In this document: in pieces, positions 1 through 64,000 of the stretch | How the letters are laid out: each line of letters starts with the position of its first letter | How positions within the stretch are numbered: the first letter of the stretch is position 1 | DNA from: a virus | Taxonomy: Duplodnaviria; Caudoviricetes | IMG/VR virus record: IMGVR_UViG_3300020434_000055 | Strand: one strand, 5' to 3' | DNA: 64,000 nt | The notes under the pieces: generated by a model | The model's input: the letters and a program-made list of their open reading frames with translations, nothing else | Told to the model about the DNA's origin: nothing | Database searches by the model: none | Position numbers and translations under genes: made by a program

Positions 1-1605
1 ATAAGAGGAATCAATTCTAAAATAAGAGGTGGAGAAGTTCAACACACAGGAGTTATTCCTTTTCTTAAAAAGTTTGAAGCTACAGTTAGAAGTTGTACTC
101 AAAATGGAGTACGTGGAGGAAATGCAACTGTACACTTTCCTATATGGCACCAAGAAATTAAAGACATTATAGTTCTTAAAAATAATAAAGGAACAGAAGA
201 CAATAGAGCTAGAAAAATGGATTACTCAATTCAAATTTCTAAATTATTTTATGAAAGATTTATTAATGCAGGAGAAATTACATTATTCTCTCCACACGAA
301 GTACCAAGTTTAATGAAAGCCTGGGGCACACCTAAATTTGATGAACTTTATATAAAGTATGAAAAAGACAAATCAATTGATAGTAGAAAAATATCAGCAC
401 AAAATTTATTTTTTGACATATTAAAAGAAAGAGCAGAAACAGGACGTATCTATATTATGAATATAGACCATTGCAATACTCACTCTTCCTTTAAAGATAG
501 AATAACTATGTCAAACTTATGTCAAGAAATTACATTACCTACAAAACCTATTCAACATATTGATGATGAAAAAGGAGAAATTGCACTTTGTATTCTTTCA
601 GCAATTAATGTTGGAACAATAAGTGATGTATCTGAACTAGAACCAATATGTGAGTTAACTGTAAGAGCATTAGATGAAATAATAGACTATCAAGACTATC
701 CAGTTAAGGCGGCAGAAATAAGCACTAAAGCAAGACGTTCATTAGGTATTGGTTATATTGGATTAGCACACTACCTAGCAAAACAAGGTTACAAATATAG
801 TGAACAAGGTGCGTGGGATGCCGTTGATAGACTATCAGAAGCATTTCAATATTATCTATTAAAAGCTAGTAACATATTAGCTCAAGAAAAAGGAAAATGT
901 TCTAAGTTTGATAGAACAACATATGCAGATGGTCAATTACCAATAGACCATTATAAAAAAGATGTTGATAAAATTGTTCCACACAAACAAAGAATGGCGT
1001 GGGAGGCTTTAAGAAAAGATATTGCAAAACATGGATTGAGACATTCTACAGTAACAGCACAAATGCCAAGTGAAAGTTCTTCCGTAGTTAGTAATGAAAC
1101 TAATGGTATTGAACCACCTAGAGCTGTATTATCAATTAAAAAATCTAAAAAAGGTCCATTAAAACAAATTGTTCCTGGATATCCAAAATTAAAAAATGCA
1201 TATACTTTACTTTGGGATATGGAAAACAACGATGGATATATTAATATTGTTGCAGTAATGCAGAAATATTTTGATCAAGCTATTAGTGGCAACTGGAGTT
1301 ATAATCCATTACACTATGAAAACAATGAAGTACCTATATCTGCAATGGCTAAAGATATGCTTAATGCATACAAATTTGGTTGGAAAACATCTTACTACCA
1401 AAACACATATGACTTTAAAGGCGAAGAAGAAGATGTTCAACCATCTGGTATTGATACCAGTGAAATATATGATCATTTAAAAACCGCTCCAATAACTGGA
1501 GTAAATGGAGAGGCTAGTTTAAATGGAGAAGCGAAACCCCAAGCTGAAAAAATCTTACAATCCGAAACAAATTCTGAAGAAGACTGCGACGCTTGTACTA
1601 TATAA
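1..1605 (+). CDS. nrdA: Ribonucleotide reductase class Ia alpha subunit (5'-truncated by window edge)
   Basis: Frame is open from base 1 (IRGINSKIRGGEVQHTGVIPFLKKFEA...). Motifs SNLCQEI and TVTAQMPSESSS, plus C-terminal redox pair CDACTI. Confidence 0.97.
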   Translation: MRGINSKIRGGEVQHTGVIPFLKKFEATVRSCTQNGVRGGNATVHFPIWHQEIKDIIVLKNNKGTEDNRARKMDYSIQISKLFYERFINAGEITLFSPHEVPSLMKAWGTPKFDELYIKYEKDKSIDSRKISAQNLFFDILKERAETGRIYIMNIDHCNTHSSFKDRITMSNLCQEITLPTKPIQHIDDEKGEIALCILSAINVGTISDVSELEPICELTVRALDEIIDYQDYPVKAAEISTKARRSLGIGYIGLAHYLAKQGYKYSEQGAWDAVDRLSEAFQYYLLKASNILAQEKGKCSKFDRTTYADGQLPIDHYKKDVDKIVPHKQRMAWEALRKDIAKHGLRHSTVTAQMPSESSSVVSNETNGIEPPRAVLSIKKSKKGPLKQIVPGYPKLKNAYTLLWDMENNDGYINIVAVMQKYFDQAISGNWSYNPLHYENNEVPISAMAKDMLNAYKFGWKTSYYQNTYDFKGEEEDVQPSGIDTSEIYDHLKTAPITGVNGEASLNGEAKPQAEKILQSETNSEEDCDACTI

Positions 1606-1614
1606 TAATACAAT

Positions 1615-2715
1615 ATGAGCAAATCAGTATTCAATAAAAACGAAGTAAACTTTACAAAAGAACCTATGTTTTTTGGTGCGGACCAAAATGTACAAAGGTA
1701 TGATGTATTTAAATATCCACAATTTGATAAACTTAATCAAACAATGCTTGGATACTTTTGGAGACCTGAAGAAGTATCTTTACAAAAAGATAGATCAGAC
1801 TACGCAAATTTTAGACCTGAACAAAAACATATATTCACAGCAAATTTAAAATACCAAACATTACTAGATAGTATACAAGGTAGAGGACCTGCTTTAATGT
1901 TCATGCCTTATGTTTCACTTCCTGAATTAGAAGGATGCATTATTACTTGGGATTTCATGGAAGCACTTCATTCAAGAGCTTATTCTCATATTATGAAGAA
2001 CGTTTATCCTAATCCATCTGTTGTATTTGACACTATTTTAACTGATAAAGAAATACTAAAACGTGCTAAAACTGTTACTGAACATTATGATAATTTTGGA
2101 CGTGCGGCACAAGATTATTTTGTAAAAGGTAAAGGTGATCTTAAAGAAGTTAAAAAACAATTATATTTGGCAATGTTTAATGTTAATTTATTAGAAGGTG
2201 TTAGATTTTATGTTTCATTTGCTTGTACATTTGCTTTTGGTGAACTTAAACTTATGGAAGGTTCTGCCAAAATATTATCTTTAATTGCTAGAGATGAAGC
2301 TACGCATTTAAGCCTAACATCACATATAATTAAAAATTGGCAAAAAGGTGATGACCCTGAAATGAAAAAAATTATTAAAAGTTGTGATAAGCAAGTTATT
2401 CAAATGTTTAAAAATTGTGTAGAAGAAGAAAAGGCTTGGGCAAAGTATTTGTTTAATGCAGGTTCTATGATAGGATTAAATGAAAAACTTTTACACAGAT
2501 ACGTAGAATGGACAGGAAATAAAAGATTAAGAGCTTTGGGTTTTGATCCAATTTATGATATTCCACCATCTCAAGATCCATTACCTTGGACTAGACATTG
2601 GTTAAGTTCAAAAGAATTACAAGTTGCACCTCAAGAAACAGAAGTAGAATCTTACTTAATTGGTGGTATTAATCAAGATATAAAAGAAGGACAATTCGCT
2701 AAATTTAAATTATAA
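1615..2715 (+). CDS. nrdB: Ribonucleotide reductase class Ia beta subunit
   Basis: FWRPEEVSL, DSIQGRGP, EALHSRAYS, LEGVRFYVSFAC, RDEATH di-iron motifs; C-terminal APQETEVESY; adjacent to nrdA. Confidence 0.97.
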   Translation: MSKSVFNKNEVNFTKEPMFFGADQNVQRYDVFKYPQFDKLNQTMLGYFWRPEEVSLQKDRSDYANFRPEQKHIFTANLKYQTLLDSIQGRGPALMFMPYVSLPELEGCIITWDFMEALHSRAYSHIMKNVYPNPSVVFDTILTDKEILKRAKTVTEHYDNFGRAAQDYFVKGKGDLKEVKKQLYLAMFNVNLLEGVRFYVSFACTFAFGELKLMEGSAKILSLIARDEATHLSLTSHIIKNWQKGDDPEMKKIIKSCDKQVIQMFKNCVEEEKAWAKYLFNAGSMIGLNEKLLHRYVEWTGNKRLRALGFDPIYDIPPSQDPLPWTRHWLSSKELQVAPQETEVESYLIGGINQDIKEGQFAKFKL

Positions 2716-2909
2716 TGAAAAATTTTGAAAACATGGACGGCATGGAAGTACTTTGGTATCTTTTAACTAATTGGGAAGAAGGTAGAGGACTTTGGATGAT
2801 TATTGGATTCGGCTTGACAATCTTCGCAATCAGTCTTATAATAGATTATATGGACAAAAAGAACAATACAAAAAGCGATTGGCGAATCAAGTACGATGGC
2901 GAAATATAA
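2715..2909 (+). CDS. Small membrane protein
   Basis: One hydrophobic segment; translationally coupled to nrdB (TAATG). Confidence 0.6.
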   Translation: MKNFENMDGMEVLWYLLTNWEEGRGLWMIIGFGLTIFAISLIIDYMDKKNNTKSDWRIKYDGEI

Positions 2910-3312
2910 TTTACTATGTTCTCATGATCATCCTTTCGAAGGTTGGTTTGATTCCGAAAAAGCATATCTAGATCAAAAAAAGAGCAGATTATTAATTTGT
3001 CCAATGTGTGACGATCCTATAATACGGAGAGCAGTTATGTCTCCTAACCTAAAATCTAAAACAACTAAAAGAACAGTTAAAGAAAAAAGTAACAAAGTCT
3101 TTTTTAATAGTAGACAGGCTTTAAAAAATTTAAATAATTGGGTGTCACATAATTGTGAAAACGTAGGTACTAAATTTGCTAAAGAAGCCAGAAAAGCTCA
3201 CAAGGGAGAGAGAGACGATCACATATATGGTACAGCTACCGATAAGGAAATTGACAAACTTTATAAAGATGGCATACCTGCAATAAAAATTCCAAAGGTA
3301 AAGGATAATTAA
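2896..3312 (+). CDS. DUF1178 family protein (zinc-ribbon; alphaproteobacterial)
   Basis: KYNLLCSHDHPFEGWF...CPMCDD...RAVMSPNL and ENVGTKFAKEARKAH...IYGTAT match the DUF1178 pattern. Confidence 0.8.
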   Translation: MAKYNLLCSHDHPFEGWFDSEKAYLDQKKSRLLICPMCDDPIIRRAVMSPNLKSKTTKRTVKEKSNKVFFNSRQALKNLNNWVSHNCENVGTKFAKEARKAHKGERDDHIYGTATDKEIDKLYKDGIPAIKIPKVKDN

Positions 3313-3564
3313 ATGTCAAATATAGTATGGTCTAAAATGCAATGTCATTTTTGTGATATGGCTAAAAGACTTTTAGAACAAAAAGAAATTGTATATGAAG
3401 AAAGAATGATTGGTGAAGGCTGGACTACAGAGCAATTATTAGAAGCAGTTCCTAATGTCCGAACTGTTCCTCAAATTATCTTAGACGGAAAATTAATAGG
3501 AAGTTATGACAATTTAGTAGAACATTTTAAAAAAATAGACAAAGAAAAATATGCCAGAGATTAA
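3313..3564 (+). CDS. Glutaredoxin
   Basis: CHFC active site, RTVPQI cis-Pro motif, IGSYDNL; close to nrdAB. Confidence 0.92.
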   Translation: MSNIVWSKMQCHFCDMAKRLLEQKEIVYEERMIGEGWTTEQLLEAVPNVRTVPQIILDGKLIGSYDNLVEHFKKIDKEKYARD

Positions 3565-3832
3565 TCCAAACGATACTGTATCTATAAAACTACCATCAGG
3601 TGAAGAAGTTGTTGGAAGACTAATAGAAATTACAGATAAAGAAATAATATTAATGCGTCCTATGATGTTAATACAAATGTCAAAAGGAATAGGCTTAGGA
3701 CCTTTTATGTTTTCAGCACCACAACATCAAGAATACAGATTTAATAAAGCATCTGTTGTATCTTACACAAAAACGGAAGTGCATATGGCTAAAAAATATG
3801 CAGAAGGAAGTACCGGTCTTAAATTAACATAA
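3551..3832 (+). CDS. Conserved phage protein, Sm/SH3-like fold
   Basis: VSIKLPSGEEVVGRL N-terminus typical of T4-like small beta-barrel proteins. Confidence 0.55.
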   Translation: MPEINPNDTVSIKLPSGEEVVGRLIEITDKEIILMRPMMLIQMSKGIGLGPFMFSAPQHQEYRFNKASVVSYTKTEVHMAKKYAEGSTGLKLT

Positions 3833-4440
3833 TGAATAAAATAATAGCAACAGACTGTGACGGAGTTTTACTTCTCTGGGAAAAAGGTTTTGATGCCTGG
3901 ATGAAAGCAAATGACTTTAAAAAATGGGATAGTGGTCACTATAATATAGATATGAATTATCATCTACCACAAGGTTCTTCTTTACCTTTAATAAAAGTAT
4001 TTAATGAAAGTGCTTGGATGAGAGATTTAGAACCTGTTGAAGGTAGTGTTGAAATAGTAAAAAAATTATCAGAACAAGGATATAAATTTGATGTAATAAC
4101 ATCTCAAACTTTAGATACAAAAGCACAACAATTAAGACGAGAAAACTTAATAAATGTTTTTGGAGATGTGTTTAATGAAATTACATTTTTGGATATGGGA
4201 GCAGGAAAACGAGAAGTCCTGGATCAAAGAATGAAGCAAAAACAGTACAAGCCAGGAACATTTTGGATAGAAGATAAACCAAATAATGCCGAAGATGGGG
4301 CATCTTTGGATTTGAAGTCACTTCTGTTTGACTTACCACACAACAGATGGTATAATAGTAAAGTAACTCCGGTCCAACGAGTTAGTGGTTGGAGCGAGAT
4401 TTATAACGTTATAATTAAGGAGAATAAAAATCATGAGTGA
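3832..4440 (+). CDS. HAD-family 5'(3')-deoxyribonucleotidase-like protein
   Basis: HAD motif I ATDCDGVLL and motif IV WIEDKPNN. Confidence 0.8.
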   Translation: MNKIIATDCDGVLLLWEKGFDAWMKANDFKKWDSGHYNIDMNYHLPQGSSLPLIKVFNESAWMRDLEPVEGSVEIVKKLSEQGYKFDVITSQTLDTKAQQLRRENLINVFGDVFNEITFLDMGAGKREVLDQRMKQKQYKPGTFWIEDKPNNAEDGASLDLKSLLFDLPHNRWYNSKVTPVQRVSGWSEIYNVIIKENKNHE

Positions 4441-4612
4441 AACACACCAACAAATTACTCAAGCCGTTGAAGCTTACGTTAAAGAAAACGAAGCCTTCGA
4501 AACTAAAGGAATTAAAGCCGCGGCGGCTAGAGCCAGAAAGGCCCTGGGAAATTTGGGGAAACTTTCTAAAGCTCGTAGAAAAGAAATACAAGAAAAGAAA
4601 AATTCTATGTAA
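4433..4612 (+). CDS. Histone H1-like (Hc1-family) small basic DNA-binding protein; not in the ORF track
   Basis: AAGGAG SD upstream. Translates to MSETHQQITQAVEAYVKENEAFETKGIKAAAARARKALGNLGKLSKARRKEIQEKKNSM*; the G-x-KAAA-x-RARKA core is typical of the Hc1-like family. Confidence 0.8.
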   Translation: MSETHQQITQAVEAYVKENEAFETKGIKAAAARARKALGNLGKLSKARRKEIQEKKNSM

Positions 4613-4618
4613 TTCATC

Positions 4619-4665
4619 GTTGGCGCGGATCTAATCGATTATCCGTGCCAACAACACCCTTTTTC
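4619..4665 (+). terminator. Probable intrinsic terminator
   Basis: GTTGGCGCGGAT-loop-ATCCGTGCCAAC stem just after the Hc1-like stop; short T-run follows. Confidence 0.6.
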
Positions 4666-4735
4666 AGGAATCCACATAAATAATTCAAGTTACTAATAAT
4701 TAATATAGTAAATATAATAGAAGACAGAATAAAGT

Positions 4736-4948
4736 ATGGCAACAGGCAAAATCAAATGGTTTAATTCCGCTAAAGGTTTCGGATTCATCACACCAGATCA
4801 AGAAGGCAAAGACGTGTTTTTACACGTTTCTGCTTTAAAAGCCTCTAATTTAAGTGACGTTCATGACGGCGACTTAATGGAGTATGAGCTGGTAGAATTC
4901 CGAGGACGACAAGTAGCTGGAAATCTTAAACGCATTGTAGTAGAATAA
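4736..4948 (+). CDS. cspA: Cold-shock protein (CSD RNA chaperone)
   Basis: MATGKIKWFNSAKGFGFI (RNP1) and DVFLHVSAL (RNP2). Confidence 0.95.
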   Translation: MATGKIKWFNSAKGFGFITPDQEGKDVFLHVSALKASNLSDVHDGDLMEYELVEFRGRQVAGNLKRIVVE

Positions 4949-4993
4949 TCATCCCAACATAAAACAGCATATCAAACTGTACCATCGATGTCT

Positions 4994-5022
4994 TTGACAT
5001 ATCAATAAAAAGATGTTATAAA
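4994..5022 (+). promoter_or_regulatory. Sigma70-type promoter of tmRNA gene
   Basis: TTGACA(4994)-17 bp-TATAAA(5017) with TG extended -10. Confidence 0.85.
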
Positions 5023-5028
5023 TATTAC

Positions 5029-5360
5029 TGTAGACGTTGAAGTTTGGGTAATAAATTTCAGGGACGTCGGGGCAGTACCGACCACCTCCACCAAATTCTT
5101 CCGCGTGAAACATTTTAAGGTTTAAGTGTTTAACGGGGGTGAACTAGGATCGACCGGAATGTAAAGACAAATGGAGTCTATCTAGTAGGCACGAAGTAAC
5201 GTCCAATTTATAAATGCATTAGCATTTAAACCTGAAGTGACAGTTCCAGTTAGCATTTTTGCTGACAGAGAACTGGTTGCAGTTTAATACTGCCATTTCG
5301 GAGAAAGGTTAATCTCGGCAACAGAACATAGACCAGCATAGGGGCTTCGGCCCCTATGTT
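5029..5360 (+). ncRNA. ssrA: Circularly permuted (two-piece, alphaproteobacterial-type) tmRNA
   Basis: Acceptor piece ends with T-arm GTCGG-GGCAGTA-CCGAC plus CACCTCC-A-CCA(5093). Intervening segment 5094-5134. Coding piece starts GGGGGTGAACTAGGATCGAC(5135). The 7-bp acceptor stem has a G3.U70 Ala determinant. Resume context ATAAAT-GCA at 5216, tag ORF ends TAA 5287. Outer ends are approximate. Confidence 0.93.
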
Positions 5361-5362
5361 TA
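5336..5362 (+). terminator. Intrinsic terminator after tmRNA
   Basis: GCATAGGGGC-TTCG-GCCCCTATGT-TTATT, a C(UUCG)G tetraloop hairpin. Confidence 0.9.
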
Positions 5363-5427
5363 TTAAACATTCTTATAACTTCTCTTAACATTTAATTTCC
5401 GCTTTAACTTCTCTAAATAATATTCTT

Positions 5428-5688
5428 ATGTTGTATAGTAGAAGAAGAAAAAAGTTAATGAGCAAATTAAAAAAAAATGCTCCAAAAGTTCCAGATCTTA
5501 CTTGCCCAAGTATAGATAGTGCTATCGAACGACTTAAGAAAATATATGAAAAAAATAAACCAATTTCTGATTACCAATGGAAACTTATAGATAAAAGATT
5601 AGAAGTTCTTAGAGAACAAAATGAACTTCTTCGTGAAAGTGGCAAATATTGGTACGAATCCTGCAAAGAACACCTCAAAAAGTCATAA
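5428..5688 (+). CDS. Hypothetical phage protein (coiled coil)
   Basis: Open frame with VPDLTCPSID...LEVLREQNELLRESGKYWY; start codon uncertain. Confidence 0.6.
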   Translation: MLYSRRRKKLMSKLKKNAPKVPDLTCPSIDSAIERLKKIYEKNKPISDYQWKLIDKRLEVLREQNELLRESGKYWYESCKEHLKKS

Positions 5689-5763
5689 AAATCAACACTT
5701 TTTAACTATTGATTTATGTTTCAAAATCTGCTATTATAGTAGTATATAAATATAGTTAATATA

Positions 5764-6516
5764 ATGAAGAAACAAACCCGAGAACAACGGAAGACATCTG
5801 CATCTAAAAGAATAGTTCTTAAAAACCTAAAAAGATGGGCCAATTATTCCATCGCAGTAATAATATTAATAGCAATTTCTTTTTCATATGGAACATTCTT
5901 TCCTAACAAAGTTGTTTCAAACAAACTTTCGTCAACAATGTTTGAAAGCATAAAAAAACATTTTGCTAAAATCAATATTAAACTAGACAAAATAACTATG
6001 CAAAATAAAAAAGATATGGAAGTATCTTTATATTTGGATATTCACCAACCAGAATTTATATATAATGATGCTGATAGCTTCGTTGATGCAGTACGTCAAT
6101 GTGTAGATTATCTTAATTATACAACAGAACTTGAAAAAAGAATTCCTTCATCTATTATAATAGCAATGGCTGGAGTTGAATCAGGTTGGGGAACTTCTAG
6201 ATTTGCAATAGAAGGTAATGCATTATTTGGAGTACGAACTTGGGATCCAAACACACCACAAATGAAACCAAAAAATTTAGACAATATAGATTGGGGTGTT
6301 AAAAAATACAAGCATCAATGCGAAAGTATTCGTGATATGATAGAAATTATTAATAGACATCCTGCTTATAAAGCCTTTAGAGATGAAAGGGCAAAACAAT
6401 TAAAAAATGGTAAATGGGATTACAAAAAATTAATAGCAGGATTAAATGCATGGAGTGAAAATAAAGATTACGACCATCTAATATATAGTACTATATTAGA
6501 TAGAAACCTTCCATAG
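5764..6516 (+). CDS. Membrane-anchored GH73/Bax-like glucosaminidase (peptidoglycan hydrolase)
   Basis: N-terminal TM helix; IIIAMAGVESGWGTSRFAIEGNALFGVRTW catalytic motif. Confidence 0.85.
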   Translation: MKKQTREQRKTSASKRIVLKNLKRWANYSIAVIILIAISFSYGTFFPNKVVSNKLSSTMFESIKKHFAKINIKLDKITMQNKKDMEVSLYLDIHQPEFIYNDADSFVDAVRQCVDYLNYTTELEKRIPSSIIIAMAGVESGWGTSRFAIEGNALFGVRTWDPNTPQMKPKNLDNIDWGVKKYKHQCESIRDMIEIINRHPAYKAFRDERAKQLKNGKWDYKKLIAGLNAWSENKDYDHLIYSTILDRNLP

Positions 6517-6521
6517 TTATT

Positions 6522-6881
6522 ATGAACTTTATAGAAATAATATTTCCTAAAAGGAAAAAACGTAAATTACCTAATACAGCAAAATTAAGAAAAATCCGTG
6601 CTGAACATCAAGCCTGGCTTAAAAACCTTGGACTAGATGCCAAAAGTTTAAAAAAGCGATGGAAAAATATAGCTAACGAGAGTTGGTTCCCTAATTATAC
6701 AACCGATAATAACTATCCACCAACATCAGACAAAATCCCAGTAGGTACTTCACTTAAAAAAGAACGCATGGAATATTCAGGCGAAAGAAAACTACTTGGT
6801 ATAGCAACAATGCACAAATCTAATATGGTACCAGTCTTTGATAAAGAAGACGCCAAAGATATTGCAAAGATGCGAAGATGA
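6522..6881 (+). CDS. Conserved hypothetical phage protein
   Basis: C-terminal LLGIATMHKSNMVPVF...AKDIAKMRR motif, recalled from marine myoviruses. Confidence 0.65.
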   Translation: MNFIEIIFPKRKKRKLPNTAKLRKIRAEHQAWLKNLGLDAKSLKKRWKNIANESWFPNYTTDNNYPPTSDKIPVGTSLKKERMEYSGERKLLGIATMHKSNMVPVFDKEDAKDIAKMRR

Positions 6882-7162
6882 CATTAGAAAAAAGAAACAT
6901 TAAGCAATTAGCAAAAGAAATGAAAAAACAATTCGATGCTCATGAGGATTGTGTTCTAGATTACGACTTACCAAATAAAGAAGGTTATGAACTTGTAATT
7001 TCAAGAAGTAGTGAGGGAGAAGATGGCTCATACATTACTACAGTAGATCTCCATAAGTATGAAAGCGATGATTATGAAATGCAGTCGACTTACGGGTCGT
7101 CAGATTTAAATGACTTCGAATGGATTGTACAAGAAGTTATAGATAATGGAGGAAATATATAA
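6878..7162 (+). CDS. Hypothetical acidic protein
   Basis: Coupled ATGA overlap with upstream gene. Confidence 0.6.
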   Translation: MTLEKRNIKQLAKEMKKQFDAHEDCVLDYDLPNKEGYELVISRSSEGEDGSYITTVDLHKYESDDYEMQSTYGSSDLNDFEWIVQEVIDNGGNI

Positions 7163-7287
7163 TGACATTAGGCGACGGTATATTATTAGGACTTATAGGC
7201 TGTACATTAACAGTCGTTGGTTTAGGTTACGCATATTATAAAGGTTCTCAAAAGAAAGAAGACGACGAAGAAAACGACCTTTTCTAG
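7162..7287 (+). CDS. Small single-pass membrane protein; not in the ORF track
   Basis: MTLGDGILLGLIGCTLTVVGLGYAYYKGSQKKEDDEENDLF*, GGAGG SD, TAATG coupling. Confidence 0.65.
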   Translation: MTLGDGILLGLIGCTLTVVGLGYAYYKGSQKKEDDEENDLF

Positions 7288-7362
7288 GTTGTATTTTAAC
7301 ATTTTGGTAAACTACTACCAAAAAAGCCTTCAAAACCAAGACTTCTTAATCGAACAAATACC

Positions 7363-7391
7363 TTGACTTTTTGGTAGCAATTCTATATAAT
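7363..7391 (+). promoter_or_regulatory. Sigma70-type early promoter
   Basis: TTGACT-17 bp-TATAAT. Confidence 0.8.
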
Positions 7392-7398
7392 ATAGATA

Positions 7399-8013
7399 AT
7401 GAATACTTTTAATCAAGGAGGCAAAATGAAAGGCTCATTTAAATTAGTAACTGTTTTATTTGCAATGGTATTCCTTTTGAATGCTTGTGCAAACAGAATG
7501 GTAAAACTGCCTACAGAAAATCCAAAACACAAGACTGTTCCTGCATGGTACTTAAATCATGAAGATAGCGGTAAAGAAGGCATAATTTTCAGAGATGGAT
7601 ATTTTTATGCTGTTGCTGTTGCGGTTTCTCCAGATATGGAGATGTCTATTAAAAAGGCAGTACTTAAAGCAAAATCTAAAATTGCTGATAGAATCAACGG
7701 GGAGATGAATAATAAGACAACTATCATCTATAACGAAAGTGGTTCTGCTGAAGCAGTTGTAGGTATTGAACAATCAGAGGATGTAATAGTTAATTTCATT
7801 TCTAAGACAGTTCTTAGAACATATAAAGTAGAGAAGAAATTGACATTATTTAACACTGATAAAAATAACTATAGATCATTTGTTTTGATGAAGATATCTA
7901 AGAAAGAAGTAGACGAAATTATTGCATTAATTGAAAGCAAAAAGATGGTTAAATTAAGCAATAAAATTGATAATATTTCTGACAAGATATTAGACCAAGC
8001 GAATAAACAATAA
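7399..8013 (+). CDS. Lipoprotein (LPP20-like)
   Basis: Lipobox FLLNAC; PAWY motif and AVAVSPDMEMSIKKAVLKAK resemble LPP20-type lipoproteins. The true start is likely the MKGSF ATG after GGAGG. Confidence 0.65.
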   Translation: MNTFNQGGKMKGSFKLVTVLFAMVFLLNACANRMVKLPTENPKHKTVPAWYLNHEDSGKEGIIFRDGYFYAVAVAVSPDMEMSIKKAVLKAKSKIADRINGEMNNKTTIIYNESGSAEAVVGIEQSEDVIVNFISKTVLRTYKVEKKLTLFNTDKNNYRSFVLMKISKKEVDEIIALIESKKMVKLSNKIDNISDKILDQANKQ

Positions 8014-8019
8014 GGACTT

Positions 8020-8349
8020 ATGAAAAAGTTATTTTTTCTATTGTGTGCCACGACTCTATTATTGGTTGCTAGAGCAGAAGCAGGCGGAGTTTGGAGTGAT
8101 CAGTATTGTAATATTGAAACACAAACTATAATAACCAAAGACACTAATGGTAAAATTATTAGTGAAGAATCAATAGAAAAATTAGTATGTAATGACGGAG
8201 CAAAAGATTTCCTTGCTTATAGCGGTATAGCAAAAGAATGCAGGGAATTTTGGTTCGAAATTTTATTAAGCAACAGATTTGTAAAAAGGAAAGGTTATGT
8301 TTGCCAAAAATTTGACGGTAGTTGGGAAATTGTGTATAATCCTAAGTAG
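8020..8349 (+). CDS. Secreted Cys-containing hypothetical protein
   Basis: Signal peptide (ARAEA) followed by four Cys. Confidence 0.6.
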   Translation: MKKLFFLLCATTLLLVARAEAGGVWSDQYCNIETQTIITKDTNGKIISEESIEKLVCNDGAKDFLAYSGIAKECREFWFEILLSNRFVKRKGYVCQKFDGSWEIVYNPK

Positions 8350-8752
8350 CTTATTGTTGTTCGCTTGTAGTTCAACAAAACAAAGTTCACTTAATAGCGA
8401 AAGCACTTTTAAGAGTGTAGAAAGTGACTTTGAACAAACTGGACACGCAGTTAACTTAATATATAATTCAATAAAATCTAAACACTTTAGTTTAACCAAA
8501 CAGGATCAAATCAAACAAATGCAGGCGGTATTCTTCGCATTAGATAATGCAGAAGAAGGTCAAGTTGTTAGTTGGGTTAATGGTAAGAACGATACATTTG
8601 GTTTGGTTAAAGTAGTTTCAAGTTATCCACACGGTAGTGGGTATTGCCGTGTAATATTCACACAAATCTCTAAAAAAGGTAAGGTTAGAGACTTCTCAGA
8701 AACAGCCTGTAAAGACGTTGCTTATGAAGGCTGGCAATTCATTAGAAATTAA
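8297..8752 (+). CDS. RT0821/Lpp0805-family surface-antigen lipoprotein
   Basis: Lipobox LLFAC; ALDNAEEGQVVSWVN...GYCRVIFTQI...ETACK...WQF matches the 17-kDa surface-antigen C-terminal domain. Confidence 0.75.
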   Translation: MFAKNLTVVGKLCIILSSLLLFACSSTKQSSLNSESTFKSVESDFEQTGHAVNLIYNSIKSKHFSLTKQDQIKQMQAVFFALDNAEEGQVVSWVNGKNDTFGLVKVVSSYPHGSGYCRVIFTQISKKGKVRDFSETACKDVAYEGWQFIRN

Positions 8753-8809
8753 CATTCGGGTTAATCAGATAGTTTTATTAACGATAAGTATTAGTTTAAA
8801 TAATACTAT

Positions 8810-10735
8810 ATGTTTATCGCACTTCTTACATTAATATCGGCCCTGTCAATTTCAGGTGTAGCAATATTCTATTCAGTAATAGGATTGGCTACTATATTCC
8901 CAGGAGCATTTGTTCCTGTGGTTATAATGGGCTCTGTGTTAGAAGTAGGTAAGTTAATAGCCGCCAGTTGGTTGTATCGGAACTGGAAACAAACTCGGTT
9001 TCTCTTAAAATTTTATCTCGCCACAGCCGTGGTTGTATTAAGTTTAATAACGTCTATGGGTATATTTGGGTTCTTATCCAAAGCCCACCTAGAGCAGAAC
9101 CTAGCAGAAAATACAGTTGTACAACGAATTGACATTATAAACAACAAAATCACTAGTGAAAAGACATATATCAAAAGACAAACCCTTATTATAGAAAGAG
9201 CTGAAAAAAGTCTTACAAGAACAGCTGGTACTAACGACGAAGCAATTGCAATTGAAAAAGAGAATTTAAAAGCAGTAGAAGATAAATTCAAAACTTTACT
9301 TGTAGTTGAGACCAAAAACATTGAAAATTTAACTGATAGAATGAAAGTATTGGATAAAGACGTTAGTGACGTACTAACTGCAAACAAATCATTTTTTAAT
9401 GAAGAAAAAGCGGCTAAACAATTAAAAGAATCACAAAAAGAAGAACGAGCTGGTATTAATATAAAAATAAGCGAATCCCAAAGCAGAATAGCTCAACTTA
9501 AAGAAGACTACGCAAATGATACTGCCGTTATACAAAAAAGAATAGAGAAGTTAAGAGAAGGTGGAGTTGACGACAAATCAGGTGTTTATGCACAAATAGA
9601 AGTAGCAGAAGAAAACATATTAAAATCACAAAACAATATAGATGATTTAATTATTGACCGAGAGCCTTTAGAGGCAAGAATGATTAAGTTAGAAGCAGAG
9701 ATAGGCCCAGTAAAATATATTGCCGCACTTGTAGTTGATTGGGGAGTAACAGATAAAGTTGATACAGACGAAGCAGTAAGATGGGTTATCCTTATTATAA
9801 TTTGCGTATTTGATCCACTTGCAGTTGCATTATTATTAGCGGCTAATCAAAGTATGCTAAGAAGATTTCCTAATACTTGGGAACCGCCAGAAGACCCTAC
9901 ACCACCAAGTAAACCTAAAACTCCTGAATTACCACCTAAAGAACCAAGTACGGGTAAAGGTTTAAGAGCATCTGATTTAATTAAATCAGGAGAAACAGAA
10001 TTAGGTAAAGAACATGAAACTTTATTACAAAACATAGACAAGCATTCTCCATCTGCAGAAGCAGAGGAATTAAAGGAAATGGATGATACAGTATCTGAGC
10101 CTTCTGTTTCAGAACTCTTAGCAGAAGGATTTGCTGAAGAACAAAAAGCAAGAGCTATAGAAGAAGCGGAAGAAGAAGCTAAAGAAGAAAGACAAGACGA
10201 ACTACTTGATGAATTTATTGACGATAATGCAGACGGCTTTGATGAAGACCAAGTAAAATACGATATGGAAACTGACCCAACACCAATACCTATTCCAATG
10301 GAGCCTATCCCAACAACGGCAGATGTTGCAATGATTTTACCTGAACGTAATGTAGCAACAAAAAAAATGGTCCAAGAGTATGATGTAGAAAAAGAACTAA
10401 AAGAAGAATTATTAAAAGTGGGTCATGATAAAGAAGACGAATTTTTTAGAACTCTTGATCCTGAAGAACAAGGACGTTTAGAAGCATATGATGAAAAAGA
10501 TAAACGTTGGCAAAATGAAAAAGCAGAATGGAAAAGCAAAAACCCTGAAGATACAATAAAAAGACATAAAGAATTGTATATAAAAGGCTTTATAGAAAAG
10601 TTACCTTGGGAAGACATAAGCCTAGAAAAACCAGAAGATTTAGAAAGCTGGAATAAATGGGTAGATGCGGCAAATAAAGAAGCAGAAAAAGAAGACGAAG
10701 GCGTAGAAAAAAAAAGACTGACGAACCTACAGTAG
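8810..10735 (+). CDS. Large conserved phage membrane protein (TM, coiled coil, acidic tail)
   Basis: Three N-terminal TM segments, long coiled coil, EAEIGPVKYIA...WVILIIICVFDPLAVALLLAA, then an acidic low-complexity tail. Late-promoter-like GATAAGTA at 8783. Confidence 0.75.
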   Translation: MFIALLTLISALSISGVAIFYSVIGLATIFPGAFVPVVIMGSVLEVGKLIAASWLYRNWKQTRFLLKFYLATAVVVLSLITSMGIFGFLSKAHLEQNLAENTVVQRIDIINNKITSEKTYIKRQTLIIERAEKSLTRTAGTNDEAIAIEKENLKAVEDKFKTLLVVETKNIENLTDRMKVLDKDVSDVLTANKSFFNEEKAAKQLKESQKEERAGINIKISESQSRIAQLKEDYANDTAVIQKRIEKLREGGVDDKSGVYAQIEVAEENILKSQNNIDDLIIDREPLEARMIKLEAEIGPVKYIAALVVDWGVTDKVDTDEAVRWVILIIICVFDPLAVALLLAANQSMLRRFPNTWEPPEDPTPPSKPKTPELPPKEPSTGKGLRASDLIKSGETELGKEHETLLQNIDKHSPSAEAEELKEMDDTVSEPSVSELLAEGFAEEQKARAIEEAEEEAKEERQDELLDEFIDDNADGFDEDQVKYDMETDPTPIPIPMEPIPTTADVAMILPERNVATKKMVQEYDVEKELKEELLKVGHDKEDEFFRTLDPEEQGRLEAYDEKDKRWQNEKAEWKSKNPEDTIKRHKELYIKGFIEKLPWEDISLEKPEDLESWNKWVDAANKEAEKEDEGVEKKRLTNLQ

Positions 10736-10844
10736 ATCCAAAACAACCAAATAAAGAAGTATTCCCAATAAATTACATAGTTAGAGATAAGAATATTCAA
10801 GTTCGTAAAAAAACTATGCCAAAAGAAGACGACGAATCATAATA

Positions 10845-10873
10845 TTGACATTTACCATCCAATATGCTAAAAT
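10845..10873 (+). promoter_or_regulatory. Sigma70-type promoter
   Basis: TTGACA-17 bp-TAAAAT with TG extension. Confidence 0.8.
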
Positions 10874-10879
10874 AACTTA

Positions 10880-11299
10880 ATGTCAGAAATTAAGTTAATA
10901 ACACCTCCCGATAAACTATTAAACAATAATAAAAGTTTCCTTTTGGTTAATCTAAAGGATACTTTTAAAGATGAATTTAATAACATTATGAAAAACATAA
11001 ATGTTAATATTAACCTTTATATGTATGATGAAGCAGGTTACAAAGATAGTGCTAATTGGTTAATTGAAATATCTAATTTAGCTGACTATATTATTTTGGA
11101 TATAGACCAAACTGGTTTGGATAATTGGTTAATTGGATATCTATTAGCTAAAAATCATACCTTTTATACTTGTATAGATATACCTAAACCTAGACCTTAT
11201 AACTTAATAAACAGTAATAGAATTTATAATTTAGATCCAATAAAAACAATCCTAAAAGACTTAAATGACACACCAACTAACACGAAAACAACTAATTGA
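10880..11299 (+). CDS. Conserved hypothetical phage protein
   Basis: IKLITPPDKL...YNLINSNRIYNL; follows promoter. Confidence 0.65.
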   Translation: MSEIKLITPPDKLLNNNKSFLLVNLKDTFKDEFNNIMKNINVNINLYMYDEAGYKDSANWLIEISNLADYIILDIDQTGLDNWLIGYLLAKNHTFYTCIDIPKPRPYNLINSNRIYNLDPIKTILKDLNDTPTNTKTTN

Positions 11300-11954
11300 T
11301 AGTATAATCAATATACCCAAATATTATATTATTAGATTTACTGGTTTAGGATATGAATCAGTAATGGGTATAATAACAAAAAAACAACATGACTATTGGA
11401 AAAGAAAAGGACAACGTAAACTAGGAGAGTATCTAGCAGAGTTGCGTGATATGAATGACTTAGATTATGTTCCTTATGAATCCCAATTAAAATCATCTGA
11501 TTGGTATGATTATGATAGTGTAGCCCACGCCGCCGGTGCCGAACTTAATCCTAAAAATTATTTGACTATAGAAGAAATTGATGGTCCAGACGTTCATACA
11601 GTATTAACTGAAAAATTATCTATTAAAAAATTAGCTAAACGTGGTATTGGTACATTTTGTACAGGAATATTTAATTGTAATATGAGTACATTAAAAGACA
11701 AACATTATTTCCATGGTCAAAGTCACGAACTAGGTACTTGGACTAATGAAGAAAAAATAGTTACTAACGCATTAGGTTTACAATTAGACAAGTTAAAAAT
11801 ACTATATGCAGATGTAGAAGGTAAACAAATAATTCATGGTGTTAGATATATTAAACAACCATACCATATGGAGACAAATAAAGTTACCGGAAAAAGTCTT
11901 AAACTTGGCGTAAAAAGAGGCTGGTATGATATTTTGGCGAATTTAGGCTCTTGA
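11265..11954 (+). CDS. Hypothetical protein
   Basis: Long open frame with phage-like codon use. Confidence 0.6.
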   Translation: MTHQLTRKQLIDSIINIPKYYIIRFTGLGYESVMGIITKKQHDYWKRKGQRKLGEYLAELRDMNDLDYVPYESQLKSSDWYDYDSVAHAAGAELNPKNYLTIEEIDGPDVHTVLTEKLSIKKLAKRGIGTFCTGIFNCNMSTLKDKHYFHGQSHELGTWTNEEKIVTNALGLQLDKLKILYADVEGKQIIHGVRYIKQPYHMETNKVTGKSLKLGVKRGWYDILANLGS

Positions 11955-12000
11955 TTTTTCGCTGAATAATGTTTATATTATAATAGTATGATAAATAACA

Positions 12001-12063
12001 TTGTACGTGATGCTATGATAGGTCTCGTACACATAACTTGCTTAACAAAGGAGGACGATTATG
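12001..12063 (+). promoter_or_regulatory. ROSE-like RNA thermometer in hsp20 5'UTR
   Basis: CTTGCTT-AACA-AAGGAG: the UUGCU motif pairs with SD AGGA leaving a bulged G. Upstream hairpin GTACG...CGTAC (12003-12030). Confidence 0.7.
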
Positions 12064-12507
12064 ACAAATAAAGCCCTATCAATTTTTAATCAACTAAGAC
12101 CCGTTACAATTGGATTTGATAACGTATTCGATCATTTTGAAAGAATGATGGAAGGCGATAACTTTTTCAATGGTGCTGGTGTTAATTACCCACCTTACAA
12201 TATTGTGAAAACAGGTGAAAACACTCACGATATTGAAGTTGCTCTTGCTGGATTCAGTAAGAAAGATATTGATGTAGAGTATAAAGACAATATGCTTACA
12301 ATCAAATCTATCAAAGAATCCAATACTGGCAATCAAAAGGATGGAGTTGTGCATAGAGGAATATCACAAAGATATTTTTCTAAATCTTTTACAATTGCGG
12401 ATGACGTAGAAATAAAAGGTGCAGAACTTAAAGATGGTCTTTTGACAGTTTCTTTGGAAAGAATAATTCCGGAAAGTAAAAAGGCTAAAAAAATAGACAT
12501 TAAGTAA
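12061..12507 (+). CDS. ibpA: Small heat-shock protein Hsp20/IbpA
   Basis: YPPYNIVK, IEVALAGFSKKDI, HRGISQRYFSKSFTIADD, AELKDGLLTVSLERIIPE. Confidence 0.96.
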   Translation: MTNKALSIFNQLRPVTIGFDNVFDHFERMMEGDNFFNGAGVNYPPYNIVKTGENTHDIEVALAGFSKKDIDVEYKDNMLTIKSIKESNTGNQKDGVVHRGISQRYFSKSFTIADDVEIKGAELKDGLLTVSLERIIPESKKAKKIDIK

Positions 12508-12518
12508 TATTAATGGAG

Positions 12519-12554
12519 ATAGGTGGGGGCGTTTTTTAATACGCCCTAACCTAT
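12519..12554 (+). terminator. Hairpin between hsp20 and clpS
   Basis: ATAGGT.GGGCGT-loop-ACGCCC.ACCTAT; overlaps a TATAAATA late promoter at 12552. Confidence 0.5.
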
Positions 12555-12565
12555 AAATACTTAAA

Positions 12566-12871
12566 ATGAGCACAGAAATAGAAGTTAAAATAGACGAAAA
12601 AATAAAACAAGTAATTAAAGAACCTGAAAATTACAAGGTTATCTTTTTGAACGATAACGTTACCCCAATGGAATTTGTAATAGATATTTTAATCAAAATA
12701 TTTAAACACACCGCAGAAACGGCTCGTGATCTTACTCTGAAAATCCATAAAGAAGGCTCTATAATTGTTGGACTTTATACATACGAAATAGCAGAACAAA
12801 AAGGTATGGAGGCAACTAACGAAAGTAGGAGTTTAGGATATCCACTTCAGGTTAAGATTGAAAAAGAGTGA
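12566..12871 (+). CDS. clpS: ClpS N-degron adaptor
   Basis: YKVIFLNDNVTPMEFVIDIL...LTLKIHKEGSIIVGLYTYEIAEQK...GYPLQVKIE. Confidence 0.93.
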   Translation: MSTEIEVKIDEKIKQVIKEPENYKVIFLNDNVTPMEFVIDILIKIFKHTAETARDLTLKIHKEGSIIVGLYTYEIAEQKGMEATNESRSLGYPLQVKIEKE

Positions 12872-13491
12872 GCAAATTAAAAGAATTAACGTGGGAACAC
12901 CATAAAAACGCAGAGCGACATGAATTCGCCAAACTTCTAATGAGTGGCAAAATGCCAGAGAAGTTATATGCTACATATCTTTATAATCAACACCCTTGCT
13001 ATGTTATAGTTGAAGCAGTTGGAATGGCATATGGTTTAATGGATGGGGGCTTAAGACGAGCACCTGCAATATGGGACGACTTTAAAGAATTATGGCCAAA
13101 CGTTCCAGATGACGATACTAAAGATTATGAAAAACCATTTATAGCACCTTGCGTAAAAGAATTCCTTGATCATATTCAAAAAATAAAAAGTGATAGAAAA
13201 AAAGTAATGGCCCACATTTATGTTCGTCATATGGCAGATTTAAGTGGAGGTCAAATGATTAGAAAACGTATACCTGGTAAAGGACGTTTATATGATTTTC
13301 CTAAACCAATTGACGAAATGAAAGCTGATGTAAGAAAAAATTTAAGTGATGATATGGCAGATGAGGCAATAATAGCTTTTGGCTTTGCCACTAAATTATT
13401 CAAAGAATTAAGTACACAAATTTATAATGAAGATAATAGAAATACTACAAATGATCCTTTTAAAGGAACAGTTATAGAAGGAAAAGATTAA
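12868..13491 (+). CDS. ho1: Heme oxygenase
   Basis: LKELTWEHHKNAE (proximal His helix); AHIYVRHMADLSGGQMIRK distal helix. Confidence 0.9.
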   Translation: MSKLKELTWEHHKNAERHEFAKLLMSGKMPEKLYATYLYNQHPCYVIVEAVGMAYGLMDGGLRRAPAIWDDFKELWPNVPDDDTKDYEKPFIAPCVKEFLDHIQKIKSDRKKVMAHIYVRHMADLSGGQMIRKRIPGKGRLYDFPKPIDEMKADVRKNLSDDMADEAIIAFGFATKLFKELSTQIYNEDNRNTTNDPFKGTVIEGKD

Positions 13492-13697
13492 TGACATCTT
13501 TATCTAAAATAAGACATAGACAAAAGTTTGAAGAAGCACCCAAAAATGATTTTACTGGAAATATGATAAGGGTTAATATTCTTAAAGAAGAAATAGCACA
13601 TCTTAAAACATTACTTCAACCAACGGACACTGGACATATTCATACTGCAATATCTGTCTTGGAAGACCGAATAAAAGAATTAGAAAATGAAAAATGA
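13491..13697 (+). CDS. Small hypothetical protein within the HO-FDBR cassette
   Basis: Coupled at both ends; LQPTDTGHIHTAISVLEDRIKEL. Confidence 0.65.
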   Translation: MTSLSKIRHRQKFEEAPKNDFTGNMIRVNILKEEIAHLKTLLQPTDTGHIHTAISVLEDRIKELENEK

Positions 13698-14394
13698 GTC
13701 TTTTATTTGGAATAAACTTATAGAGTGTCAAAATCAAATACTAAAAGAGTTTAATACTAGAGGTACAGAAATAACTGAACCTGGTATGGATCATTTTAAC
13801 CAACCTGAAAATGGTTGGATGAATAGAGTATGGCAAACTGAAAATTGTAGACGTTGTCATATAGATGTAGTAGATGCTAGAGATACAAAAGCTCTTTGGA
13901 TGATGCACGTATGTGTTTTTCCTAATCTTGATAATGATGGTCCTATATATGGCTTTGATGTTATTGCAGGTAAAAATAAAATGACTGGAGCCTTCCATGA
14001 TTTTTCAGCATCTTCTGGAGGAGAAAAACATCCTTTAGTAGACTGGTATAAAGATGCAGTAGCAGATTATATACCTAGCAAAAAAAGAGTATTACCTGAA
14101 TGGGCAAAAAATATATTTTCAAGTAGTATGATTGCCGCGGGTAATGTTAGAACAGATGAAGAAGCAACTGCAATAGTTGATTTAGCAATTAGCAATCTTA
14201 AAACTTATTTTGACAGTATAGGACAATACTCAGGTAAAGCACTTAAAGAAAATACAATAAAAGCACAAAATTACTATTGTAATAATCAAACACAAAATCC
14301 ACATACACCCAGAGTAATGTTGTCTTTAGGACTAAACGAAAAAGACGTTAAAAAGTTTTGTACAGACATATTATTTCCTAAAATAAGCCAATAA
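13687..14394 (+). CDS. pcyX: Ferredoxin-dependent bilin reductase, PcyX/PcyA-like
   Basis: CHIDVVDAR, WMMHVCVFP, PIYGFDVIAG, AFHDFS and YYCNNQTQNPHTPRVM match FDBR family motifs; next to heme oxygenase. Confidence 0.82.
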   Translation: MKNESFIWNKLIECQNQILKEFNTRGTEITEPGMDHFNQPENGWMNRVWQTENCRRCHIDVVDARDTKALWMMHVCVFPNLDNDGPIYGFDVIAGKNKMTGAFHDFSASSGGEKHPLVDWYKDAVADYIPSKKRVLPEWAKNIFSSSMIAAGNVRTDEEATAIVDLAISNLKTYFDSIGQYSGKALKENTIKAQNYYCNNQTQNPHTPRVMLSLGLNEKDVKKFCTDILFPKISQ

Positions 14395-14413
14395 TATCAA
14401 CACTTCTTTGGCA

Positions 14414-14442
14414 TTGACTTTAATACCAAAAATTGCTATAAT
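14414..14442 (+). promoter_or_regulatory. Sigma70-type promoter
   Basis: TTGACT-17 bp-TATAAT with TG extension. Confidence 0.85.
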
Positions 14443-14448
14443 ATTAAT

Positions 14449-14631
14449 ATGATTCATACATTAGAACAACTCGTACATAAAGTAGATGTTATACATAAAA
14501 AATCAAAAGATCTTGCATTATTAAAAGATACTGCTCATCCAGAAGAAGTAAAATATATGATAGAGGATATCCAAGCCTTAGCAAGAGATATTGCAAACGA
14601 TAAACAGATTACTGAAAAAATAAACGAATGA
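14449..14631 (+). CDS. Small hypothetical protein
   Basis: Directly after promoter; coupled to next gene. Confidence 0.6.
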   Translation: MIHTLEQLVHKVDVIHKKSKDLALLKDTAHPEEVKYMIEDIQALARDIANDKQITEKINE

Positions 14632-15107
14632 ACATTACTATAAGTGGTGGAAGTAAAAAATTATACGATTTAGCATATAGCATAGTTGACTATTGTGGTA
14701 AAACAGTTTTATCTAAACAACTATACAATACAATTTCAATTGACGTAGAATTTGATAAAAAATTATATAGAGAATCTGGTGTATTAGCAGAAGTAGATTT
14801 TGATGACAGAAATCACAAGCCAAGAGAATTCACAATAACTATAGATTGTACAGTATCTAAAAGAAGAATTATGGAGTCTATTGCTCATGAAATGGTCCAC
14901 GTAAAACAGTACGCCAAAGGAGAAATGGTAGACTTGGAAAGATGTGGGTCTACTAAATGGCAAAATAAAGTCATAGACAAAGAAACCAATTATTGGGACC
15001 GTCCTTGGGAAATCGAAGCTCATGGAAAAGAGCTTGGATTATTTGTCCGTTGGGCTGAACATAATTTACTAGGATCTCAATCCTGGACTCAAGAGAAATA
15101 TAGCTAA
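14628..15107 (+). CDS. HEXXH zinc metallopeptidase-like protein
   Basis: SIAHEMVHVKQY...YWDRPWEIEA motif. Confidence 0.75.
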   Translation: MNITISGGSKKLYDLAYSIVDYCGKTVLSKQLYNTISIDVEFDKKLYRESGVLAEVDFDDRNHKPREFTITIDCTVSKRRIMESIAHEMVHVKQYAKGEMVDLERCGSTKWQNKVIDKETNYWDRPWEIEAHGKELGLFVRWAEHNLLGSQSWTQEKYS

Positions 15108-15162
15108 AATTAACTGCGTATATAATTACTGATTTTTACTATCAGATAATAACTGCATATTT

Positions 15163-15630
15163 TTGATAATTAATTATATGCAGAAGCGAATTCAACATAA
15201 ACTACGAGTCAAAAAAGCACTTAAAAAAAGAGAAGGTGTGAAAAATTTCAAGCCGTCAGTTAGCCAAGCCCAAAGCTGGTTTTCTACTTTGAATAGAGCT
15301 TTATTCAGAGGTAGATTATGGATGCCTGATATTCTTGTTAAAAGAATACACAATGCTCGTGGGCAAATTGTTTATGATTGGGATGGCAGAAAATCGCCAG
15401 TAGGCACATACGATTCTAGAAAAATTCCTTATCATAATGATACCTTATGGATGTCTATGGAATTAGCTTCAAAATTTTCAACGTGGAAAGATTTTATTGA
15501 AACTCTTGCACACGAAATGGTACATCTTTATCAAATACAAATCCAAAAAGATCCTTACGCCAACCATAATAAGAATTTTTATGCTTGGAAAAACACATTT
15601 TCTACTGTAGGATTAAACTTAGAAAGATAA
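15163..15630 (+). CDS. SprT-like metalloprotease
   Basis: FSTLNRALF..., ETLAHEMVHLYQ...HNKNF (HEXXH plus downstream His). Confidence 0.8.
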   Translation: MIINYMQKRIQHKLRVKKALKKREGVKNFKPSVSQAQSWFSTLNRALFRGRLWMPDILVKRIHNARGQIVYDWDGRKSPVGTYDSRKIPYHNDTLWMSMELASKFSTWKDFIETLAHEMVHLYQIQIQKDPYANHNKNFYAWKNTFSTVGLNLER

Positions 15631-15644
15631 TTTCTTTAGATCCC

Positions 15645-15815
15645 TTATTTATCAAGATTAGGGTTAGTTAGAAGATCTAGGGTGATTATTTGGTTAATTG
15701 GTACGGCCTTTGGATCCCGAGCCACAACTTTTGGCTTAATTCGGTTACTATACTTAAGACTCTTTTCAGCTTTACGGAGTTCTCTTCGGCGTGCTCTATC
15801 TGATTTCTTTGCCAT
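15645..15815 (-). CDS. Small basic protein on minus strand; not in the ORF track
   Basis: AGGAG SD. MAKKSDRARRRELRKAEKSLKYSNRIKPKVVARDPKAVPINQIITLDLLTNPNLDK*. Minus-strand GATAAGTA late-type promoter at 15853-15860. Confidence 0.7.
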   Translation of the reverse strand: MAKKSDRARRRELRKAEKSLKYSNRIKPKVVARDPKAVPINQIITLDLLTNPNLDK

Positions 15816-15866
15816 TTGTTATCTCCTAAACTGAATGCTTTAACCATCAATCTACTTATCTATCAT

Positions 15867-15895
15867 TTGACTTTTGGTGTAGAAAATGTTATATT
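15867..15895 (+). promoter_or_regulatory. Sigma70-type promoter of rpsU
   Basis: TTGACT-17 bp-TATATT with TG extension. Confidence 0.75.
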
Positions 15896-15914
15896 ATAAG
15901 GTAATTATACATAT

Positions 15915-16112
15915 ATGGAAGTAGAAGTTCGAAATAATAACGTAGACAAGGCAATGCGTATCCTTAAGAAGAAAATGAAAAAGGAAGGTCTTTTTGATTT
16001 AATGAAGGATAAACAGTATTACCAAAAGCCTAGTTTTAAAAGACGAGAAAAGAAAAAAAGAAGACTCGTGAATATCAAGAAAGCGGAAAAATTAAGAAGT
16101 AATTTCATTTAG
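15915..16112 (+). CDS. rpsU: Ribosomal protein bS21
   Basis: [25 protein letters not shown]...[17 protein letters not shown]. Confidence 0.93.
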
Positions 16113-16119
16113 GAGGTAA

Positions 16120-16389
16120 ATGAAAGCAAAAGAATTACAATGGAGTACATTTTCAGTACCCTATGGATTTTTTAAGAATTATTTTCTATTAATGATATTT
16201 GCTTTATGGTTTTTACCCGGCGTCATGGGTATAAGATTTACAGTTTTAGGATATATTCTAAATTATCTTTGGGCAGACTTTATGTTTTATATGTGGTATA
16301 AAACCAAAATGTCAGCTAAAGAATATTGGGAAGAACAAAAAAGAAAAAGAGATTGGCAAGACAGGGACGACGATGACAACACATTTTGA
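16120..16389 (+). CDS. Membrane protein
   Basis: AGGAGG SD; two hydrophobic segments. Confidence 0.6.
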   Translation: MKAKELQWSTFSVPYGFFKNYFLLMIFALWFLPGVMGIRFTVLGYILNYLWADFMFYMWYKTKMSAKEYWEEQKRKRDWQDRDDDDNTF

Positions 16390-16597
16390 TGACACCGTAT
16401 TAATTGAATGTACCGATAATGGTAAAAAAATGGAAGCCGAAGTTCTTACTTTTAAAGAAGAACAATTTTTAAGTGTATCGATCCAAAGAGCAGTGAAATT
16501 AAATATGGCATGGAATTCTAAAAAAAATGTTTATATTGGTAAAGGTTCCGGTCTCGAATTTATAACAACAGGTCCTAAAAAATTTATAACTAATTAA
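16373..16597 (+). CDS. Conserved small phage protein
   Basis: ECTDNGKKMEAEVL...YIGKGSGLEFITTGP; all-beta look. Confidence 0.6.
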   Translation: MTTHFDDTVLIECTDNGKKMEAEVLTFKEEQFLSVSIQRAVKLNMAWNSKKNVYIGKGSGLEFITTGPKKFITN

Positions 16598-16601
16598 TAT
16601 A

Positions 16602-17651
16602 ATGAAAAACGTTGGAATAATTGGCGTTGGTAAAATTGGTAGAACGATTGCCGCCTTTTTAAATAAAAAACCCGAAATATTTAAAGTTCATTTAGCAGAT
16701 ATAAATCCATGGGATAAAGATGAATCTATTATAAAAATAGATGCGTCTGATATAAACGAGTGTAAAAGATTTATAGGTGGCAAAGATATAATAATTACAT
16801 CTACTACTCATGACGTTAATATTAATATTGCAAAATCGTGTGCTGAATTAGGAGTAGCATATTTTGATTTAACAGAAGATACAGAAGTTTCAGAGTATAT
16901 TAAAAATTTAGATACAAAAACATTTATGATGCCACAATGTGGATTGGCGCCTGGGGCAGTTAATATTATTGCCGCAAATTTAATCAGTCAATTTGAAGAA
17001 CCACATAAAGTTAAAATGAGAGTTGGAGCATTACCTAAATATCCTACCAATGCAATGTCTTATTATCTTACTTGGTCAACTGATGGTTTACTTAATGAAT
17101 ATGTAAATTATTGTGATGTCATTTCCCATTACGATCATATTAAAGCACATCCACTAGATGGTATAGAATCAATTTATATAGATGGAAATAGATATGAAGC
17201 ATTTAACACATCAGGAGGTAGTGCTTCTATGTGTGAAACATATAAAGACAAAGTTAGAACATTATCATATAAAACTATTAGGTATCCAGGACATTGTGAT
17301 AAAATGAAATTTTTATTAGAAGATTTAAATTTAAAACATAACAAACAAAAATTTATAGAATTATTTGATCAAGAAGTTCCTTATACAACTGCAGATGTTG
17401 TAGTAATGCTTGTATCTGTAATTGGTAAAAAAGATGGCAAATTACAAGAAGTTACATATTCAAATAAAATATATGGCGACACAGATTTTAGTGCCATCCA
17501 AAGAGCAACTGCTTCTGGTGTATGTGCTGTCGTTTTAGCATATGCTACAGGAAAACTTACAGGTACAGGATATATCAAACAGGAGAACATACCACATAAA
17601 GATTTTATAACTAATTTATACGGAGAAATATACAATGGCAGAGCTACTTAA
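16602..17651 (+). CDS. Saccharopine dehydrogenase family / lysine 6-dehydrogenase-like
   Basis: GIIGVGKIG Rossmann motif, QCGLAPG, TWSTDGLLNEY, EAFNTSGG, YKTIRYPGH. Confidence 0.88.
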   Translation: MKNVGIIGVGKIGRTIAAFLNKKPEIFKVHLADINPWDKDESIIKIDASDINECKRFIGGKDIIITSTTHDVNINIAKSCAELGVAYFDLTEDTEVSEYIKNLDTKTFMMPQCGLAPGAVNIIAANLISQFEEPHKVKMRVGALPKYPTNAMSYYLTWSTDGLLNEYVNYCDVISHYDHIKAHPLDGIESIYIDGNRYEAFNTSGGSASMCETYKDKVRTLSYKTIRYPGHCDKMKFLLEDLNLKHNKQKFIELFDQEVPYTTADVVVMLVSVIGKKDGKLQEVTYSNKIYGDTDFSAIQRATASGVCAVVLAYATGKLTGTGYIKQENIPHKDFITNLYGEIYNGRAT

Positions 17652-19071
17652 AGAAGGTTATAATTTATTAGTTGAAAAATCTACTGACGCCCAAAAAGGT
17701 TGGCTAAAAGTTCCAGCACCTAAACGTGGAGAATTAATTAGAATATTTGGTAACAAATTAAGAGAACACTTACAAGAACTAGGTAAAGGTGTTACTATGG
17801 AAAGTAAAAAAATTTTAGTTGAAGGAGTTGGAGAAGTCCAAGAAGTAATTGATATGTGTGATTTTGCAGTAGGGTTATCAAGACAACTATATGGATTAAC
17901 AATGCCTTCTGAAAGGCCTGATCACAGATTACAAGAAATGTGGCATCCATTAGGTGTAGTAGGTGTTATTACGGCTTTTAATTTTCCAGTAGCGCCATGG
18001 GGTTGGAATTTTTGTTTAGCAATAGTGTGTGGCGATAGTGTTGTATGGAAACCATCTCCTAAAACAATGAAAATATCATACAGATGTAAAGAATTATTTG
18101 ATGATGCAGTTAAAGATTTTAAAAGCAAATATGTTGAAAGTTTAGGAATAGATGTAAAAAATTTATTATTAATATTAGAAGGAGATAAAGAACAAGCAGA
18201 ATGGATGGCTGATGATCCTAATATAAAATTATTAAGTGCAACAGGATCATGTGAAATGGGTAAATCATTAGCACCTAAGGTTTCTGCAAGAATGGGTAAA
18301 GGTTTATATGAACTAGGTGGCAATAATGCAATGATAGTAACTAATAATGCAAATTTTGAATTAGCCGTAAGAGCAATTATTTTTAGTGCTATTGGTACAA
18401 CCGGTCAAAGATGTACTTCTTTAAGAAGACTTTTTGTACAAAAAAATAGTTACGATTCTATGAAAGGTATGCTACATAGAGCATATTCAGGAATTGACCC
18501 TGGTCATCCATTGGACAACGGTGTTTTATTAGGCCCATTAATTGATGAAAAAGCATTTAAAAAAATGCAATCTGTTTTACATAAATGTCGACAAAAAGGA
18601 TACATGGTTTATGGTGGAGATCCACATGAAGAATGTAATAAATTAAATCCGGATCATCCGTATTACGTTTACCCAGCTATTGTTCATGCTGATTTTCATT
18701 CTGAAATGGTTAAAGAAGAAACATTTGCTCCTATCCTTTATATGTTAAAATATGATAAACTAGAAAATGCAATTAAAATGCAAAATGATGTACCTCAAGG
18801 ATTAAGTTCTTGCATTTTTACAGAAAATTTAAGAGAAGCTGAAACATTTATATCTTCAGTTGGTTCTGATTGCGGAATTGTAAATGTTAATATAGGACCA
18901 TCAGGTGCAGAAATAGGTGGAGCATTTGGTGGAGAAAAAGATACAGGTGGTGGCAGAGAATCTGGATCTGATGCTTGGAAATCTTATATGAGAAGAACTA
19001 CAGTTACAATTAATTATGGTAGAAAATTACCTTTAGCACAAGGTATAACTTTTGCATCTGATAAAAAATAA
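17635..19071 (+). CDS. ALDH7 family aldehyde dehydrogenase (alpha-aminoadipate semialdehyde / P6C dehydrogenase)
   Basis: EGVGEVQEVIDMCDFAVGLSRQLYG, ITAFNFPVA, ELGGNNA, catalytic GQRCT, GGRESGSDAWKSYMRR. Confidence 0.92.
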   Translation: MAELLKEGYNLLVEKSTDAQKGWLKVPAPKRGELIRIFGNKLREHLQELGKGVTMESKKILVEGVGEVQEVIDMCDFAVGLSRQLYGLTMPSERPDHRLQEMWHPLGVVGVITAFNFPVAPWGWNFCLAIVCGDSVVWKPSPKTMKISYRCKELFDDAVKDFKSKYVESLGIDVKNLLLILEGDKEQAEWMADDPNIKLLSATGSCEMGKSLAPKVSARMGKGLYELGGNNAMIVTNNANFELAVRAIIFSAIGTTGQRCTSLRRLFVQKNSYDSMKGMLHRAYSGIDPGHPLDNGVLLGPLIDEKAFKKMQSVLHKCRQKGYMVYGGDPHEECNKLNPDHPYYVYPAIVHADFHSEMVKEETFAPILYMLKYDKLENAIKMQNDVPQGLSSCIFTENLREAETFISSVGSDCGIVNVNIGPSGAEIGGAFGGEKDTGGGRESGSDAWKSYMRRTTVTINYGRKLPLAQGITFASDKK

Positions 19072-19697
19072 TGCCTAAAGGATTTTATAGAGATCAAGAC
19101 ATTTGTTTTGATATTAAAAAACTGCAAAATGCAATTAAAGAAGTAGATTCAAGAGTAGCAAGACAATCCCCATTAGGAAAAAATGACCTTACTGCAATTT
19201 GTTTAACACAAATACCTGAAGATCCAAATTCAATTACAGGCGGTAATGTTAGAGGTCTATATTGGACAAAACCAGATAGCACATATAAAGAAGTAGAAAG
19301 AGAAGCACCTATTAATGAATCACAATATTCAGAATTTGTTAAACTGTTTGAAGATACATATTTTAAAGAAGTATACGATAAATTAACAACCAAATATGAA
19401 TTAGGTAGAGTTAGATTACTTTGGAAAATGCCACGTACAACATTAAGTTGGCATAGAGACCCTGAACCCAGAATACATATTCCTATCATAACAAATTTTG
19501 GTGCTCGTATGTGTATAGGTGAAGTAGTTCATCATATGCCTGCAGATGGATCTGTATGGGTTACTAATAATACAAAATATCATAACGCATTTAACGGTGG
19601 AGAAGAAGATAGAATACATTTAGTTGCTACTGTTTTAAATTGCGATATGAAAATTTTTGATAGTTATCCAAATTCTTCTCTTAATCAAATTTGGTAA
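19071..19697 (+). CDS. Fe(II)/2OG hydroxylase, aspartyl/asparaginyl beta-hydroxylase-like
   Basis: WHRD...RIHIPIITN...HNAFNGGEEDRIHLV (HxD...H facial triad). Confidence 0.8.
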   Translation: MPKGFYRDQDICFDIKKLQNAIKEVDSRVARQSPLGKNDLTAICLTQIPEDPNSITGGNVRGLYWTKPDSTYKEVEREAPINESQYSEFVKLFEDTYFKEVYDKLTTKYELGRVRLLWKMPRTTLSWHRDPEPRIHIPIITNFGARMCIGEVVHHMPADGSVWVTNNTKYHNAFNGGEEDRIHLVATVLNCDMKIFDSYPNSSLNQIW

Positions 19698-19707
19698 TCT
19701 ACTCTAC

Positions 19708-19736
19708 TTGACAATACAACCAATTTCCTTTATTAT
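19708..19736 (+). promoter_or_regulatory. Sigma70-type promoter
   Basis: TTGACA-17 bp-TATTAT. Confidence 0.75.
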
Positions 19737-19781
19737 AGTACTAACATTGATAACAATTAATTATTTAAGGAGATATCTTCA

Positions 19782-20030
19782 ATGACAATTACTATACAAG
19801 AAAAAGTCCTTAATGCTTTAAACAACGGACAGGCTCTTTCTTCAGCAACGATCAAAAATAGATTTGGTGCTGGAAATCCAGGCTCTGTAATCCAATCTTT
19901 AAGATTTAAAGGATATCCAGTGTTTTTAAACACAAACAGTAAAACTGGTTGTAAAGTTTATAGAACTGGTAAAGCACCACGAAAAGTAGTAGGTGCAGGA
20001 TATAAAGCATTAGCAAAAGGCTTAATATAA
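19782..20030 (+). CDS. Winged-HTH DNA-binding protein (conserved in large myoviruses)
   Basis: EKVLNALNNGQALSSATIKNRFGAGNPGSVIQSLRFKGYPVF...YRTG; AAGGAG SD. Confidence 0.7.
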   Translation: MTITIQEKVLNALNNGQALSSATIKNRFGAGNPGSVIQSLRFKGYPVFLNTNSKTGCKVYRTGKAPRKVVGAGYKALAKGLI

Positions 20031-20060
20031 TATTAAGAACTCTGTTAGTTCTAATATACT

Positions 20061-20103
20061 AAAGGTCGTCTGTAACCTACGTAATAGGGGGCGACCTTTT
20101 TTT
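20061..20103 (+). terminator. Intrinsic terminator
   Basis: AAAGGTCGTC...GGCGACCTTT followed by a T-run. Confidence 0.8.
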
Positions 20104-20142
20104 ATGGCTAATGACCCGCTATTTTACTCGTTTCTTAGGCTA

Positions 20143-20171
20143 TTGACTTTTTGGCTTAAAGGCTTTATTAT
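20143..20171 (+). promoter_or_regulatory. Sigma70-type promoter
   Basis: TTGACT-17 bp-TATTAT. Confidence 0.75.
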
Positions 20172-20201
20172 TATAATAAAGGCAACAGAAGGGCAAAATA
20201 A

Positions 20202-21206
20202 ATGAATAAACAAATCTACGTTTTAGAAGGAAGTTACCGAAATAGAAAAGTCGAAAATACTACTTTTAAATTAGTTAAACCATACCAACCATATCCACAT
20301 AAAGAAGGTGGATTCATCACAGTAAAAATAAACGATCTCACACAATATCCGGGTGCTACAAAAGATCATATAAGAATTAGTTTAAACAACGAAAATCAAT
20401 TAAGAGATAAACCACCAGAATCTCGTAAAGAAGAAACTGACGCAGAAGTTGTTGAAAGAATGCGTAAACGTTTTGAAATTTTAGATTCAATGACTAAAGC
20501 AACCAAAAAAGGAGACATCAGAGCAATGATAGTATCTGGCCCTCCAGGTGTTGGTAAGTCATATGGTGTTGAAAAAGTTTTAGAAAGATATGGAGTTATA
20601 TCTACATTAGGAGATTCTAAAAAGAAATATGAAGTTGTCAAAGGTGCCATGAGTGCTATTGGACTATATGTCAAATTATACAATTTTCAAGAAAAAGATT
20701 GTGTTGTAGTATTTGATGATTGCGATAGTGTTTTATTAGATGACCTATCTTTAAACTTATTAAAAGCGGCTTTAGATTCTAAACGAACTAGAAGAATATG
20801 TTGGAATACAGATTCACATATGCTACGTAGGGAGAATGTACCAGATCATTTTGAATTTAGAGGTTCTGCTATATTCATTACTAACATTAAATTTGATAAT
20901 GTAAAATCTAAAAAATTAAGAGACCATTTAGATGCATTAGAATCTAGATGTCACTACATAGATTTAACAATTGATACTATGAGAGAAAAAATCTTAAGAA
21001 TTAAACAAATCGTAGGAGACGGTATGTTAAATGAATATGCTTTACCAGAAGATGTTAAACAAGAAATAATTCAATGGATAGAAGGTCATAAAAGAAGACT
21101 TAGAGAAGTAAGTCTTAGAACTGTACTTAAAGTAGCAGACTTGGCTAAAAGTTTTCCAGATAATTGGAAAGCAATGGCTGAAAATACAATTTTAAAACCG
21201 AGGTAA
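20202..21206 (+). CDS. AAA+ ATPase, conserved in large phages
   Basis: Walker A SGPPGVGKS, Walker B VVVFDDCD, IFITN sensor, LESRC arginine finger. Confidence 0.85.
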   Translation: MNKQIYVLEGSYRNRKVENTTFKLVKPYQPYPHKEGGFITVKINDLTQYPGATKDHIRISLNNENQLRDKPPESRKEETDAEVVERMRKRFEILDSMTKATKKGDIRAMIVSGPPGVGKSYGVEKVLERYGVISTLGDSKKKYEVVKGAMSAIGLYVKLYNFQEKDCVVVFDDCDSVLLDDLSLNLLKAALDSKRTRRICWNTDSHMLRRENVPDHFEFRGSAIFITNIKFDNVKSKKLRDHLDALESRCHYIDLTIDTMREKILRIKQIVGDGMLNEYALPEDVKQEIIQWIEGHKRRLREVSLRTVLKVADLAKSFPDNWKAMAENTILKPR

Positions 21207-21207
21207 T

Positions 21208-22542
21208 ATGAGAACACAACCACAAGAAGTAATAGCAAAACTAGAAGCAGATAATTCTAGACTTAAAAAAGAAGCAATAGTTTTAGATGCAATGAAAGAA
21301 GGATTGGACGAATTCTTTGAAGGTCTAAAAATGTGTTTAGACAAACTATACACATTTGGAGTTAAACAAGTACCTACTAAAGATGACGTTATATCAGCTC
21401 AAGGCTGTGAATGGAAAGTGTTTAAAAAATTAGCTGAACAACTTTATAATAGAGAACTTACAGGACACGCGGCTCGTGATGCAATTAAACTTGTAATGAG
21501 TTCTGCAACGCCAGAACAATGGAATGGCTTTTATAGAAGAATCTTAATTAAAGATTTAAGATGTGGTGTTACAGAAAAAACTGTAAACAATGTTGCAAAG
21601 AAAAACAAATTTAAACAATATACAATTCCAGTATTCACTTGTCAATTAGCACAAGACTCTGCAAAACACGATAAGAAACTTACTGGTAAGAAAATGTTAG
21701 AAGTTAAATTAGATGGTGCTAGAGTTGTATCAATTGTTTATCCAGATGGCAAAGTTGATATGTTTAGCAGAAATGGAAAAGAGCTAAACAACTTTGGACA
21801 TATTGCAGATGAAATAAGTGAAGTAGTTAAAAATTCTCCACCACCTTATCCTTTAATTTTAGACGGTGAAGTAATGAGTGATAACTTTCAAGACTTAATG
21901 AAACAAATTCATAGAAAAAGTTCTGCAACAGCCAAAGATGCTAAACTGCATTTATTTGATTTTATTCCATTAGCAGATTTCAAAAAAGGCATTTGGAATA
22001 AAAGCCAAAAGGATAGAACAGAAATGGTTAAGGCTTGGTACGAACAACATAAGGCAAGTCTAACAACTGTAGAAGTGTTAGATCATGAAATAGTTGACTT
22101 GGACACAGAAGAAGGGCAAAAGACGTACACAGCGATTAATAAGAGGGCAGTAGACGGGGGATATGAAGGTATCATGATAAAAGACCTAGACGCTCCATAT
22201 GAGTGTAAAAGAACTACGTCTTGGTTAAAATTAAAACCATTTATTGAAGTATCATTGAAAGTAATTGACACAGAAGAAGGTACAGGTAAAAATGTAGGTA
22301 AATTAGGAGCACTTATTGTTGAAGGTACAGATGATGGCAAGTTTATTAAAACGAATGTAGGATCTGGTTTAACTGATGAAAATAGAGAAGAATTTTGGAA
22401 AGCAAAAGGAAAACTTACAGGACAAATAGTAGAAGTTAGAGCAGATGCAATTACACAGAATCAAGATACAAAAAATGAATGGAGTCTTAGATTTCCAAGG
22501 TTCTTAAGATTTAGAGGATTTGATGTCGGAGAAAAAATTTAA
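21208..22542 (+). CDS. lig: ATP-dependent DNA ligase
   Basis: EVKLDGAR (motif I), LDGEV, EGIMIKD, WLKLKP, NVGSG, SLRFPRFLRFR. Confidence 0.96.
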   Translation: MRTQPQEVIAKLEADNSRLKKEAIVLDAMKEGLDEFFEGLKMCLDKLYTFGVKQVPTKDDVISAQGCEWKVFKKLAEQLYNRELTGHAARDAIKLVMSSATPEQWNGFYRRILIKDLRCGVTEKTVNNVAKKNKFKQYTIPVFTCQLAQDSAKHDKKLTGKKMLEVKLDGARVVSIVYPDGKVDMFSRNGKELNNFGHIADEISEVVKNSPPPYPLILDGEVMSDNFQDLMKQIHRKSSATAKDAKLHLFDFIPLADFKKGIWNKSQKDRTEMVKAWYEQHKASLTTVEVLDHEIVDLDTEEGQKTYTAINKRAVDGGYEGIMIKDLDAPYECKRTTSWLKLKPFIEVSLKVIDTEEGTGKNVGKLGALIVEGTDDGKFIKTNVGSGLTDENREEFWKAKGKLTGQIVEVRADAITQNQDTKNEWSLRFPRFLRFRGFDVGEKI

Positions 22543-23197
22543 AGATACTTTAGCTATGGACTTGTGGTTTCCTACAATTGTATGGAACGACAACTTAAAA
22601 CACATCGATAATAAGATGTTAAATAATTATGTCTTAAATCTTAAAGAAAAAGATAAAGGACGAATTGTAACTAATTATGGTGGTTGGCAAAGTAACATGA
22701 TTAAAAGCAAAATTCACGAAGATTTATCACCAAGTGAAAATACTGATATAATAGAAAAATTTATTGAATCATTACAAAATGCAATTAACCAATGTGTTAA
22801 AATGGCAGGGTTAATGGATTTACAAATATGTGACTATTGGTGGAACATAAATTATAAAGGTGATTATAATAAACCACACCATCACAGTGATAGTATTTTA
22901 AGTGGTGTTTATTATATTGATATACCAGAAGACAATATGGGAGATATTCACTTTGAAAGAGAAGACCCAGCACAATATTTTCTTCCTAGATATATGCCTA
23001 CGCGAAATAAATTAACTTCTACTAGAGCTACGTATAAACCTAAAACAGGTGGTTTATTAATTTTTCCTAGTTGGGTTACGCATAGTGTAGATGGTAATAA
23101 AACAGATAAACCTAGAATATCAATGAGTTTTAATACAACTATTGCCCGAACACCTGCTAATGACGAACTAGCAAGAATGAATGGATTTAAAATATGA
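22520..23197 (+). CDS. 2OG-Fe(II) oxygenase (TIGR02466-like)
   Basis: WWNINYKGDYNKPHHH...LSGVYY...LIFPSWVTHSV...RISMSFN. Confidence 0.85.
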   Translation: MMSEKKFKDTLAMDLWFPTIVWNDNLKHIDNKMLNNYVLNLKEKDKGRIVTNYGGWQSNMIKSKIHEDLSPSENTDIIEKFIESLQNAINQCVKMAGLMDLQICDYWWNINYKGDYNKPHHHSDSILSGVYYIDIPEDNMGDIHFEREDPAQYFLPRYMPTRNKLTSTRATYKPKTGGLLIFPSWVTHSVDGNKTDKPRISMSFNTTIARTPANDELARMNGFKI

Positions 23198-23448
23198 GAA
23201 ATCAATGGTACATTAAAATATATGCAATAACAATTATTGTTTTAGCATTGTTATTTTTTGCTTATAACTCAAATGCTGAAGATAAAAAACCTGGATTACA
23301 AGGGTGGGGTAATAAGTTATTTGAAGTATTAGACCAAGAAGTTCAAGACACTAAATCTTACCAAAAGAAACAATGGGAAAAGATGAAAAGACAGTTTAAA
23401 AATTTATTTAATAGAAGCGAAAAAGAGTGGAATGAATTAGATGAGTGA
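23194..23448 (+). CDS. Small secreted/membrane protein
   Basis: N-terminal hydrophobic signal. Confidence 0.55.
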   Translation: MRNQWYIKIYAITIIVLALLFFAYNSNAEDKKPGLQGWGNKLFEVLDQEVQDTKSYQKKQWEKMKRQFKNLFNRSEKEWNELDE

Positions 23449-23737
23449 AGACATTAAAACAAAATATGACAGACTAGAGCACCCAGCTTTTGGACGTAAA
23501 GAACCTAAGCCAATGACTTTAGAACAAGAAAAAGAAGAATGGGATTTTTGTATGGACCAAGCAGATCACGATACAATGTTAAGAAGAGAAATGGCAAGAA
23601 TTAGAAGAGAATGGGCACCTTGGAAAGAAAAAGATGTAACAGATACACATAAAGTTATCTATGAGGCAGAAAGAAGAGTTAAATTATTGCCTAAGAAAGA
23701 TATTAATAAACATAAGCCTGGTGCACATGAAATATAG
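23441..23737 (+). CDS. Hypothetical protein
   Basis: Coupled ORF in a small-gene array. Confidence 0.55.
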   Translation: MSEDIKTKYDRLEHPAFGRKEPKPMTLEQEKEEWDFCMDQADHDTMLRREMARIRREWAPWKEKDVTDTHKVIYEAERRVKLLPKKDINKHKPGAHEI

Positions 23738-23942
23738 GGCCAGTACACTTAAAAAATATCAACTATTATCAGATAAAATTAATGATGAGCAATGGAGTAC
23801 TCCTCGACTTAAAGAATTTTGGAAAAAAAATCGAAAATTTGAAAAATGGTTTAAGGAAAATGTTTTAGATGATTATTCAAAAGAGTCTGGTCATAGATTT
23901 TTTCCTTCAAAGTTTAGGGGAGAATATGGTGAAGGAAAATGA
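23727..23942 (+). CDS. Hypothetical protein (likely start MKYRAS)
   Basis: Overlap-coupled; the upstream extension in the ORF track overlaps another gene. Confidence 0.5.
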   Translation: MKYRASTLKKYQLLSDKINDEQWSTPRLKEFWKKNRKFEKWFKENVLDDYSKESGHRFFPSKFRGEYGEGK

Positions 23943-24172
23943 ATGAATTAATATTTGGTATATTATTAATATTTGGATTAGGTATAATAGTTGGCTGGTA
24001 TATGTCTAATACAATAAACAAAACTAGATACGAAAGTATATTAAAAAATAGTGCAATGATGATGGGTATGACTAGAGAAGTTTGGGAAAGAATTATTAAA
24101 GCAAAAAGGATGGAACATGGCGTTCAAAAAAAGAATGTTCAACAAGACTCCGAGAAGAATACATCGGAATAA
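23939..24172 (+). CDS. Small membrane protein
   Basis: N-terminal TM helix. Confidence 0.55.
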   Translation: MNELIFGILLIFGLGIIVGWYMSNTINKTRYESILKNSAMMMGMTREVWERIIKAKRMEHGVQKKNVQQDSEKNTSE

Positions 24173-24251
24173 AGGTGGACGTAAAAAAGGAACAGTTTCC
24201 ATCAAACCTATCAAAATAAAAAAACCAAAACAATCGGTCTGGTTTCCTTAA
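24117..24251 (+). CDS. Small highly basic peptide; not in the ORF track
   Basis: MAFKKRMFNKTPRRIHRNKGGRKKGTVSIKPIKIKKPKQSVWFP*, AAGGA SD upstream. Confidence 0.5.
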   Translation: MAFKKRMFNKTPRRIHRNKGGRKKGTVSIKPIKIKKPKQSVWFP

Positions 24252-24293
24252 ATCACTATTTTTCTTTACTCAAGACTATATAAGAAATATAGC

Positions 24294-25115
24294 ATGACTG
24301 AAAAAACGGAAATTCAAAAACCCTCAATACAGGAACGAGTTGCAAAAAGAGTACAACAAATTGCTCAACCAATTGAACTATGGTTAGACAGATTAGTTGC
24401 AAAACCTGAAAAATTTAATCCTGAAAATTACAAATTACTAGATCATCTTAAAAAAGAAAAAACAAAAGGTCAACACGCAAGAAAACTTAAAGAATTATAT
24501 CAAGGACAATATGATGAAATCTTTTTTTATTATAAAGCAAAAAAGAAACCATTTGAAGAACTTAATGATGATGATCAACAGTTGGTAGAGTCATATAACG
24601 AATTTAGTAAAGAAGAACTTCAATTACACATTAAAACATACGAACATATATTCAAGGCTTGTGATTATATGATAGGTATAGCTAATGCTAATAGAAAATC
24701 AAGGAAAAGAAAACCTATTAGTAAAACAAAAGCAATTTCAAAATTAAAATATAAACGTGAAGATGACAGGCTAAAATTGATTAGTATAAATCCAGAAGAT
24801 ATAATAGGTTGTGAAGAACTATGGGTTTATAACACTAAAACTAGAAAACTAGGATACTATGTAACATCTACATTTGATCCAAGAGGTATGGAGCGAGAGG
24901 GCACTGGATTAGGTGTTAAAGGTACTTCGATATTTAGGTTTAATGAAGAAATTAGTGTACAAAAAACACTAAGAAAACCCCCAGAACAGCTTCCACACTT
25001 TATAAACGGTCCTAAGACTAAATTAAAAGAAGACCTTGATAATATTAAAGCAATGGGCTTAAAATTAAATGGACGTATTAATCCAGACGTTATATTACTT
25101 CGGGCTATTAGATAA
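24294..25115 (+). CDS. Conserved hypothetical protein of large myoviruses
   Basis: LISINPEDIIGCEELWVYNTKTRKLG...KGTSI...SVQKTLRKP...LNGRIN..ILLR. Confidence 0.7.
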   Translation: MTEKTEIQKPSIQERVAKRVQQIAQPIELWLDRLVAKPEKFNPENYKLLDHLKKEKTKGQHARKLKELYQGQYDEIFFYYKAKKKPFEELNDDDQQLVESYNEFSKEELQLHIKTYEHIFKACDYMIGIANANRKSRKRKPISKTKAISKLKYKREDDRLKLISINPEDIIGCEELWVYNTKTRKLGYYVTSTFDPRGMEREGTGLGVKGTSIFRFNEEISVQKTLRKPPEQLPHFINGPKTKLKEDLDNIKAMGLKLNGRINPDVILLRAIR

Positions 25116-25118
25116 ATA
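25111..25118 (+). promoter_or_regulatory. T4-like late promoter (ATAAATA); same motif recurs at 11990, 12552, 29051, 41875, 42593, 45746, 47113, 51757, 53489, 54677, 58682, 59948
   Basis: An (R)ATAAATA box without a -35 element sits shortly upstream of start codons of structural/late genes, resembling the T4 gp55 consensus TATAAATA. Confidence 0.75.
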
Positions 25119-25123
25119 ATTGC

Positions 25124-26002
25124 ATGAGTACAAAAGACGACATAATTCACATTAAAGCAGGACTAGTAACATTGGGTGATGCTATAGAAAAATTGACTGT
25201 TTCTGTAGATGATTCAGATGAAGTAGCTAATGTTAGCAAATCTATTAATTTTAAAGGTACTGCAGATAACTCTATATATGGCAAGGGCTTATCTTGGAGT
25301 GGCTATGGTAATAAAAAACAACTAAACTACCAAACCAATCCTGATAGACTATGGAGTAGCGACATTATAGACATTAATAAAGGCTCCCATTTTTCTGTAG
25401 ATAATACATTTGTATTAAGTGAAGTAGAATTAGGGCCAACAGTTAAAACTTCTAATCTTAAAAAAGTTGGTATATTAGAAGGATTAGCAGTTAACGGAAA
25501 TGTTAATTTTGACTCTTTTGTATTTTATGACTCAGGATTCAGTCGACTAGGAATAGGAACCGAACTTCCAAATGGACAATTATCGGTATCTTCTAACGAC
25601 GTAGAATTTAGAGTACAACCAAATGAAGACAACGCAGAAATAGGAACCTACACAACTGCATCATTGAGGATCCAAACAGATAACACAGATAGAATTACTA
25701 TAGGTGCTCATGGAGACGTTAAAATTGGAACACAAGGTGGTCAAACAACGTTAAATGTTTACGGCAAAGTTGGAATAGGCGTTACTAATCTTGATAACAA
25801 CATATCTTTAGACGTTGACGGTCCAATTAGATTTCAAAGTAAAAAATTCCAAACAGGTACTGAAGCACCAACAGAAGGTTCTCATTCCCAAGGAGATGTT
25901 ACTTGGAATAGCAATCCTACTCCAGGAAACGTTATGGGTTGGGTATGCGTTCAAACAGGAACACCTGGCTTATGGAAATCTTTCGGAAATATCGGAAATT
26001 AG
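25124..26002 (+). CDS. Putative virion structural (fibre-like) protein
   Basis: Gly-rich beta repeats (SRLGIGT, GDVKIGT, KVGIGVT); C-terminal GWVCVQTGTPGLWKSFG; late promoter. Confidence 0.65.
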   Translation: MSTKDDIIHIKAGLVTLGDAIEKLTVSVDDSDEVANVSKSINFKGTADNSIYGKGLSWSGYGNKKQLNYQTNPDRLWSSDIIDINKGSHFSVDNTFVLSEVELGPTVKTSNLKKVGILEGLAVNGNVNFDSFVFYDSGFSRLGIGTELPNGQLSVSSNDVEFRVQPNEDNAEIGTYTTASLRIQTDNTDRITIGAHGDVKIGTQGGQTTLNVYGKVGIGVTNLDNNISLDVDGPIRFQSKKFQTGTEAPTEGSHSQGDVTWNSNPTPGNVMGWVCVQTGTPGLWKSFGNIGN

Positions 26003-26316
26003 AAAATCAACTTAACTTTTGGAATTGGGTGGGCAGAATTGCTCCTCTAGTTGCTCTTGTTATTGTTATTTTTCTAATTACATTTCAATTTAACACATTA
26101 CTAGACTATACCATTGGTTTTATAAGCATTGCTTTCGCCTGTATTGCTTTTATATGGTGGTGGTGGGTAATTCAAACAATACATGATTTTTTAAAATTAA
26201 AAAATTATGCAAGTGGTAAATTTAAAGAAATTAAAAAAGAATTAGAAAGTATTAAAATAGATTTGCATAAATCAAAATCTATTAGAAAAAAAGAACACAA
26301 CAAACTTAAAAAATAA
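25972..26316 (+). CDS. Two-TM membrane protein
   Basis: Two hydrophobic helices plus coiled tail; start likely MEIFRK. Confidence 0.55.
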   Translation: MEIFRKYRKLENQLNFWNWVGRIAPLVALVIVIFLITFQFNTLLDYTIGFISIAFACIAFIWWWWVIQTIHDFLKLKNYASGKFKEIKKELESIKIDLHKSKSIRKKEHNKLKK

Positions 26317-26318
26317 GT

Positions 26319-26777
26319 TTATGTGTTTAAAATTTCCTTAAGATATTCTTTATTCCAATAAGAATAGTAATCTGTTTTGCGTAAATTATCTCTTGCTTCT
26401 TCTAATTCTTTTCTTTTTTGACCTAATACAAAATTATATTTTCCATTATTTGTTTTTACTTTGTCTATATACGTTTTTCTTTCTCGATGATCGGGCAAAA
26501 ACACATAAGATGGATGTTCTTTATTAAGCAATTCACATAATTGATTTAATTGTGATATTGAAAAATCATTATTAAACATAAAAATTGTAACATCTTTTTT
26601 AATATGTTTTTCTTCAACAAAACGAAAACAGTTTTCTAAAATACTTTCATCACAAATAACCAAATTCCATACTGCTTTTTTGGCATAAGGGCAGACAGAA
26701 TGACCATTTAAACTTTCATTTACAACACCTAAATGTTGTATCCAATCCTCTATATGGCTGTAAATACGTTGAGTCAT
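26319..26777 (-). CDS. Conserved hypothetical protein (minus strand)
   Basis: MTQRIYSHIEDWI...NGHSVCPYAKKA...ELEEARDNLRKTDYYSYW; minus-strand ATTAAATA at 26789-26796. Confidence 0.65.
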   Translation of the reverse strand: MTQRIYSHIEDWIQHLGVVNESLNGHSVCPYAKKAVWNLVICDESILENCFRFVEEKHIKKDVTIFMFNNDFSISQLNQLCELLNKEHPSYVFLPDHRERKTYIDKVKTNNGKYNFVLGQKRKELEEARDNLRKTDYYSYWNKEYLKEILNT

Positions 26778-26796
26778 TATAATAACGATATTTAAT

Positions 26797-27381
26797 ATGG
26801 TAGTAATAGGAAACGGCGAAAGTAGAAAACTAATCAATCTAAGTGAAATTAAATCTGAAACGATTGGCTGTAATGCTATCTTTAGAGATTGTATAGTTGA
26901 TCATTTGGTTTGTGTTGATCGAAGAACACTTAAAGAAGCAATTAATCACGAAAATACTAAACATACAATGATATACACTAGGCCCGATTGGCTTAATATG
27001 TATACAAGTGTTTTTGAAGTACCAGAACTATTTTATGAAGGAAAAGAAAGACCCGATCAACCTATGCATTGGGGCAGTGGACAATTTGCTCTTTTAGTTG
27101 CAATTGACAATTGTAATAGTGAAAATATAGATATTATAGGATTTGACCTTTATGGAAATGACAATAAAATTAATAACATTTATAAAGGAACCAAAAGCTA
27201 TGAAAATGATAATTCACACGCCGTAGATCCTCGTTATTGGATATATCAAAATAAAAAAATATTTGAGTATTTTTCTAAATTTACCTTCAATTACTACGTA
27301 AATAATAGTTTTAAAGTACCTGATAGTTGGACAGGTCTTAAAAATCTTAAAATTAAGGACATTAAAAAATATGAGTACTAG
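26797..27381 (+). CDS. Glycosyltransferase-like / MptE-like Rossmann protein
   Basis: VVIGNGESR...IGCNAIFRD...HLVCVD...WGSG...IDIIGFDLY pattern. Confidence 0.55.
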   Translation: MVVIGNGESRKLINLSEIKSETIGCNAIFRDCIVDHLVCVDRRTLKEAINHENTKHTMIYTRPDWLNMYTSVFEVPELFYEGKERPDQPMHWGSGQFALLVAIDNCNSENIDIIGFDLYGNDNKINNIYKGTKSYENDNSHAVDPRYWIYQNKKIFEYFSKFTFNYYVNNSFKVPDSWTGLKNLKIKDIKKYEY

Positions 27382-28087
27382 ATACGTTGTTTGTCTTAAA
27401 CATGGATTTAAGTATGGCCCTGAATATGTAAACATTTTAGCTAAAATGGTTAAAAGAAACTGTACTCTTCCTTATGAATTTGTTTGTTATACTGAAAACA
27501 CACATGGTATAGACAAAAATGGTATAACAATTTTACCATTACCTACTGCGTATCCAATGATTTCTGGATGGTGGTATAAACCTTTGTTATTCAATCCTTG
27601 GCAAAAACAATTAAATGGCACAATTCTTTATATTGATTTAGATGTAATTATATTTAGAAATATAGATAAACTTTTTACATATAAAGAAGGATCTTTTTGT
27701 GTAATAAAAGATTTTAATAGATCCACCAATCCTGATTGGACTAGAATGAATTCTAGTGTAGTTAGATGGCAACCAGGACAACAGTCTCAAGTATATACAG
27801 AATTTATAAAAGACCCAGGTCATACAGCACGAAGATTTCACGGAGATCAAGATTGGTTGTATGCTAATGTAAAAAAAGATTTTGAATTTTGGCCTGATGA
27901 ATGGATCCAAAGTTATAAATGGGAAATGAGAAATAGACCGCCTATGGTTAGACAGCCAAATGGTATTAGGAATTTTAAATCACCCGGAGTTCCTATAATA
28001 AAAGAAAATACAAGTATTGCTGTTTTTCACGGTGACCCTAATCCTAAAGTATGTTGTGACCCATGGTGTAAAGAAAATTGGAAGTAA
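27371..28087 (+). CDS. GT-A (GT8-like) glycosyltransferase
   Basis: VVCLKHGFKYGPEYVNIL, GWWYKP, LYIDLDVII (DxD), NSSVVRW, HGDQDW, VFHGDPNP. Confidence 0.8.
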   Translation: MSTRYVVCLKHGFKYGPEYVNILAKMVKRNCTLPYEFVCYTENTHGIDKNGITILPLPTAYPMISGWWYKPLLFNPWQKQLNGTILYIDLDVIIFRNIDKLFTYKEGSFCVIKDFNRSTNPDWTRMNSSVVRWQPGQQSQVYTEFIKDPGHTARRFHGDQDWLYANVKKDFEFWPDEWIQSYKWEMRNRPPMVRQPNGIRNFKSPGVPIIKENTSIAVFHGDPNPKVCCDPWCKENWK

Positions 28088-28272
28088 TTAGTTTAAAAGA
28101 ATTGTTTGAAGTAATACATTGGTGTAATACCATTTCAGAAACTACAGTATTACCAATGAATGTAGTAGAATATTGTTCTGCTGTTCACACATATACTCTT
28201 GGTGAACATTTTGACAATAATTTTGAAAATTTTAAAACCATGTATCAAACATATATAGGAAACCTACAATGA
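28078..28272 (+). CDS. Hypothetical protein
   Basis: Short coupled ORF. Confidence 0.45.
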   Translation: MEVISLKELFEVIHWCNTISETTVLPMNVVEYCSAVHTYTLGEHFDNNFENFKTMYQTYIGNLQ

Positions 28273-28478
28273 TAATACGAAAATTGATACTCGTCATTTG
28301 TTTTTTTGTTCTTATAAGCAGTTGTGTTAGAGGAAATCATACGTTAACCTCAGTATGTTATAAAGAAAAATATCATACGTTACTATTAGATGGAGCAAGA
28401 ACTGTTAAAAGAATAGTTGATGATGAATGCTATAAAAAGGAAGAAGTCCTACGTTGGAAGTGGCATAAACAATTTTAA
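28269..28478 (+). CDS. Small lipoprotein-like protein
   Basis: Signal with LISSC lipobox-like motif. Confidence 0.5.
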   Translation: MIIRKLILVICFFVLISSCVRGNHTLTSVCYKEKYHTLLLDGARTVKRIVDDECYKKEEVLRWKWHKQF

Positions 28479-28495
28479 TAATACCAAAATAGTTC

Positions 28496-28732
28496 TTGAT
28501 TATTAATTTAAAATATTATATAATCATTGAAATGATAGACACATATATTACCAAAATTAAAAATTGGATAGGCCATAGGCTAAAAGAAAGAACTACTGCT
28601 GATGGTATAGTTCTTATCGTAGCAGGTATTGTTTACTTAATTTTTAAACCTATAGCAAGTTTAGTGGCTTATGCCGCTATTTTCTATGGTGGTTGGACAA
28701 TTTATAAAAAAGAAAATAAATCCGACAATTAA
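28496..28732 (+). CDS. Two-TM small membrane protein
   Basis: ERTTADGIVLIVAGIVYLIFKPIASLVAYAAIFYGGWTIYKKE. Confidence 0.65.
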   Translation: MIINLKYYIIIEMIDTYITKIKNWIGHRLKERTTADGIVLIVAGIVYLIFKPIASLVAYAAIFYGGWTIYKKENKSDN

Positions 28733-29016
28733 AAATCACTTACTCGCTTTGTACTAGATACAGGCATATCTAAGAGTTTTCTTTGTTTAACACCTTGTTG
28801 TTGAGCAAACTTTTTAGGATCACATTTAGCACATACGTGCTTATAAAAATCTGTTAATCTCTTTACTTCAATACTACCTCTAGGTCTGATAAATTTTTCA
28901 GAGCAAGAATCACATTTAAAAATGTAAAGGGTTTGTACCCTTTTACATTTGTGTTTTTTACCTAATTTGCTGGTCCTTTCAGACCAAGTAGTTTTTTTCT
29001 CTTCACCAATAAACAT
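28729..29016 (-). CDS. Zinc-ribbon protein (minus strand)
   Basis: CDSC...HVCAKC Cys pairs; minus-strand GTAAATA at 29024-29030. Confidence 0.65.
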   Translation of the reverse strand: MFIGEEKKTTWSERTSKLGKKHKCKRVQTLYIFKCDSCSEKFIRPRGSIEVKRLTDFYKHVCAKCDPKKFAQQQGVKQRKLLDMPVSSTKRVSDF

Positions 29017-29080
29017 ATAATTTTATTTACATTAGGATTAATGGATTTACCATAAATAGTGTTAACAGGAAACATTAAAG

Positions 29081-29437
29081 ATGGCGATATTAACACTTAC
29101 AGACTCGGCAAAGCAAAAAATTAAAGAACTTTGTACAGAAAATAGCAAATATGCTGTGAGATTAGGAATTAAAGGCGGCGGATGTGCTGGTTTTTCCTAT
29201 GATTGGGGATTTGCAAATCAAGACCAAATAGAAACAAATGATGAATTAATTCAAGTAGATGGTGGAAATCTATTAATAGATTCTGGTAGTATAATGTTTC
29301 TACTTGGTTCAGAATTAAGCTACGTAAAAGAAGTATTTGGTTCACAATTTAATATTACAAGTCCTAAAGTAAAATCGTCATGTGGTTGTGGAGAAAGTGT
29401 AACTTTTGATATGGATAAGGTAACTGTAGATGTCTAA
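29081..29437 (+). CDS. iscA: IscA/SufA (HesB) Fe-S cluster carrier
   Basis: LTLTDSAKQKIKE, RLGIKGGGCAGFSY, SPKVKSSCGCGESV. Confidence 0.93.
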   Translation: MAILTLTDSAKQKIKELCTENSKYAVRLGIKGGGCAGFSYDWGFANQDQIETNDELIQVDGGNLLIDSGSIMFLLGSELSYVKEVFGSQFNITSPKVKSSCGCGESVTFDMDKVTVDV

Positions 29438-32400
29438 ACAGATTATTAATATAGGTATAGAAGGTAATGACGGTACGGGTGATGCGATAAGAGACGCATT
29501 TCGTAAAGCCAATGAAAACTTCACAGAATTATATGCAGTATTTGGTCAAGGTGGTCAAATTACTTTTTCTGCATTAAGTGATACACCTGCCTCACTAGGT
29601 TCTAAAAAAATCCCAATATCTAACGATGCCGGTAACGCCATCGAAATGAGAACAATAACAGGTGGCACAGGAATAGCTGTTGACTTAACAACAAATTCCG
29701 ATGCTATTATTTTAAACAGTACAGGAACCACAGTTGATTCTGACGCTACACCAGGATTAGGCGGTCCACTTAATGGTAATACTTTTCCTATAGGAAATAT
29801 ATCCATTACTGATCAAGCAGTAATAGATTACAATACAGCCCACGGGGCAAATATATCTATAGATGATCTTGTAATTAATAAAAAATATGCAGATCAAAGA
29901 TATTTAAAAGTTTCAGGAGGTCCTAGTGGAGCATCAGGACAACTTAGAGTTAGAAATGAACCTACAGACGGTTCAGAATATACATTAACAATAACTGCTT
30001 TTAATAATGGTGACCCTACAATAACTAATCACGGATTTGACGCAGGTTCAAATGGTTTAGCTTTCATTTATAATTCTACGGCAACTGATGCAGTAAATTT
30101 AGTATCAGAGTCTATTTACTACATTAGATACATTGATGTTAATACTTTATCTCTTCACGCCAGTGTAGCAGAAGCTACAAATGATGATGACAGTACAAGA
30201 GTTAAAATTTCTGCTAGTGGTGGTTCAGGAACTCAAACACTTGCTGATAATGAATACGATAGTACGTTAACAGGTAATTGGTTAAGTTCAGAAGCTCTTC
30301 CTAGAAAAGCTATAGTTCGAAGACAAGGCGATACTATGGAAGGAATACTTAATTTATTTGACCATCCAGGAGCAATGGCTGGATTAGGAAGAACATATCC
30401 AGATGCTTACGCAAATATAGTTGCAAATAGAGAATTTTTAGCAGACGAAGTAATGGCTTGGTTTGATACTGCTTATCCAAATGCTCACAATCAACTTTTT
30501 AGTGTATCAGCCGCAACATACTCTCCTGCATCAGGAGTAATGGAATTAACTGTTGGGTCACACACTTTACAAGCTGGTACTACTATTAAGATTGACGCAA
30601 ATAGTTTAACATTTACTTGTGCTTTAGATAGTCATGCAACAAATCATACCTATCCAAGAGCAACTGGATCATCTGCACCAGGCGGATATGATCCTGTTTA
30701 CAATACAGCAATTGCAATTACTGGAGTAACAGCAACAACAATTACTGTAAATGTTGGTATATCAAGTGATACGTCAGCACATACATTTGTAAGTGCTACT
30801 TCTAATTGTATATCTACTGAACGTCATGAAAAATGTGAACGTGATACAAAATTTAATATTGATGCAATTGCACATGACGTAAAACATGGAGGTAATGCAG
30901 AAATAATTAGAGTATCAAAATATTATTGGGAAGGTGCATCATCACAACTTGCCGCTGGCGAAATAAATTATGCTATTCTAATTAATAATAAATTAAGAGA
31001 TTTTATTAATACTAATATTATACCTAATGTTGCACTTTCTACAAATCAAAATCCAGTAGTTACTACACAAACTACTACAACTAAAAATGGAGAAGCAGGA
31101 GCTGATACAAAAGTAACTTCGTTAGTTGCAACTATTAATAATATTACTGAAAACGGTTTAGATGTCATACCAACACCAACACCTGCAGTAGATGTCGGTG
31201 ATTTACAGGCGGCAACAAAAAAATATGTTGATTCAGCAGTTACACATTCAGCAACTAATTTATTTGTAAACACCAAAGGTGACGATTCAATGGAAGGGAT
31301 ACCTCAAGACAAATGGGGTAGAACTTTAGGTACTGCTTATGCTACAATAGGTGCCGCGGCGGCTAGAGCAGAAGAAATAATGAATACTACTCCTTTTGAA
31401 CCAGGTCCTTGGAGACAAGTTATTACATATAATAATGGTGCTAATGATTCTACAATAACATCTTCCGGTGTTGACAATAGTAGCGGTTATGGTGATGTAA
31501 AATTATTAATTGATGCTAATAGACAATTTATAATTGAAGAAGCAGTTGCAAGTACAGAGGCATCATATCCTACTCACGTAAATTTTGGAACTTTATGTAG
31601 AAGAGATTTAGGTTATGCTCTTGATGGATTAATTATAGATATAATAAATGGATTAAATGCTAATTACCAAGCAATTTTAGTAGGGCAAAGATTTTATAAC
31701 AGTAATAGTGGATTGTATGCAATTACTACACAAAAAGATCAAACATTACACGCAATAGGTTATGCTAAACAACTTGTAAATTATATTTTAACTAATACAT
31801 CACCAGGTAGTTTATTCCAAACAGATTATACTCAAACAATTAATAATTCTTGGACTGTAGATGCTAATGGATTAGCTTCTGCTCAAGCAAAATTTACAAT
31901 TATAGAAAATATTGTTACTAATGGTTTAAGTGTTTCTCCTGCTCTTGTTGATGGTAGTACTTGGGAAATTAAACTTGACAATGGTGGCACAGGTAACGTA
32001 GATCCTAATCCAACTAATAGTCCAGATTTAATTGCTGGAAAAATGGTTAGAGGTTTAACTACTCACGCAACAGGAAAAGTAGTTTCTGTAACACAAGGAG
32101 CTTCTGTAGATACAGTCCTAGTTGATTTATTAGAACCAAAAACATTTGCAATAGGTGAAAAAGTAGAATTTGCTCAACCAATAAGAGAGAAACATATAGC
32201 TATAAAAGTTGAATCAGGCGTATATTACGAAGACCTTCCAATCAAATTACCTGATAACGTTTCTCTTCAAGGTGATGAAATGAGAAGAAGTATTATTAGA
32301 CCTCGTGACAGAATTTCTCAATCTCCTTGGGTAAGAATGTATTTTTATAGAGATTTAACATTTGATGGTTTAACAATTGCTACACAAAATTATGGTTATC

Positions 32401-35400
32401 ACTATTTGTCAGATGCAAATGATAACGCCAGTACTCCTAAAAATAATAAAGAATTAGATATTCTTTTATTAAACAACTCAAGTATTATAAAAAATATAAC
32501 ATTCCAAGGACATGGAGGCTTTGCACAGGTATTAGATCCTGAAGGAGCAATTCTTACTAAATCTCCTTATACGTTTGACGCCGCTTGTTATTCTCAATCT
32601 ATAAATGCTAAAGCATTTAGAGGTGGAATGTATATTGATGCATTCGCAGGTAATTTACCTACAAAAGTAACTAATGTTGTTAGTCCTTTTATTTTAGACG
32701 TAACAAGTGATGCAGGAACAGGTTTAAGAATTAGAAAACCAATGACACCTTGTCCTTTTTATATTGATGGTGATAGATATCAAATTAATGCAATAAAAAA
32801 TTATGATCAAGCAAACGGTACAGCTCAATTACTTCTTGACTCTACATCCAATAGTGGTAATGGTTGGACTGGTGCATATTCTCCACCTTATTCTATTAAT
32901 GTTCAAACAGCAGGTAATAAATCAGCTTTAGGTCACGCATTTACTCAAATAAATGATTTAGGTTATGGTATAGTTGTTACTAATAGTGGATTATCAGAAT
33001 TAGTATCTTGTTTTACATATTTCTGTCAAACAGGTATGTATGCAAATCAAGGTGGAAAAATAAGATCTTTAAATAGTTCTTGTTGTCATGGAACATACGG
33101 ACTTGTTTCATCAGGCAGTGACCCTAACGAATCTGTTGATCCTATAACATTAACAAGTGACATGGTTCAAACAGCACTAGCCCGAGATGATGGTGCTAGT
33201 CTAACAAATCCTAGTGGAGCATTATCAATTTATGTTTTTGATTTAGATTATGTTGTTACTAATAATTCTGAAGTAGAAGTAGATCACGGTGGAGTAACAG
33301 GTGTTATAAGATATGAAGTTACAACTATTGAAACAACTACGGAAACTGCTCCGGCAAGTACTAGAGATTCAGCAATCTATAAAATTAATTTAGGAACAAG
33401 TGGTAAAAACGAAACATCTACAACAGGATTAAAACAAGCTATTGCAGATGATCAAACAATAACGATTAGAGCAAATTCTCAATTTGTATTTGGTGCTGTA
33501 GATGATCCGTCCCCAACAAAACCTACTACTGCTATAGTTTTTGATGAAACTCCTACAGTAACATATAGAAGTATTTCTTATTCAACATCTAACCCAGTTG
33601 GTGTTGCCTTACCAGCCAATAGTGCCTTAATTGCTTTTGATGATGTTTATGACTATATTAAAGTAGTTGTAAATGATGCAGAAGCTCAAAATAGTACTCA
33701 CGCAGGTGCAGGAACAACAATGGGACATACAGTAGGTGATGTTGTAATTGCAATTGATAAAGTTGCAGAATCAGTAGATATTGCAAGATTAAACAATGGC
33801 GATATGACATTTGGTTGGGATGGTAAAACTCACAAAATTACAAGTTATACAGATAGAACAACATATGCCACAATAGAAATTACAGATGTATCAAATATTA
33901 ATCCTACTCCAATAGGTACAGGAATTCATAGTCCTATGTCAGGATATACTGGAAGTTCTGGTGCTCCTACATTAAGAGTTGGCTTGTCATCTACTGAACC
34001 AGCTACAATTACTGTATTTGTTTCTACACTAAGAGCATCAAATCATGATTTCTTAGATATAGGAACTGGTGGTTGGAATAGTACTAATTTTCCTAATGTA
34101 ATTTATGGAGCTCCAACAACAGCTCCAGCTCAAGCTAATGAAACTTTAGAATTAGATAAAGGAAGAATTTACTATGTTAGTACTGATCAAGATGGTTTCT
34201 TTAGAGTAGGAAAATATTTTACAGTTGATCAAGCCACAGGAACAGTTTCTTTTGCGGCGGCAATTGCAATTAGTAATCTTGATGGTATAGGATTTAAAAG
34301 AGGTGTTGTTGTAGCAGAATTTAGTACAGACGGCTCAATGATTGACAATTCTACTGATACTGTACCAACAGAATCAGCTGTTAGACAATATGTTAATAGA
34401 AGATTAGGTTTTGACCATGCAAATACTTTAGTAGGTAATCCAATTGGTGCAGGTGCAGTTGCTAGAGATGGTTCTGCTCCATTTACAGCAAACGTAGGTG
34501 CAGGTGGACATAAATTAATTGACTTATCAGATCCTTCAGCAGATCAAGATGCCGCTACAAAAAGTTATACAGATAGCATCATATATGAAACAGATCAAAT
34601 TGAAGATATAAGAAATATTAATATTTCTAGTTTAGCTTCAGGTCACCTTTTAGTATTCAATGGAGCATATAGATTATTTTCTAATCCAGCATCAGGTGGA
34701 AATTTTGCGGCAAGTGATGTAATCACTGGTTCTGTTACAGGTGCAACAGGAACAATAACAGAAGTTGAAGTTCTTGTATTACCTGGAGGCGTTAATGCTA
34801 CTAGAATTACTTTTAATTGGACTTCTAGCCCAACAGCTTTCACAACAGCAGATATAATTGACACAGGTGGTGGAGTTACAGCTCAAGTTATTGATGCTCC
34901 TATGAATGAAGTAGCCAATGCTGTAATGTCTGCATCTAGTGATGTTAGTATAACTGCAACTAGAGGAGCAAATGATACTGAAATAGATTTCCAAATAGAA
35001 TCAGATGTTATTGTAAATGCAGATGTTAAATCCGACGCCAACATATCACAAAGTAAATTAAACTTAAATGCGGCAACTACAAGAGCAAATGCTTCAGGAA
35101 TTAGTCAAGCAGACTTAGGTGTTGCAAGTTTTGATAGTAGCACTTTTACTATTACTGATGGTTGGGTTGAAATTACTCCTAGTTCACTTACATTTAGTGA
35201 CTTACCTAATTTAGCTCAAAATGAAGCATATGCTAGAACAGCCGTTGGTTCAGGTTCAGCAAGTGCAATTAGTTTTGATGATATAATTAGTGGAGGTGGT
35301 GCAGTTATTGATTCTGACTTTGTTACAGAAGTAGGACAAGCAGATGATCCTGGAGAAGCACTTATAAAAATTGGTGCAGGTCAATACAAAATTACTAATG

Positions 35401-36326
35401 TATCAAAAACAGGAGAATCAAACAGTATAATTAAATCAGATGGTTCTGGTGTAGTTAATATTTCATCATTGTCTATAGATAGTAATCCGACAATGGATGT
35501 TGTTTCAAGTACTCTTGAATTTCACACACCTGGCGGAATAAAATTTTTATCAGGAGTTGGAAGTACATCTGCTACTACTGTTGTTGATTTTATAGGAAAA
35601 GAATTTAGCCTTAATCATGTTTCTACTGGAGATGCTTCAGCAAGTAATTCTCAAGAAGCAGATGACGCCGCTCTTGCAGTTAGTCATTTATATACAAAAT
35701 TTATAGAATCAGAAGAAAAAGATACTGATCCAACTGGAATAGGTTTAGGTCAAAGTAGTGCATACGTTTCTGCCAGTGATACAGGTACAGAAGGTAGAAT
35801 AGCACTTGTGGCTGACGGACTTGTTCCAGTATTAGTTACAGCAACAGGAATTATTCCTGATGCAGATGTAACATATAACATTGGTACATCTACAAGAAAA
35901 TATAATACAATGTATGCAACTACTTTTGAAGGTACAGCAACATCGGCACAATACGCTGACTTGGCGGAAAAATATATTGCCGATAATGAATATGATCCAG
36001 GTACAGTTATAATATTTGGTGGGGACAAAGAAGTTACTACTACACAATTATCTGAAGACACAAGAGTTGCTGGAGTTGTTTCAGACAAACCAGCATACTT
36101 AATGAATTCAGAACAAGAAGGTGGAACAGCAATTGCTCTTCAAGGTAGAGTTAAAGTTAAAATAGCTGGAATGTGTAGAAAAGGTGATATGTTAGTTACA
36201 AGTAGTATTAGAGGATACGCTTCATCTAGTCCTGATCCTAGAGTTGGAACAGTATTAGGTAAAGCATTAGAAGATCATATGAGCCCAGGACAAGGTATGA
36301 TAGAAATGGTAGTAGGTAGAGTATAA
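29430..36326 (+). CDS. Giant virion structural protein (baseplate wedge/tail fibre-like), 2298 aa
   Basis: gp9/gp10-type N-terminus INIGIEGNDGTGDAIRDAFRKANENFTELY; beta-helix-like middle (GVYYEDLPIKLPDNVSLQGDEMRR); C-terminal ATSAQYADLAEKY...VAGVVS..PAYLMN...IALQGRVKVK chaperone-like domain. Confidence 0.8.
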   Translation: MSKQIINIGIEGNDGTGDAIRDAFRKANENFTELYAVFGQGGQITFSALSDTPASLGSKKIPISNDAGNAIEMRTITGGTGIAVDLTTNSDAIILNSTGTTVDSDATPGLGGPLNGNTFPIGNISITDQAVIDYNTAHGANISIDDLVINKKYADQRYLKVSGGPSGASGQLRVRNEPTDGSEYTLTITAFNNGDPTITNHGFDAGSNGLAFIYNSTATDAVNLVSESIYYIRYIDVNTLSLHASVAEATNDDDSTRVKISASGGSGTQTLADNEYDSTLTGNWLSSEALPRKAIVRRQGDTMEGILNLFDHPGAMAGLGRTYPDAYANIVANREFLADEVMAWFDTAYPNAHNQLFSVSAATYSPASGVMELTVGSHTLQAGTTIKIDANSLTFTCALDSHATNHTYPRATGSSAPGGYDPVYNTAIAITGVTATTITVNVGISSDTSAHTFVSATSNCISTERHEKCERDTKFNIDAIAHDVKHGGNAEIIRVSKYYWEGASSQLAAGEINYAILINNKLRDFINTNIIPNVALSTNQNPVVTTQTTTTKNGEAGADTKVTSLVATINNITENGLDVIPTPTPAVDVGDLQAATKKYVDSAVTHSATNLFVNTKGDDSMEGIPQDKWGRTLGTAYATIGAAAARAEEIMNTTPFEPGPWRQVITYNNGANDSTITSSGVDNSSGYGDVKLLIDANRQFIIEEAVASTEASYPTHVNFGTLCRRDLGYALDGLIIDIINGLNANYQAILVGQRFYNSNSGLYAITTQKDQTLHAIGYAKQLVNYILTNTSPGSLFQTDYTQTINNSWTVDANGLASAQAKFTIIENIVTNGLSVSPALVDGSTWEIKLDNGGTGNVDPNPTNSPDLIAGKMVRGLTTHATGKVVSVTQGASVDTVLVDLLEPKTFAIGEKVEFAQPIREKHIAIKVESGVYYEDLPIKLPDNVSLQGDEMRRSIIRPRDRISQSPWVRMYFYRDLTFDGLTIATQNYGYHYLSDANDNASTPKNNKELDILLLNNSSIIKNITFQGHGGFAQVLDPEGAILTKSPYTFDAACYSQSINAKAFRGGMYIDAFAGNLPTKVTNVVSPFILDVTSDAGTGLRIRKPMTPCPFYIDGDRYQINAIKNYDQANGTAQLLLDSTSNSGNGWTGAYSPPYSINVQTAGNKSALGHAFTQINDLGYGIVVTNSGLSELVSCFTYFCQTGMYANQGGKIRSLNSSCCHGTYGLVSSGSDPNESVDPITLTSDMVQTALARDDGASLTNPSGALSIYVFDLDYVVTNNSEVEVDHGGVTGVIRYEVTTIETTTETAPASTRDSAIYKINLGTSGKNETSTTGLKQAIADDQTITIRANSQFVFGAVDDPSPTKPTTAIVFDETPTVTYRSISYSTSNPVGVALPANSALIAFDDVYDYIKVVVNDAEAQNSTHAGAGTTMGHTVGDVVIAIDKVAESVDIARLNNGDMTFGWDGKTHKITSYTDRTTYATIEITDVSNINPTPIGTGIHSPMSGYTGSSGAPTLRVGLSSTEPATITVFVSTLRASNHDFLDIGTGGWNSTNFPNVIYGAPTTAPAQANETLELDKGRIYYVSTDQDGFFRVGKYFTVDQATGTVSFAAAIAISNLDGIGFKRGVVVAEFSTDGSMIDNSTDTVPTESAVRQYVNRRLGFDHANTLVGNPIGAGAVARDGSAPFTANVGAGGHKLIDLSDPSADQDAATKSYTDSIIYETDQIEDIRNINISSLASGHLLVFNGAYRLFSNPASGGNFAASDVITGSVTGATGTITEVEVLVLPGGVNATRITFNWTSSPTAFTTADIIDTGGGVTAQVIDAPMNEVANAVMSASSDVSITATRGANDTEIDFQIESDVIVNADVKSDANISQSKLNLNAATTRANASGISQADLGVASFDSSTFTITDGWVEITPSSLTFSDLPNLAQNEAYARTAVGSGSASAISFDDIISGGGAVIDSDFVTEVGQADDPGEALIKIGAGQYKITNVSKTGESNSIIKSDGSGVVNISSLSIDSNPTMDVVSSTLEFHTPGGIKFLSGVGSTSATTVVDFIGKEFSLNHVSTGDASASNSQEADDAALAVSHLYTKFIESEEKDTDPTGIGLGQSSAYVSASDTGTEGRIALVADGLVPVLVTATGIIPDADVTYNIGTSTRKYNTMYATTFEGTATSAQYADLAEKYIADNEYDPGTVIIFGGDKEVTTTQLSEDTRVAGVVSDKPAYLMNSEQEGGTAIALQGRVKVKIAGMCRKGDMLVTSSIRGYASSSPDPRVGTVLGKALEDHMSPGQGMIEMVVGRV

Positions 36327-36541
36327 TGGCACAACAAAATATAAATGTAGGTACAAGTGCAAACAAAGGTGATGGTGATCCATTAAGAACGGCGTTTACT
36401 AAAATAAACTCCAATTTTACTGACGCAGACACTAGAATAGTTGCATTAGAAGATGGAACAATTTCTTTAGCAACTTTAAAATCAGTAGTGGCGGCAAGTA
36501 CAGATTTTAATGATTTTAAAACAAGGGTAGCGGCATTATAG
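36326..36541 (+). CDS. Small structural protein with gp9/gp10-type N-terminal motif
   Basis: INVGTSANKGDGDPLRTAFTKINSNFTD. Confidence 0.7.
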   Translation: MAQQNINVGTSANKGDGDPLRTAFTKINSNFTDADTRIVALEDGTISLATLKSVVAASTDFNDFKTRVAAL

Positions 36542-36549
36542 GATAGATT

Positions 36550-39500
36550 ATGGCAGATAGAATACCACTTATAGTAGATACATCGGACGGTAATAAAATA
36601 AAAGAATTACCAGTAGGTGATAATTTAGATTTATCTAATTCATCATTAGTTAATGTTACATCTGTAACAGCTACTAGTGTAAATGTAGGCGGAAATCTTT
36701 TTACTGGATCATATGCAGATCTTACAAACACTCCTACAATTCCAACAGATATTAGTGACTTAACAGATACTCAAAGTTTGCTTGGTGCAGGAGGTGGTGG
36801 TACAACTATTATATCAGGCGGTGGTGCTGGACGATGGATGTTAACTGCTGATGACAGTACTCAAGTTGATATATTATCAGACAATACAGTAAAAATTGCA
36901 GGAGCAGGTAATATTACTACTGCTACATCTGATGTATCAGGTACTACTGTTCTTACTGTAACTGGAACAGAATCAATAAGATGGGATTCCGGTTCAGGTT
37001 TATTTGAATTATTCACCGGTGTTGATTGGATCCCAATTATAGATACTACATATACATTTGAAGCAGGTGATGGTGATGACGCAACTGCTAAAAAAATTCG
37101 ATTAACAGGTACTGGTCAATCTACTCAAGACGTAACAGTTAGAGAAGGAACAGGCGTTACTATAACTAGAACAAGCAACGAATTAACATTTACAGCTACA
37201 GACACAGATACAACTTATTCTATATCGGCGGCTGAGGATGGTAATACAAATGCTGTACTAAGATTAACAGCTTCTAGTCTTTTAACAGATGACGTTATAT
37301 TTGCTCCAGGTTCAGGTATTGGTATTGCTAAAACAGATGATAACACATTAACTATTTCAAATACTGCGGCGGGAGCCAATGCTTTTGGAACTGTTACTGT
37401 TGGAGTGACTGATATTGTAGCAGATACTACTAATGATACTTTAACCATTGTAGGAGGAGCTAATATTGATGTAACAGGAGATGCAGGAACTGATACTATT
37501 ACAATTGCTAATACTCATGCTGATCAAAATCTTTTTAATCAAGTAGCAGGAGATACAGGAAGTAGAATAGCTCAAACTACTACAGAAACTTTAACAATAG
37601 CCGGTGGCACAAATGTTACAACAACTGTTGCAGGTTCTACTGTAACTATTGACGCAACAGGTGGCGGCGGTTCACAAAATGTATTTGGAGTAATTGCAGT
37701 TAGTGGTCAAAGTAATGTAGTAGCAGATTCTACAACAGATACTTTAACTCTTGTTGCTGGTACAGGAATAACACTTACAACTAATCCTACGAATGATAGT
37801 ATAACTGTTACAAATAGTTCTACGGGATCATCACAAAATTTATTCCAAACAGTTGCAGTTTCCGGACAAAATAATATTGTCGCAGATTCGGCTACTGACA
37901 CTTTAACTTTTGTAGGAGGTGCAGGAATAACACTTACAACTAATAGTACAACTGACGCTGTAACTATTGTTAATGCAGATCCAAATGTAGATCAAAATAT
38001 ATTCCAATCAATTGCGGTTAGTGGTCAAGGTAATGTTGTAGCAGATTCTACAACAGATACATTAACTTTCGTTGCTGGCAGTAATATGACAATTACTACT
38101 GATGTAGCAACTGATACTGTTACATTTGCTTCAAGTGGTGGAGGTGGATCTCAAAACGTATTTGATAAAATTGCTGTTAGTGGAGAAACAGATGTTGTAG
38201 CAGATTCTACAACAGATACATTAACTTTCGTTGCTGGTGCAGGTATAGGAATTACAACTACTCCTGGTACTGATAGCGTAACTATCTCTGCCTCAGGTGG
38301 AGCAGGATCACAAAGTTTATTTGAAACAATTGCAGTTAGTGGTCAAAGTGATGTTGTAGCAGATACAACAACTGACACATTAACTTTTGTTGCAGGTACT
38401 AATATGACAATTACCACTGATGCTGGAACTGATACTGTTACATTTGATTCAAGTGGTGGTGGAGGTTCACAAGATTTATTCAAAACAATTACAGTTGCAG
38501 GACAAGATGATGTTGTCGCAGATTCAACTGCTGATGTTTTAACTTTTGTTGCTGGTACAGACATATCAATAACAACTAATCAGGCGGCTGATAGTATTAC
38601 AATTAATTCTACTGGTAGTGGTGGTGAAGATAATGAATTTTCATTTAAAACAATTGAAGTTTCAGGACAAAGTGATGTTGTAGCAGATACAACAACTGAT
38701 ACATTAACATTTATTGAAGGTAGTAATATGACAATTACTACTAGTGGTGATTCAATTACATTTGCATCAACAGGCGGCGGTGGCTCACAAAATTTATGGG
38801 CAACTGTGGCAGGAGACACAGGTAGTACAACAGCTAACACTACTACAGATACTTTAGGAATAGTAGGTGGAACAGATATTAGTACTTCTATTGTAGCAGA
38901 TCTTTTAACAATTAATTACACAGGCGGAGCTAGTGCTCAAAATTTATTCAGTACAATTGCTATAGCAGGACAAAATTCAATAGTAGCTGATGCTCCTACT
39001 GACACTTTAACTTTAGCATCAGGGGCAGGTATAGTATTAGTAACTACTGCCGCTACAGATACTCTAACTATTGCAAATTCGGCACCAAATATAGTTCAAG
39101 ATGTATTCTCCGAAATTGCAGTTTCAGGACAATCAAGTCTTTTCGCAGATTCATCTGCAGATACGTTAAATGTGGCGGAAGGTGCAGGAATAGAAGTAAC
39201 AACAAGTGCTGGTACCGACACTTTAACAATTACAAATACTGCTCCTAATGTAGTTCAAAGTCTATGGTCACAAATAAGTTCAGATTCAGGTAGCACAACA
39301 GCTAATACTTCTACAGACGCTTTAGCAATACTAGGTGGAACAGATATTAGTACTTCTGTATCCGGTGACACCTTAACTATTGCTTACACAGGGTCTAGTG
39401 GTTCTAATCAAAATTTATGGTATACTATAGATTCAGATTCAGGTTCTACAACAGCAAATTCAACAACAGATACATTATCAATTGCCGGTGGTACAAGTAT

Positions 39501-40101
39501 TGGAACATCTGTATCAGGAGATACTTTAACTATTACAAATCAGGCTCCAAATGTAGATCAAAATTTATTCAATACAATTGCAGTCTCAGGACAAAGTGAT
39601 GTTATTGCAGATACAACAACTGATACATTAACTTTTGTTGCTGGTTCAAATATAACAATTACCACAGATGCCGGTACTGATAGTATTACTATTAATTCTA
39701 CTGGTGGAGGTGGATCAGGAACTCCAGGTGGTTCTACAACAGAAGTTCAATATAATGACGGTGGATCGTTTGCTGGTGATTCTGATTTAACATGGAACTC
39801 AGGCACTAATACATTATCAGCTAAAAATATTATTGCTGAAACTGTAGAAACAGAAACTATTGAAGCTCCTTCCAATTTAGTAGGAACTTATACAATTTCA
39901 TCACCAACAACTATCACATTAGATCCGGTTAGTGAAGTTATACTTGATGCTCCAATAAAATTACTTGGAAAAACAGCGGCTCAATTAGCAACCTTCACTG
40001 CAAGTGCTGGAACAATAGTTGCTGTATCAGATAATAGTTATAAACCAGCATACTACGATGGTTCAAATTGGAAATATGTTGCAACTGATGGAGGTGTATA
40101 A
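36550..40101 (+). CDS. Long repetitive tail-fibre/adhesin-like protein
   Basis: Thr/Gly/Asp-rich with 15 tandem ~50-aa units; ends with GGTTEVQYNDGGSFAGD-type fibre motif. Confidence 0.8.
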   Translation: MADRIPLIVDTSDGNKIKELPVGDNLDLSNSSLVNVTSVTATSVNVGGNLFTGSYADLTNTPTIPTDISDLTDTQSLLGAGGGGTTIISGGGAGRWMLTADDSTQVDILSDNTVKIAGAGNITTATSDVSGTTVLTVTGTESIRWDSGSGLFELFTGVDWIPIIDTTYTFEAGDGDDATAKKIRLTGTGQSTQDVTVREGTGVTITRTSNELTFTATDTDTTYSISAAEDGNTNAVLRLTASSLLTDDVIFAPGSGIGIAKTDDNTLTISNTAAGANAFGTVTVGVTDIVADTTNDTLTIVGGANIDVTGDAGTDTITIANTHADQNLFNQVAGDTGSRIAQTTTETLTIAGGTNVTTTVAGSTVTIDATGGGGSQNVFGVIAVSGQSNVVADSTTDTLTLVAGTGITLTTNPTNDSITVTNSSTGSSQNLFQTVAVSGQNNIVADSATDTLTFVGGAGITLTTNSTTDAVTIVNADPNVDQNIFQSIAVSGQGNVVADSTTDTLTFVAGSNMTITTDVATDTVTFASSGGGGSQNVFDKIAVSGETDVVADSTTDTLTFVAGAGIGITTTPGTDSVTISASGGAGSQSLFETIAVSGQSDVVADTTTDTLTFVAGTNMTITTDAGTDTVTFDSSGGGGSQDLFKTITVAGQDDVVADSTADVLTFVAGTDISITTNQAADSITINSTGSGGEDNEFSFKTIEVSGQSDVVADTTTDTLTFIEGSNMTITTSGDSITFASTGGGGSQNLWATVAGDTGSTTANTTTDTLGIVGGTDISTSIVADLLTINYTGGASAQNLFSTIAIAGQNSIVADAPTDTLTLASGAGIVLVTTAATDTLTIANSAPNIVQDVFSEIAVSGQSSLFADSSADTLNVAEGAGIEVTTSAGTDTLTITNTAPNVVQSLWSQISSDSGSTTANTSTDALAILGGTDISTSVSGDTLTIAYTGSSGSNQNLWYTIDSDSGSTTANSTTDTLSIAGGTSIGTSVSGDTLTITNQAPNVDQNLFNTIAVSGQSDVIADTTTDTLTFVAGSNITITTDAGTDSITINSTGGGGSGTPGGSTTEVQYNDGGSFAGDSDLTWNSGTNTLSAKNIIAETVETETIEAPSNLVGTYTISSPTTITLDPVSEVILDAPIKLLGKTAAQLATFTASAGTIVAVSDNSYKPAYYDGSNWKYVATDGGV
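37375..39720 (+). repeat. 15 imperfect tandem ~150-160 bp coding repeats
   Basis: Unit consensus QNLFxTIAVSGQSDVVADSTTDTLTFVAGxNITITTDAGTDSITI; DNA motif GCAGTTAGTGGTCAAAGT...GTAGCAGAT.C.ACAAC.GA.AC.TTAAC recurs. Confidence 0.9.
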
Positions 40102-41870
40102 TGTCAATGCCCGATCCAGGTGCTCCACCTAAACAAACTCATAAAGAGTTGCTAGAGAAAAATAAAGAGTTCTTCGCAGAACTACATGAAAAAGATCCAG
40201 ATGATAAATTTGAAACTATTGTTACAGTAAAAAAAGGTATTAACTGGGAAGTACTTCATAATGAACTTACTAGAGATACTACTGCCGATCCAAGTGTAGA
40301 TTCAAATATCATACCAGATAGAACTGTTGATGTTATTAAGTTAAAATCTACTAATAAAAGAAATACTCATTATAATTTAAGTCCTAACGAAGCAAAAAAA
40401 TTAAAAAATGATCCAAGAATCGAAGCCATTGAAGCACCGTTAGATCCAAGGTTTATAATACAACGAAAATATCATGACGGAGGATTTGAAAAAAGTTCAA
40501 GTCATAATAGCAATTATAGAAGAGATAATTGGGGATTATTAAGACATTGTTCTAAAACTAATAATTATGGATCAAGTACTTCAGATCCTGGTGGTTCATA
40601 TGATTATGTTTTAGATGGTACAGGTGTTGATGTTGTGGCTCAAGATTCTGGAGTTGTAATGGGACATCCTGAATGGGAAGATTCAAATGGAGTTAGTAGA
40701 TATGATATGCATGATTGGTATTCGGTATCTGGAATATCTGGAACTCAAGCTAGTAACTTTTATTCATTAACCGATGGTTCTCATGGATCTCATGTTATGG
40801 GAACAATTGCAGGTAAAAACTTTGGTTGGGCAAAAAATTCTAAAATTTACAGTATGAGAATGTTTGGATCTGGTTCTATTGGCGGTTATGATGGTATGGA
40901 CATAATGAGAGGTTGGCATAATAATAAAAATGATCCAAATCATGCTCTATGGACAGGTACACATAGACCAACTGTAGTTAATATGAGTTGGGGGTCTTCT
41001 TACACCTTTTTTGGTGTAGGTGATGACGGGCCCAGTGTTTTTGGTTTCCCAATAACCAGTGGAAATTATCGTGGAAATTCTTATTCTATTAGTAGCAACA
41101 GTGATATGAGAAATAAAGGTTTAAGTTTTTATGGTTATGTTGATTCAATGGATTGGGCCAATGCAGGTATTAATTCTGTCGCTCGAAATGCCGAGGTCGA
41201 GCAAATGATTGATGATGGTATTATTGTATGTATTGCTTCAGGGAATGACGGTCAAAAATGGGATCTTCCTAGTGGAGCAGATTGGGACAATTACGTTACT
41301 TTAGGAGCAAATAGTTATGGCTATCGTCCTGATGATTATTCTCCCTCTATTTGGGATAACCCTTTTTCTGGAAATAAGTATTATTATAATAGAGGAGGCA
41401 GTCCTAATCCGAATTTTAATAGGGCAGGTCAGGCTTTTGTAGTTGGGTCAATTAATTACAATACTTATAGTTCTACTAGGGATAGAAAAAGTCCTTTTAG
41501 TTCTCAAGGTCCGGGAGTTAATATTTGGACGGCAGGTGAAAGGATTATAAGTTGTTCTGACGGCAGTGCAGGCGGACCATACTACCATGATACCAATTAT
41601 TGGCAAGAGAGAATGCAAGGAACATCTATGGCTAGTCCTCAGGCGGCAGGAATGGCGGCTTTAATATTCCAATTGCACCCCGATTGGACACCTAAACAAG
41701 TTGTAAGTTTTATGATTCAAAATGCTATTCAAAGTAACCTTTATTCTTCAAAAGCTAATGGTGGACTAGAAGATGATTATACTAATCATTGGTCTCTATT
41801 TGGTAGTGAAGGTAATGTTGCTTATATACCAATGGCTAATCGTAAACCTTGGAATTGGAGTTCAACTTAA
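40101..41870 (+). CDS. Subtilisin-like serine peptidase (S8)
   Basis: Catalytic triad motifs GVDVVAQDSG, HGSHVMGTIAG, GTSMASPQAAG; oxyanion ASGND; N-terminal propeptide-like region. Confidence 0.9.
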   Translation: MSMPDPGAPPKQTHKELLEKNKEFFAELHEKDPDDKFETIVTVKKGINWEVLHNELTRDTTADPSVDSNIIPDRTVDVIKLKSTNKRNTHYNLSPNEAKKLKNDPRIEAIEAPLDPRFIIQRKYHDGGFEKSSSHNSNYRRDNWGLLRHCSKTNNYGSSTSDPGGSYDYVLDGTGVDVVAQDSGVVMGHPEWEDSNGVSRYDMHDWYSVSGISGTQASNFYSLTDGSHGSHVMGTIAGKNFGWAKNSKIYSMRMFGSGSIGGYDGMDIMRGWHNNKNDPNHALWTGTHRPTVVNMSWGSSYTFFGVGDDGPSVFGFPITSGNYRGNSYSISSNSDMRNKGLSFYGYVDSMDWANAGINSVARNAEVEQMIDDGIIVCIASGNDGQKWDLPSGADWDNYVTLGANSYGYRPDDYSPSIWDNPFSGNKYYYNRGGSPNPNFNRAGQAFVVGSINYNTYSSTRDRKSPFSSQGPGVNIWTAGERIISCSDGSAGGPYYHDTNYWQERMQGTSMASPQAAGMAALIFQLHPDWTPKQVVSFMIQNAIQSNLYSSKANGGLEDDYTNHWSLFGSEGNVAYIPMANRKPWNWSST

Positions 41871-41898
41871 ATCTGATAAATATGAGTAGGAGATAAAA

Positions 41899-42582
41899 AT
41901 GGCAGTTAGTAGTGTTAATATAGGTAATATAGCAAACGACGGTACAGGAGATGATTTAAGAGAAGCGTTTATTAAAGTTAATAATAATTTCGCTGACTTA
42001 GAGGCTAGAAATCCTGAACAAACTACTGCCTCTAATTTATTACCCGACGATGCTAACACTAAAGGTTTATTTTCTACAGTAACAGATTTTGATTTAAAAT
42101 TTAAAAGTCTTAAAGCAGGTACTAACGTTAGTTTTAGTTCTGATGCTAATCAAATTACTATAACTTCTTCAGGTATTGTCAGTATTCAAGTTACTACTGA
42201 TGCAGGTAGTCTTACTCCAATAGGTAGTACAGGGTTAGCTAGGTTTCTTGGTGCTGGTGGTGTTCTCACAACTGGTGGAGGAACTGACGTAACTATAGAT
42301 TCAAGATTATCTAGAGAATCATCTCCATCTTTAGGAGGTACTCTAGACGCGGCGGCAAATAATATTAATAATGTAGGTACATTAACAGTTCAAAACGTAG
42401 ATGGACTTGTAAAAGGTATAGATGTTGGTAATATTGATTCTGTTGTAGGCTTTGATATGGGTGGAATTGTTCCTACTGCTGTTAGTAACCTAATGCAATG
42501 GTTTGAAAGTTTAAAACCACTTGATATGGGTACTCCAGCTTCTCCAAACGCAACAAACATAGATTTAGGCACTTTAGCATAA
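41899..42582 (+). CDS. Baseplate/fibre structural protein
   Basis: VNIGNIANDGTGDDLREAFIKVNNNF gp9/10-type N-terminus; SPSLGGTLD motif. Confidence 0.75.
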   Translation: MAVSSVNIGNIANDGTGDDLREAFIKVNNNFADLEARNPEQTTASNLLPDDANTKGLFSTVTDFDLKFKSLKAGTNVSFSSDANQITITSSGIVSIQVTTDAGSLTPIGSTGLARFLGAGGVLTTGGGTDVTIDSRLSRESSPSLGGTLDAAANNINNVGTLTVQNVDGLVKGIDVGNIDSVVGFDMGGIVPTAVSNLMQWFESLKPLDMGTPASPNATNIDLGTLA

Positions 42583-42620
42583 TTGTTCTTACGATAAATA
42601 TTAAAAAAGGACAATAATTC

Positions 42621-44387
42621 ATGAGTACATTATGGAGTGTTAGAACCGGTCATAATTTAGGAACCTATCAAGAAAAGGTTCCGACTACCATCAATCTACC
42701 AACAGTTGGCACTATTGTTACTGAATTATTAGCAGGAACATTACCGGCAGGAACAAGATTAGAAAATAATACAATTACAGGTACATTTTTTGAAGTACCA
42801 AGAGATACAGAATATAAATTTGTTATAAGAGGAACAAAACTAATAATTAATAATCCAAGTGAAACAGAAGATAGAACTTTTACTGTTAATGTCCAAGGAC
42901 CAGATGTTCCATTATGGATTACCCCTGAAGGATCTTTACCTATTGGAGCAAATGCCCAATTATTCATACTAGACAGTTCTTATGTAGATTTTCAATTACA
43001 AACTATTGATTCAGATTTAAGTACAGGTAGTACTTTAAAATATTACATTCCTAACGATGGAGGTGAGTTACCCCCAGGAATTACATTAAGCGAAGATGGA
43101 AAATTAAGTGGAATAGTAGATCCTATATTAGCATTAGACATTAATTCAAGTACAGGATTTTATGATTCAAATAATTATTCAGTTTATCCATTTGACTTTG
43201 GTAACATAGGCGCCTATCCGGCTAGTAGTTATTATTTTGACGTTGAACAAAATTATGCATTCTTTAATCAAAATAATAAAATAAAATCTCCTAGAAAACT
43301 TAATAGATATTATGAATTTAAAGTAAATGTAACCGATGGTGATACTATTACAACTAGATTATTTCAAATATTTGTTATTGGTGATGATTTCCTAAGAGCA
43401 GATAATACTATTATGCAAGTTGGCTCTGGAATTTTTACTTCAGATGGAACATATTTAAGAGAACCAAGATGGTTAACTCCTCGTGATATAGGTTATAAGA
43501 GAGCAAATAATTATGTAACTATTTTTCTTGATTTATATGATCCTAATACATTACCAGGAACAATATCTTATATATTAGAACATAAAAATGATGATGATAC
43601 TGATAGCAAATTACCTGAAGGTATGACCTTAGATGTTAAAACAGGAGAAATAGCTGGTCGAGTACCTTACCAACCTACAGTTACAAAAGAATATAAATTT
43701 ACTGTAACTGCATTAAGATATGACTTACAGTCAGAATTAGTTGCTGTTCCAATAAATCCATATGAAGATCAACTACGAGGTTCAGGAGATTTAAAAATAG
43801 CAAAATTACCATTAGGAACTGCTGATGGTATAAAAGATTTAGAATCATTAAAAACTCAAACAATAATGATTAATGGTAATGAATTTGTAGTTCAAGGAGT
43901 TAATGGTGAAAATGAAAAATATGATACATTATCTCTTGATAAAAGTTTAATTGGAGAAGAACTTCACGTTTATACAGGGATAGTGTATGATCCAGCGACT
44001 TACTTAACCAACCCTACAGAAATTACTAGAGCTAACAATGAAATTTTTGTTTATAATAGAGTAGACAAAGACAAGTACATTGGTAGAACATTAAAATTTA
44101 GCGATTCAGAAAAATATGAAATTGAAAGCATTGAAACGGTATTAGCTGAAGGGAAACCAGCAGATCAAAATATTGCAAACGCAACTGCAATGGAAAAATT
44201 AGTTCTTAATACAAGTATTACTAGAAGTTTTGTAAACAATGAAAATATTAGTATTGGGGCATTCAAAGGAAAAACTACATTTAAACAATTTGTTGTAGGA
44301 TCCACAGATACACAACCTCAAGCAACTAAAACATTTACAGTTAACATATTAGGAGAAATTGACAGTACTATATCATGGGTGACGTAA
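42621..44387 (+). CDS. Putative Ig-domain baseplate protein, N-terminal part (frameshifted at 44379-44387)
   Basis: Repeated Ig-like units (GELPPGITLSEDGKLSG; LPEGMTLDVKTGEIAG...KEYKFTVTA). Confidence 0.7.
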   Translation: MSTLWSVRTGHNLGTYQEKVPTTINLPTVGTIVTELLAGTLPAGTRLENNTITGTFFEVPRDTEYKFVIRGTKLIINNPSETEDRTFTVNVQGPDVPLWITPEGSLPIGANAQLFILDSSYVDFQLQTIDSDLSTGSTLKYYIPNDGGELPPGITLSEDGKLSGIVDPILALDINSSTGFYDSNNYSVYPFDFGNIGAYPASSYYFDVEQNYAFFNQNNKIKSPRKLNRYYEFKVNVTDGDTITTRLFQIFVIGDDFLRADNTIMQVGSGIFTSDGTYLREPRWLTPRDIGYKRANNYVTIFLDLYDPNTLPGTISYILEHKNDDDTDSKLPEGMTLDVKTGEIAGRVPYQPTVTKEYKFTVTALRYDLQSELVAVPINPYEDQLRGSGDLKIAKLPLGTADGIKDLESLKTQTIMINGNEFVVQGVNGENEKYDTLSLDKSLIGEELHVYTGIVYDPATYLTNPTEITRANNEIFVYNRVDKDKYIGRTLKFSDSEKYEIESIETVLAEGKPADQNIANATAMEKLVLNTSITRSFVNNENISIGAFKGKTTFKQFVVGSTDTQPQATKTFTVNILGEIDSTISWVT

Positions 44388-45745
44388 CCGCAACAAATCT
44401 TGGAAGTATTAAAGCAAATTACATTAGTACTTTTAAAGTAGAAGCTACAAGTACAGTGCCAGACGCTAAAATGAAATACTTTTTAACGTCGGGTGAATTG
44501 CCGCCTGGACTTGTTTTATCTATTAATGGTGAAATAATAGGTACTGTAAGACAATTTTCTTCAGGAAATTCAGGTGGGTTAACATTCTTTGAAGATAATT
44601 TAACTTTTGATGGTGATACTACGTCTATTGATAGAGTATTCACATTTACTATAACCGCTAGAGATAGATATGGGTTTAGTGCTGTACCTAAAACTTTTTC
44701 AATATCTGTTATAGTCGAAGGAAGCACTTTATACAGTAATTTATATGTTCAACCTTCACTTCAGTCAACACAACGAGATGCATTTAAATCATTTATTTCA
44801 GATCCTAATATATTTAATCCTGCATCTGTTTATAGAGAAACTGATTCTACATTTGGAGTACAAAAAAAATTAAGAATGTTAATATATGCAGGAATAGAAA
44901 GAAAAACAATTGATCATTATGTTTCTGCAACTGCTTCTAATCATAAAAGAAAAAAATATAGACTAGGTGAAATAAAAACTGCTGTAGCCAAATATCCTGG
45001 TACGCATGATATAGCCTATGAAGTAGTATATATAAATGTTATAGATCCAATGGATGACGGCTCAGGCAAAGTTCCAAAAACTGTTTTAACTCCAGAGGGA
45101 CAAAAACTTTTAATAAATCATACTCAAATTGAAGTAAATGATGATTCTACAAAACTAAATGTAGGAGGTTCTTCATATACAATATTCCTTCAAAATAATG
45201 AAGCAATATCAACCCAAGCTATTGGGGAAGATTTACAAATTTATGCAAGAGCTGGTCGACTTTTCTTAGATGTAATTAATGGTACCCTTTCAGTTACATT
45301 AGTTGATGGTAGTACTGTACTAGATGTAGGAACTGTATCTATTAATAATGCAGATCCTTTTAGATTCAGACCAAAAAATGGCGTAATAAAAGTGGATACA
45401 AATCTAATAAAAACAAATACACTTCACAACAACTTAAAATACCTTAGTAATACGTCTAATATGAGAAATACTATTAAAGGGATAGGAACTACAGCATCAG
45501 AATTTTTACCTCTTTGGATGAGAACTGCTCAAGAAGGTACAATTCAACAACTAGGGTATATAACAGCTATTCCACTATGTTATTGTAAGACAGGTACTAG
45601 TCAAACCATAGCATCTGCTGTTAAAAATAGTAGTTTCGATTTTAGTCAATTAAACTTTGAAATAGATAGATACATAGTAGATAATACTACAGGAAATGAC
45701 ACAGAACAATACGTACTCTTTCCTGATTATGACTATAACATATAA
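44375..45745 (+). CDS. Putative Ig-domain baseplate protein, C-terminal part
   Basis: SGELPPGLVLSINGEIIG...FTFTITARD; ends LPLWMRTAQ...LGYITAIPLCYCK...FEIDRYIVD...YVLFP. Confidence 0.7.
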   Translation: MGDVTATNLGSIKANYISTFKVEATSTVPDAKMKYFLTSGELPPGLVLSINGEIIGTVRQFSSGNSGGLTFFEDNLTFDGDTTSIDRVFTFTITARDRYGFSAVPKTFSISVIVEGSTLYSNLYVQPSLQSTQRDAFKSFISDPNIFNPASVYRETDSTFGVQKKLRMLIYAGIERKTIDHYVSATASNHKRKKYRLGEIKTAVAKYPGTHDIAYEVVYINVIDPMDDGSGKVPKTVLTPEGQKLLINHTQIEVNDDSTKLNVGGSSYTIFLQNNEAISTQAIGEDLQIYARAGRLFLDVINGTLSVTLVDGSTVLDVGTVSINNADPFRFRPKNGVIKVDTNLIKTNTLHNNLKYLSNTSNMRNTIKGIGTTASEFLPLWMRTAQEGTIQQLGYITAIPLCYCKTGTSQTIASAVKNSSFDFSQLNFEIDRYIVDNTTGNDTEQYVLFPDYDYNI

Positions 45746-45770
45746 GATAAATAATATTAGGATATAAAAT

Positions 45771-46328
45771 ATGGCAAGTAATATAGACACAACTAGCATA
45801 GATGCAACATTTCCAGTAGCTGGACAAGACAATAACAGCCAAGGATTTAGAGACAATTTCAACGTTTCTAAGAACAATTTCACGGCGGCTAAATCAGAAA
45901 TTGAAACTTTACAAACTAATACTGCAAAATTAAATGCATCAAACAACTTTGCAGGTAATGAAGTTAGTGGTGCTACATTTAAAGGCAATTATACAAAACA
46001 TTTTGATGGTGGTAGTGTATCTGCCGGACAAAATGTAAGTATGTCTAGTGGTAATTTTCAAACTTTTTCAATTAGTGCCGATCTTACATTAACATTAGCA
46101 GATTGGTCTACTCAAGAAGATGTTTCACAAAGTTTAATAGTTCAAGTAGTAAGTGATGGTTCATCTCGTGCATTAACATGGGCCGCTGATGGTGGAAGTA
46201 TAAAAGGTGAAACAAATTTTACCTCTACAACAGCTATTACTAGTGCAGGAGATCCTTTTATCTTTGAATTCTGGACATATGATAATGGTACAACTGTATT
46301 TGCTAGAAATCTTGGCGAATTTAGTTAA
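45771..46328 (+). CDS. Conserved structural protein
   Basis: MASNIDTTSIDATFPVAGQDNNSQGFRDNF...AKSEIETLQ; late promoter at 45746. Confidence 0.7.
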   Translation: MASNIDTTSIDATFPVAGQDNNSQGFRDNFNVSKNNFTAAKSEIETLQTNTAKLNASNNFAGNEVSGATFKGNYTKHFDGGSVSAGQNVSMSSGNFQTFSISADLTLTLADWSTQEDVSQSLIVQVVSDGSSRALTWAADGGSIKGETNFTSTTAITSAGDPFIFEFWTYDNGTTVFARNLGEFS

Positions 46329-46340
46329 TATGAATAATTT

Positions 46341-46586
46341 ATGCCAGATAATAACATCCATCCATTAAACAACGACTTATCAAAACTTTCTATAGCACAA
46401 ATAGAACAAAAATTAAGTGAATTAAGAACAAAATATTTTAGAGCTAAAAATCCTCAACTTCGACAACAATTAAATTTCTTTATAATAGATTTTAATGAAG
46501 AATTAAAGACTAGAGTAGCCAAAGAACAAGCAAAATTGGCTAAGGAGTCTGGAAAAGATCTTGACAATCTCATCAATATAGATTAA
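46341..46586 (+). CDS. Hypothetical coiled-coil protein
   Basis: HPLNNDLSKLSIAQIEQKLSELRTKYF...DLDNLINID. Confidence 0.6.
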   Translation: MPDNNIHPLNNDLSKLSIAQIEQKLSELRTKYFRAKNPQLRQQLNFFIIDFNEELKTRVAKEQAKLAKESGKDLDNLINID

Positions 46587-46589
46587 AAT
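46561..46589 (+). promoter_or_regulatory. Sigma70-type promoter of dnaE-like fragment
   Basis: TTGACA-17 bp-TAAAAT. Confidence 0.75.
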
Positions 46590-46595
46590 ATATAA

Positions 46596-47117
46596 ATGCA
46601 AATAGATTCTTTAGGATTACCAAAATATGGTACGGATGATTTAATGGACCTTATCTATAAAGGTCAAGAAGACTTATTGTTTAATGTATTATCTGATGTT
46701 AATGAAGAAACAGAAAAATTTAATAAAGCTGTAGACTTAACAGGTGCAGGACAACATCTTAAATTTTATAAATCACTAGATATAGATTTAAAATCATTTG
46801 ATAAACTTTTACAAAATGAATGGTTTATGCCTAATAGCTATAAAAGTTTTGATATAGAAAAATACATTCGTAACGTATGTCCAAATAATCAAAATAGTAT
46901 AAAAAGAGTAGAAGATGAGTTAAAAGCATTTAAAGAAATGGGTTATACAAATTTATTAAGATTTTTACACTATCTTGTAAATTTCATGAAAGAAAACAAT
47001 GTAATATGGGGTGTAGGACGAGGAAGTTCAGTAGCAAGTTATGTATTATACTTGCTAGGTGTCCATAAAATAGATTCATTAAAATATAATCTAAATTGGC
47101 GTGAGTTCCTTCGATAA
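46596..47117 (+). CDS. Stand-alone DNA polymerase III alpha (DnaE) fragment
   Basis: WFMPNSYK, RVEDELKAFKEMG, WGVGRGSSVASYVLYLLGVHKIDSLKYNL..REFLR. Confidence 0.8.
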   Translation: MQIDSLGLPKYGTDDLMDLIYKGQEDLLFNVLSDVNEETEKFNKAVDLTGAGQHLKFYKSLDIDLKSFDKLLQNEWFMPNSYKSFDIEKYIRNVCPNNQNSIKRVEDELKAFKEMGYTNLLRFLHYLVNFMKENNVIWGVGRGSSVASYVLYLLGVHKIDSLKYNLNWREFLR

Positions 47118-47147
47118 ATATATACATAATAATACTAGGAGAATAAA

Positions 47148-47507
47148 ATGGCAGTAAAGCAAACAGGACAAAAAGTTTACCGTACAATGCAGGGAAAACC
47201 GGTTGATATGGATCTGTTAAGAAAAAGATATGAATTAACCCCAGCAGTAGGTAATGCTAAAGTTAATGCTAGAGGTGACGAATTGGGTGCCGGTGGCAAA
47301 ATTATTCGTAAAAGAGAAGAAGTTTTAGCAGATTACTATAGAGATCATCCTAAAGCTGTTCCAGACGTTAAAATAGCTGAAGCAACACAACCAAAAACAA
47401 AAAAAGCCGAAGTAAAAGTCGAAGTAAAAGCCGAAGAACCAAAAACTGAAGCTAAAAAAGAAAATGAATGGGTTGAAGATGCAGACGGTAATTTTGTTAA
47501 AAAATAA
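47148..47507 (+). CDS. Conserved hypothetical late protein
   Basis: YRTMQGKPVDMDLLRKRYELTPAVGNAKVNARGDELGAGGKIIRKREE. Confidence 0.65.
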   Translation: MAVKQTGQKVYRTMQGKPVDMDLLRKRYELTPAVGNAKVNARGDELGAGGKIIRKREEVLADYYRDHPKAVPDVKIAEATQPKTKKAEVKVEVKAEEPKTEAKKENEWVEDADGNFVKK

Positions 47508-47523
47508 AGATTAAAATACTCTA

Positions 47524-47922
47524 ATGTTCGAACGCCAGAACAATCTTAAAATCTATAAAGGCAAAATAACACCTATCCATGACAGAGTTTTAGTTTCTGA
47601 CATGGATTTCGGGGATCAAAAAACCAAAGGTGGACTTATTATTGCAAGTGACGACGGACATACTCGAGGTATCAAACCTAGATGGTGTAAAGTAGTTTCT
47701 AAAGGTCACAAAAATAAAGACACATACAAAGAAGGAGACTGGATCTTAGTCGAACACGGACGATGGTCAAGGGGTCTCCATTTTGAAAGTAAAAACGGAA
47801 AAGTCAAAGTTCTTCGAATTGTTGAAGCCAAAGCAGTAATGATGACTGGCAATTATAAACCAAAAGATTGGTACCAAGCCAGATTAAAATATAGCCCTGC
47901 CGGCGAACTCCTAGAAAAATAA
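47524..47922 (+). CDS. groES: Co-chaperonin GroES-like (gp31 analogue)
   Basis: PIHDRVLV, QKTKGGLIIASDDG mobile loop, CKVVSKG, EGDWILVEHG. Confidence 0.8.
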   Translation: MFERQNNLKIYKGKITPIHDRVLVSDMDFGDQKTKGGLIIASDDGHTRGIKPRWCKVVSKGHKNKDTYKEGDWILVEHGRWSRGLHFESKNGKVKVLRIVEAKAVMMTGNYKPKDWYQARLKYSPAGELLEK

Positions 47923-47926
47923 TTAC

Positions 47927-47955
47927 TTGACTGTAGACATTCTTTATCATATACT
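47927..47955 (+). promoter_or_regulatory. Sigma70-type promoter
   Basis: TTGACT-17 bp-TATACT. Confidence 0.75.
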
Positions 47956-47961
47956 ACATAT

Positions 47962-48132
47962 ATGAGATTACCAGAGCCAAAAAATTCCGGAATTAACACA
48001 ACAGGGTTAACAGGTATAGTATTAATGACTCTCCATTTAACTGGTGTAATTACTGGTTGGTATTGGATTGTGTTATATGTTATACTAATACTATCTGGAA
48101 TAGGACAAGAATACAAAAAGACGATATATTAA
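47962..48132 (+). CDS. Small two-TM membrane protein; not in the ORF track
   Basis: MRLPEPKNSGINTTGLTGIVLMTLHLTGVITGWYWIVLYVILILSGIGQEYKKTIY*. Confidence 0.65.
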   Translation: MRLPEPKNSGINTTGLTGIVLMTLHLTGVITGWYWIVLYVILILSGIGQEYKKTIY

Positions 48133-49047
48133 ATGCAAGAGTTATGGGTAGAAAAGTATAGACCTAAAACTGTTGATCAATATGTTTTTAGAGATGATCA
48201 TCAGAGGAAACAGGTCCACCAATGGTTGAAAGAAAAGACAATTCCACATCTTTTATTTTCAGGCACAGCAGGTATAGGTAAAACTACACTTGCAAAAGTT
48301 CTTTTAAATGAATTACAAGTTAATGATCTTGATGTAATAGAAATAAATGCAAGTAGAACAAATTCTGTTGACGAAGTAAGAACAAGAATCATTAATTTTG
48401 TACAAATGATTCCGTTTGGTGAGTTTAAAGTAGTATTACTAGACGAAGCAGACTATCTAAGTCCAAATGCACAGGCGGCGTTACGTGGTGTAATGGAAGA
48501 ATACCACACAACATCAAGATTTATATTAACTTGCAACTATCCTAATAGAGTTATACCAGCACTTCACAGCAGATGTCAAGGTTTTCATATAGAAAGAATT
48601 GATCAAACAGAATTTACAGCAAGGGTGGCAGAAATTTTAATGCAAGAAGGTGTTACACCCGATCTTAACACATTAGACACTTATGTAAAAGCAACTTATC
48701 CTGATTTAAGAAAATGTATTAATACTGTACAAATGAATACGCAAGAAGGACAGTTAATTGAACCACAAAAAGCAGATACAGGTGATTTAGATTACAAATT
48801 ACAAATGGTTGAACTGTTTAAAGCAGGAAAAATAACAGAAGCAAGAAAATTAGTATGTAGTCAAGCAAGGCCAGACGAAATAGAAGACATATATAAGTGG
48901 TTATACGACAATATTAGTTTATTTGGGGACGAACAAAAACAAGAAAAAGCAATATTAATTATTAAACAAGGATTAGTGGATCATTCATTTGTTGCAGATC
49001 CCGAAATTAATTTATCTGCAACTATGATTAAGTTACAAAATCTCTAA
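48133..49047 (+). CDS. Clamp loader ATPase subunit (RFC-small / T4 gp44-like)
   Basis: LWVEKYRPKT, HLLFSGTAGIGKTT, EINASRTNSVD, VLLDEADYLSPNAQAALR, LHSRC. Confidence 0.95.
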   Translation: MQELWVEKYRPKTVDQYVFRDDHQRKQVHQWLKEKTIPHLLFSGTAGIGKTTLAKVLLNELQVNDLDVIEINASRTNSVDEVRTRIINFVQMIPFGEFKVVLLDEADYLSPNAQAALRGVMEEYHTTSRFILTCNYPNRVIPALHSRCQGFHIERIDQTEFTARVAEILMQEGVTPDLNTLDTYVKATYPDLRKCINTVQMNTQEGQLIEPQKADTGDLDYKLQMVELFKAGKITEARKLVCSQARPDEIEDIYKWLYDNISLFGDEQKQEKAILIIKQGLVDHSFVADPEINLSATMIKLQNL

Positions 49048-50397
49048 ATGTGCGGAATAGTTGGAATATATAATGTTCCAGAGGCTTCTAAAATTGCAGT
49101 ACTCGGAATTCATGCTTTGCAACACCGAGGTCAAGAAGGAGCTGGTATTATTTCATACGATAATGACTTTCATTTTCAAAATTCTTACGGTTTAGTTGAT
49201 CATATTTTTAGTAAAAACAGAATTATAGAAAATCTACCAGGTAATATGGCAATAGGCCACGTTAGATACAGTACTACTGGTGGTACAGGTAAAAATAATG
49301 TTCAACCTTTATTTTATAATTTAGACTTTGGTGGTTTTGCTATTTCTCATAACGGAGATTTTACTGATTCAGTATATTGGCGAGACAAATTAAGAAAAGA
49401 TGGTGCAATATTTCAAACATCTACCGATACAGAAATTATTCCACATTTATTGGCCCGTACAAAAGGAACAGATCCTATTAATCGTTTACTTAAGGTATTA
49501 AATCAAGTAAATGGTGCATTTAGTATAGTGGCTTTGCTTAATAACAAGTTAATTGTTGCACGAGATACTCATGGCTTTCGTCCATTAGTTATAGGTCGTT
49601 ATAAACAAGGTTATGCAGTAGCATCTGAGAGCTGTTCTCTTGATTTAATTGGTGCAACAAATATTAAAGACGTTGACCCCGGAGAAGTACTTGTATTTGA
49701 AGATGAAAAAAAGAAAATTTATCATTTAGACAATAAAATTACAAAAAATTTTTGTATATTTGAACACGTATATTTTTCTAGACCTGATTCTATTATAGAT
49801 GACCAATTAGTATATGACGTTCGTAAAAGAATAGGTGAACAATTAGCAAAAGAAACTTATATTGATTCTGATATGGTTGTTCCTGTACCTGATTCAGGTT
49901 TAATATCTGCACTTGGATATGCTAAACAATCAAAAATTCCTTTTGAATTTGGACTTACGCGAAGTCACTACGTAGGAAGAACATTTATTCAACCCACTCA
50001 AACAATACGAGACTTAGGTGTAAAATTAAAACATAGTGCTATGCGATTATTTGAAGATAAAACAGTTACCGTTATTGATGATTCTATTGTTCGAGGAACT
50101 ACAGCAAAAAAAATTATAAAAATGATAAGAAAAGCAGGTGCTAAAAAAATTCATATGCGTATTGCATCTCCACCGGTTACTGGTCCATGTTGGTATGGTA
50201 TAGATACACCAAATAGACAAGAACTTATAGCTGGAACCAGTAGTGAAAAAGAAATTAAAGAATTTATAACGGCTGATTCACTAAAATACATATCAGTAGA
50301 AGGATTACATAAAGCAGTAAAAGGTAAAGGTTACTGTGATGCTTGTTTTAGTGGCAAATATCCTATTAATAAAAGGACTGAATTACATGAACGTTAA
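49048..50397 (+). CDS. purF: Amidophosphoribosyltransferase
   Basis: MCGIVG Ntn Cys, LQHRGQEGAGI, GHVRYST, CIFEHVYFSRPDS, PVPDSG, VIDDSIVRGTT, YCDACFSGKYP. Confidence 0.97.
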   Translation: MCGIVGIYNVPEASKIAVLGIHALQHRGQEGAGIISYDNDFHFQNSYGLVDHIFSKNRIIENLPGNMAIGHVRYSTTGGTGKNNVQPLFYNLDFGGFAISHNGDFTDSVYWRDKLRKDGAIFQTSTDTEIIPHLLARTKGTDPINRLLKVLNQVNGAFSIVALLNNKLIVARDTHGFRPLVIGRYKQGYAVASESCSLDLIGATNIKDVDPGEVLVFEDEKKKIYHLDNKITKNFCIFEHVYFSRPDSIIDDQLVYDVRKRIGEQLAKETYIDSDMVVPVPDSGLISALGYAKQSKIPFEFGLTRSHYVGRTFIQPTQTIRDLGVKLKHSAMRLFEDKTVTVIDDSIVRGTTAKKIIKMIRKAGAKKIHMRIASPPVTGPCWYGIDTPNRQELIAGTSSEKEIKEFITADSLKYISVEGLHKAVKGKGYCDACFSGKYPINKRTELHER

Positions 50398-51013
50398 ATT
50401 AATTGATAAAATGGGTACTGACCTAACAGTAGTAAATGCCGCTAGGGTTTCTTATGCAAAAACTAAAGAACAATTTGAAGATAAAGACGAAAAACTAATT
50501 GCATTTTTGGCTAAACATAATCATTGGTCACCGTTTGGACACGCATCACTACAATTTAGAATAAAAGCACCTGTGTTTGTTGCAAGACAACTTGTTAAGC
50601 ATCAAGTTGGACTAATATGGAATGAAGTTAGTAGACGTTATGTAGATTATCCACCTGAATTGTTTAATCCAGAGTCATGGAGAGGTCGTCCTATTAATTC
50701 TAAACAAGGTTCTGCTGGTGAAGTTAAACTTGATAGAACATTACAACATCTTTATTCAACTGCTATGGAACAATGTAAAATTTTATACCATGCTTTGATC
50801 GGAAAAAACATCGCACCCGAACAAGCACGAATGGTATTACCTCAATCAATGATGACTGAATGGTATTGGTCAGGAAGTTTATATGCATTTGCTAGAGTAT
50901 GCAATTTAAGATGTAAACCTGACGTACAAAAAGAAACTAGAGAGGTTTGTGAGCAAATTTCTACAGAATGCGGTAAGTACTTTCCTATTAGTTGGAAATA
51001 TTTGAGAAATTAA
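50387..51013 (+). CDS. thyX: Flavin-dependent thymidylate synthase
   Basis: VVNAARVSY, HNHWSPF, ARQLVKHQVGLIWNEVSRRY, EQARMVLPQ, HVQ-type PDVQKETR. Confidence 0.95.
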   Translation: MNVKLIDKMGTDLTVVNAARVSYAKTKEQFEDKDEKLIAFLAKHNHWSPFGHASLQFRIKAPVFVARQLVKHQVGLIWNEVSRRYVDYPPELFNPESWRGRPINSKQGSAGEVKLDRTLQHLYSTAMEQCKILYHALIGKNIAPEQARMVLPQSMMTEWYWSGSLYAFARVCNLRCKPDVQKETREVCEQISTECGKYFPISWKYLRN

Positions 51014-51015
51014 TA

Positions 51016-51336
51016 ATGTATAGACCATTACCAGACGGAATAACAATTAAAAATTCAAACGTACAAGGCCTTGGCTTGTTTGCTACTAAAGATTTTGATG
51101 TTGATGTAATTCTCGGCGTGATTCACATTAAAAACAAAAATTTTCCACACGGTTATATTAGAACTGCCTTAGGAGCATTTTATAATCATTCAGATGAGCC
51201 TAATTGTAAAAATACAGAAGGTTTCTGGCATCAATTACCTGTAAAATATCTTGTAACAATTAAACCTATTAAAGCAGGAGATGAATTAACAGCCAATTAT
51301 ACTTTATATCGAGACTTTGACGAGAAAGGAGAATAA
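51016..51336 (+). CDS. SET-domain protein (lysine methyltransferase-like)
   Basis: SNVQGLGLFATKDF, FYNHSDEPNC, IKAGDELTANY. Confidence 0.88.
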   Translation: MYRPLPDGITIKNSNVQGLGLFATKDFDVDVILGVIHIKNKNFPHGYIRTALGAFYNHSDEPNCKNTEGFWHQLPVKYLVTIKPIKAGDELTANYTLYRDFDEKGE

Positions 51337-51443
51337 TGTTAGAAGAATGGATAATAAGAATTATACTTGTTATTCTAGGAAGTATAGCATTGTTGGTTTT
51401 GATACAATTAATTGTCAATATAGTCACCGGTGTTTATGTATAA
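51336..51443 (+). CDS. Tiny membrane peptide; not in the ORF track
   Basis: MLEEWIIRIILVILGSIALLVLIQLIVNIVTGVYV*, GGAG SD, TAATG coupling. Confidence 0.5.
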   Translation: MLEEWIIRIILVILGSIALLVLIQLIVNIVTGVYV

Positions 51444-51750
51444 AGCAAGTCACATACTAGTAAGCCATTCAGAAGCAGTAAGTTCTACAAGAACAATGTG
51501 TAGGGAAGAAGCATTGTTTTTAGCAGGTGCAATTAGTGAAGAAATAAGAACAGGCAAGTATACTTTTGATCAAGCCGCAAAAATTTATAGTGATTGTCCT
51601 AGTGGACAGGCAAACAGTGGAAATTTAGGAACTTTTCCAGCCAATAGAATGGATAAAGATTTTATAACATATTTAGATAACTTAAAACCTGGTGAAACTA
51701 GTGGTCCTTGCCCTACTATATATGGTTTTCACCTTATAAGAAGAAACTAA
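51436..51750 (+). CDS. ppiC: Parvulin-type peptidyl-prolyl isomerase
   Basis: KASHILVSH, FDQAAKIYSDCPSG...GNLGTF...MDKDF, PTIYGFHLI. Confidence 0.9.
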   Translation: MYKASHILVSHSEAVSSTRTMCREEALFLAGAISEEIRTGKYTFDQAAKIYSDCPSGQANSGNLGTFPANRMDKDFITYLDNLKPGETSGPCPTIYGFHLIRRN

Positions 51751-51782
51751 TCAATAGATAAATAGTAAAAAAGGTACCTTAT

Positions 51783-52313
51783 ATGCAAGATACAGTAGAT
51801 GTTATAAAAACAGTTCAAAATGTGTTTGACAATGACACCGCTTTCACGGTACTCAAGGACTTTGAAAGAGTACTTGATGAATTAGACCTTTATGTATATG
51901 ATAATTGGGAAAATGGTGAATTAGCATCAGGTCCAAACATTAAAAGACACTTTGTATCATGCACTTTTATGTGGGATCGAGATAAAATGCCAGATCCTAC
52001 AGGTGGTCAAAGATTAACTGATTACGATTGCAAAGTATATTACAAAAAAGATCAATTTGTTTTTCCTAGACAAATAATAGAGCCTGGAGATATGCGAACA
52101 GGAACTAAAAAAGGTAAAATGGATAAAAGACCTATATGGTTAGTAGAAATTATGATGCCTAAAGAATTAATCCGAAGCATATACAGTGGTTATGAAGCAG
52201 AAACTGACTACTCTAAAGACCCAGCAACAGCAGAAGAAATTCCAGTAGATCAAAATATAGATGCTGGTATAGAACCAGTAGCAGAACCCGATGCTCCTGA
52301 AGGAGAAATTTAA
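51783..52313 (+). CDS. Conserved hypothetical late protein
   Basis: LKDFERVLDELDLYVYDNWENGELASGP...FMW...MPDPTGGQRL; late promoter at 51757. Confidence 0.7.
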   Translation: MQDTVDVIKTVQNVFDNDTAFTVLKDFERVLDELDLYVYDNWENGELASGPNIKRHFVSCTFMWDRDKMPDPTGGQRLTDYDCKVYYKKDQFVFPRQIIEPGDMRTGTKKGKMDKRPIWLVEIMMPKELIRSIYSGYEAETDYSKDPATAEEIPVDQNIDAGIEPVAEPDAPEGEI

Positions 52314-53041
52314 TGGGTTTAAAAAAAGACGATTTAGCACATACTACTGATAGTATATTTGAAATCGATTCCTATAAATCAAAAATGGGAGACGATAAAG
52401 ATATTGTAGTTCTTAGTTTTACAGTTCTAGGAGAACAACCAGCAATAGATTTAGTAAATTTTATAGAAAAAGGATACGATTACGTTTTAGATGCTGACAA
52501 AACTAGCGGAGAACAAGCTGATGGCAAATATAGAGTGTTTGTTGAATTAGAAAGAAACAATAAAATTTCAAATCAAATTACAGAAATACTAGGTGGTGTC
52601 GGAAAACTAGCAAATTTAGAAAATTTTAAATTTAGATACTATAAAAATTTTAAAAGTTTACCAGCAGATGAAAAAACTTTAGGAGAAGTTGTTCCTTTTG
52701 ATTCTGACGCTTATGAAATTAAAATAGGTGAGGCTCCTATGGAGAATTATAAAAATTTCTTTCATGATAGTTATGTAGATGACGTAATTATGGAAGATAC
52801 AACATTAATTCTTAAAAAGCAACGTCATGATCCATTATTTTTCGAATTTTTGGAATATGGCAATAAAGAAGATGTCTTAAAATCAATAAAAGAGTCATAT
52901 CAGATTAATAAATTCCCAGAAGTAATTTTTTTAAGTAAGTATATAGGAGATTATAATATATCCATTTATGGTAACAAGTATGTTCTTGAAAGCAAGAACT
53001 TCTGTATAGTACTTAAGAAAAAATATGAGACTATCAACTAA
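52313..53041 (+). CDS. Conserved hypothetical late protein
   Basis: FEIDSYKSKMGDDKDIVVLSF...FIEKGYDYVLDAD...YRVFVELER. Confidence 0.7.
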   Translation: MGLKKDDLAHTTDSIFEIDSYKSKMGDDKDIVVLSFTVLGEQPAIDLVNFIEKGYDYVLDADKTSGEQADGKYRVFVELERNNKISNQITEILGGVGKLANLENFKFRYYKNFKSLPADEKTLGEVVPFDSDAYEIKIGEAPMENYKNFFHDSYVDDVIMEDTTLILKKQRHDPLFFEFLEYGNKEDVLKSIKESYQINKFPEVIFLSKYIGDYNISIYGNKYVLESKNFCIVLKKKYETIN

Positions 53042-53486
53042 TTTTACACTAGAAGAATTCACAAGAAGTCAAACAGCAATACGTCAAAATATAGATAATA
53101 CACCCACAGATGAGCATATTGAAAATATGCAACTTCTATGTGAAATGATTCTCCAACCAATTAGAGAACATTTTGGTCCAATAGCAATTAATTCAGGATA
53201 TAGAGGAGTAGTTTTAAACAAAACTATTGGTGGTTCTTGGAAATCTCAACATTGTGAAGGTAAAGCGGCTGATATCGAATGCCCTGGTACAGGTAATCGT
53301 TATGTAGCTCAATGGATTTCAGATAATTGTACCTTCGATCAAGTAATTCTTGAATTTCATAACCGAGAAATACCCGATTCAGGTTGGGTTCATGTTAGTT
53401 ATAATCGTGGATCTAATCGAATGCAACGTCTACACACCTTAAAAGAAGACGGCAAAACTGTATACAAGCCTAACCTAATAGAATAA
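53025..53486 (+). CDS. Peptidase M15A (Zn D-Ala-D-Ala carboxypeptidase-like) endolysin
   Basis: LSTNFTLEEF, INSGYR, SQHCEGKAADI, WVHVSY. Confidence 0.9.
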   Translation: MRLSTNFTLEEFTRSQTAIRQNIDNTPTDEHIENMQLLCEMILQPIREHFGPIAINSGYRGVVLNKTIGGSWKSQHCEGKAADIECPGTGNRYVAQWISDNCTFDQVILEFHNREIPDSGWVHVSYNRGSNRMQRLHTLKEDGKTVYKPNLIE

Positions 53487-53504
53487 TCAATAAATACAAC
53501 TATA

Positions 53505-53636
53505 ATGAAAACCAAGTACTGCAATAATTGTGGCAGAAAAGCCCATTGTGACGAAGTTTTAAAAGAAACTCAGGTTGACTATGATGGCAGAAAATATGAA
53601 ATCGTAGTGTGCGTGTACTGTAGGTGCGAGGAATAG
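53505..53636 (+). CDS. Small Cys-rich zinc-finger protein; not in the ORF track
   Basis: MKTKYCNNCGRKAHCDEVLKETQVDYDGRKYEIVVCVYCRCEE*. Confidence 0.65.
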   Translation: MKTKYCNNCGRKAHCDEVLKETQVDYDGRKYEIVVCVYCRCEE

Positions 53637-53637
53637 T

Positions 53638-54123
53638 ATGTTTTTCTTTGGTCAAATAAAAATGATTTTTACAATGCTAATTATTATCGGTATTGCCGGT
53701 GCTGGTATGTATGTAATGAAGCTACGATCTGACAACGCTATTCTTAAAACAAATCAAATAAAACTAGAACAAAGTATTGAGTCACAAACTAAACTATTAG
53801 AGCAACAAAAAATAGATTTTGAAGCAATAATGGAACATAATAAGCAAATGAATATATTAGTTAAAAATTTACAAGAAGATTTAAGACAATTAGATAAAAG
53901 ATTTACTAAAAAAGGTAGAGACTTTGGTAAACTTGCAATTAAAAAACCTAGTTTAGTTGAAAAAATTATAAACAAAGCTAGTGAACGTGCTCAACGATGT
54001 GTAGAAATTGCCTCAGGGGCACCATTAACTGAAGCAGAAATAAACGCTACAAAGAAATCAGAAATTAATACTGAATGTCCTTCGATAGCTAACCCTAATT
54101 ACAAAGCATACGCGGTAGAATAA
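53638..54123 (+). CDS. Putative i-spanin (Rz-like)
   Basis: N-terminal TM, long periplasmic coiled coil, two C-terminal Cys; follows endolysin. Confidence 0.65.
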   Translation: MFFFGQIKMIFTMLIIIGIAGAGMYVMKLRSDNAILKTNQIKLEQSIESQTKLLEQQKIDFEAIMEHNKQMNILVKNLQEDLRQLDKRFTKKGRDFGKLAIKKPSLVEKIINKASERAQRCVEIASGAPLTEAEINATKKSEINTECPSIANPNYKAYAVE

Positions 54124-54479
54124 TGAGAATACTTTTTATAATATTACTAGCATTTGCATTATCAGGTTGTACACTTGGAGCTGAGAAGAAAATAAAAATT
54201 TTTCAAGTAGAAGAACCTAGAGCAAACTTAAATCTTGAATCTCCTGAACCTTTAGACTTAGAAAAATTAAGATGGATTATTATTACTAGCAAAAATGCAG
54301 AAGAAGTATTTAAAAGATTAGAAGCAGAAGGTTATGATCCTGTATTATTTGGACTTACAGACAAAGATTATGAATTAATTGCAAAAAACTTTGCACAAAT
54401 ACGGTCATACTTAAAAGAACAAAACGCAATACTTGAAAAATATAGAGAGTATTACGAACCTGAAGAAAAAAATGAGTAA
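54123..54479 (+). CDS. Putative o-spanin lipoprotein (Rz1-like)
   Basis: Lipobox ALSGC, Pro-rich segment; coupled to i-spanin. Confidence 0.65.
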   Translation: MRILFIILLAFALSGCTLGAEKKIKIFQVEEPRANLNLESPEPLDLEKLRWIIITSKNAEEVFKRLEAEGYDPVLFGLTDKDYELIAKNFAQIRSYLKEQNAILEKYREYYEPEEKNE

Positions 54480-54681
54480 CATTTTACGCAAAATATGGTA
54501 TTGGATTGTTGGTTACCCAGCTGAATTAACTTATTGGTTTGAAGGTAAAGAGTTTCTAGTTCATGTACGTAAATTTAGAGAGCTTAAACCCAATCATATT
54601 ACATTTATGAATGTAGAAACAGAGAAATATGTTGCAATAAAATCAGATACTCCAATAAAGTACATACTTAAACAAGAATAA
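54469..54681 (+). CDS. Hypothetical protein
   Basis: Start likely MSNILRKIWYW. Confidence 0.5.
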   Translation, partial: KMSNILRKIWYWIVGYPAELTYWFEGKEFLVHVRKFRELKPNHITFMNVETEKYVAIKSDTPIKYILKQE

Positions 54682-54689
54682 ATAGCATT

Positions 54690-55013
54690 ATGTCAGACGA
54701 TTTAATTAAAGTTAAAAAAACAACAGAAGAATACGAAGTATCAAAAAGTGATCTAATCCCAGATACCGGAGATGACGCCCCTACTTGGTATAATAAAACA
54801 GCAGGCCTATTAGACAAATTTAGAATAATACCTAGATTAGTAATGTTGGCTTACATCTTTGCATTTTATTCATCAGTAACTTGGTTTATGCAACTAACTG
54901 ATCCCACAAATGCTCAAGCAATGTTTATATCAACAATAGTTGGTGCCGGTGCGGCATTCTTTGGACTATATGTTGGTAAACCGGGTGCTACACTTCCAAA
55001 AAATAAGAAATAA
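54690..55013 (+). CDS. Holin-like two-TM protein
   Basis: LDKFRIIPRLVMLAY...WFMQLTDPTNAQAMFISTIVGAGAAFFGLY; next to lysis genes. Confidence 0.6.
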   Translation: MSDDLIKVKKTTEEYEVSKSDLIPDTGDDAPTWYNKTAGLLDKFRIIPRLVMLAYIFAFYSSVTWFMQLTDPTNAQAMFISTIVGAGAAFFGLYVGKPGATLPKNKK

Positions 55014-55036
55014 TTCCCATTAAATACAATAACAAC

Positions 55037-55065
55037 TTGACTTTTTGGTAAAGAGTTGTTATATT
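55037..55065 (+). promoter_or_regulatory. Sigma70-type promoter of dnaJ-def-clpA operon
   Basis: TTGACT-17 bp-TATATT with TG extension. Confidence 0.75.
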
Positions 55066-55071
55066 ATTATT

Positions 55072-55923
55072 ATGGCAGACTATTATGATATATTAGGGGT
55101 TAAAAAAGGCGCTTCCCAACAAGATTTAAAAAAAGCATATAAAAAACAAGCGATGAGATATCATCCAGACAAGGGTGGAGACTCTAATAAATTTCAAAAA
55201 ATAAACGAAGCATACGATACACTTAAAGACCCTCAAAAGAAAGCCATGTATGACCAATTTGGTGCTACTGGTAATCAAGGACCTTATTCAAGAACATATT
55301 CAACTGAAGAGTTTGAATTTCCTAATGACATAGGAGATATTTTTAATCAATTCTTTGGTGGATCAAGATCACCGTTTACTCAAAGAAGACAAAGACAAAG
55401 AAATAAAGACATAGCAATTCAAACTCAAATAGATTTAGAAGATGTAATGAATGGTAAATCATTAATTGCAACATATACACTAACAAATGGTAAGCAACAG
55501 AGTGTAAACATTGATTTACCTCCGGGAGTAGAAACAAATACCACGATGAAATTTACAGGACTAGGAGATAATTTCATTCCAAGTATTTCTAGAGGTGATT
55601 TAATGGTAAGAATTAAAGTACGATCTCATTCAAGATGGCATAGAGATGGTGCAAATTTACATTGCGTAGAAAAAGTAAGTGTGTTTGATTTATTATTAGG
55701 AACTAAAAAGGAAATAACAACTGTAGATGGTAAAAAATTATCTATTACCATCCCTAAAGGATGTCAACCAGGTACAGTATTAAGTATTAGTGAACAAGGA
55801 CTACCAAGATTGCATGGCAGAGGCAAAGGTAACATCTATATGACAGTTCAAGCCGATATACCTAACATATCTGATCCAGAAATGTTAAAGCTTCTTCAAA
55901 GGATAAAATATGGAACTAATTAA
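55072..55923 (+). CDS. dnaJ: DnaJ-class II co-chaperone (CbpA-like, no Zn finger)
   Basis: DYYDILGV...YHPDKGG J-domain; G/F region; C-terminal domain with GDLMVRI and GLPRL..RGKGN. Confidence 0.93.
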   Translation: MADYYDILGVKKGASQQDLKKAYKKQAMRYHPDKGGDSNKFQKINEAYDTLKDPQKKAMYDQFGATGNQGPYSRTYSTEEFEFPNDIGDIFNQFFGGSRSPFTQRRQRQRNKDIAIQTQIDLEDVMNGKSLIATYTLTNGKQQSVNIDLPPGVETNTTMKFTGLGDNFIPSISRGDLMVRIKVRSHSRWHRDGANLHCVEKVSVFDLLLGTKKEITTVDGKKLSITIPKGCQPGTVLSISEQGLPRLHGRGKGNIYMTVQADIPNISDPEMLKLLQRIKYGTN

Positions 55924-56428
55924 ACACCCAAATGAATGGTTAGAGAAAAAAATAAAACCTTTCGACTGGGAAAATTTAGATTCAGAAAAAATTGAACAAG
56001 AAATGGTCTCTATTATGGAGGATAATAAAGGTATAGGTCTGGCGGCAAATCAAGTTGGGTTAGATGCAAGAGTTGTAACAATATTGCCAAAAAATATAAA
56101 AGGAATTACTAAATCTTTTGCAATTATTGATCCTACAATAGAACAAATAAGTCTTAATAAAATTGAAGATGTTGAAGGATGTCTTAGTTTTCCAAAATTA
56201 TGGTTAAAAGTTAGAAGACCAGACAAGGTTACTGTAAAATTTCTTGACAGTAAACAAAAAGAGTGTATAATGGACTTTAGTGGTTATGATGCAAGATGTT
56301 TTCTTCACGAATATGATCATCTGGAAGGAATAACGTTCGTGAGTCCTTTACGAGTTAGCAAATTAAGATTAGATATGGCAATAAAAAGACAACAAAAAAT
56401 AATAAAAGAGGAACAACAAAATGGTTGA
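55910..56428 (+). CDS. def: Peptide deformylase
   Basis: GIGLAANQVG, EGCLSFP, HEYDHLEG. Confidence 0.96.
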   Translation: MELIKHPNEWLEKKIKPFDWENLDSEKIEQEMVSIMEDNKGIGLAANQVGLDARVVTILPKNIKGITKSFAIIDPTIEQISLNKIEDVEGCLSFPKLWLKVRRPDKVTVKFLDSKQKECIMDFSGYDARCFLHEYDHLEGITFVSPLRVSKLRLDMAIKRQQKIIKEEQQNG

Positions 56429-58667
56429 GCCTAGCCAAGAACTCCAATTAGTTTTTGATAAAGCAGTTATAGATGCTAAAAAATTAAAGCATGAATATGT
56501 AACTGTTGAACACTTATTATTTGCAATGCTATGCACTGATAAATTTTCAAATATGATTAAAGGATTCGGTGCAGATGTTGACGATTTAAAAACAGAAGTA
56601 GAAAATTATCTTAAAACTAAATTAAAAACTATAACACTTGAAAATATTTCAAAATATAAACCAAAAAAGACAACAAGTGTAGAAAGAATTCTAAATAGAG
56701 CATTTACCCAAGTATTATTCAGTGGTAGAAGCCATATAGACATCTCAGACGTGTTTCTTAGCATGATGAGTGAAAAGAAAAGCTGGGCTTATTACTTTAT
56801 AATGAAGACCGAAATAAGCAAAGACAAGTTTCAAGACTATCTACACGCCGAAATGGAATCATTATATGAAGATGAAGTTGATCAATCCGCGGCAAAAAGA
56901 GCATTAGGTCTTTATACTACAAATTTAAACAATGAAGTTAAAAAAGAAAGAATAGATCCAGTTATAGGAAGAGTAGAAGAATTAAATTCTATAGCTTTAT
57001 CCTTAGGTAGAAGAACTAAAAATAATGTAATCCTAGTAGGAGATCCAGGTGTAGGAAAAACTGCTATTGCAGAAGGATTAGCATTTAATATTGAAAAGAA
57101 TACTTGTCCTGATTTTTTAAAAGAATATAAAGTGTATAATTTAGACATTGGTGGAATGTTAGCTGGTTCTAAATATAGAGGAGATTTTGAAGAAAGATTT
57201 AAACTTGTATTATCTGCTTTAAAAAAGAAAGGCAAAACAATTTGTTTTATAGATGAAGCACATAATATAAGTGGTGCAGGAGCAGGCGGAACTACAAATA
57301 GTAATGATTTAGCTAATTTATTAAAACCTGTATTAACTAAAGGTGATCTTAAAGTTGTAGCATCAACTACTTGGGAAGATTATAGAAAATATTTTGAAAA
57401 AGACAGAGCTCTAATGAGAAGATTTCAAAGAATTGTAATTGATGAACCAGATAAAGATACTACAGTTAAAATATTACACGGACTTAGAAAATACTATGAA
57501 AATTTTCATAATATTGCAATTACAGATCAAGCAATTAAAGAAGCAGTTAAAACTAGTGTCAAATATCAAACTGATAAAAAATTACCTGACAAAGCAATTG
57601 ATTTAATAGACTTGGCGTGTAGTAGATTTAATCTTAAAGACCCTACTGCTGAAAAAGTAATAGGTCAAGAAGAAATACAATATGAAGTAGCAAAAGCTGT
57701 GAAAATGCCTGTTGAAAACATTCAACAAAAAGAGTCTTCAGCACTTGCTAATTTAGATAAGAATATGAAGAGTGGTGTATTTGGACAAGACAAAGCAATA
57801 GAGTCTGTTATTGATAAAATTATGGTGGCACACGCAGGATTAAAAAGAGAAAACAAACCAATAGGATCATTTGTGTTCATGGGCCCAACAGGTTGTGGTA
57901 AAACAGAAACAGCAAAACAACTTGCAAATCATTTAGGTGTTAAATTAGTCAGATTTGATATGTCAGAGTATCAAGAAAAACACGCAGTATCAAAACTAAT
58001 TGGATCTCCTCCAGGATATGTTGGATTTGAAGAAAATACAGGATTGCTTATAACAAAATTACAAGAACATCCTAATTGCGTATTGCTATTAGATGAAATA
58101 GAAAAAGCACACCCTGATGTTAGTCAAATATTACTTCAAATAATGGATGAAGGAACTGTTATGGGTAATAATGGTAAAGAAGCAGACTGTAAAAATGTTA
58201 CATTAATTTTAACTACTAATTTAGGTGCAGATCAATTAGATAAAAACGTAATGGGATTCACTGACTCCTCATCTACTAGTGAATATGACGATAAAGAAAT
58301 GAAAAAGTTCTTTCCACCAGAATTTAGAAACAGATTAGACGGAACTATTGTATTCCAAAAATTATCAAAAGAAACTCTAATAAAAATTGTTGGTAAGTTT
58401 ATGCTAGAGCTTAGATTGATGTTAAAAGACAAAGATACAGTACTAGAATTAACTGATGAAGCTATTGACTACCTAGTAGACAAAGGATATGATGATAAAA
58501 TGGGTGCTAGACCTATGCAAAGACTAATTGACAATGACATTAAAAGACCTCTATCCAAAGAATTGCTATTTGGTAAGTTAAAAAATGGTGGTAAAGCTAA
58601 AATTGACTCAAAAGATAAGGGTATTACTATCATCTACGAAGAAGCAGTGAAACTAATCAAAAGTTAA
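56421..58667 (+). CDS. clpA: ClpA AAA+ unfoldase
   Basis: Clp N-domain (HEYVTVEHLLFAM), two NBDs (GDPGVGKT, GPTGCGKT), no ClpB coiled coil, KNVMGF ClpP-docking loop, MGARPMQR. Confidence 0.95.
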   Translation: MVEPSQELQLVFDKAVIDAKKLKHEYVTVEHLLFAMLCTDKFSNMIKGFGADVDDLKTEVENYLKTKLKTITLENISKYKPKKTTSVERILNRAFTQVLFSGRSHIDISDVFLSMMSEKKSWAYYFIMKTEISKDKFQDYLHAEMESLYEDEVDQSAAKRALGLYTTNLNNEVKKERIDPVIGRVEELNSIALSLGRRTKNNVILVGDPGVGKTAIAEGLAFNIEKNTCPDFLKEYKVYNLDIGGMLAGSKYRGDFEERFKLVLSALKKKGKTICFIDEAHNISGAGAGGTTNSNDLANLLKPVLTKGDLKVVASTTWEDYRKYFEKDRALMRRFQRIVIDEPDKDTTVKILHGLRKYYENFHNIAITDQAIKEAVKTSVKYQTDKKLPDKAIDLIDLACSRFNLKDPTAEKVIGQEEIQYEVAKAVKMPVENIQQKESSALANLDKNMKSGVFGQDKAIESVIDKIMVAHAGLKRENKPIGSFVFMGPTGCGKTETAKQLANHLGVKLVRFDMSEYQEKHAVSKLIGSPPGYVGFEENTGLLITKLQEHPNCVLLLDEIEKAHPDVSQILLQIMDEGTVMGNNGKEADCKNVTLILTTNLGADQLDKNVMGFTDSSSTSEYDDKEMKKFFPPEFRNRLDGTIVFQKLSKETLIKIVGKFMLELRLMLKDKDTVLELTDEAIDYLVDKGYDDKMGARPMQRLIDNDIKRPLSKELLFGKLKNGGKAKIDSKDKGITIIYEEAVKLIKS

Positions 58668-58694
58668 CCTTAGGGCATATAGATAAATATCTAT

Positions 58695-59045
58695 ATGTCA
58701 GCATCAAGTGAAACAATTATGTCAGCAACTACCCATCCTGGGGATAGTACCGTCGAGACTGTCGAAGGTTCTAGCTTTAAGGGTGATGGTTACTATGGTA
58801 GATCGGACGGTGTTCATACTGTTCAATATAGTATTTCTGGTTTTACAGGAACCATTAAAATGCAAGCCACTTTAGCAACAATACCTACAGCAAGTGACTG
58901 GTTTGATGTTAGTGGAACAGAAATAGTATATGCAAGTACTACAACTACCAATGATTACAAAAATTTTACCGGAAATTTTGTATGGGTGAGGGCACACGTG
59001 GTATATACTGATGGAGACATTAACGCCATTAGTTTAAATCATTAA
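58695..59045 (+). CDS. Conserved late protein
   Basis: KGDGYYGRSDGVHTVQY...NFTGNFVWVRA; late promoter at 58682. Confidence 0.7.
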   Translation: MSASSETIMSATTHPGDSTVETVEGSSFKGDGYYGRSDGVHTVQYSISGFTGTIKMQATLATIPTASDWFDVSGTEIVYASTTTTNDYKNFTGNFVWVRAHVVYTDGDINAISLNH

Positions 59046-59053
59046 GGAGAGTT

Positions 59054-59380
59054 ATGAAAATTAACGAATTTACAACTGTAGACAAACCCAAGTTAGATTT
59101 TAACTTATTAGATGATATACATTATTTCATGATTAATGATTCTAGCTTTTATAGAAAACATTACTTTCCAACAGTAGATAAAGCCAAACAAACAGGCGAC
59201 AATTCAACCTTACAACCTCTGATCGATACAGCAATTAATGAATATTTTAAAACATTTAGATTAAAAATGAGACCTGAAAATGTAATTAAAGATGAAGACA
59301 AACAATCATTAAAACAAAGAATTATAGACAGTGAAAAAGAAGAAGACGATATCGAGAAAGAGCGGAAAGAGAATGAATAA
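59054..59380 (+). CDS. Putative internal head protein
   Basis: N-terminus MKINEF; FYRKHYFP motif. Confidence 0.55.
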   Translation: MKINEFTTVDKPKLDFNLLDDIHYFMINDSSFYRKHYFPTVDKAKQTGDNSTLQPLIDTAINEYFKTFRLKMRPENVIKDEDKQSLKQRIIDSEKEEDDIEKERKENE

Positions 59381-59949
59381 TGAGATTAAAGGAGTTTACT
59401 GAAGCATTATCTAAACCTGCATCTTTCGCCTTTGGTCGAATGAATCCTCCTACCTTAGGACATCAAAAATTAGTTAATACTATCCAATCTCAACCCGGCG
59501 ATCATTTTTTATTTTTAACGCATACTCAAAATGCAAAGACAGATCCTCTAGCATTTGCTGAAAAATTGTTTTTTACTCAACAAATGTTTGCAGGAATTAA
59601 AATAGGTGACCCTAAAGTCAGAACAATAATCCAAGCCATGCAAAAATTAGAACAAATGGGGTATACCGATATCACATATGTGGCTGGTAGCGACAGGGTC
59701 AATGAATTTAGAGAATTATTAAACAAATATAATGGTCAAGAATATACATTTGATTCTATTAAAACCGTAAATGCAGGTACTAGAGACCCTGATTCACAAG
59801 GTGTAGAAGGTATGAGTGCAAGAATGGTAAGAGATTTAGCGGCTAGAGGTGATAAAATTGCTTTTATGAAAGCAATACCAGGTGATAGAAAATTAGCAAC
59901 CATGATGTATGACAAACTTAGAAGTAAATTAAATGTACCAGCAATTTAA
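59380..59949 (+). CDS. Cytidyltransferase-like nucleotidyltransferase (HxGH superfamily)
   Basis: SFAFGRMNPPTLGHQKL, DPLAFAEK, YVAGSDRV, AGTRDPDSQGVEGMSA. Confidence 0.85.
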   Translation: MRLKEFTEALSKPASFAFGRMNPPTLGHQKLVNTIQSQPGDHFLFLTHTQNAKTDPLAFAEKLFFTQQMFAGIKIGDPKVRTIIQAMQKLEQMGYTDITYVAGSDRVNEFRELLNKYNGQEYTFDSIKTVNAGTRDPDSQGVEGMSARMVRDLAARGDKIAFMKAIPGDRKLATMMYDKLRSKLNVPAI

Positions 59950-59960
59950 TAAATATACAT

Positions 59961-60167
59961 ATGGAAATAGCGAAATTAAAAAAATTAGCAGGCATTACGG
60001 ACTCAGAGGCACCCTCAGAAACACAACTTAATATTAGTCATACAGCACAGGCATTAAAAGACAGAGAAAAGGCATTAGGTTTAAGACCCGGTGATCCAGG
60101 CTGGTTTAAATTATGGTTTAGTAGACCATTAATGCAACAAAGTAAAGGATATAAAAGTAGAAAATGA
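59961..60167 (+). CDS. Small late protein
   Basis: MEIAKLKKLAGI...PGDPGWFKLWF. Confidence 0.65.
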   Translation: MEIAKLKKLAGITDSEAPSETQLNISHTAQALKDREKALGLRPGDPGWFKLWFSRPLMQQSKGYKSRK

Positions 60168-62290
60168 ACTTACGTGAATTCATAAAAGATTTTAGAGTTA
60201 ATTCACTAGCTGAATTTAGACAAGTTGTTACTCCACGAGATGAAAAACATTATAGAGAATTAATGAAACATCTTCATGCTATGGAATTAGACCCTGTAAA
60301 TAGAAGTGATCCTGATCTTATGGGAGAAATCCGAAGAAGAAGAATGGAATTAAGAGGCTGGGCTGAAAAAAATATAAAAAGAGAAGATACTGTTAAAGAA
60401 GTTCCAGGAATGACACAATCGGCTAATACACAGGCGGCAGGTGTGAATCATTTAGGATTACCATCAGATGATGTAGTAAAAGAAGATAACGAAGAATTTT
60501 CTTTTGGTCAAATAGCAAAAGCAAAAGCATATGCTAAATTATATGTAGATAATTATACAACCGCTGTAAAAAATATTGAAAGAATTGCAAAAGGATTATC
60601 AAGTCATCCAGATGTTGCTGATGCATTAAGAAAAGCAAACGAAGATGACGAACCACAAATAACAGATTATACAGATGTAGTTTCACCAGAAGAAATGGCA
60701 AAAATATGGTATTATGATGAAAAACACGGTAGAGCTAAAGACTTACAAGCACGATTTAAAACTTGGCAAGATTATTACAAGTCAGATGACTTTGAATTAG
60801 ATTTAGATCATTTAAGAAGTAAATTTGAAGATGACGATAAAGACGAATTAATGAAAAAATTTCTTGCTAAAGGTGGTAAAATTCAAAAATTAAAACCAGG
60901 AATTCCTAAAGGTGCAACTCATATGGATCGAAGAGGGGATTATAAGAAAAGTGACTTTCCTAATGTAAAATTTCAAAATAGAAAAGACGTAGAAAAATCA
61001 AAAAGTAAAGCTCTAAGAAGTACACCTATAACAAGTCCAATGAGTGATGAATCAGTAAAAGAAGATTCTGAAGCAAGTTTATTAGGTGCCGCACAGGCTT
61101 CTTTAAGTCATGGATTAGAACTAGCTGATGCTGTACTTAAAGATGATAATAATATGGCAAAAGTTATATCTTCTACTATTAAAGAAAATTGGCCTCCTTT
61201 AATTGATAAAATTCAAAATGTATATAAAACTGATTCTGCAAAAGAAGAATTATCTAAAATACTAAATTTTGATAAAAAAGATTATGGATTGAAAGAAAGA
61301 ATGCCAGCATCTATTATTAAACATAAACAAAAACTTGATATGATGACTGATAAAGAATTAGCAATCAGATTTCAAGACAAAGATGAAAACACACTACGTC
61401 ATATGGCTTGGAGACATGGTTACGGTAAAATGAGTTCACACTATTGGGATAGAGTTCAAGCAGGTAAACAAGAAACAACTGAAGATTTAGATCATCTAGG
61501 ATTATCAATAAAAAAAGAAGATGATGGCGGTAGAGCTCAACAGGCATACAAATTAGCAAGAGATCAAAAAGTTGATTATGCCAATATAATGTTTCGTGGT
61601 AAAGAAATAGATCATAATAGCATAGACTATGACATGAAGGATTTTAGTGATATGATATTTGAACTACATGGAGCAAAATATATAGATGGCACACCTTTAA
61701 CTGATGAAGAATTAGAAGAATTTGAAAAAACAGATGAACTTCTTGATTGGGTTGCTGAGGATTATGCAACACAAGGAGAATCAGTTAAAGAAGAAGCACC
61801 ATTTGGAACAGGAATGGATTTAGTTAGAATGGCTGTATTTAGAAAATTTATATCAGCAGAAGAATATGTAAATTTTGCAAAAGAATTAAAAACAGCAGGT
61901 GAAGAAGTTGCTAATAGTGAACAGTATGCAGATTGGCCTGATGGAGAAGGCTTTGGTTCATCTGATGGAAACTTTGCAATTAGAGATTTAATGAGTACAG
62001 CAGGATACGAATTTGATGACAATGATACAAGTGGTAGATTTGTTGTAACTAAAATGCCAAAAAAATTACAAAAATTAGGTATAACAAATGCAAGAATGAA
62101 ACAACCTGAATTACCTCTTAAACAAGAAGGGGATAGTGATGGAGTCCAACCTGCTGATTTAAAAAGAATGGGTCTTTCAACTCCTAAAGCATATGTTCAT
62201 AAAGATGGACGAACAGTAATGATTAATAAAAAAGATTTACAAAAATATCTTAAAAAAGGGTGGCAAAAATCTAGTTTAAGAGCAGAGTAA
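60164..62290 (+). CDS. Large modular acidic protein, putative internal head polyprotein
   Basis: MNLREFI N-terminus; unrelated small modules separated by (S/T/V)VKE-type sites. Confidence 0.65.
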   Translation: MNLREFIKDFRVNSLAEFRQVVTPRDEKHYRELMKHLHAMELDPVNRSDPDLMGEIRRRRMELRGWAEKNIKREDTVKEVPGMTQSANTQAAGVNHLGLPSDDVVKEDNEEFSFGQIAKAKAYAKLYVDNYTTAVKNIERIAKGLSSHPDVADALRKANEDDEPQITDYTDVVSPEEMAKIWYYDEKHGRAKDLQARFKTWQDYYKSDDFELDLDHLRSKFEDDDKDELMKKFLAKGGKIQKLKPGIPKGATHMDRRGDYKKSDFPNVKFQNRKDVEKSKSKALRSTPITSPMSDESVKEDSEASLLGAAQASLSHGLELADAVLKDDNNMAKVISSTIKENWPPLIDKIQNVYKTDSAKEELSKILNFDKKDYGLKERMPASIIKHKQKLDMMTDKELAIRFQDKDENTLRHMAWRHGYGKMSSHYWDRVQAGKQETTEDLDHLGLSIKKEDDGGRAQQAYKLARDQKVDYANIMFRGKEIDHNSIDYDMKDFSDMIFELHGAKYIDGTPLTDEELEEFEKTDELLDWVAEDYATQGESVKEEAPFGTGMDLVRMAVFRKFISAEEYVNFAKELKTAGEEVANSEQYADWPDGEGFGSSDGNFAIRDLMSTAGYEFDDNDTSGRFVVTKMPKKLQKLGITNARMKQPELPLKQEGDSDGVQPADLKRMGLSTPKAYVHKDGRTVMINKKDLQKYLKKGWQKSSLRAE

Positions 62291-63231
62291 TGAAAATAAG
62301 ACAATTCTACATAGCATCTGAAGATACTTTAACAAAAGGACAAAAAAAGAAAAAAGAAAAATATGTTAAAGGCATGAAGAAAGGTGCAAAAGATTTCAAA
62401 AAAAGATACGGTGACGACTATAAATCAGTAATGTATGCTACTGCTACAAAAATGGCTAAAGAAAACACAAATGAAAGTCCTATAGAACAAGATAGAGATA
62501 ATCCTATTGCAAAACCATATGTAGATACTCCAGAGTGGAAAGCTCTACACGATATGGATGATAAAATTATTGACGCATACATCAAACATAAAGAAGAATC
62601 AGTTGAAGAAGATCAAATTCCAAGTAATATGCCAGGTGGCATTGGAGACTATGCTAGAGAAATAGCAACAGGCAAACTTGTAAGAATAGTTGACTATACA
62701 GATGATGACGAAGGCATTTACACAATATCTTACGGTGATGGTAAAGGTGAAACAGATGTAGTAGCGAAAGATTTAAAATTTAAGGACCCTACTTCTTATT
62801 GGTCCGATGAAGAAACAACAGAAGGAGCTAATTTAAATCCTTATTTCTTAACTAAAAAAGAATTTGATGGTAAAATGAGAGACGTTTGGGATTTTCCAGA
62901 TGGCTATGGAGATGAAGACGACAGTCCTTATCTTTCAAACTTTTCAATGAGAGATGTATTAAATTCATTAGGTTTAGATCCTAATTTCGAAGATGCAGGA
63001 CCTATTGAAATTAATAAATTTATTAATATTACAACTCAATGGTTAAAGAAAAATATTAATAAACCTTCAGCAGAAGTTCCTACAACAGTTGATAAAAGTG
63101 GGGGCGGTGCTACAATGATAGGTGGTGGAAAACCAGAAGGTTACGAAAATAAAGTCATAATGGGATTCAATCAATTCGCACGTAGTATCAAACAAAAATA
63201 TCCTAAAGTTACGCATATAGGAATTGCGTAA
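62290..63231 (+). CDS. Modular protein, putative internal head protein
   Basis: MKIRQF N-terminus; KKEKYVKGMKK...YGDDYKSVMYATATKMAK module; ESVEE/ETTE linkers. Confidence 0.6.
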   Translation: MKIRQFYIASEDTLTKGQKKKKEKYVKGMKKGAKDFKKRYGDDYKSVMYATATKMAKENTNESPIEQDRDNPIAKPYVDTPEWKALHDMDDKIIDAYIKHKEESVEEDQIPSNMPGGIGDYAREIATGKLVRIVDYTDDDEGIYTISYGDGKGETDVVAKDLKFKDPTSYWSDEETTEGANLNPYFLTKKEFDGKMRDVWDFPDGYGDEDDSPYLSNFSMRDVLNSLGLDPNFEDAGPIEINKFINITTQWLKKNINKPSAEVPTTVDKSGGGATMIGGGKPEGYENKVIMGFNQFARSIKQKYPKVTHIGIA

Positions 63232-63237
63232 AATTCA

Positions 63238-63804
63238 ATGTTACTTACAGAAATAGATGGTCAAGAGCCAGTGAACAAACCAATAGTCTATGTAGATTTG
63301 GATGGTGTATTAGCAGACTTCTTTGGTGGAGTAGAAAAACTATATGGTGTTGATCATTGGAAACAATTAGTATCAGATAAAACTAAAGATCTTAAAATGG
63401 AAGTAATAAACAAAATTCAAGGTACAGATTTTTTTGCAACATTACCTAAATTCCCAACTGCTGATCAATTACTTGCTATTGTTAAAGAATATACAGGGGG
63501 CACATTTTCAATTTTATCATCTCCTTTAAGAGGTGATCACCAAAATTCTGCAAATCATAAAAAGACTTGGATAAGTCAAAATATAGAAGCACCTGCTGAA
63601 ATTATTATTACTGGACGGAAAGAATCATATGCAAAAGACAAAAGAACAGGTACTTCTAATATACTAATTGATGATAGACCTAAAAATCTTGATCGCTTTA
63701 AGGCGTCAGGAGGTTATGGTATTTTATATCAAGCTAATAGAAATCCGGTAAGTAAAGTAAAAATGGAGTTGGAGCAATATGCCAAAATTTACGGGGATCA
63801 ATAG
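63238..63804 (+). CDS. HAD-family 5'(3')-deoxyribonucleotidase-like protein
   Basis: VYVDLDGVLADF, ILSSP, KKTWI, NILIDDRPKNL...GGYGILY. Confidence 0.85.
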   Translation: MLLTEIDGQEPVNKPIVYVDLDGVLADFFGGVEKLYGVDHWKQLVSDKTKDLKMEVINKIQGTDFFATLPKFPTADQLLAIVKEYTGGTFSILSSPLRGDHQNSANHKKTWISQNIEAPAEIIITGRKESYAKDKRTGTSNILIDDRPKNLDRFKASGGYGILYQANRNPVSKVKMELEQYAKIYGDQ

Positions 63805-63949
63805 AGCTTATTCAAGCGGTAAACCTGACAAGAGATCTTCACAAGAAGAACGTGACAGATTAATGAAAGAATTCCTTGCCAAAGGTGGCAAAATACAAAA
63901 AATTAAATCTAAGATAACAAAACAAATGTTAGATAGAGGTAAATTATAA
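63779..63949 (+). CDS. Small protein with SutA-like RNAP-binding motif; not in the ORF track
   Basis: GGAG SD; MPKFTGINRAYSSGKPDKRSSQEERDRLMKEFLAKGGKIQKIKSKITKQMLDRGKL*. Confidence 0.65.
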   Translation: MPKFTGINRAYSSGKPDKRSSQEERDRLMKEFLAKGGKIQKIKSKITKQMLDRGKL

Positions 63950-64000
63950 TGAAAATTGTTGAAATTATAGCATTACCTTTAAACGATTCAAGGGCAAAAA
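63949..64000 (+). CDS. Start of next late gene (truncated)
   Basis: TAATG coupling; MKIVEIIALPLNDSRAK..., same N-terminal motif as neighbours. Confidence 0.55.
   Translation, partial: MKIVEIIALPLNDSRAK

Follow-up and report, generated by a model that had tools for sequence, protein, structure and literature searches.

A probably inherited and dispersed toolkit for translation and protein quality control in a marine jumbo phage

Sets of ClpA, ClpS, ClpP, ClpX, DnaJ, DnaK, Hsp20 and Hsp10 genes are on record in phages (PMC6102473; PMC7824862; PMC12619734). The Clp/chaperone set of Atu_ph07 has been described (PMC6102473), and ClpP, ClpS, ClpA/ClpX, DnaJ, Hsp20, Hsp10 and MoxR-vWA recur in jumbo-phage group 2.2, in a survey that mentions neither peptide deformylase (PDF) nor S21 (PMC7824862). 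Moraphages, with predicted Bacteroidota hosts and genomes of up to 307 kb, have a core ClpA alongside DnaJ, DnaK, Hsp20 and T4-like structural genes; tmRNA, PDF and S21 are unmentioned in that paper (PMC12619734). Pelagimyophages and the OM43 phage Melnitz, which are marine and T4-like, carry PDF, bS21 and an Asp/Asn hydroxylase as core genes. Curli genes (CsgGF) are present too, as is an alpha-type two-piece tmRNA gene adjoining thyX or nucleotide-metabolism genes; the two papers make no mention of ClpA, ClpS or ClpP (PMC7029224; PMC9004378).

Here we consider a stretch of viral DNA of 64,000 nucleotides (the window) in which a sequence-only reading had placed ten features of this kind and seen in them one coordinated, perhaps undescribed, system. 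All ten are present within a few bases of the positions it gave, each above a curated threshold. The novelty did not survive, since Clp/chaperone sets are already in the literature cited above; most of the parts are covered by published work, and the set belongs to a kind known from giant phages. Taken as a whole, the evidence is probably best explained if the window derives from a large marine T4-like/Rak2-like jumbo myophage, with a genome of roughly 350 kb and relatives of up to 307-358 kb, and we think it probable that its genes form an inherited, dispersed translation and protein-quality-control toolkit built of small conserved units, not one system.

Small units across the window

The features are as follows.

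4736..4948, + strand: cspA, cold-shock domain protein (Pfam CSD, 67 bits against a cut-off of 27), directly 5' of the tmRNA gene
4994-5022: promoter-like TTGACA-17-TATAAA ahead of the tmRNA gene (sequence read)
5029..5360, + strand: permuted two-piece tmRNA gene, ssrA (RF04321, 74 bits; RF01849, 81 bits; sequence read)
CCA end at 5093: tmRNA acceptor piece
5094-5134: spacer between the tmRNA pieces
GGGGG start at 5135: tmRNA coding piece
5216-5284, stop 5285-5287: tmRNA tag ORF, product ALAFKPEVTVPVSIFADRELVAV
about 5338-5365: GC hairpin and T run
12061..12507, + strand: hsp20, IbpA-like small heat-shock protein (Pfam HSP20, 66 bits against 20.8)
12566..12871, + strand: clpS, ClpA adaptor (Pfam ClpS, 95 bits against 23)
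15915..16112, + strand: rpsU-like gene, ribosomal protein bS21 (Pfam, 52.5 bits against 27; TIGR00030, 56 bits against 29)
47524..47922, + strand: GroES/gp31-like co-chaperonin (Pfam Cpn10, 30.7 bits against 21.1)
51430/51436-51750, + strand: parvulin-type peptidyl-prolyl isomerase (Pfam Rotamase, 68 bits against 21.7)
55045/55072-55923, + strand: dnaJ, class B J-domain protein lacking the zinc finger (Pfam J domain, 81 bits; C-terminal domain DnaJ_C, 115 bits)
55910..56428, + strand: def, PDF (Pfam, 136 bits against 22.8; TIGR00079, 115 bits against 104)
56421..58667, + strand: clpA, double-ring AAA+ unfoldase (Pfam Clp_N, two AAA modules, ClpB_D2-small)

The tmRNA gene was missed by an ARAGORN run and is matched over 5031-5287 by Rfam tmRNA_permuted (gathering threshold 47 bits) and by alpha_tmRNA. 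Its adjacency to cspA is preserved in 10 close relatives, and also in the more distant G001, whose genome is complete; the pair may form a unit of early type that has a promoter-like site and a terminator to itself. Sigma-70-like sites are no commoner than in shuffled sequence, so that transcription units were drawn from gene overlaps and spacing only. Contigs from marine metatranscriptome libraries match cspA, the tmRNA gene and hsp20, whereas the majority of bins nearby are without a contig; RNA libraries may hold DNA, and expression of these three genes is likely.

The Hsp20 protein reaches 103 bits against NCBIfam IbpA, under the cut-off of that model. Its gene adjoins clpS in the window, in PA5oct and in three distant relatives (G001, 357.6 kb and 100% complete by CheckV; G002, 180 kb; G072, 306.7 kb and 87%), which are 50-100% complete and have ClpA proteins 46-69% identical to that of the window; in Atu_ph07 the two genes are one gene apart. 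The final 4 nt of clpS are shared with the start of a heme oxygenase gene, and hsp20-clpS would be coupled to hemO-pcyX, with bS21 close by. In the same three relatives, PA5oct and Atu_ph07, bS21 is present and always 0.5 to 3.7 kb from clpS. The GroES-like gene and the parvulin gene would be singletons; copies of the former in G001-G005 and G072 are 40-59% identical, and the latter is a variable accessory gene, present in only 11 of the 33 related loci that cover its interval and in none of G001, G002 and G072.

A survey of related jumbo phages, which the sequence-only reading had called for, bears out co-occurrence: G001, G002 and G072 keep at least nine genes, namely tmRNA, bS21, PDF, ClpS, ClpA, Hsp20, DnaJ, the GroES-like protein and a ClpP-family peptidase. 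The set is therefore not a chance scatter but a stable co-occurrence in the clade. Such retention in three distant relatives would suit a single coordinated system in which the phage gives the selectivity parts (tag, adaptor, unfoldase, co-chaperones) and redirects host ClpP, SmpB, DnaK and GroEL in rescue, folding and destruction. However, conservation within a single clade is one evolutionary observation and does not prove functional coupling. The genes are spread over at least five places across 54 kb, amid nucleotide-metabolism, pigment and virion genes, as small units (cspA-ssrA; hsp20-clpS, with hemO-pcyX; bS21; dnaJ-def-clpA), and PDF, parvulin and DnaK vary within the clade. Subsets are also distributed differently elsewhere, and the toolkit appears to be composite, since bS21/Hsp20/ClpS and DnaJ-ClpA are common to PA5oct and Atu_ph07, both without tmRNA or PDF, whereas PDF, bS21 and a two-piece tmRNA (the last in some of them, Melnitz and its relatives) are common to pelagimyophage/Melnitz-type phages, in the accounts of which ClpA is unmentioned (PMC7029224; PMC9004378).

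Clp proteins, chaperones and virion genes

The dnaJ gene is the first of an overlapping run, def sharing 14 nt with dnaJ and 8 nt with clpA. In DnaJ the HPD motif falls at residue 40 and CxxCxGxG is absent, and the three metal/active-site motifs of PDF are intact (GIGLAANQ, EGCLS, HEYDH). ClpA aligns over its full length with E. coli ClpA (652 bits), scores 867 bits against TIGR02639, under the cut-off of 993, and retains both Walker A/B pairs and the pore loops KYR and GYVG. Its relatives occur on at least 598 IMG/VR contigs, the best 80 of which are 64-76% identical. In all 75 informative IMG/VR loci dnaJ lies immediately 5' of clpA, as it does in Atu_ph07 and PA5oct; def stands between them in 38 of the 75, and in G001 it lies elsewhere in the genome.

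The run would be an operon among virion genes, as PHROG virion structural families match genes on both sides of it (51783-53041 and, weakly, 58695-59045). This setting raises the possibility that DnaJ-ClpA, Hsp20, parvulin, MoxR and the gp31-like protein serve mainly as virion-morphogenesis chaperones. ClpA would then handle very large capsid, tail and ejection proteins as an unfoldase, translocase or disaggregase and take no part in degradation or rescue, and the translation genes would be unrelated auxiliaries. The DnaJ-ClpA pair of PA5oct is flanked by structural proteins confirmed by mass spectrometry, a tail-fibre gene lies downstream of that of Atu_ph07, and the ClpA gene of phage 121Q adjoins a gp15-like gene. 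The best match of the GroES-like protein is PHROG 931 'head morphogenesis' (51 bits), ahead of PHROG 3188 'co-chaperonin GroES' (29 bits), and an assembly role has been proposed (PMC7824862). Nevertheless, ClpA has MGF at the IGL position and so keeps a ClpP-docking tripeptide, which pure disaggregases such as ClpB lack. The N-degron adaptor ClpS is conserved alongside it with a largely intact pocket: in alignment with E. coli ClpS the ClpA-contact residues Glu/Glu/Lys are preserved and the pocket residues Asn, Thr, Met and His retained, Asp36 being replaced by Asn. A ClpP-family gene is, moreover, retained in each 50-100% complete relative examined. We regard a mainly morphogenetic role as unlikely.

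Catalytic cores, tag and host

ClpP, SmpB, DnaK and GroEL are absent from the window, as had been noted (ORF list; for ClpP also tblastn). Beyond it, contigs that match the window at 99.8% identity or more, taken as its own population, carry a ClpP-family Ser-His-Asp peptidase gene about 24 kb downstream and a true DnaK gene about 41 kb upstream (1006 bits; cut-off 648), and also encode bL12; a MoxR pair outside the window belongs to the toolkit as well. SmpB, GroEL and HSP70 were not found in G001-G005. The proposal that the phage borrows its cores from the host may hold for SmpB and GroEL and fails for DnaK and a ClpP-family peptidase. The latter is divergent: it scores 88 bits where NCBIfam ClpP models require 228-249, and it shares 31% identity with the canonical ClpP of G001 and G002 (266 and 217 bits). 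It has no N-terminal axial-loop region either, and so might be unable to dock ClpA. The failure to find SmpB and GroEL, the docking tripeptide and a tag strongly unlike those of candidate hosts speak for coordinated redirection of host machinery, but the phage-encoded DnaK and ClpP-family genes, added to the dispersal described above, make it quite improbable.

The tag has 23 residues and ends in VAV rather than LAA. The tmRNA gene is 98-100% identical in 10 relatives, with flanks only 80-90% identical, and the tag ORF has no more than two changes, both at synonymous third positions, so that the peptide is invariant in 11 sequences; a frozen tag of this kind is one of the less ordinary points of the locus. 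Among some 80 other viral permuted tmRNAs examined none has a Val-ending tag and nearly all end in Ala-Ala, and candidate host tags have 9 residues ending in LAA or IAA (ANESYALAA, ANESYAIAA, ANNKFALAA).

The alpha-type tmRNA, together with a DnaK whose nearest relatives are those of Pelagibacteraceae (72-74% identity), leads to SAR11. In percent identity, SAR11 DnaK is ahead of other Alphaproteobacteria by a few percent only; SAR11, or else some other alphaproteobacterium with a streamlined genome, is the probable host. In 61 Pelagibacteraceae genomes, ClpS occurs in 23 and ClpA in the identical 23, against ClpP in 52 and SmpB in 51, and the candidate hosts nearest by DnaK have neither ClpA nor ClpS. 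That the likely SAR11 hosts would mostly lack both is another less ordinary point.

Tag and hosts together could suggest a private degradation channel, in which a tag moved off the host ClpXP degron would be read by phage ClpA(-ClpS) and its ClpP-like partner, keeping phage tagging apart from host quality control. Yet G001, G002 and G072 combine the same Clp set with canonical ALAA-ending tags, so the special tag is not required by the Clp genes, and a hydrophobic VAV end may remain an ordinary degron for several proteases. We think such a channel very unlikely.

The genes, with their motifs, conservation and synteny, are observed; their partnerships and purpose are inferred. In the favoured reading, that of a vertically inherited and physically scattered toolkit, tmRNA with host SmpB would act during infection to release ribosomes that stall on mRNAs which are damaged or truncated, and bS21, bL12, PDF and CspA would maintain translation and nascent-chain processing. 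DnaK/DnaJ, Hsp20, parvulin and the GroES-like protein (with host GroEL) would fold a very large virion proteome, and ClpA-ClpS, partnered by host ClpP or by the ClpP-like peptidase of the phage, would add an unfoldase and N-degron route lacking in most candidate hosts.

Comparison with described phages and bacterial systems

Pelagimyophage and Melnitz genomes are smaller (about 130-170 kb), and their tags, where read, are canonical and AA-ending, in contrast to the VAV of the window; many IMG/VR tmRNA loci share nrdAB or thyX neighbours with loci of that type. The phage resembles Alphaproteobacteria in the two-piece architecture of its tmRNA, but differs from bacterial SsrA-SmpB in its 23-residue VAV tag and in that SmpB was not found. 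Similarly, it shares domain architecture, catalytic motifs and adaptor-unfoldase contact residues with the ClpAPS of E. coli and Caulobacter, and departs from them in its divergent ClpP without axial loops and in the Asn at ClpS Asp36; clpS and clpA are adjacent in SAR11 and E. coli and not in the phage.

PA5oct (Pseudomonas phage, Arenbergviridae) combines a ClpX-bS21-x-x-Hsp20-ClpS cluster with a DnaJ-ClpA pair that neighbours structural genes, and its ClpA is about 42% identical to that of the window; a search found neither PDF nor tmRNA, and it differs in its gammaproteobacterial host and in nearby FtsH-related genes. Atu_ph07 (Agrobacterium phage, Polybotosvirus), a soil phage with an alphaproteobacterial host and a 490-kb genome, has no PDF or tmRNA above threshold and, unlike the window's phage, encodes an extra ClpX and ClpB. 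It also encodes ClpP, and its ClpA is about 40% identical to that of the window. As in the window, its DnaJ and ClpA genes are adjacent in the same order and orientation, and a bS21-like ORF lies about 2.6 kb from Hsp20-tk-ClpS.

The phage and its proteostasis genes

The window derives from a jumbo myophage belonging to a very large, mostly marine and uncultured clade. Relatives of its ClpA are encoded on at least 598 IMG/VR contigs, the best 80 of which share 64–76% identity with it, and the ClpA-bearing contigs include two distant relatives, G001 (357,559 bp, rated 100% complete) and G072 (306,714 bp, 87% complete); these sizes and the synteny of the window with G001 over about 120 kb support the assignment. 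Searches of IMG/VR and of the JGI metagenome set returned only relatives of the window at 80–90% identity, and a megablast of GenBank phages with clpA returned nothing close. The G+C content is about 32%, and nearly all genes lie on the plus strand, tightly packed or overlapping. Phage-type genes encode ribonucleotide reductase, DNA ligase, clamp loader and ThyX and, for the virion, a 2298-residue T4 gp9/10-like protein and a baseplate-wedge/tail-fibre connector, and several genes match PHROG virion structural protein families. The sole match of the 2298-residue protein is to T4 gp9/10, at its N-terminus; the same region (29430–41870) encodes an 1183-residue protein with six repeats of the connector family and holds a subtilase S8 gene. 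Between 48133 and 51013, a gp44-like clamp-loader gene is followed by genes for a purF-like glutamine amidophosphoribosyltransferase (49048–50397) and ThyX (50336–51013); in many other viral contigs a ThyX homologue adjoins a permuted tmRNA gene.

A sequence-only reading had assigned to this DNA a tmRNA, the ribosomal protein bS21, peptide deformylase (PDF), ClpS, ClpA, Hsp20, DnaJ, a gp31/GroES-like protein, parvulin and CspA. Rfam, Pfam and motif checks confirmed all ten as real and correctly placed, every protein among them scoring above the curated Pfam cut-off (the GroES-like protein as Cpn10-like). PDF carries the motifs GIGLAANQ, EGCLS and HEYDH and reaches 115 bits against a TIGR00079 threshold of 104. 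DnaJ has HPD at residue 40 and a DnaJ_C domain and, since the CxxCxGxG zinc finger is absent, is of class B (CbpA-like) rather than class A. The GroES-like protein scores 30.7 bits to Cpn10 (cut-off 21.1) and has no NCBIfam match; its best PHROG match is PHROG 931, 'head morphogenesis' (51 bits), which is the role of T4 gp31.

Clp proteins, cores outside the window and the probable host

ClpA comprises a Clp_N domain and two AAA+ modules (Pfam) and aligns over its full length with E. coli ClpA (1KSF), retaining the GVGKT/DE and GCGKT/DE Walker A/B motifs and the KYR and GYVG pore loops. The ClpP-docking tripeptide of D2 is MGF where E. coli has IGL (V-M-G-F opposite S-I-G-L), and the TIGR02639 score (867 bits) lies below the equivalog cut-off of 993, although this is still by far the best NCBIfam family. 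ClpS (95 bits in Pfam), aligned with its E. coli counterpart, keeps the ClpA-contact residues Glu79, Glu82 and Lys84. Its N-degron pocket keeps Asn34, Thr38, Met40 and His66 (E. coli numbering), and the fifth position, Asp36, is Asn in the window, Glu in G001 and in the 180-kb relative G002, and Asp in SAR11. Both proteins share 43–47% identity with their SAR11 counterparts and are therefore not recent captures. The clpS gene overlaps a heme oxygenase gene (hemO, 12868–13491) by 4 nt; a 68-residue ORF and a PcyX/PebS-like ferredoxin-dependent bilin reductase gene (13687–14394) follow, and the order hsp20–clpS–hemO–bilin reductase is preserved in L007, G001 and G002.

Public metagenome contigs were walked outward by exact protein identity, and the DNA identity of every link, whether to the window or to the link before it, was 99.8% or more. 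Contigs of the same phage population reached in this way (L283 upstream, L285 downstream) carry the following features.

L283:3477–6027 region, opposite strand, about 41 kb upstream of the window: DnaK, 639 residues, 1006 bits (cut-off 648)
L285:864–1235, about 9.5 kb past the window end: ribosomal protein bL12, TIGR00855, 107 bits (cut-off 84)
L285:11037–11591, about 24 kb downstream of clpA, within a DNA-modification and replication cluster: ClpP-family gene
Outside the window, same population: MoxR-type AAA ATPase, then a DUF2201 protein

In the ClpP-family protein a Ser-His-Asp set aligns with the triad of canonical ClpP. The protein is divergent, scoring 88 bits against ClpP cut-offs of 228–249, sharing 31% identity with the canonical ClpP of G001 and G002 and missing the N-terminal axial-loop region from the alignment. 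The divergent type is well conserved, occurring on 394 IMG/VR contigs (the best 80 at 70–88% identity), and each of the 50–100% complete genomes examined holds a single gene of the ClpP family, of the canonical or of the divergent type. A prohead protease might be suspected from the 60 bits that the protein scores to a ClpP-related head-maturation protease family, but this identity is unlikely given the higher score to ClpP and the DNA-modification and replication genes around it. The surrounding genes encode Gfo/Idh/MocA, ADH, PRTase and HIT proteins and GTP cyclohydrolase I, a DNA-modification-like cluster.

The dnaK gene is variable in the clade, being present in the further member G074 and absent from G072; on L283 it is followed by genes for a 154-residue CTP-synthase N-terminal fragment, a ferredoxin and a staphylococcal-nuclease-like protein. 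The bL12 gene, which adds a second ribosomal protein to bS21, lies just upstream of a family B DNA polymerase gene and was not found in G001, G002 or G072. Further contigs of the population (L275, L278 and L281), 18–36 kb before the window, encode CsgG and CsgF, a CHASE2 adenylate/guanylate cyclase, FecR-domain proteins, a TolC-like OEP, an AprE-type membrane-fusion protein and a 1326-residue unknown protein, and beyond them lie genes for AdoMet decarboxylase, porphobilinogen deaminase and coproporphyrinogen oxidase.

These contigs bear on the proposal that the phage supplies substrate-selection parts and borrows ClpP, SmpB, DnaK and GroEL from its host. That proposal may hold for SmpB and GroEL, neither of which (nor HSP70) was found in the complete G001 or in the clade members G002–G005, so that the phage may plausibly depend on its host for both, much as T4 does for GroEL. 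It fails for a ClpP-family protein and DnaK, both encoded by the phage outside the window; the phage is not confined to "selectivity parts".

Among some 186,000 species genomes, the closest relatives of the phage DnaK are in Pelagibacteraceae (72–74% identity), followed by other Alphaproteobacteria (67–71%). The alpha-type tmRNA, the low G+C content, the Tara Oceans origin of the source contigs and the upstream curli CsgGF genes agree with this result. A cyanobacterial host, considered on account of Hsp20, PDF, hemO and the bilin reductase, was rejected on the nearest relatives of DnaK and the alpha-type tmRNA. Judged from these sequence relationships, the host is probably SAR11 or another alphaproteobacterium.

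Sixty-one Pelagibacteraceae genomes, some of them incomplete, were surveyed, in which the recovery of ClpP (52 genomes) and SmpB (51) calibrates detectability. ClpS is present in 23 of the 61, and ClpA adjoins it in every one of these and was found in no other genome; the remaining 38, which include a complete 1.38-Mb genome and five genomes from the top DnaK matches, yielded neither. ClpB-like matches were obtained in only five genomes, all of them among the 23 with ClpA. Because ClpA, ClpS and ClpB are thus missing from most candidate SAR11 hosts, the phage may bring proteolytic or unfolding capacity that is new to the cell. Should the host be a ClpA-less SAR11, the phage would be adding a capability, not re-aiming an existing one.

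The tmRNA and its tag

Rfam locates the permuted tmRNA at 5031–5287, where the sequence matches RF04321 over model positions 1–213 at 74 bits (gathering threshold 47) and alpha_tmRNA, RF01849, at 81 bits (cut-off 50). ARAGORN missed it in the window though Rfam found it, probably on account of its odd tag. Its parts are the following.

4994–5022: promoter-like site, TTGACA-17-TATAAA
Ending with CCA at 5093: acceptor piece, upstream of the coding piece
Between the acceptor and coding pieces: spacer of 41 nt
From 5135: coding piece, starting with GGGGG
5216 to 5285–5287: tag frame, from the GCA resume codon to the TAA stop
3' side: GC hairpin, then a T run

The two alternative frames of the tag region run into stops within 3–5 codons. 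Over 332 nt the gene is 98–100% identical in ten relatives whose flanks there are 80–90% identical; the tag frame differs among them by two changes only, each silent and at the third position of a codon, and a compensatory change is seen in the terminator stem.

The encoded tag, ALAFKPEVTVPVSIFADRELVAV, has 23 residues and ends in L-V-A-V, departing from the canonical (A/V/I/L)-A-A degron end. A terminal Val occurs in none of the tags of about 80 other viral permuted tmRNAs examined, nearly all of which end in Ala-Ala; the nearest of these tags are long and end in ...DSELLAA and ...DRELLAA. The tags of the distant relatives likewise end in AA (...NDNNFALAA in G001, ANDNYAPETALAA in G002 and ANNNYQPEMALAA in G072), as do the candidate host tags ANESYALAA, ANESYAIAA and ANNKFALAA. 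No other single feature of the toolkit is as unusual as the VAV ending.

Such a tag could be private to the phage, kept off the host ClpXP route and handled by phage ClpA–ClpS together with the divergent ClpP-like peptidase. In favour of this, the tag is invariant while the neighbouring DNA diverges by 10–20%, and, if true, it would mean a virus-installed, orthogonal tagging-and-degradation channel in hosts most of which, among SAR11, lack ClpA and ClpS. The relatives with the same Clp genes carry ordinary tags, so that a required pairing of tag and ClpA is not indicated, and we regard a private channel as improbable. The unusual tag offers a concrete and cheap biochemical test.

Several marine RNA-seq libraries contain contigs that match cspA, which adjoins the tmRNA gene in G001, the tmRNA gene itself and hsp20 with few or no differences (window 4700–5400 and 11840–12510), the matches being to this phage or to close relatives; the neighbouring bins mostly have no such contig. 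This pattern fits transcription of the three genes and falls short of proof, because DNA may be present in RNA libraries.

Conservation, composite origin and known systems

The set is retained within the clade. In G001, the tmRNA gene beside cspA is accompanied by bS21, Hsp20–ClpS, a GroES-like gene, DnaJ–ClpA and a canonical ClpP, with PDF at another locus; G002 carries the same set; and G072, whose ClpA is 46% identical, has bS21–Hsp20–ClpS, DnaJ–PDF–ClpA, a GroES-like gene, CspA, a ClpP-like gene and a permuted tmRNA. At all 75 informative IMG/VR loci dnaJ lies directly 5' of clpA, with PDF between them in 38, and parvulin is present in 11 of the 33 loci that span its interval. Retention in these three genomes and the constancy of the dnaJ–clpA pair speak against scattered, independent gains. 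Clade-internal conservation is, all the same, a single inheritance event and no proof of coupling. Directly after bS21, the window has saccharopine-dehydrogenase-like, aldehyde dehydrogenase and Asp/Asn beta-hydroxylase-like genes in a row (16602–19697); G001 has nothing corresponding there, its canonical ClpP gene occupying the position.

The idea of one coordinated system is not borne out by the layout of the genes. Members lie at 4.7, 5.0, 12, 16, 47.5, 51.4 and 55–58.7 kb with unrelated genes between them, too dispersed to form a cluster, and only hsp20–clpS and dnaJ–def–clpA are contiguous. Scans of the window for sigma-70 promoters and terminators gave counts not above those of shuffled controls (61 versus 57 and 66 versus 62), and were therefore not used to define operons or timing.

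Subsets of the list also differ in distribution between the jumbo phages PA5oct (Pseudomonas) and Atu_ph07 (Agrobacterium) and the marine T4-like phages, and the ten-gene list is accordingly composite, joining an old Clp/Hsp20/S21/DnaJ core of jumbo phages to a translation set of marine myophages, with variable extras. While the clade keeps the whole set, PA5oct and Atu_ph07 have in common with it only the Clp/Hsp20/S21/DnaJ subset. PA5oct has the order ClpX–bS21–x–x–Hsp20–ClpS and a DnaJ–ClpA pair 20 kb away, beside structural genes; Atu_ph07 likewise has DnaJ–ClpA, and a single stretch of its genome holds a bS21-like ORF, Hsp20, thymidine kinase and ClpS. Neither has PDF or an above-threshold tmRNA, and we found nothing usable in the literature on the expression timing of the PA5oct Clp genes. 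Phage 121Q shares ClpA with the window; it is outside the ClpS matches, searches of it for bS21, PDF and tmRNA found none of them, and its annotation places no DnaJ next to ClpA. Of the GenBank phages, 22 records bear ClpS, and most of them (PA5oct-type phages, Atu_ph07, Phosso and others) also top the ClpA list, in a comparison covering all but the last few of the 22. The units common to PA5oct and Atu_ph07 suggest that one supergroup of jumbo phages has an old core of proteostasis genes, and both the bS21/Hsp20/ClpS neighbourhood and the DnaJ–ClpA pair are testable in culturable Pseudomonas and Agrobacterium systems.

On the marine side, PDF and bS21 are among the core genes of pelagimyophages (PMC7029224), and alpha-type two-piece tmRNAs are known in the OM43 phage Melnitz and related marine myophages (PMC9004378). 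An nrdAB or thyX neighbour, as seen in the window, is common to many tmRNA loci of IMG/VR.

Nor is the system undescribed, as had been suggested: such toolkits already appear in the parts lists of Atu_ph07 (PMC6102473) and of a jumbo-phage survey (PMC7824862), and in the moraphages (PMC12619734), which combine a ClpA core with DnaJ/DnaK/Hsp20 and T4-like structural genes and to which the window phage is likened by gene content alone. Every component class having been reported in phages before, current views are not overturned. The toolkit illustrates the extent to which a giant phage, probably one of the most abundant, genome-streamlined bacteria of the ocean, can carry its own ribosome-rescue and protein-quality-control machinery. 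It is of the jumbo-phage proteostasis and translation kind already known, and it is noteworthy within that kind for its non-canonical, frozen tag, its divergent ClpP, the bS21/Hsp20/ClpS and DnaJ–ClpA units that it shares across phage families, and the likely absence of ClpA and ClpS from its hosts.

Follow-up and report, generated by a model that had tools for sequence, protein, structure and literature searches.

The locus at 5030–5364 (+) of the window, the 64-kb stretch of viral DNA analysed here, raises the question of whether a phage carries a working gene for a circularly permuted tmRNA, and what such an RNA might do during infection. We consider it very probable that the phage has here a working ssrA gene that encodes a two-piece tmRNA, and the basis for this is its anatomy, its conservation, the covariation of its helices, the peptide-level constraint on its tag and its presence in RNA libraries. 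What we infer is how the RNA is processed and charged, that host SmpB is used, when the gene is expressed and what becomes of tagged proteins.

The window is about 32% G+C, is coded almost wholly on the plus strand, and includes genes for ribonucleotide reductase subunits, an ATP-dependent DNA ligase and a baseplate-wedge/tail-fibre connector protein; one further window protein is common to cyanomyophages at about 30% identity. Judged by this gene content, the source is a large marine myophage. A blastn search with the gene and 20 kb of the window found no match in 50,697 deposited phage genomes, and metagenomes are thus the only source from which the lineage is known. CheckV analysis of five relatives (G001–G005; L162, L122, L127, L121 and L125) places a 148-kb contig at 41% completeness, indicating genomes of roughly 300 kb or more, and contigs of 29–39 kb at 9–12%. 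The L122 record is labelled a provirus by IMG/VR, perhaps wrongly.

Directly upstream of the tmRNA gene (4433–4948, +) are genes for a histone H1-like Hc1 protein (59 aa; PF07432, E 1e-11) and a cold-shock protein (CspA, 70 aa; PF00313), and downstream are an 86-aa ORF and then an endolysin-like glucosaminidase. Elsewhere in the window there are genes for Hsp20 (12061–12507, +), heme oxygenase (12868–13491, +) and a ferredoxin-dependent bilin reductase (13687–14394, +), and this segment (12061–14394) is a pigment cassette in a phage that is otherwise not cyanobacterial-looking. Two other auxiliary genes of bacterial type encode a DUF1178 protein (2896–3312, +; E 3e-38) and a purF-like amidophosphoribosyltransferase (49048–50397, +).

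Layout and detection of the gene

The window sequence, Rfam and ARAGORN with the -ps option together define a complete two-piece gene. The acceptor piece, of about 64 nt (5030–5093), was placed from Rfam alignments and RNAalifold pairs, and carries the 5′ strands of P2c, P2b and P2a, followed by a T-arm at 5066–5082 (T-stem 5066–5070/5078–5082, with the 7-nt loop GGCAGUA at 5071–5077), the acceptor 3′ strand CACCUCC (5083–5089), the discriminator A5090 (A73), and an encoded CCA at 5091–5093. An intervening spacer of 41 nt (5094–5134) containing an 8-bp hairpin predicted by RNAfold (5108–5115/5124–5131) lies between this half and the coding piece of about 225–230 nt (5135–5364; Rfam, ARAGORN -ps, RNAalifold and pair counts), which begins with the acceptor 5′ strand GGGGGUG (5135–5141). 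Because this 5′ half, starting at 5135, is located downstream of the acceptor half, ending at 5093, the gene is permuted. All seven positions of 5135–5141 pair with 5083–5089, including G5137.U5087, which corresponds to G3.U70, the alanine determinant. A preliminary description of the locus had claimed this order of the halves, the fully paired acceptor stem with G3.U70 and the 41-nt spacer with its hairpin, and in each of these respects it agrees with what we find.

Beyond the acceptor strand, the coding piece contains the 3′ strands of P2a, P2b and P2c (to 5181) and a PK1 region (5182–5204). The tag reading frame of 23 codons (5216–5287; ARAGORN -ps) is opened by the alanine resume codon GCA (5216–5218) and closed by UAA (5285–5287), and this stop codon sits in the loop of a P5 hairpin, GCAG/CUGC (5279–5293), located from the alignment of relatives. 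An H-type, PK2-like pseudoknot lies downstream of the tag (5301–5334; S1 5301–5303/5314–5316, S2 approximately 5307–5312/5329–5334), with a connecting loop that holds GGCAACAGAA and is invariant across the aligned relatives. The gene ends in a terminator-like hairpin (5337–5364) with a 9-bp stem (5337–5345/5350–5358) and a UUCG loop, followed by UUUAUU.

When the whole 64 kb was searched with Rfam at gathering thresholds, two overlapping plus-strand tmRNA matches were obtained and no other. The tmRNA_permuted model (RF04321; gathering score 47 bits) matches at 74 bits over 5031–5287 (+) through its full length (1–213). The alpha_tmRNA model (RF01849; gathering score 50 bits), which had been proposed as a check, scores 81.1 bits (E 2e-20) over 5043–5171 (+), with an alignment confined to model positions 69–184 of 355, so that the match is to part of the alpha subtype rather than to its whole length. 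ARAGORN, also proposed as a check, gave a divided answer: at default settings no tmRNA is called in the window, but with the relaxed threshold (-ps) it reports a permuted tmRNA, flagged as low-scoring, with the tag ALAFKPEVTVPVSIFADRELVAV*, the resume codon GCA at 5216 and the stop at 5285–5287. The proposal that such a gene escapes common searches is thus partly right, as default ARAGORN finds nothing, but both Rfam models detect the gene at their gathering thresholds. The same holds for annotation of such genes generally, which default ARAGORN misses and RF04321 and RF01849 catch. Taken with the covariation in 42 homologues described below and with the phage genes found around the locus in the window, the covariance models and ARAGORN -ps uphold the central claim of the preliminary description, that this is a circularly permuted two-piece tmRNA gene in a phage.

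Conservation of the RNA and its tag

A pattern for the alpha-type tRNA-like domain is matched by at least 120 IMG/VR contigs, and the tags among the matches listed are mostly short and canonical, ANDN...ALAA. We aligned 42 distinct genes and folded the alignment with RNAalifold, which recovers P2c, P2b, P2a, the T-stem, the acceptor stem, one pseudoknot stem and the terminator hairpin, with compensatory (both-side) changes at 28 of the 57 predicted base pairs. These changes are spread over P2a, P2b, the T-arm, the pseudoknot and the terminator (columns 385–394/400–409 for the terminator stem), and P2c also covaries. Pair counts in the 42 genes illustrate the exchanges, with CG in 29 and GC in 13 for one T-stem pair, UA in 21 and AU in 18 for one P2a pair, and GC in 21, AU in 17 and CG in 4 for another. 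The acceptor stem is invariant at all seven pairs in 42/42, including the U.G pair.

In the downstream pseudoknot, our own counts find the S1 pairs 5301–5316 and 5302–5315 to be paired in all 42 genes, with G-C/C-G and A-U/G-C exchanges, and each S2 pair shows 7–15 double-sided changes (columns 352–356/373–377). The P5 stem is GCAG/CUGC in the window and GCCG/CGGC in relatives, an A-U to C-G exchange that was seen by eye in the alignment; its outer pairs are paired in 38/42 and the innermost in 42/42. For PK1, a second stem is unsupported, a 2-bp candidate being paired in only 7–12 of the 42 sequences. Among the pseudoknots flanking the tag, the downstream one is therefore supported, and the PK1 hairpin is partly supported.

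The 336-nt gene is 99.7% identical to that of five close relatives, compared with 79–89% for the flanking genes of the same relatives, and the sole difference between the window and these five is at 5103, inside the spacer. RNAfold predicts a stem-loop for almost every one of the 23 distinct spacer variants folded, and in the 19 variants from the tag clade the hairpin is positioned 0–6 nt before G1 despite differing sequence. This predicted hairpin fits a role in processing or in precursor folding.

The window tag, ALAFKPEVTVPVSIFADRELVAV, is 23 aa long and belongs to a family that we recovered from 59 IMG/VR viral contigs using a degenerate pattern for tag codons 3–11. Most numerous is ANAFKPEVTVPVSIFADAELVAA with 29 members, followed by ANAFKPEVTVPMSVFADQELVAA with 8, ALAFKPEVTVPVSIFADRELVAV itself with 8 (the window and 7 contigs), ANAFKPEVTVPVSVFADAELVAA with 7, and three variants beginning AK with 7 members. 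The exact start of the window tag is present in 7 IMG/VR contigs from 7 metagenomes. Leaving aside the codons that the search pattern fixes, nine vary synonymously and five non-synonymously (tag positions 2, 12, 14, 18 and 23, with conservative changes at 12, 14 and 23), and this mostly synonymous variation indicates that the reading frame is constrained as a peptide.

A typical tmRNA tag begins with AN- and has a hydrophobic -(L/V)AA degron at its end, features that are typical but not strictly defining. The window and its 7 relatives depart from this, reading AL...LVAV, whereas the remaining 51 members of the clade start with AN or AK and end in -LVAA. The window sub-lineage thus has L for N at tag position 2 and a -VAV end for the usual -AA, which makes recognition by a ClpX-type protease uncertain.

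Two groups of sequences lie close to this family. A sister clade (L038, L051, L074 and L088) consists of two-piece phage tmRNAs with a different tag of 22–25 aa (ANxKALGFADLTVGMSxLRLAA and a longer variant), the same promoter layout and the invariant GGCAACAGAA loop. The locus L136:3707-4087 (-) matches the tag-codon pattern, reading RSAFKPEVTVPALPMLSF..., in a setting that lacks tmRNA context; it was kept out of the alignment owing to its unrelated reading RSAFKPEVTVPALP..., and may be protein-coding or a rearranged copy.

We searched for bacterial counterparts of both parts of the RNA. Matches to a pattern for the T-loop and acceptor strand are mostly in Pelagibacteraceae, and among the bacteria sampled the best blastn matches are SAR11 tmRNAs, at 85–89% identity over about 46–49 nt of the acceptor piece. 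The tag-encoding pattern has no match in one genome per species across 185,579 bacterial and archaeal species, and we therefore reject the idea that the tag was recently captured from a host. By these sequence comparisons the tRNA-like domain is SAR11-like, and phages are the only place where the mRNA-like part has been found. The RNA had been described as being of the alphaproteobacterial type, which holds for the tRNA-like domain only, since our bacterial searches found neither the tag nor the 3′ pseudoknot domain.

Some members of the tag clade carry a canonical GGGUUCGACUCCC T-arm, and its occurrence inside the same tag clade suggests that the tRNA-like domain may be exchanged as a module among phage tmRNAs. 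The members with a canonical T-arm, GAGGG UUCGACU CCCUC (L129, L131, L128, L130, L168, L172 and others), also differ in the spacer, and others have the alpha-type GUCGG GGCAGUA CCGAC (alignment columns 88–108).

Expression signals and RNA libraries

The gene is preceded by a promoter at 4994–5024 (+), with a -35 TTGACA (4994–4999), a 17-nt spacer and a -10 TATAAA (5017–5022); this and the UUCG hairpin are at the places where the gene had been said to have its own promoter and terminator. The TTGAC of the -35 is invariant in 42/42 genes and a TAAATA block is conserved. A simple promoter/terminator scanner listed neither signal, because it demands T at -10 position 6 and probably extends the terminator stem into the T run; we checked both signals by visual inspection and against the relatives, where they are conserved. 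Pairing in P2c begins at G5030, 8 nt past the -10, such that the primary 5′ end would be nearly the same as the mature end.

Sequences of the form TTGACA-N16-18-TAWAAW occur at six sites in the window by pattern count (2814, 4994, 10845, 22265, 46561 and 56244), all on the plus strand, compared with 0.92 expected. These are likely to be phage promoters of the host sigma-70 type, and their excess suggests that the phage uses such promoters. The -10 of the tmRNA promoter also overlaps a T4-late-like TATAAATA box (5017–5024, +). This sequence is strongly depleted in the window, with three occurrences (5017, 5745 and 12552, all +) compared with 15.6 expected, and they are located just upstream of the tmRNA gene, the endolysin-like ORF at 5764 and an ORF at 12566; on this pattern, TATAAATA looks like a T4-type late promoter box. 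The earlier suggestion that the gene is expressed early is supported insofar as a sigma-70-type promoter with an invariant TTGAC is present, but early-only expression cannot be concluded because the -10 doubles as TATAAATA.

This exact gene is present in DNA or RNA runs from 16 studies, and in six metatranscriptomes from six studies 53–63% of its sampled words are present. Contigs from four marine metatranscriptome runs (X15, X16, X17 and X19) were placed on the interval 4700–5800. Those of X16 (5031–5181 and 5206–5356), X17 (5148–5366) and X19 (5144–5342) lie within 5031–5366, and the flanks are bare over 4700–5800 except for the end of an X19 contig at 5769–5800. The X15 contig (4735–5314), which comes from a related strain, is continuous from the csp gene into the tmRNA. 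With X17 and X19, it is the coding piece alone that is covered. These placements are consistent with a small, abundant RNA running from near 5030 to near 5360, although contigs cannot define or prove RNA ends. As the spacer is spanned by two contigs, that of X15 and the first of X16, precursor RNA or contaminating DNA is also present.

Function and relation to known systems

If the gene functions as we propose, a single transcript would start at about 5030 from the sigma-70-type promoter, end at about 5360 at the UUCG hairpin, and fold so that CACCUCC pairs with GGGGGUG. The 41-nt spacer would be removed by tRNA-processing enzymes, with RNase P cutting 5′ of G5135 and 3′ trimming to the encoded CCA, giving two pieces, acceptor and coding, of about 64 and about 225 nt, joined via the acceptor stem and P2a–c. 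Host AlaRS would charge the RNA via G3.U70 and A73, host SmpB and EF-Tu would bring it to stalled ribosomes, and translation would resume at GCA 5216, such that ALAFKPEVTVPVSIFADRELVAV is added to the unfinished protein after the tmRNA-borne alanine. A likely benefit to the phage would be that ribosome recycling is maintained during infection while mRNAs are cut; a second likely benefit would be the marking of truncated products, probably for Clp-type proteolysis.

The use of host SmpB is presumed. SmpB (PF01668) is absent from the records of five relatives, and a tblastn search of the window and of 177 viral loci with a Pelagibacter SmpB as query returned only noise, so that function would depend on compatibility with the SmpB of the host.

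A more elaborate proposal concerns what happens to the tagged products. The long, phage-only tag could be part of a phage-run and partly orthogonal route of tagging and disposal, in which it is read by a phage ClpA-like unfoldase docking on host ClpP, and within such a route the products of the -VAV sub-lineage might be spared from host ClpXP; we regard this as unlikely, if conceivable. It draws on the lack of the tag pattern in 185,579 species and the 9-aa tags of the nearest bacterial tmRNAs, those of SAR11, on peptide-level constraint over the whole tag length, and on the gene content of the window. Genes for DnaJ (292 aa; 55045–55923, +), peptide deformylase (172 aa; 55910–56428, +) and a ClpA-like two-AAA ATPase (748 aa; 56421–58667, +) stand in a row (55045–58667, +), and the last of these proteins combines a Clp_N domain with two AAA modules and carries MGF at 611–613, which we take to be the place of the ClpP-docking loop of ClpA. 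The 148-kb contig (G001, L299), a member of the same tag clade, encodes a 74% identical ClpA-like homologue, and three phage genomes that are complete or nearly so and have short canonical tags lack the gene, a co-occurrence that sets two related genomes against three and is therefore confounded by lineage. Against the proposal, most clade members end in -LVAA, a canonical-looking ClpX/ClpA degron end, and neither ClpP nor ClpS was seen in the window. That the 23-aa tag and the unfoldase would make up one phage-run pathway, with DnaJ, Hsp20 and peptide deformylase in the same toolkit, is a suggestion from gene content that we likewise hold to be rather improbable.

Much less probable still is that the RNA serves mainly as a decoy, binding up SmpB or AlaRS of the host so that trans-translation there is shut down, with tagging being irrelevant. 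This role has been proposed for a mycobacteriophage DS6A molecule with a tRNA-like domain only (PMC4131195, PMC11915505), a similar molecule inhibits tmRNA in E. coli (PMC4131195; PMC11915505), and no phage SmpB was found in our searches. Nonetheless, variation in the present tag is mostly synonymous, and the tag frame, the resume context, the P5 stop-codon hairpin and the downstream pseudoknot are all conserved, features that would not be maintained in a pure decoy. That the gene is passively carried host DNA, an ssrA copy or attachment-site remnant that is decaying or neutral, is scarcely credible, for even though ssrA is a frequent integration site of prophages and its fragments are found in them (PMC9004378), one relative is recorded as a provirus and ARAGORN scores the gene low, it is complete, its helices covary, it is constrained far above its neighbours, its tag was not found in bacterial genomes, and its synteny is conserved in a T4-like genome of lytic type.

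Two-piece ssrA genes in marine myophages are already known (PMC9004378), and the window gene, read as a functional tmRNA gene, is a further case of this kind. Buchholz et al. (2022) described a two-piece SAR11-like ssrA in Melnitz, a myophage of OM43 (Methylophilales), found a permuted tmRNA in 17 of 47 Melnitz-like contigs, and reported 53 two-piece genes among 133 unique tmRNA structures from 402 phage genomes, nearly all marine (PMC9004378). A tmRNA database of 2025 contains 79 phage sequences and was the source of RF04321 (PMC11915505). Like the window, Melnitz and pelagimyophage-like contigs combine a permuted tmRNA in marine T4-like myophages with an alphaproteobacterial, SAR11-like tRNA-like domain; in both Melnitz and the window the gene is directly downstream of an early-type promoter, and in both the host lineage of the RNA is deduced from RNA similarity (PMC9004378). 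They differ in that the Melnitz ssrA has a glutamine riboswitch (glnA-type) in its 3′ domain (PMC9004378), whereas none was listed for the window gene in a permissive Rfam scan of 4600–5800 with E up to 10. The neighbours also differ, being thyX, a transcription coactivator and curli genes in Melnitz, compared with the Hc1-like and CspA genes, the 86-aa ORF and the endolysin-like gene in the window, and the window lineage has the 23-aa tag and, as suggested by CheckV of its relatives, a much larger genome.

The alphaproteobacterial two-piece tmRNA, for which Keiler, Shapiro and Williams (2000) are cited in PMC9004378, has in Pelagibacteraceae the same order of acceptor piece, spacer and coding piece as the window gene, and shares with it the GGCNGUA T-loop, GGGGGUG/CACCUCC with G3.U70, and the UAGGAUCGAC D-analogue. 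The SAR11 tags are 9 aa long (ANESYALAA, ANQKFALAA), in contrast to 23 aa in the window, and the 3′ pseudoknot with its GGCAACAGAA loop was, like the tag, not found in bacteria by the searches run. The tmRNAs of mycobacteriophages (Bxz1 group) and Bacillus phage G resemble the window gene in being phage-borne, with no reported phage smpB and presumed reliance on host factors, but are one-piece and non-permuted, with hosts and tags of other lineages (PMC4131195). In the literature on phage and viral tmRNA that we searched (the Melnitz study and its preprint, a tmRNA-SmpB survey and one mycobacteriophage gene screen), the only functional result found concerns the molecule with a tRNA-like domain only, like that of phage DS6A (PMC4131195, PMC11915505). 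Particular to the window lineage are the 23-aa tag, seen only in phages, the -LVAV end of the sub-lineage, the negative SmpB searches, and the presence of ClpA-like, DnaJ and deformylase genes in one phage with the tmRNA; the long tag and its possible coupling to these proteostasis genes are the chief points of interest.

Phage tmRNAs have thus been catalogued, but their function has hardly been studied. Were the tag read by a phage unfoldase, the products of stalled ribosomes during infection would receive a mark recognized by phage machinery, instead of or besides host ClpXP/SspB, and the -LVAV sub-lineage would then represent a variant in which protease specificity has changed. With 59 IMG/VR contigs, very strong constraint, presence in RNA libraries, and a long tag not found in sampled bacteria, this lineage is well suited to functional study, and would allow tests of how a virus profits from bringing a ribosome-rescue RNA of its own, and of whether tagged proteins are redirected to protease machinery that belongs to the phage.

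Follow-up and report, generated by a model that had tools for sequence, protein, structure and literature searches.

Two-piece tmRNAs encoded by phages have already been published (PMC9004378, PMC7162821), among them those of pelagimyophages and of the OM43 phage Melnitz (Buchholz et al. 2022, PMC9004378); in the available parts of these two accounts, the tag sequence is not analysed. In a phage-borne tmRNA, it is the tag alone that tells the destination of the rescued products. The last residue of a tag is almost always hydrophobic (PMC4131195), and ALAA is a conserved determinant for ClpX and ClpA, to which the AFA tag of Mycoplasma, read by Lon, is an exception (PMC3985003). The canonical tag is typical but not structurally required, Mycoplasma and Carsonella being accepted exceptions (PMC3985003, PMC4131195). 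The locus considered here lies in a stretch of 64,000 nucleotides from the IMG/VR virus record IMGVR_UViG_3300020434_000055 (Duplodnaviria; Caudoviricetes), hereafter referred to as the window, and all features of the window described below are on the plus strand.

The Rfam model RF04321 detected a permuted tmRNA at 5031-5287 (74 bits, E 2.5e-12, threshold 47, full model 1-213), and the alpha_tmRNA model RF01849 matched at 5043-5171 (81 bits, threshold 50, model positions 69-184 only). Both matches score above the gathering thresholds, and the claim of the first-pass annotation that the phage encodes a tmRNA is borne out. At the level of sequence, the region 5031-5336 is confirmed as an alpha-type, circularly permuted (two-piece) tmRNA gene; in the Rfam alignment, the acceptor piece comes first and is followed by a spacer and the coding piece, with P2 helices joining the two pieces.

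The acceptor piece (5031-5093), as delimited by the Rfam alignment, comprises the 5' strands of P2, the T arm (stem 5066-5070/5078-5082, loop GGCAGUA), the 3' acceptor strand (5083-5089), the discriminator A5090 and an encoded CCA (5091-5093). The coding piece (5135-5336) contains the 5' acceptor strand (5135-5141), the D-loop-like sequence AACUAGGAUCGA, the 3' strands of P2, the PK1 region, the tag frame and a pseudoknot. An intervening spacer of 41 nt (5094-5134) separates the encoded CCA from the 5' acceptor strand, and its removal is expected upon processing into two pieces; it is unrelated, both in sequence and in length, to the spacer of the sister clade described below, and it harbours the sole polymorphism that is common among the relatives, G5103A. 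The acceptor stem consists of seven pairs, including G5137:U5087, which corresponds to the alanine identity pair G3:U70, and does not vary in any of the 19 aligned sequences. In all 19, the T stem is paired as well, with compensatory changes. A pairing search placed the three P2 helices at 5031-5035/5176-5180, 5042-5046/5168-5172 and 5055-5059/5156-5160; they are paired in 12-14 of 14 sequences, with two to five pair types each and compensatory changes. For PK1, the 4-bp hairpin of the Rfam model has non-standard pairs in the window, and an exhaustive stack search found no convincing covarying helix in 5176-5215. Downstream of the tag, an H-type pseudoknot is present at 5301-5334 (S1, GAGA 5301-5304/UCUC 5313-5316; S2, GGUU 5307-5310/GACC 5331-5334). 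This post-tag pseudoknot with the GGCAACAGAA motif retains S1 and S2 in an altered form in the window, and its conserved loop GCAACAGAA (5318-5326) is also part of the RF01849 consensus. In a helix search over 19 tmRNAs, S2 was found to covary freely around the invariant GCAACAGAA (GGCCC:GGGCC, GGCAAC:GUUGCC, GUGGAGU:ACUCCAC and others).

The gene appears to be equipped with transcription signals of its own. A promoter-like site (4994-5022), read from the sequence, consists of TTGACA (4994-4999), a 17-nt spacer and TATAAA (5017-5022), and the -35 element TTGACA and an A/T-rich -10 element are kept across the window clade and the sister clade; the site is missing from the consensus scan because the rule of the scan demands a T as the last position of the -10 element. 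A terminator-like hairpin (5337-5364), also read from the sequence, has the form CAUAGGGGC-uucg-GCCCCUAUG and is followed by UUUAUU; it is not listed by the program's terminator scan, and in it the relatives L067 and L123 carry A-U in place of G-C, a compensatory change. No glutamine riboswitch of the Melnitz kind was found in 4700-5800, where Rfam (E up to 1) gave nothing beyond the two tmRNA models and one cspA match below threshold. The latter is a match of the cspA thermoregulator model to 4700-4846, over the start of the phage cspA gene (23.8 bits, threshold 78).

An IMG/VR motif scan yielded 71 loci. The same tag occurs in 11 related marine contigs, including L013, L014, L027, L031, L045, L059, L067 and L123-L125; the last three are metagenome contigs with an identical tag, three further copies found in a metagenome scan with a 24-nt anchor, and as all tags are identical they add no variation for a dN/dS test; the contigs behind L123 and L125 are 164 kb and 91 kb long. 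The seven loci from IMG/VR (L013 to L067) carry a tmRNA that is 95-99% identical to that of the window. In this window clade, positions 5031-5336 are 97-100% identical to the window, whereas the flanking genes are only 78-93% identical. The island of identity is bounded by the promoter and the terminator hairpin, and identity is about 70% just beyond the hairpin. The tag DNA itself is 100% identical in seven of eight relatives with flanking genes of about 80% identity, and likewise in L031 and L059; only two substitutions were found among the 11 relatives, both of them in L067 and both at synonymous third positions. Peptide-level selection is therefore hardly testable within the window clade, and the near-identity could equally result if the cassette had swept through it recently.

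The stretch is present in 20 public runs, six of which are RNA libraries from six studies. When four RNA runs were compared, three, from three studies, had contigs limited to the gene (5031-5181 and 5206-5356 in one, 5144-5342 and 5148-5366 in the others), and the fourth had one contig running in from cspA. One of the RNA-library contigs starts at 5031, and one crosses the spacer. It should be noted that this RNA evidence consists of assembled contigs, which attest to presence in RNA libraries and are not proof of transcription, ends or levels. Gene-bounded contigs in three studies are nevertheless a reasonable hint that a stable RNA is abundant, and the RNA-library contigs indicate that the tmRNA is probably expressed. 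In the X15 variant, 11 differences fall within the 176 nt upstream of the gene, and the common G5103A is the only one inside the tmRNA.

ARAGORN called no tmRNA in the window. The program also misses L045, L067, L122 and Phosso (L155), all of which are found by the Rfam models, so that its silence is no evidence against the window gene. Because the window clade, L122 and Phosso are missed by ARAGORN, on which the published surveys of phage tmRNAs relied, the counts given there are to be taken as lower bounds. The lack of an ARAGORN call, the partial coverage of RF01849 and the existence of phage genes that consist only of a tRNA-like domain (PMC4131195) could be taken to mean that the locus is a non-functional remnant or a decoy, either a fragment of a host ssrA gene or a domain that titrates SmpB, like the TLD-only gene of mycobacteriophage DS6A. 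This reading is extremely improbable and is largely refuted: the island of high identity spans the whole gene, including tag and pseudoknot, the promoter and the terminator are conserved, the latter with its compensatory change, and a scan of 185,579 species genomes for the exact 32-nt acceptor/T-arm sequence revealed it in no bacterial chromosome. The only species genome with a copy of this 32-mer is the MAG 'Rickettsiales bacterium MED657', where it lies on a 14.8-kb contig that carries a gene of the phage family. A host origin of this copy was therefore rejected, the contig being a phage contig inside the MAG.

The tag reading frame extends from 5216 to 5287, with the resume codon GCA at 5216-5218, 23 sense codons encoding ALAFKPEVTVPVSIFADRELVAV and the stop codon TAA at 5285-5287. 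The Rfam consensus for the resume site, UAAaU|GCa, aligns with 5211-5218 within ATAAAT|GCA (5210-5218), and the consensus stop aligns with 5285-5287. The alignment of the sister clade with the window holds until the resume codon, and ARAGORN places the resume codon at the homologous position in the sister clade, in L020 and in HTVC008M. The peptide starts with ALAF and ends with LVAV, and both the canonical ANDN-like start and the ALAA/VAA end are absent. The resume codon, the 23-codon frame and the departure from AND(N) and LAA had all been proposed in the first-pass annotation and are upheld; a canonical tag in another frame, which would have overturned the proposal, is not encoded here, as the other two frames at the tag are full of stops and yield no tag-like peptide. 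By a rough estimate, a 23-codon open frame arises by chance in about one in five cases in DNA of 32% GC. A frame of this length is thus not rare, and the case for the tag rests on position and homology.

Part of the homology is provided by the sister clade, which comprises about 20 loci of uncultured marine phages (L006, L008, L028, L032, L037, L040, L042, L051, L052, L073, L074, L082, L086, L087, L093, L098, L102, L118 and L122). Its members resemble the window in the promoter layout, in the UAAAU|GCA resume site and in the post-tag pseudoknot with GCAACAGAA, and most of them, with the exceptions of L008 and L074, carry the exact 32-nt T-arm/acceptor sequence. The sister tags follow the pattern AN[KT][KR]AL[GR]FADL[TV]V..ELRLAA and are 22-25 codons long (with the charged alanine, the tail is A-ANKKALGFADLTVGMSELRLAA); the same frame is called by ARAGORN. 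At least eight codons vary synonymously while the residue is invariant, and changes in length are in-frame steps of three codons; judged from these codon patterns, the sister-clade tags bear a clear coding signature. The sister tags and the window tag have the blocks AL(G/A)F, FAD, TV and EL in common. Unlike the window tag, however, the sister tags have kept the AN[KT][KR] start and the RLAA end, and ARAGORN finds their tmRNAs. Relative to them, the window tag has lost exactly 12 nt (four codons, ANKK) directly after UAAAU|GCA, and it ends in ELVAV where the sister tags end in ELRLAA, LAA having been replaced by VAV. Since the blocks are shared and exactly four codons have been lost, the window tag is best seen as a derived member of a phage-specific family of long tags, and not as a random frame. 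On these comparative grounds, the tail is shown to be a derived long tag of a marine phage tmRNA lineage, in which a strongly apolar C-terminus has been kept.

A more distant phage tmRNA, L020, has a tag of 29 codons that ends in SLAV. Within it, an LAA is followed by another seven codons that end in LAV, as if a stop codon had been lost. The loci L020 (839-1227) and L121 (G004:C1:2300-5329) represent a 125-kb phage contig with six tRNAs near the tmRNA and with DnaJ-ClpA. The window and L020 tags have a terminal element in common, the stop hairpin GCAGUUUAAU(C)ACUGC. In the window, the predicted stop-codon hairpin (5279-5293) is GCAGU-UUAAU-ACUGC, in which the UAA lies in the loop and the 5' arm is made up of the final two codons, GCA GUU. 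A second, longer hairpin is predicted within the frame at 5241-5275 (CAGUUC...GAACUG enclosing UUAGCA..UGCUGA) and covers codons 9-20 of the tag. The predicted minimum free energy fold of 5176-5336 has -47.4 kcal/mol, with a z value of -4.5 against shuffled sequences. RNA structure within the frame would explain why synonymous sites of the tag are frozen, and on these predicted folds RNA hairpins constrain part of the tag peptide, its final A-V included.

These structural features bear on an alternative in which the RNA serves ribosome rescue only and the degron drifts, the tag sequence being set mainly by RNA structure and history with little selection on the degron. The conservation of the tag DNA at synonymous sites, which points to constraint at the RNA level, the strong predicted fold, in which a hairpin covers codons 9-20 and a loop holds the stop codon, and the use of GCA GUU UAA as arm and loop of a hairpin that is shared with L020 are all in accordance with it, as is the free variation across the family in the length of the tag (22-29 codons) and in its middle part. 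However, in the sister clade the residues AN..ALGFADL and ELRLAA are invariant through synonymous changes, which speaks for selection at the peptide level in the family, and the window tag has kept its apolar end and is still in frame after the 12-nt deletion. In addition, a build-up of undegraded truncated proteins is generally harmful. Rescue with little selection on the degron is therefore considered improbable. Judged from sequence comparison, both the RNA and its tag are real and conserved.

All genes of the window are on one strand, with 31-36% GC. They encode ribonucleotide reductase, glutaredoxin, CspA, Hsp20, heme oxygenase, bilin reductase, 2OG oxygenases, DNA ligase, T4-like baseplate parts, a Cpn10-like protein, a clamp loader, ThyX (50336-51013), DnaJ, peptide deformylase and ClpA. 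Genes for chaperones and quality control are unusually numerous in the window, with CspA (4736-4948), Hsp20 (12061-12507), the Cpn10-like gene (47524-47922) and a proteostasis module in which DnaJ (55045-55923), peptide deformylase (Def, 55910-56428) and ClpA follow one another. The heme oxygenase (12868-13491) and the ferredoxin-dependent bilin reductase (13687-14394) form a hemO-FDBR cassette, in this case in a phage that also encodes an alpha-type tmRNA; such a cassette (PcyX-like) has been described in uncultured marine phages (PMC11480375). Adjoining genes for a saccharopine-dehydrogenase-like protein and an aldehyde dehydrogenase lie at 16602-19071, and a 173-aa ORF at 46596-47117 matches only a fragment of the NTPase domain of the DNA polymerase III alpha subunit.

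Relatives of 29-125 kb are rated 9-36% complete by CheckV, and on this basis the genomes would be roughly 250-400 kb in size. The module DnaJ-Def-ClpA is found in the same order in the Sinorhizobium jumbo phage Phosso, and Atu_ph07, PA5oct and the L020 phage likewise have DnaJ-ClpA. Together with the size estimates, this module points to a jumbo-type myophage of the Atu_ph07/Phosso/PA5oct kind and not to a pelagimyophage. A SAR11 host, which had been suggested in the first-pass annotation, fits the low GC content and the alpha-type RNA, but it finds no further support and was dropped.

The sole candidate host lineage that was seen is that of MED657. This 2-Mb MAG contains three tmRNA genes (L126, L127 and L128, the last identical with L122), two of which are different phage tmRNAs of the sister clade on separate contigs. 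The contigs of the sister type may be either mis-binned phage DNA or a hint of the host lineage. The MAG's own tmRNA, in a region of 30% GC, has the tag ANDNEMALAA. From relatives of MED657 (MAG G008), 20 bacterial tags were obtained, 16 by ARAGORN and four by a regular expression; like the MAG's own tag, they end in LAA, VAA or IAA and are short and canonical, with one odd exception. The long phage tags therefore differ from the tags of this lineage, and the short tags of the ANDNEMALAA type in the relatives of MED657 also speak against a descent of the window gene from a host ssrA fragment. A further tmRNA (L143, G030:C124), which belongs to an alphaproteobacterial genome and lies on a contig of 37% GC, is not called by ARAGORN; its candidate tag of 31 residues is rich in arginine and asparagine and ends in FAIAA.

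The phage ClpA that the first-pass annotation had reported is indeed encoded in the window, at 56421-58667, and is a candidate partner of the tag. The protein of 748 aa has the Pfam domains Clp_N, AAA, AAA_lid_9, AAA_2 and ClpB_D2-small, and aligns over its full length with residues 3-743 of E. coli ClpA (1ksf, E 1e-194). It has an N-domain and both ATPase modules, with both Walker motifs (GDPGVGKT and GPTGCGKT) and the pore loops KYR and GYVG, and it is devoid of the ClpB middle domain. At the ClpP-docking loop, MGF stands opposite the IGL of E. coli; being complete and having this motif, the phage ClpA probably works with a ClpP. As reportedly found by Flynn et al. 2001, ClpA reads residues 1-2 and 8-10 of the tag and ClpX residues 9-11, and SspB, which is said to read residues 1-4 and 7, hinders ClpA. 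If this residue map applies, a tail without an SspB-type block would be more open to ClpA.

It is therefore tempting to assume that tag and phage ClpA have co-evolved into a private degradation channel, in which the products escape host ClpXP/SspB and go to ClpA together with host ClpP. The intact ClpA with its docking loop would fit this assumption, and so would the tag itself, which starts with A-A (the charged alanine and the first codon) and has no adaptor-type NDN block; a precedent for the co-evolution of tag and protease exists in the Lon-specific tag of Mycoplasma (PMC3985003). Moreover, only two kinds of phage tmRNAs with AV-ended tags were found, those of the window clade (VAV) and of L020 (LAV), both from phages with DnaJ-ClpA, and HTVC008M, which has the tag ANFNEYALAA, has no ClpA in its complete genome. 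However, Phosso combines DnaJ-Def-ClpA in the same order with the canonical ANDN...ALAA tag ANDNVSTKVALAA. The generalization that ClpA goes with AV-ended tags was dropped for this reason; ClpA is rather a lineage trait that requires no unusual tag. The two AV ends may also not be independent, as the window and L020 have the stop-hairpin element in common, and the apparent absence of ClpA and DnaJ from contigs of the sister and window clades is uninformative, since these records are fragments of 9-24% (about 20% in the sister clade). Furthermore, no SmpB, ClpP, ClpS or SspB was found among about 50 ORFs scanned in the window, and the lack of ClpS, ClpP or SspB-like genes in this set does not favour a dedicated channel. 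The link of ClpA to the odd tag is thus possible but circumstantial, and a co-evolved channel is judged unlikely, though not negligibly so.

In the first-pass annotation, it had been proposed that the tag frees stalled ribosomes while sparing the products from host ClpXP/SspB or routing them to the phage ClpA. The premise that ends of the AAV/LVA type change degradation rates is found in the literature: in E. coli, AAV and ASV ends make GFP more stable than LAA and LVA ends do, and yet they still are degradation tags (PMC9097571). Part of the functional idea is supported by the intact ClpA with its docking loop, but to speak of sparing from ClpXP is too strong, because AAV ends slow degradation without abolishing it and LVAV is still an apolar C-terminus; and there is no specific indication of routing to the phage ClpA, given the canonical tag that accompanies the same module in Phosso.

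The preferred explanation, which is considered fairly probable, is that of a functional phage-encoded, two-piece alpha-type tmRNA that combines ribosome rescue with a weakened, ClpX-poor degron tail. One precursor would be transcribed from the gene's own sigma-70-like promoter and would be cut into the acceptor piece (5031-5093) and the coding piece (5135 to about 5336). The tmRNA would be charged with alanine by virtue of G3:U70 and would enter stalled ribosomes together with host SmpB, translation would resume at GCA 5216 and append the 24-residue tail A-ALAFKPEVTVPVSIFADRELVAV, and the ribosome would be released at UAA 5285. Ribosome rescue during infection would be the main selected function. 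The tail would most likely still be a C-terminal degron, weaker for recognition of the ClpX type and without an SspB-type adaptor site; the host probably has ClpXP. Degradation might then fall to AAA+ proteases that are less specific for the end, with the phage ClpA plus host ClpP, Lon or FtsH as candidates, and part of the odd sequence of the tail may be dictated by the in-frame RNA hairpins and not by the peptide.

A more far-reaching proposal pairs the LVAV tag with the phage ClpA as an orthogonal degron and unfoldase, and holds that the phage tmRNA outcompetes that of the host during infection. If this were true, the many truncated host proteins from cleaved host mRNAs would receive a tail that is poorly handled by host ClpXP/SspB, ClpA on host ClpP would unfold the tagged proteins so that amino acids are recycled for the phage, and host quality control would be neither saturated nor depended on. 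This proposal is regarded as speculative and rather doubtful.

In INPHARED, neither blastn of the tmRNA nor megablast of 20 kb yielded a phage match; blastn at E up to 10 gave a single match, a 36-nt T-arm segment of HTVC008M, which led to the tmRNA of that phage. HTVC008M and Melnitz resemble the window in having an alpha-type permuted tmRNA behind an early-type promoter in marine T4-like or large myophages, and the ssrA of HTVC008M is found by the same Rfam models. However, the HTVC008M tag is short and canonical, and the window phage has a jumbo-phage gene module. Phosso (PV764938; L155, 1544-2146) also has an alpha-type permuted tmRNA that is missed by ARAGORN, in addition to DnaJ-Def-ClpA in the same order, but it differs from the window in its canonical tag and in its spacer of about 370 nt versus 41 nt. 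The Mycoplasma tag is, like that of the window, long and has lost the ALAA end, and another AAA+ protease could read the window tag as well; in Mycoplasma, however, ClpXP, ClpAP and Tsp are absent and the specificity of Lon has been shown experimentally. Among the E. coli ssrA variants LAA, LVA, AAV and ASV (Andersen et al. 1998, in PMC9097571), AAV has a terminal valine after alanine as in the window; these engineered tags have 11 residues with an intact SspB site, and the VAV end is not among them.

Within one family of phage RNAs, nature thus offers a series that ranges from canonical short tags via long LAA-ended tags to long tags ending in LAV or VAV, and the lineage with the VAV tag is strongly conserved, apparently expressed in the sea, and accompanied by a phage proteostasis set. 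Taken together, these properties make the destination of the tagged products accessible to simple reporter-degradation assays. Among the known phage tmRNAs, the long tag of the window clade that ends in VAV is a new variant.

Follow-up and report, generated by a model that had tools for sequence, protein, structure and literature searches.

The closest described system is the ROSE_3 element of Pseudomonas ibpA (Rfam RF02523; Krajewski et al. 2013, PMC3669281), a two-hairpin leader of about 60 nucleotides in front of an ibpA-type small heat-shock protein (sHSP) gene, and the phage leader that we describe here has the same build. In the Pseudomonas ibpA leaders, hairpin II melts between 25 and 42°C with hairpin I still closed. 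Hairpin II is sufficient for thermoregulation, and removal of the unpaired G together with one further change locks the Shine-Dalgarno sequence (SD) shut (PMC3669281). Classical ROSE elements (B. japonicum ROSE1) and the E. coli ibpA thermometer share with the phage leader a U(U/C)GCU anti-SD, an unpaired G and a 3′-proximal hairpin of an sHSP gene, but they are longer leaders with three or four hairpins (PMC3669281), whereas the phage leader has two. SD masking in an sHSP leader is also found in Synechocystis hsp17 and in Anabaena avashort and avalong (PMC4152365). The hsp17 thermometer is a single hairpin and a class of its own; avalong has a ROSE-like anti-SD, but the bulged base is a U and not a G (PMC4152365). 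Unlike these cyanobacterial thermometers, the cyanophage leaders described below have a bulged G in a CUCGCU motif of proteobacterial type.

In phages, the thermometer of lambda cIII alternates between two structures and is in its ON state at 37°C and its OFF state at 45°C. It resembles the hsp20 leader in tying translation of a phage mRNA to a temperature-sensitive structure, which for the hsp20 leader is a predicted one, but its sequence is unrelated and its gene is not a chaperone gene. Beyond it, to our knowledge, hardly any phage RNA thermometer has been described. According to a 2024 review, temperature-responsive RNA structures of viruses and phages are still a matter of speculation (PMC10884466). 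Our literature searches found no paper tying RNA thermometers to cyanophage or pelagiphage hsp20, in agreement with the earlier remark that no ROSE element is known from a phage sHSP gene.

An hsp20 leader in a marine phage genome

The window is the whole stretch of viral DNA that we analyzed, 64,000 nucleotides from IMG/VR. A sequence-only reading of it had proposed that a ROSE-type thermometer controls a phage hsp20 gene. Pfam identifies the product of this gene as an IbpA-like Hsp20, and the parts of the proposed element lie where they had been placed: CUUGCUU at 12037-12043, AACA at 12044-12047, AAGGAG at 12048-12053 and the ATG at 12061. Base for base, CUUGCUU is able to pair with the SD AAGGAG with G12040 bulged. 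The second hairpin that had been noticed upstream, GTACG (12003-12007) with CGTAC (12026-12030), forms the base of a 30-nucleotide hairpin at 12002-12031. The features of the locus are the following.

11951-11979, plus strand: sigma70-like promoter, with a -35 TTGATT (11951-11956), a 17-nucleotide spacer and a -10 TATATT (11974-11979)
11990-11997, plus strand: T4-type late-promoter box GATAAATA, from its sequence and its recurrence in relatives
12002-12031, plus strand: hairpin 1 (5′ hairpin), UGUACG-U-GAU-G-CUA / UGA / UAG-GUC-U-CGUACA, from the minimum free energy (MFE) structure, covariation and the ROSE_3 alignment
12032-12036, plus strand: linker CAUAA, from the RNAfold MFE structure
12037-12043, plus strand: anti-SD CUUGCUU, carrying the U(U/C)GCU motif of ROSE elements and an unpaired G12040, from nearly invariant columns in 51 aligned leaders
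12044-12047, plus strand: loop of hairpin 2, AACA; 3 to 7 nucleotides and variable in sequence among relatives
12048-12054, plus strand: Shine-Dalgarno sequence AAGGAGG, the 3′ arm of hairpin 2, 6 nucleotides 5′ of the ATG
12061-12507, plus strand: hsp20, IbpA-like small heat-shock protein of 148 amino acids (Pfam PF00011, HSP20, E 3e-18)

Hairpin 1 retains two features of the ROSE_3 consensus, its GAUGC...GGUC core and the unpaired G (G12012 here), and its MFE is -8.8 kcal/mol at 37°C and -13.4 kcal/mol at 20°C. It is stable in the model and probably serves as a folding or stability module. Hairpin 2 pairs C12037-G12053, U12038-A12052, U12039-G12051, then, past the bulged G12040, C12041-G12050, U12042-A12049 and U12043-A12048, so that the lower and inner C-G pairs are present and the two top pairs are U-A. 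Folded alone, it has a dG of -2.8 (bulge register) or -5.5 kcal/mol (G-opposite-G register) at 20°C, and of -0.6 or -3.1 kcal/mol, respectively, at 37°C; RNAfold prefers the 1x1 loop with G opposite G for the window hairpin. In silico MFE folding of the isolated hairpin leaves G12040 unpaired, and the same holds for most of 45 variants. In the window and close relatives, UUAUG (12059-12063) is a possible partner of the linker CAUAA, and this pairing would include the start codon in a lower stem; other subgroups do not conserve the extension.

Like ROSE_3, the phage leader has a hairpin I with a GAUGCC...GGGUC-like core and an unpaired G, a hairpin II in which U(U/C)GCU faces the SD with its G unpaired, and a coding sequence that begins AUGAC. 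Unlike ROSE_3, it has shorter, AU-rich stems. Its hairpin II is weaker than the ROSE_3 consensus hairpin by 4 to 7 kcal/mol at 37°C (dG of -0.6 to -3.1 kcal/mol, compared with -7.8 kcal/mol). The phage leader further differs from the Pseudomonas elements in having no upper G-C clamp, in the ability of the window AUG to join the lower stem, and in being virus-borne, behind a late and a sigma70-like promoter and with no heat-shock promoter.

By both DNA and protein, the nearest isolates are the Pelagibacter phages Mosig and HTVC008M, whose Hsp20s are 69.5% and 56.7% identical to that of the window, respectively, and Hsp20s of T4-like cyanophages are below 42%. The DNA match to pelagiphages starts within hairpin 2 and not at the ATG. 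Another part of the window, 40101-44387, gave no blastn match among phages. SAR11 bacteria are probably the host of this marine phage. A permuted tmRNA of alphaproteobacterial type lies at 5031-5287 of the window on the plus strand (Rfam alpha_tmRNA, 81 bits, and tmRNA_permuted, 74 bits, both above their gathering scores), and in a phage-like window this fits an alphaproteobacterial (SAR11) host.

Downstream of hsp20 the gene order is ClpS, heme oxygenase and bilin reductase. The heme oxygenase (PF01126, 12868-13491) and the ferredoxin-dependent bilin reductase (PF05996, 13687-14394), both on the plus strand, are a pigment-pathway pair; the closest phage relatives infect non-photosynthetic SAR11. 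The pair resembles PcyX/HemO cassettes of uncultured marine phages. At 12552-12566 on the plus strand there is a perfect late box, TATAAATA, whose end lies 6 nucleotides 5′ of the ClpS start codon (12566), without an SD; to judge from this arrangement, ClpS may be translated from a leaderless or near-leaderless late mRNA. Read by eye, the 3′ arm of a long hairpin that lies 3′ of hsp20 (about 12519-12554) overlaps this box. In RNA libraries of four studies there are contigs identical to hsp20 from position 12012 on, one of which continues into ClpS. Since DNA carry-over is possible in such libraries, these contigs are a weak hint that hsp20 is transcribed in the sea; none of them covers the upstream ORF (11265-11954), and they say nothing on transcript ends.

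Single-sequence scores and comparison of related leaders

The window sequence, considered alone, offers weak evidence of the element. The 91-nucleotide leader folds no better than its shuffles (z-score -0.46). The SD has a predicted unpaired probability of 0.26 at 20°C and 0.28 at 37°C, rank 10 among the 24 SD-bearing ORFs of the window, and its partition-function accessibility is almost flat from 5 to 50°C. The nearest-neighbor dG of hairpin 2 reaches 0 near 41°C in the bulge register or 59°C in the 1x1 register, compared with about 80°C for the ROSE_3 consensus. When 33 nucleotides of coding sequence are added, many relatives fold preferentially into other pairings that leave the SD open. 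The fold z-score and the SD-masking rank speak neither for nor against a structure; ROSE helices use non-canonical pairs that lie outside the energy model.

That predicted SD accessibility hardly shifts between 20 and 37°C would suit a leader that masks the SD but does not act as a thermometer in the host range, serving instead as a constitutive damper or as a site of feedback repression by Hsp20. For feedback there is a precedent in E. coli, where IbpA represses its own synthesis through the 5′ UTR and needs Arg93 of the alpha-crystallin domain to do so (PMC10474464). In E. coli, feedback coexists with thermosensing, which makes it an added layer more than an alternative. We also count in favor of feedback the phage peptide G-I-S-Q-R-Y-F, which we align by hand with G-I-A-E-R-N-F of E. 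coli IbpA. A damper, on the other hand, has no need of a conserved unpaired G and weak U-A and U-G pairs, which are traits of heat-labile ROSE hairpins (PMC3669281). We consider masking without thermosensing rather unlikely; a damper or a feedback site may also exist alongside thermosensing.

The sequence-only reading had suggested comparison with the Rfam ROSE models as a check. ROSE_3 is the sole matching family and aligns over the full length of its model (E 0.0031 for the 1.1 kb searched), but its 27.2 bits fall below the gathering score of 43. The classical types, ROSE and ROSE_2, gave no match to the leader in the 1.1-kb search. ROSE_3 is absent from the Rfam output for the whole window at E up to 1, where filters are stricter owing to the long input. 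Ten other hsp20 loci have full-length ROSE_3 matches, at 23.5 to 34.9 bits and all below the gathering score; phage-type matches (L012, L021, L027, L051, L084, Melnitz L088 and C48C1 L091) score 25.6 to 34.9 bits, and the sub-threshold SAR11 leaders L188 and L191 score 23.5 to 24.5 bits. With such scores the leader is, by Rfam's rule, a sub-threshold relative and not a listed member.

Comparative sequence evidence argues strongly for a structured leader. We fetched 80 IMG/VR loci whose Hsp20s are 65 to 89% identical to the window protein, and every locus with enough upstream sequence follows a common plan. In the 5′ part, a stem of variable sequence topped by G-CC/loop/GG-G is followed by an A/U-rich linker; in the 3′ part, AACU(U)UGCUU is followed by a loop of 3 to 7 nucleotides, AAGGAG(G), another 3 to 9 nucleotides and the ATG. 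Conservation, accompanied by covariation, is seen for the U(U/C)GCU anti-SD, for the bulged G and for hairpin 1. In a model-based alignment, helix 1 has both-sided (compensatory) changes at 8 of its 9 pairs and 93% of cells paired. None of 500 shuffles reaches the observed value on most whole-structure measures, and controls with slid partners fall to 44 to 68% paired. RNAalifold, run on a plain, unfitted MAFFT alignment of 51 distinct leaders, returns helix 1 only, with double changes at 5 of 6 pairs.

Helix 2 behaves differently. Its columns are out of register in the automatic alignments A1 and A2 (the 74-85 C-G pair is present in only 31 of 57 rows), and we therefore fitted the register sequence by sequence, using a script with a shuffle control. 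All 45 distinct variants of hairpin 2 can form three pairs, a bulged G and at least three further SD pairs, with the exception of L021, which makes two upper pairs. The mean number of fitted pairs is 7.4, against 5.0 ± 0.13 when the 3′ part is shuffled, and none of 200 shuffles attains the observed mean. Most variants, folded alone, have exactly the SD hairpin with its unpaired G as their MFE structure. Rare compensated variants occur (CUA/UAG in L083, CUAUU/GAUAG in L087 and GUC/GAC in S-RSM4), and the L057 group has a shifted, compensated CU-G-UCUA/UGGA-GG. True double changes in helix 2 are few; near-invariance is expected of this helix because one arm is the SD, which is conserved partly through translation alone.

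Nearly all covariation is in helix 1, as would be the case if the hairpins served mRNA stability or processing only, with the 5′ stem opposing RNases and the anti-SD/SD complementarity incidental. Hairpin 1 stands at the predicted 5′ end of the late transcript, and a role in mRNA stability has been discussed for Pseudomonas hairpin I (PMC3669281). Such an account leaves aside that CUUGCUU, which is non-coding, is almost invariant while the surrounding linker, loop and spacer vary, that its few changes are matched in the SD arm, and that a motif of this type defines proven ROSE elements. A stability role alone is improbable in our estimate.

We built a covariance model, R1, from the pelagiphage-type leaders. 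On the 64-kb window it gives a single match, at 11991-12066. Among leaders on which it had not been trained, it finds those of MAG contigs L083-L087 at the hsp20 ATG (in L084 with a 70-amino-acid ORF in between), as well as those of the OM43 phage Melnitz, pelagipodovirus HTVC115P, C48C1 and the cyanophages S-SSM4, S-RSM4 and P-SSM4, all ending at the hsp20 ATG. In a cyanophage-type set of 80 further loci, fetched with the Hsp20 of P-SSM4, CUCGCUU...AAGGAG...ATG is present in 79, and R1 reports 56 at E up to 0.1, all at the ATG; 98.8% of all cells in this set are paired, and 98.5% of those in helix 2. R1 found no convincing leader at the hsp20 loci of Vibrio phage PWH3a-P1 (L095) and P-HM2 (L094).

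Two of these loci merit a description. The regA-hsp20 spacer of P-HM2 (L094, about 250-292) contains a U run preceded by a perfect AAGGAGG/CCUCCUU hairpin; the start codon annotated for this hsp20 looks doubtful. In L084, the leader (315-379, the same as L178) precedes the 70-amino-acid ORF, which has no assigned function and lies just upstream of hsp20, and hsp20 has a plain SD of its own. The contig is binned as a 'Parcubacteria' MAG but is phage-like, and the leader occurs twice more in the same MAG, once in front of a second hsp20 (L182). A further R1 match, L181, lies at a contig end with no readable ORF.

The SAR11 counterpart and the exchange of promoters

Among the 121 Pelagibacterales genomes sampled, R1 also has matches in 50; these lie on chromosome-sized contigs, reach up to 65 bits and are nearly always single. 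A 148-amino-acid Hsp20 gene lies 3′ of the match in the 12 loci that we read (L183-L194). The host hairpin 1 is of the same type as that of the phage, and hairpin 2 with its loop and SD reads AACUUGCUUAA(C/A)AAAGGAG(G/A)A, several host genomes being identical to the window. The window Hsp20 and the SAR11 chromosomal Hsp20s of the same 12 loci have 85 to 90 of 148 residues in common. In an Hsp20 tree that is unrooted as regards the direction of transfer between SAR11 and phages, the pelagiphage-type clade (support 99/91) is sister to the SAR11 chromosomal clade (99/96) with a joint support of 95/87, and the cyanophage-type clade stands apart from this pair. We found no published description of the SAR11 hsp20/ibpA leader in the literature searchable here.

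These host matches bear on whether TTGCTTAA could be a protein-binding DNA motif, such as a middle promoter with a T4 MotA-like box, or a product of chance, and not part of an RNA structure. The consensus of the T4 MotA box includes TGCTT, and the single-sequence statistics are weak, both of which would agree with such a reading. However, TTGCTTAA is equally conserved in the SAR11 chromosome and in podovirus HTVC115P, is always at hairpin distance from an SD with which it can pair, and belongs to a pattern that R1 matches once per 64-kb window and about once per 1.3-Mb host genome. It lies 18 to 24 nucleotides 5′ of the ATG, so that a promoter there would start inside the gene. Position, together with conservation in host chromosomes and the podovirus, rules out the middle-promoter reading, and we give a DNA motif or chance next to no credence.

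The transcription signals of host and phage differ. In SAR11 the leader follows CTTGAAA-N16/17-CCYATATA, whose -10 ends a few nucleotides before hairpin 1 and which we take, by its consensus, to be an RpoH-like heat-shock promoter. In phages, (G/T)ATAAATA occupies the position of the SAR11 -10, and an additional sigma70-like promoter lies about 20 nucleotides upstream of the late box in the window and its relatives. The window leader lacks an RpoH-type promoter 5′ of it and has GATAAATA in this place, with TTGATT-17-TATATT further upstream. Both promoter elements had been pointed out before. Relatives have the late box (GATAAATA at 11990-11997 in the window) at a constant spacing from helix 1: of 50 distinct related leaders, 40 contain ATAAATA, and in 30 of the 40 it ends exactly 4 nucleotides 5′ of the first helix-1 pair. 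If T4 late-promoter geometry applies to it, as we assume, the position of GATAAATA puts late initiation at the base of hairpin 1, near 12003. The sigma70-like promoter at 11951-11979 is found by a consensus scan as TTGATT-17-TATATT, with 9 of 12 matches; it is a consensus match only, and the number of promoter-like matches equals the shuffle expectation. Its -35 TTGATT overlaps the stop codon of the upstream ORF (11265-11954), and CTTGATTTT with a TATAAT-like -10 recurs in related loci L003-L023. From these sequences, the phage appears to keep the RNA sensor and to swap the heat-shock transcription signal for phage promoters. With the sensor kept and the transcription signals changed, the mRNA would be made on the schedule of the phage, and its translation would be temperature-gated.

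A proposed mechanism and its meaning

We think it probable that the hsp20 leader (about 12003-12060) is a short two-hairpin ROSE-like thermosensor placed behind phage promoters. Its homology to the SAR11 hsp20/ibpA leader and the promoter difference are direct observations, as are its conserved, covarying sequence elements. In this proposal, the late box and the sigma70-like promoter would put the hsp20 mRNA on the phage schedule, with translation still gated by temperature. Hairpin 1, a stable 5′-terminal stem, would aid folding, shield the mRNA or both. In the cold, CUUGCUU would pair imperfectly with AAGGAG, with G12040 bulged, and keep the 30S subunit off the ribosome-binding site; upon warming, the weak AU-rich helix would melt and Hsp20 would be translated. 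We propose this zipper mechanism because the architecture is homologous to that of the Pseudomonas ibpA leaders. Masking of the SD in vivo, melting within the temperature range of the host, the start sites and the role of hairpin 1 are all predicted in this scheme. By its modeled energy, the weak hairpin 2 would fit a cooler working range, that of cool sea water. Chaperone output of the infected cell is, by analogy, probably set by temperature.

In a variant of this scheme, the pelagiphage/SAR11 leader would switch between two states instead of simply unzipping. UGCUU in the anti-SD would have an exclusive second partner downstream of the SD, and its pairing with AAGCA or AAGCG, in the spacer or in codons 4-5, would hold the SD open in a loop. 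With a sensor hairpin common to both, the phage mRNA would respond to the cue of the host heat-shock regulon and would not need RpoH. A perfect 5-nucleotide complement of UGCUU (AAGCA or AAGCG) is present 3′ of the SD in 33 of 52 distinct pelagiphage-type leaders, against 3.9 ± 1.9 after shuffling, an enrichment that is confounded by a conserved N-K-A-L peptide and by shared ancestry. L078 obtains the complement from different codons (Leu-Ser, not Lys-Ala), and L007 and L021 are further examples. The window retains 4 of the 5 letters, 12040-12043 facing 12072-12075 (AAGC, then C for A). The complement is found in none of the 33 cyanophage-type leaders, and we therefore rejected AAGCA pairing as a general part of the element. 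As a description of the pelagiphage/SAR11 leader, the switch seems to us unlikely, and the simple zipper is the mechanism we prefer.

Judged by its sequence, the leader is a new, sub-threshold member of the short ROSE-like kind. What this window adds is the SAR11 counterpart with a near-identical sensor hairpin, a promoter exchange at the same position, and negative thermodynamic controls. A ROSE-like leader now stands on the hsp20 of pelagimyophages, an OM43 phage and T4-like cyanophages, which rank with the most abundant viruses in ocean surface waters, and through the cyanophage copies a sensor of proteobacterial type enters cyanobacterial hosts. Set side by side, the host and phage leaders offer a clean case of a virus capturing a gene along with its RNA sensor, with only the promoter exchanged. 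If the leader works as in Pseudomonas, the chaperone supply of infected cells would follow water temperature post-transcriptionally, independent of the host heat-shock sigma factor. If true, this would bear on the outcome of infection under ocean warming.
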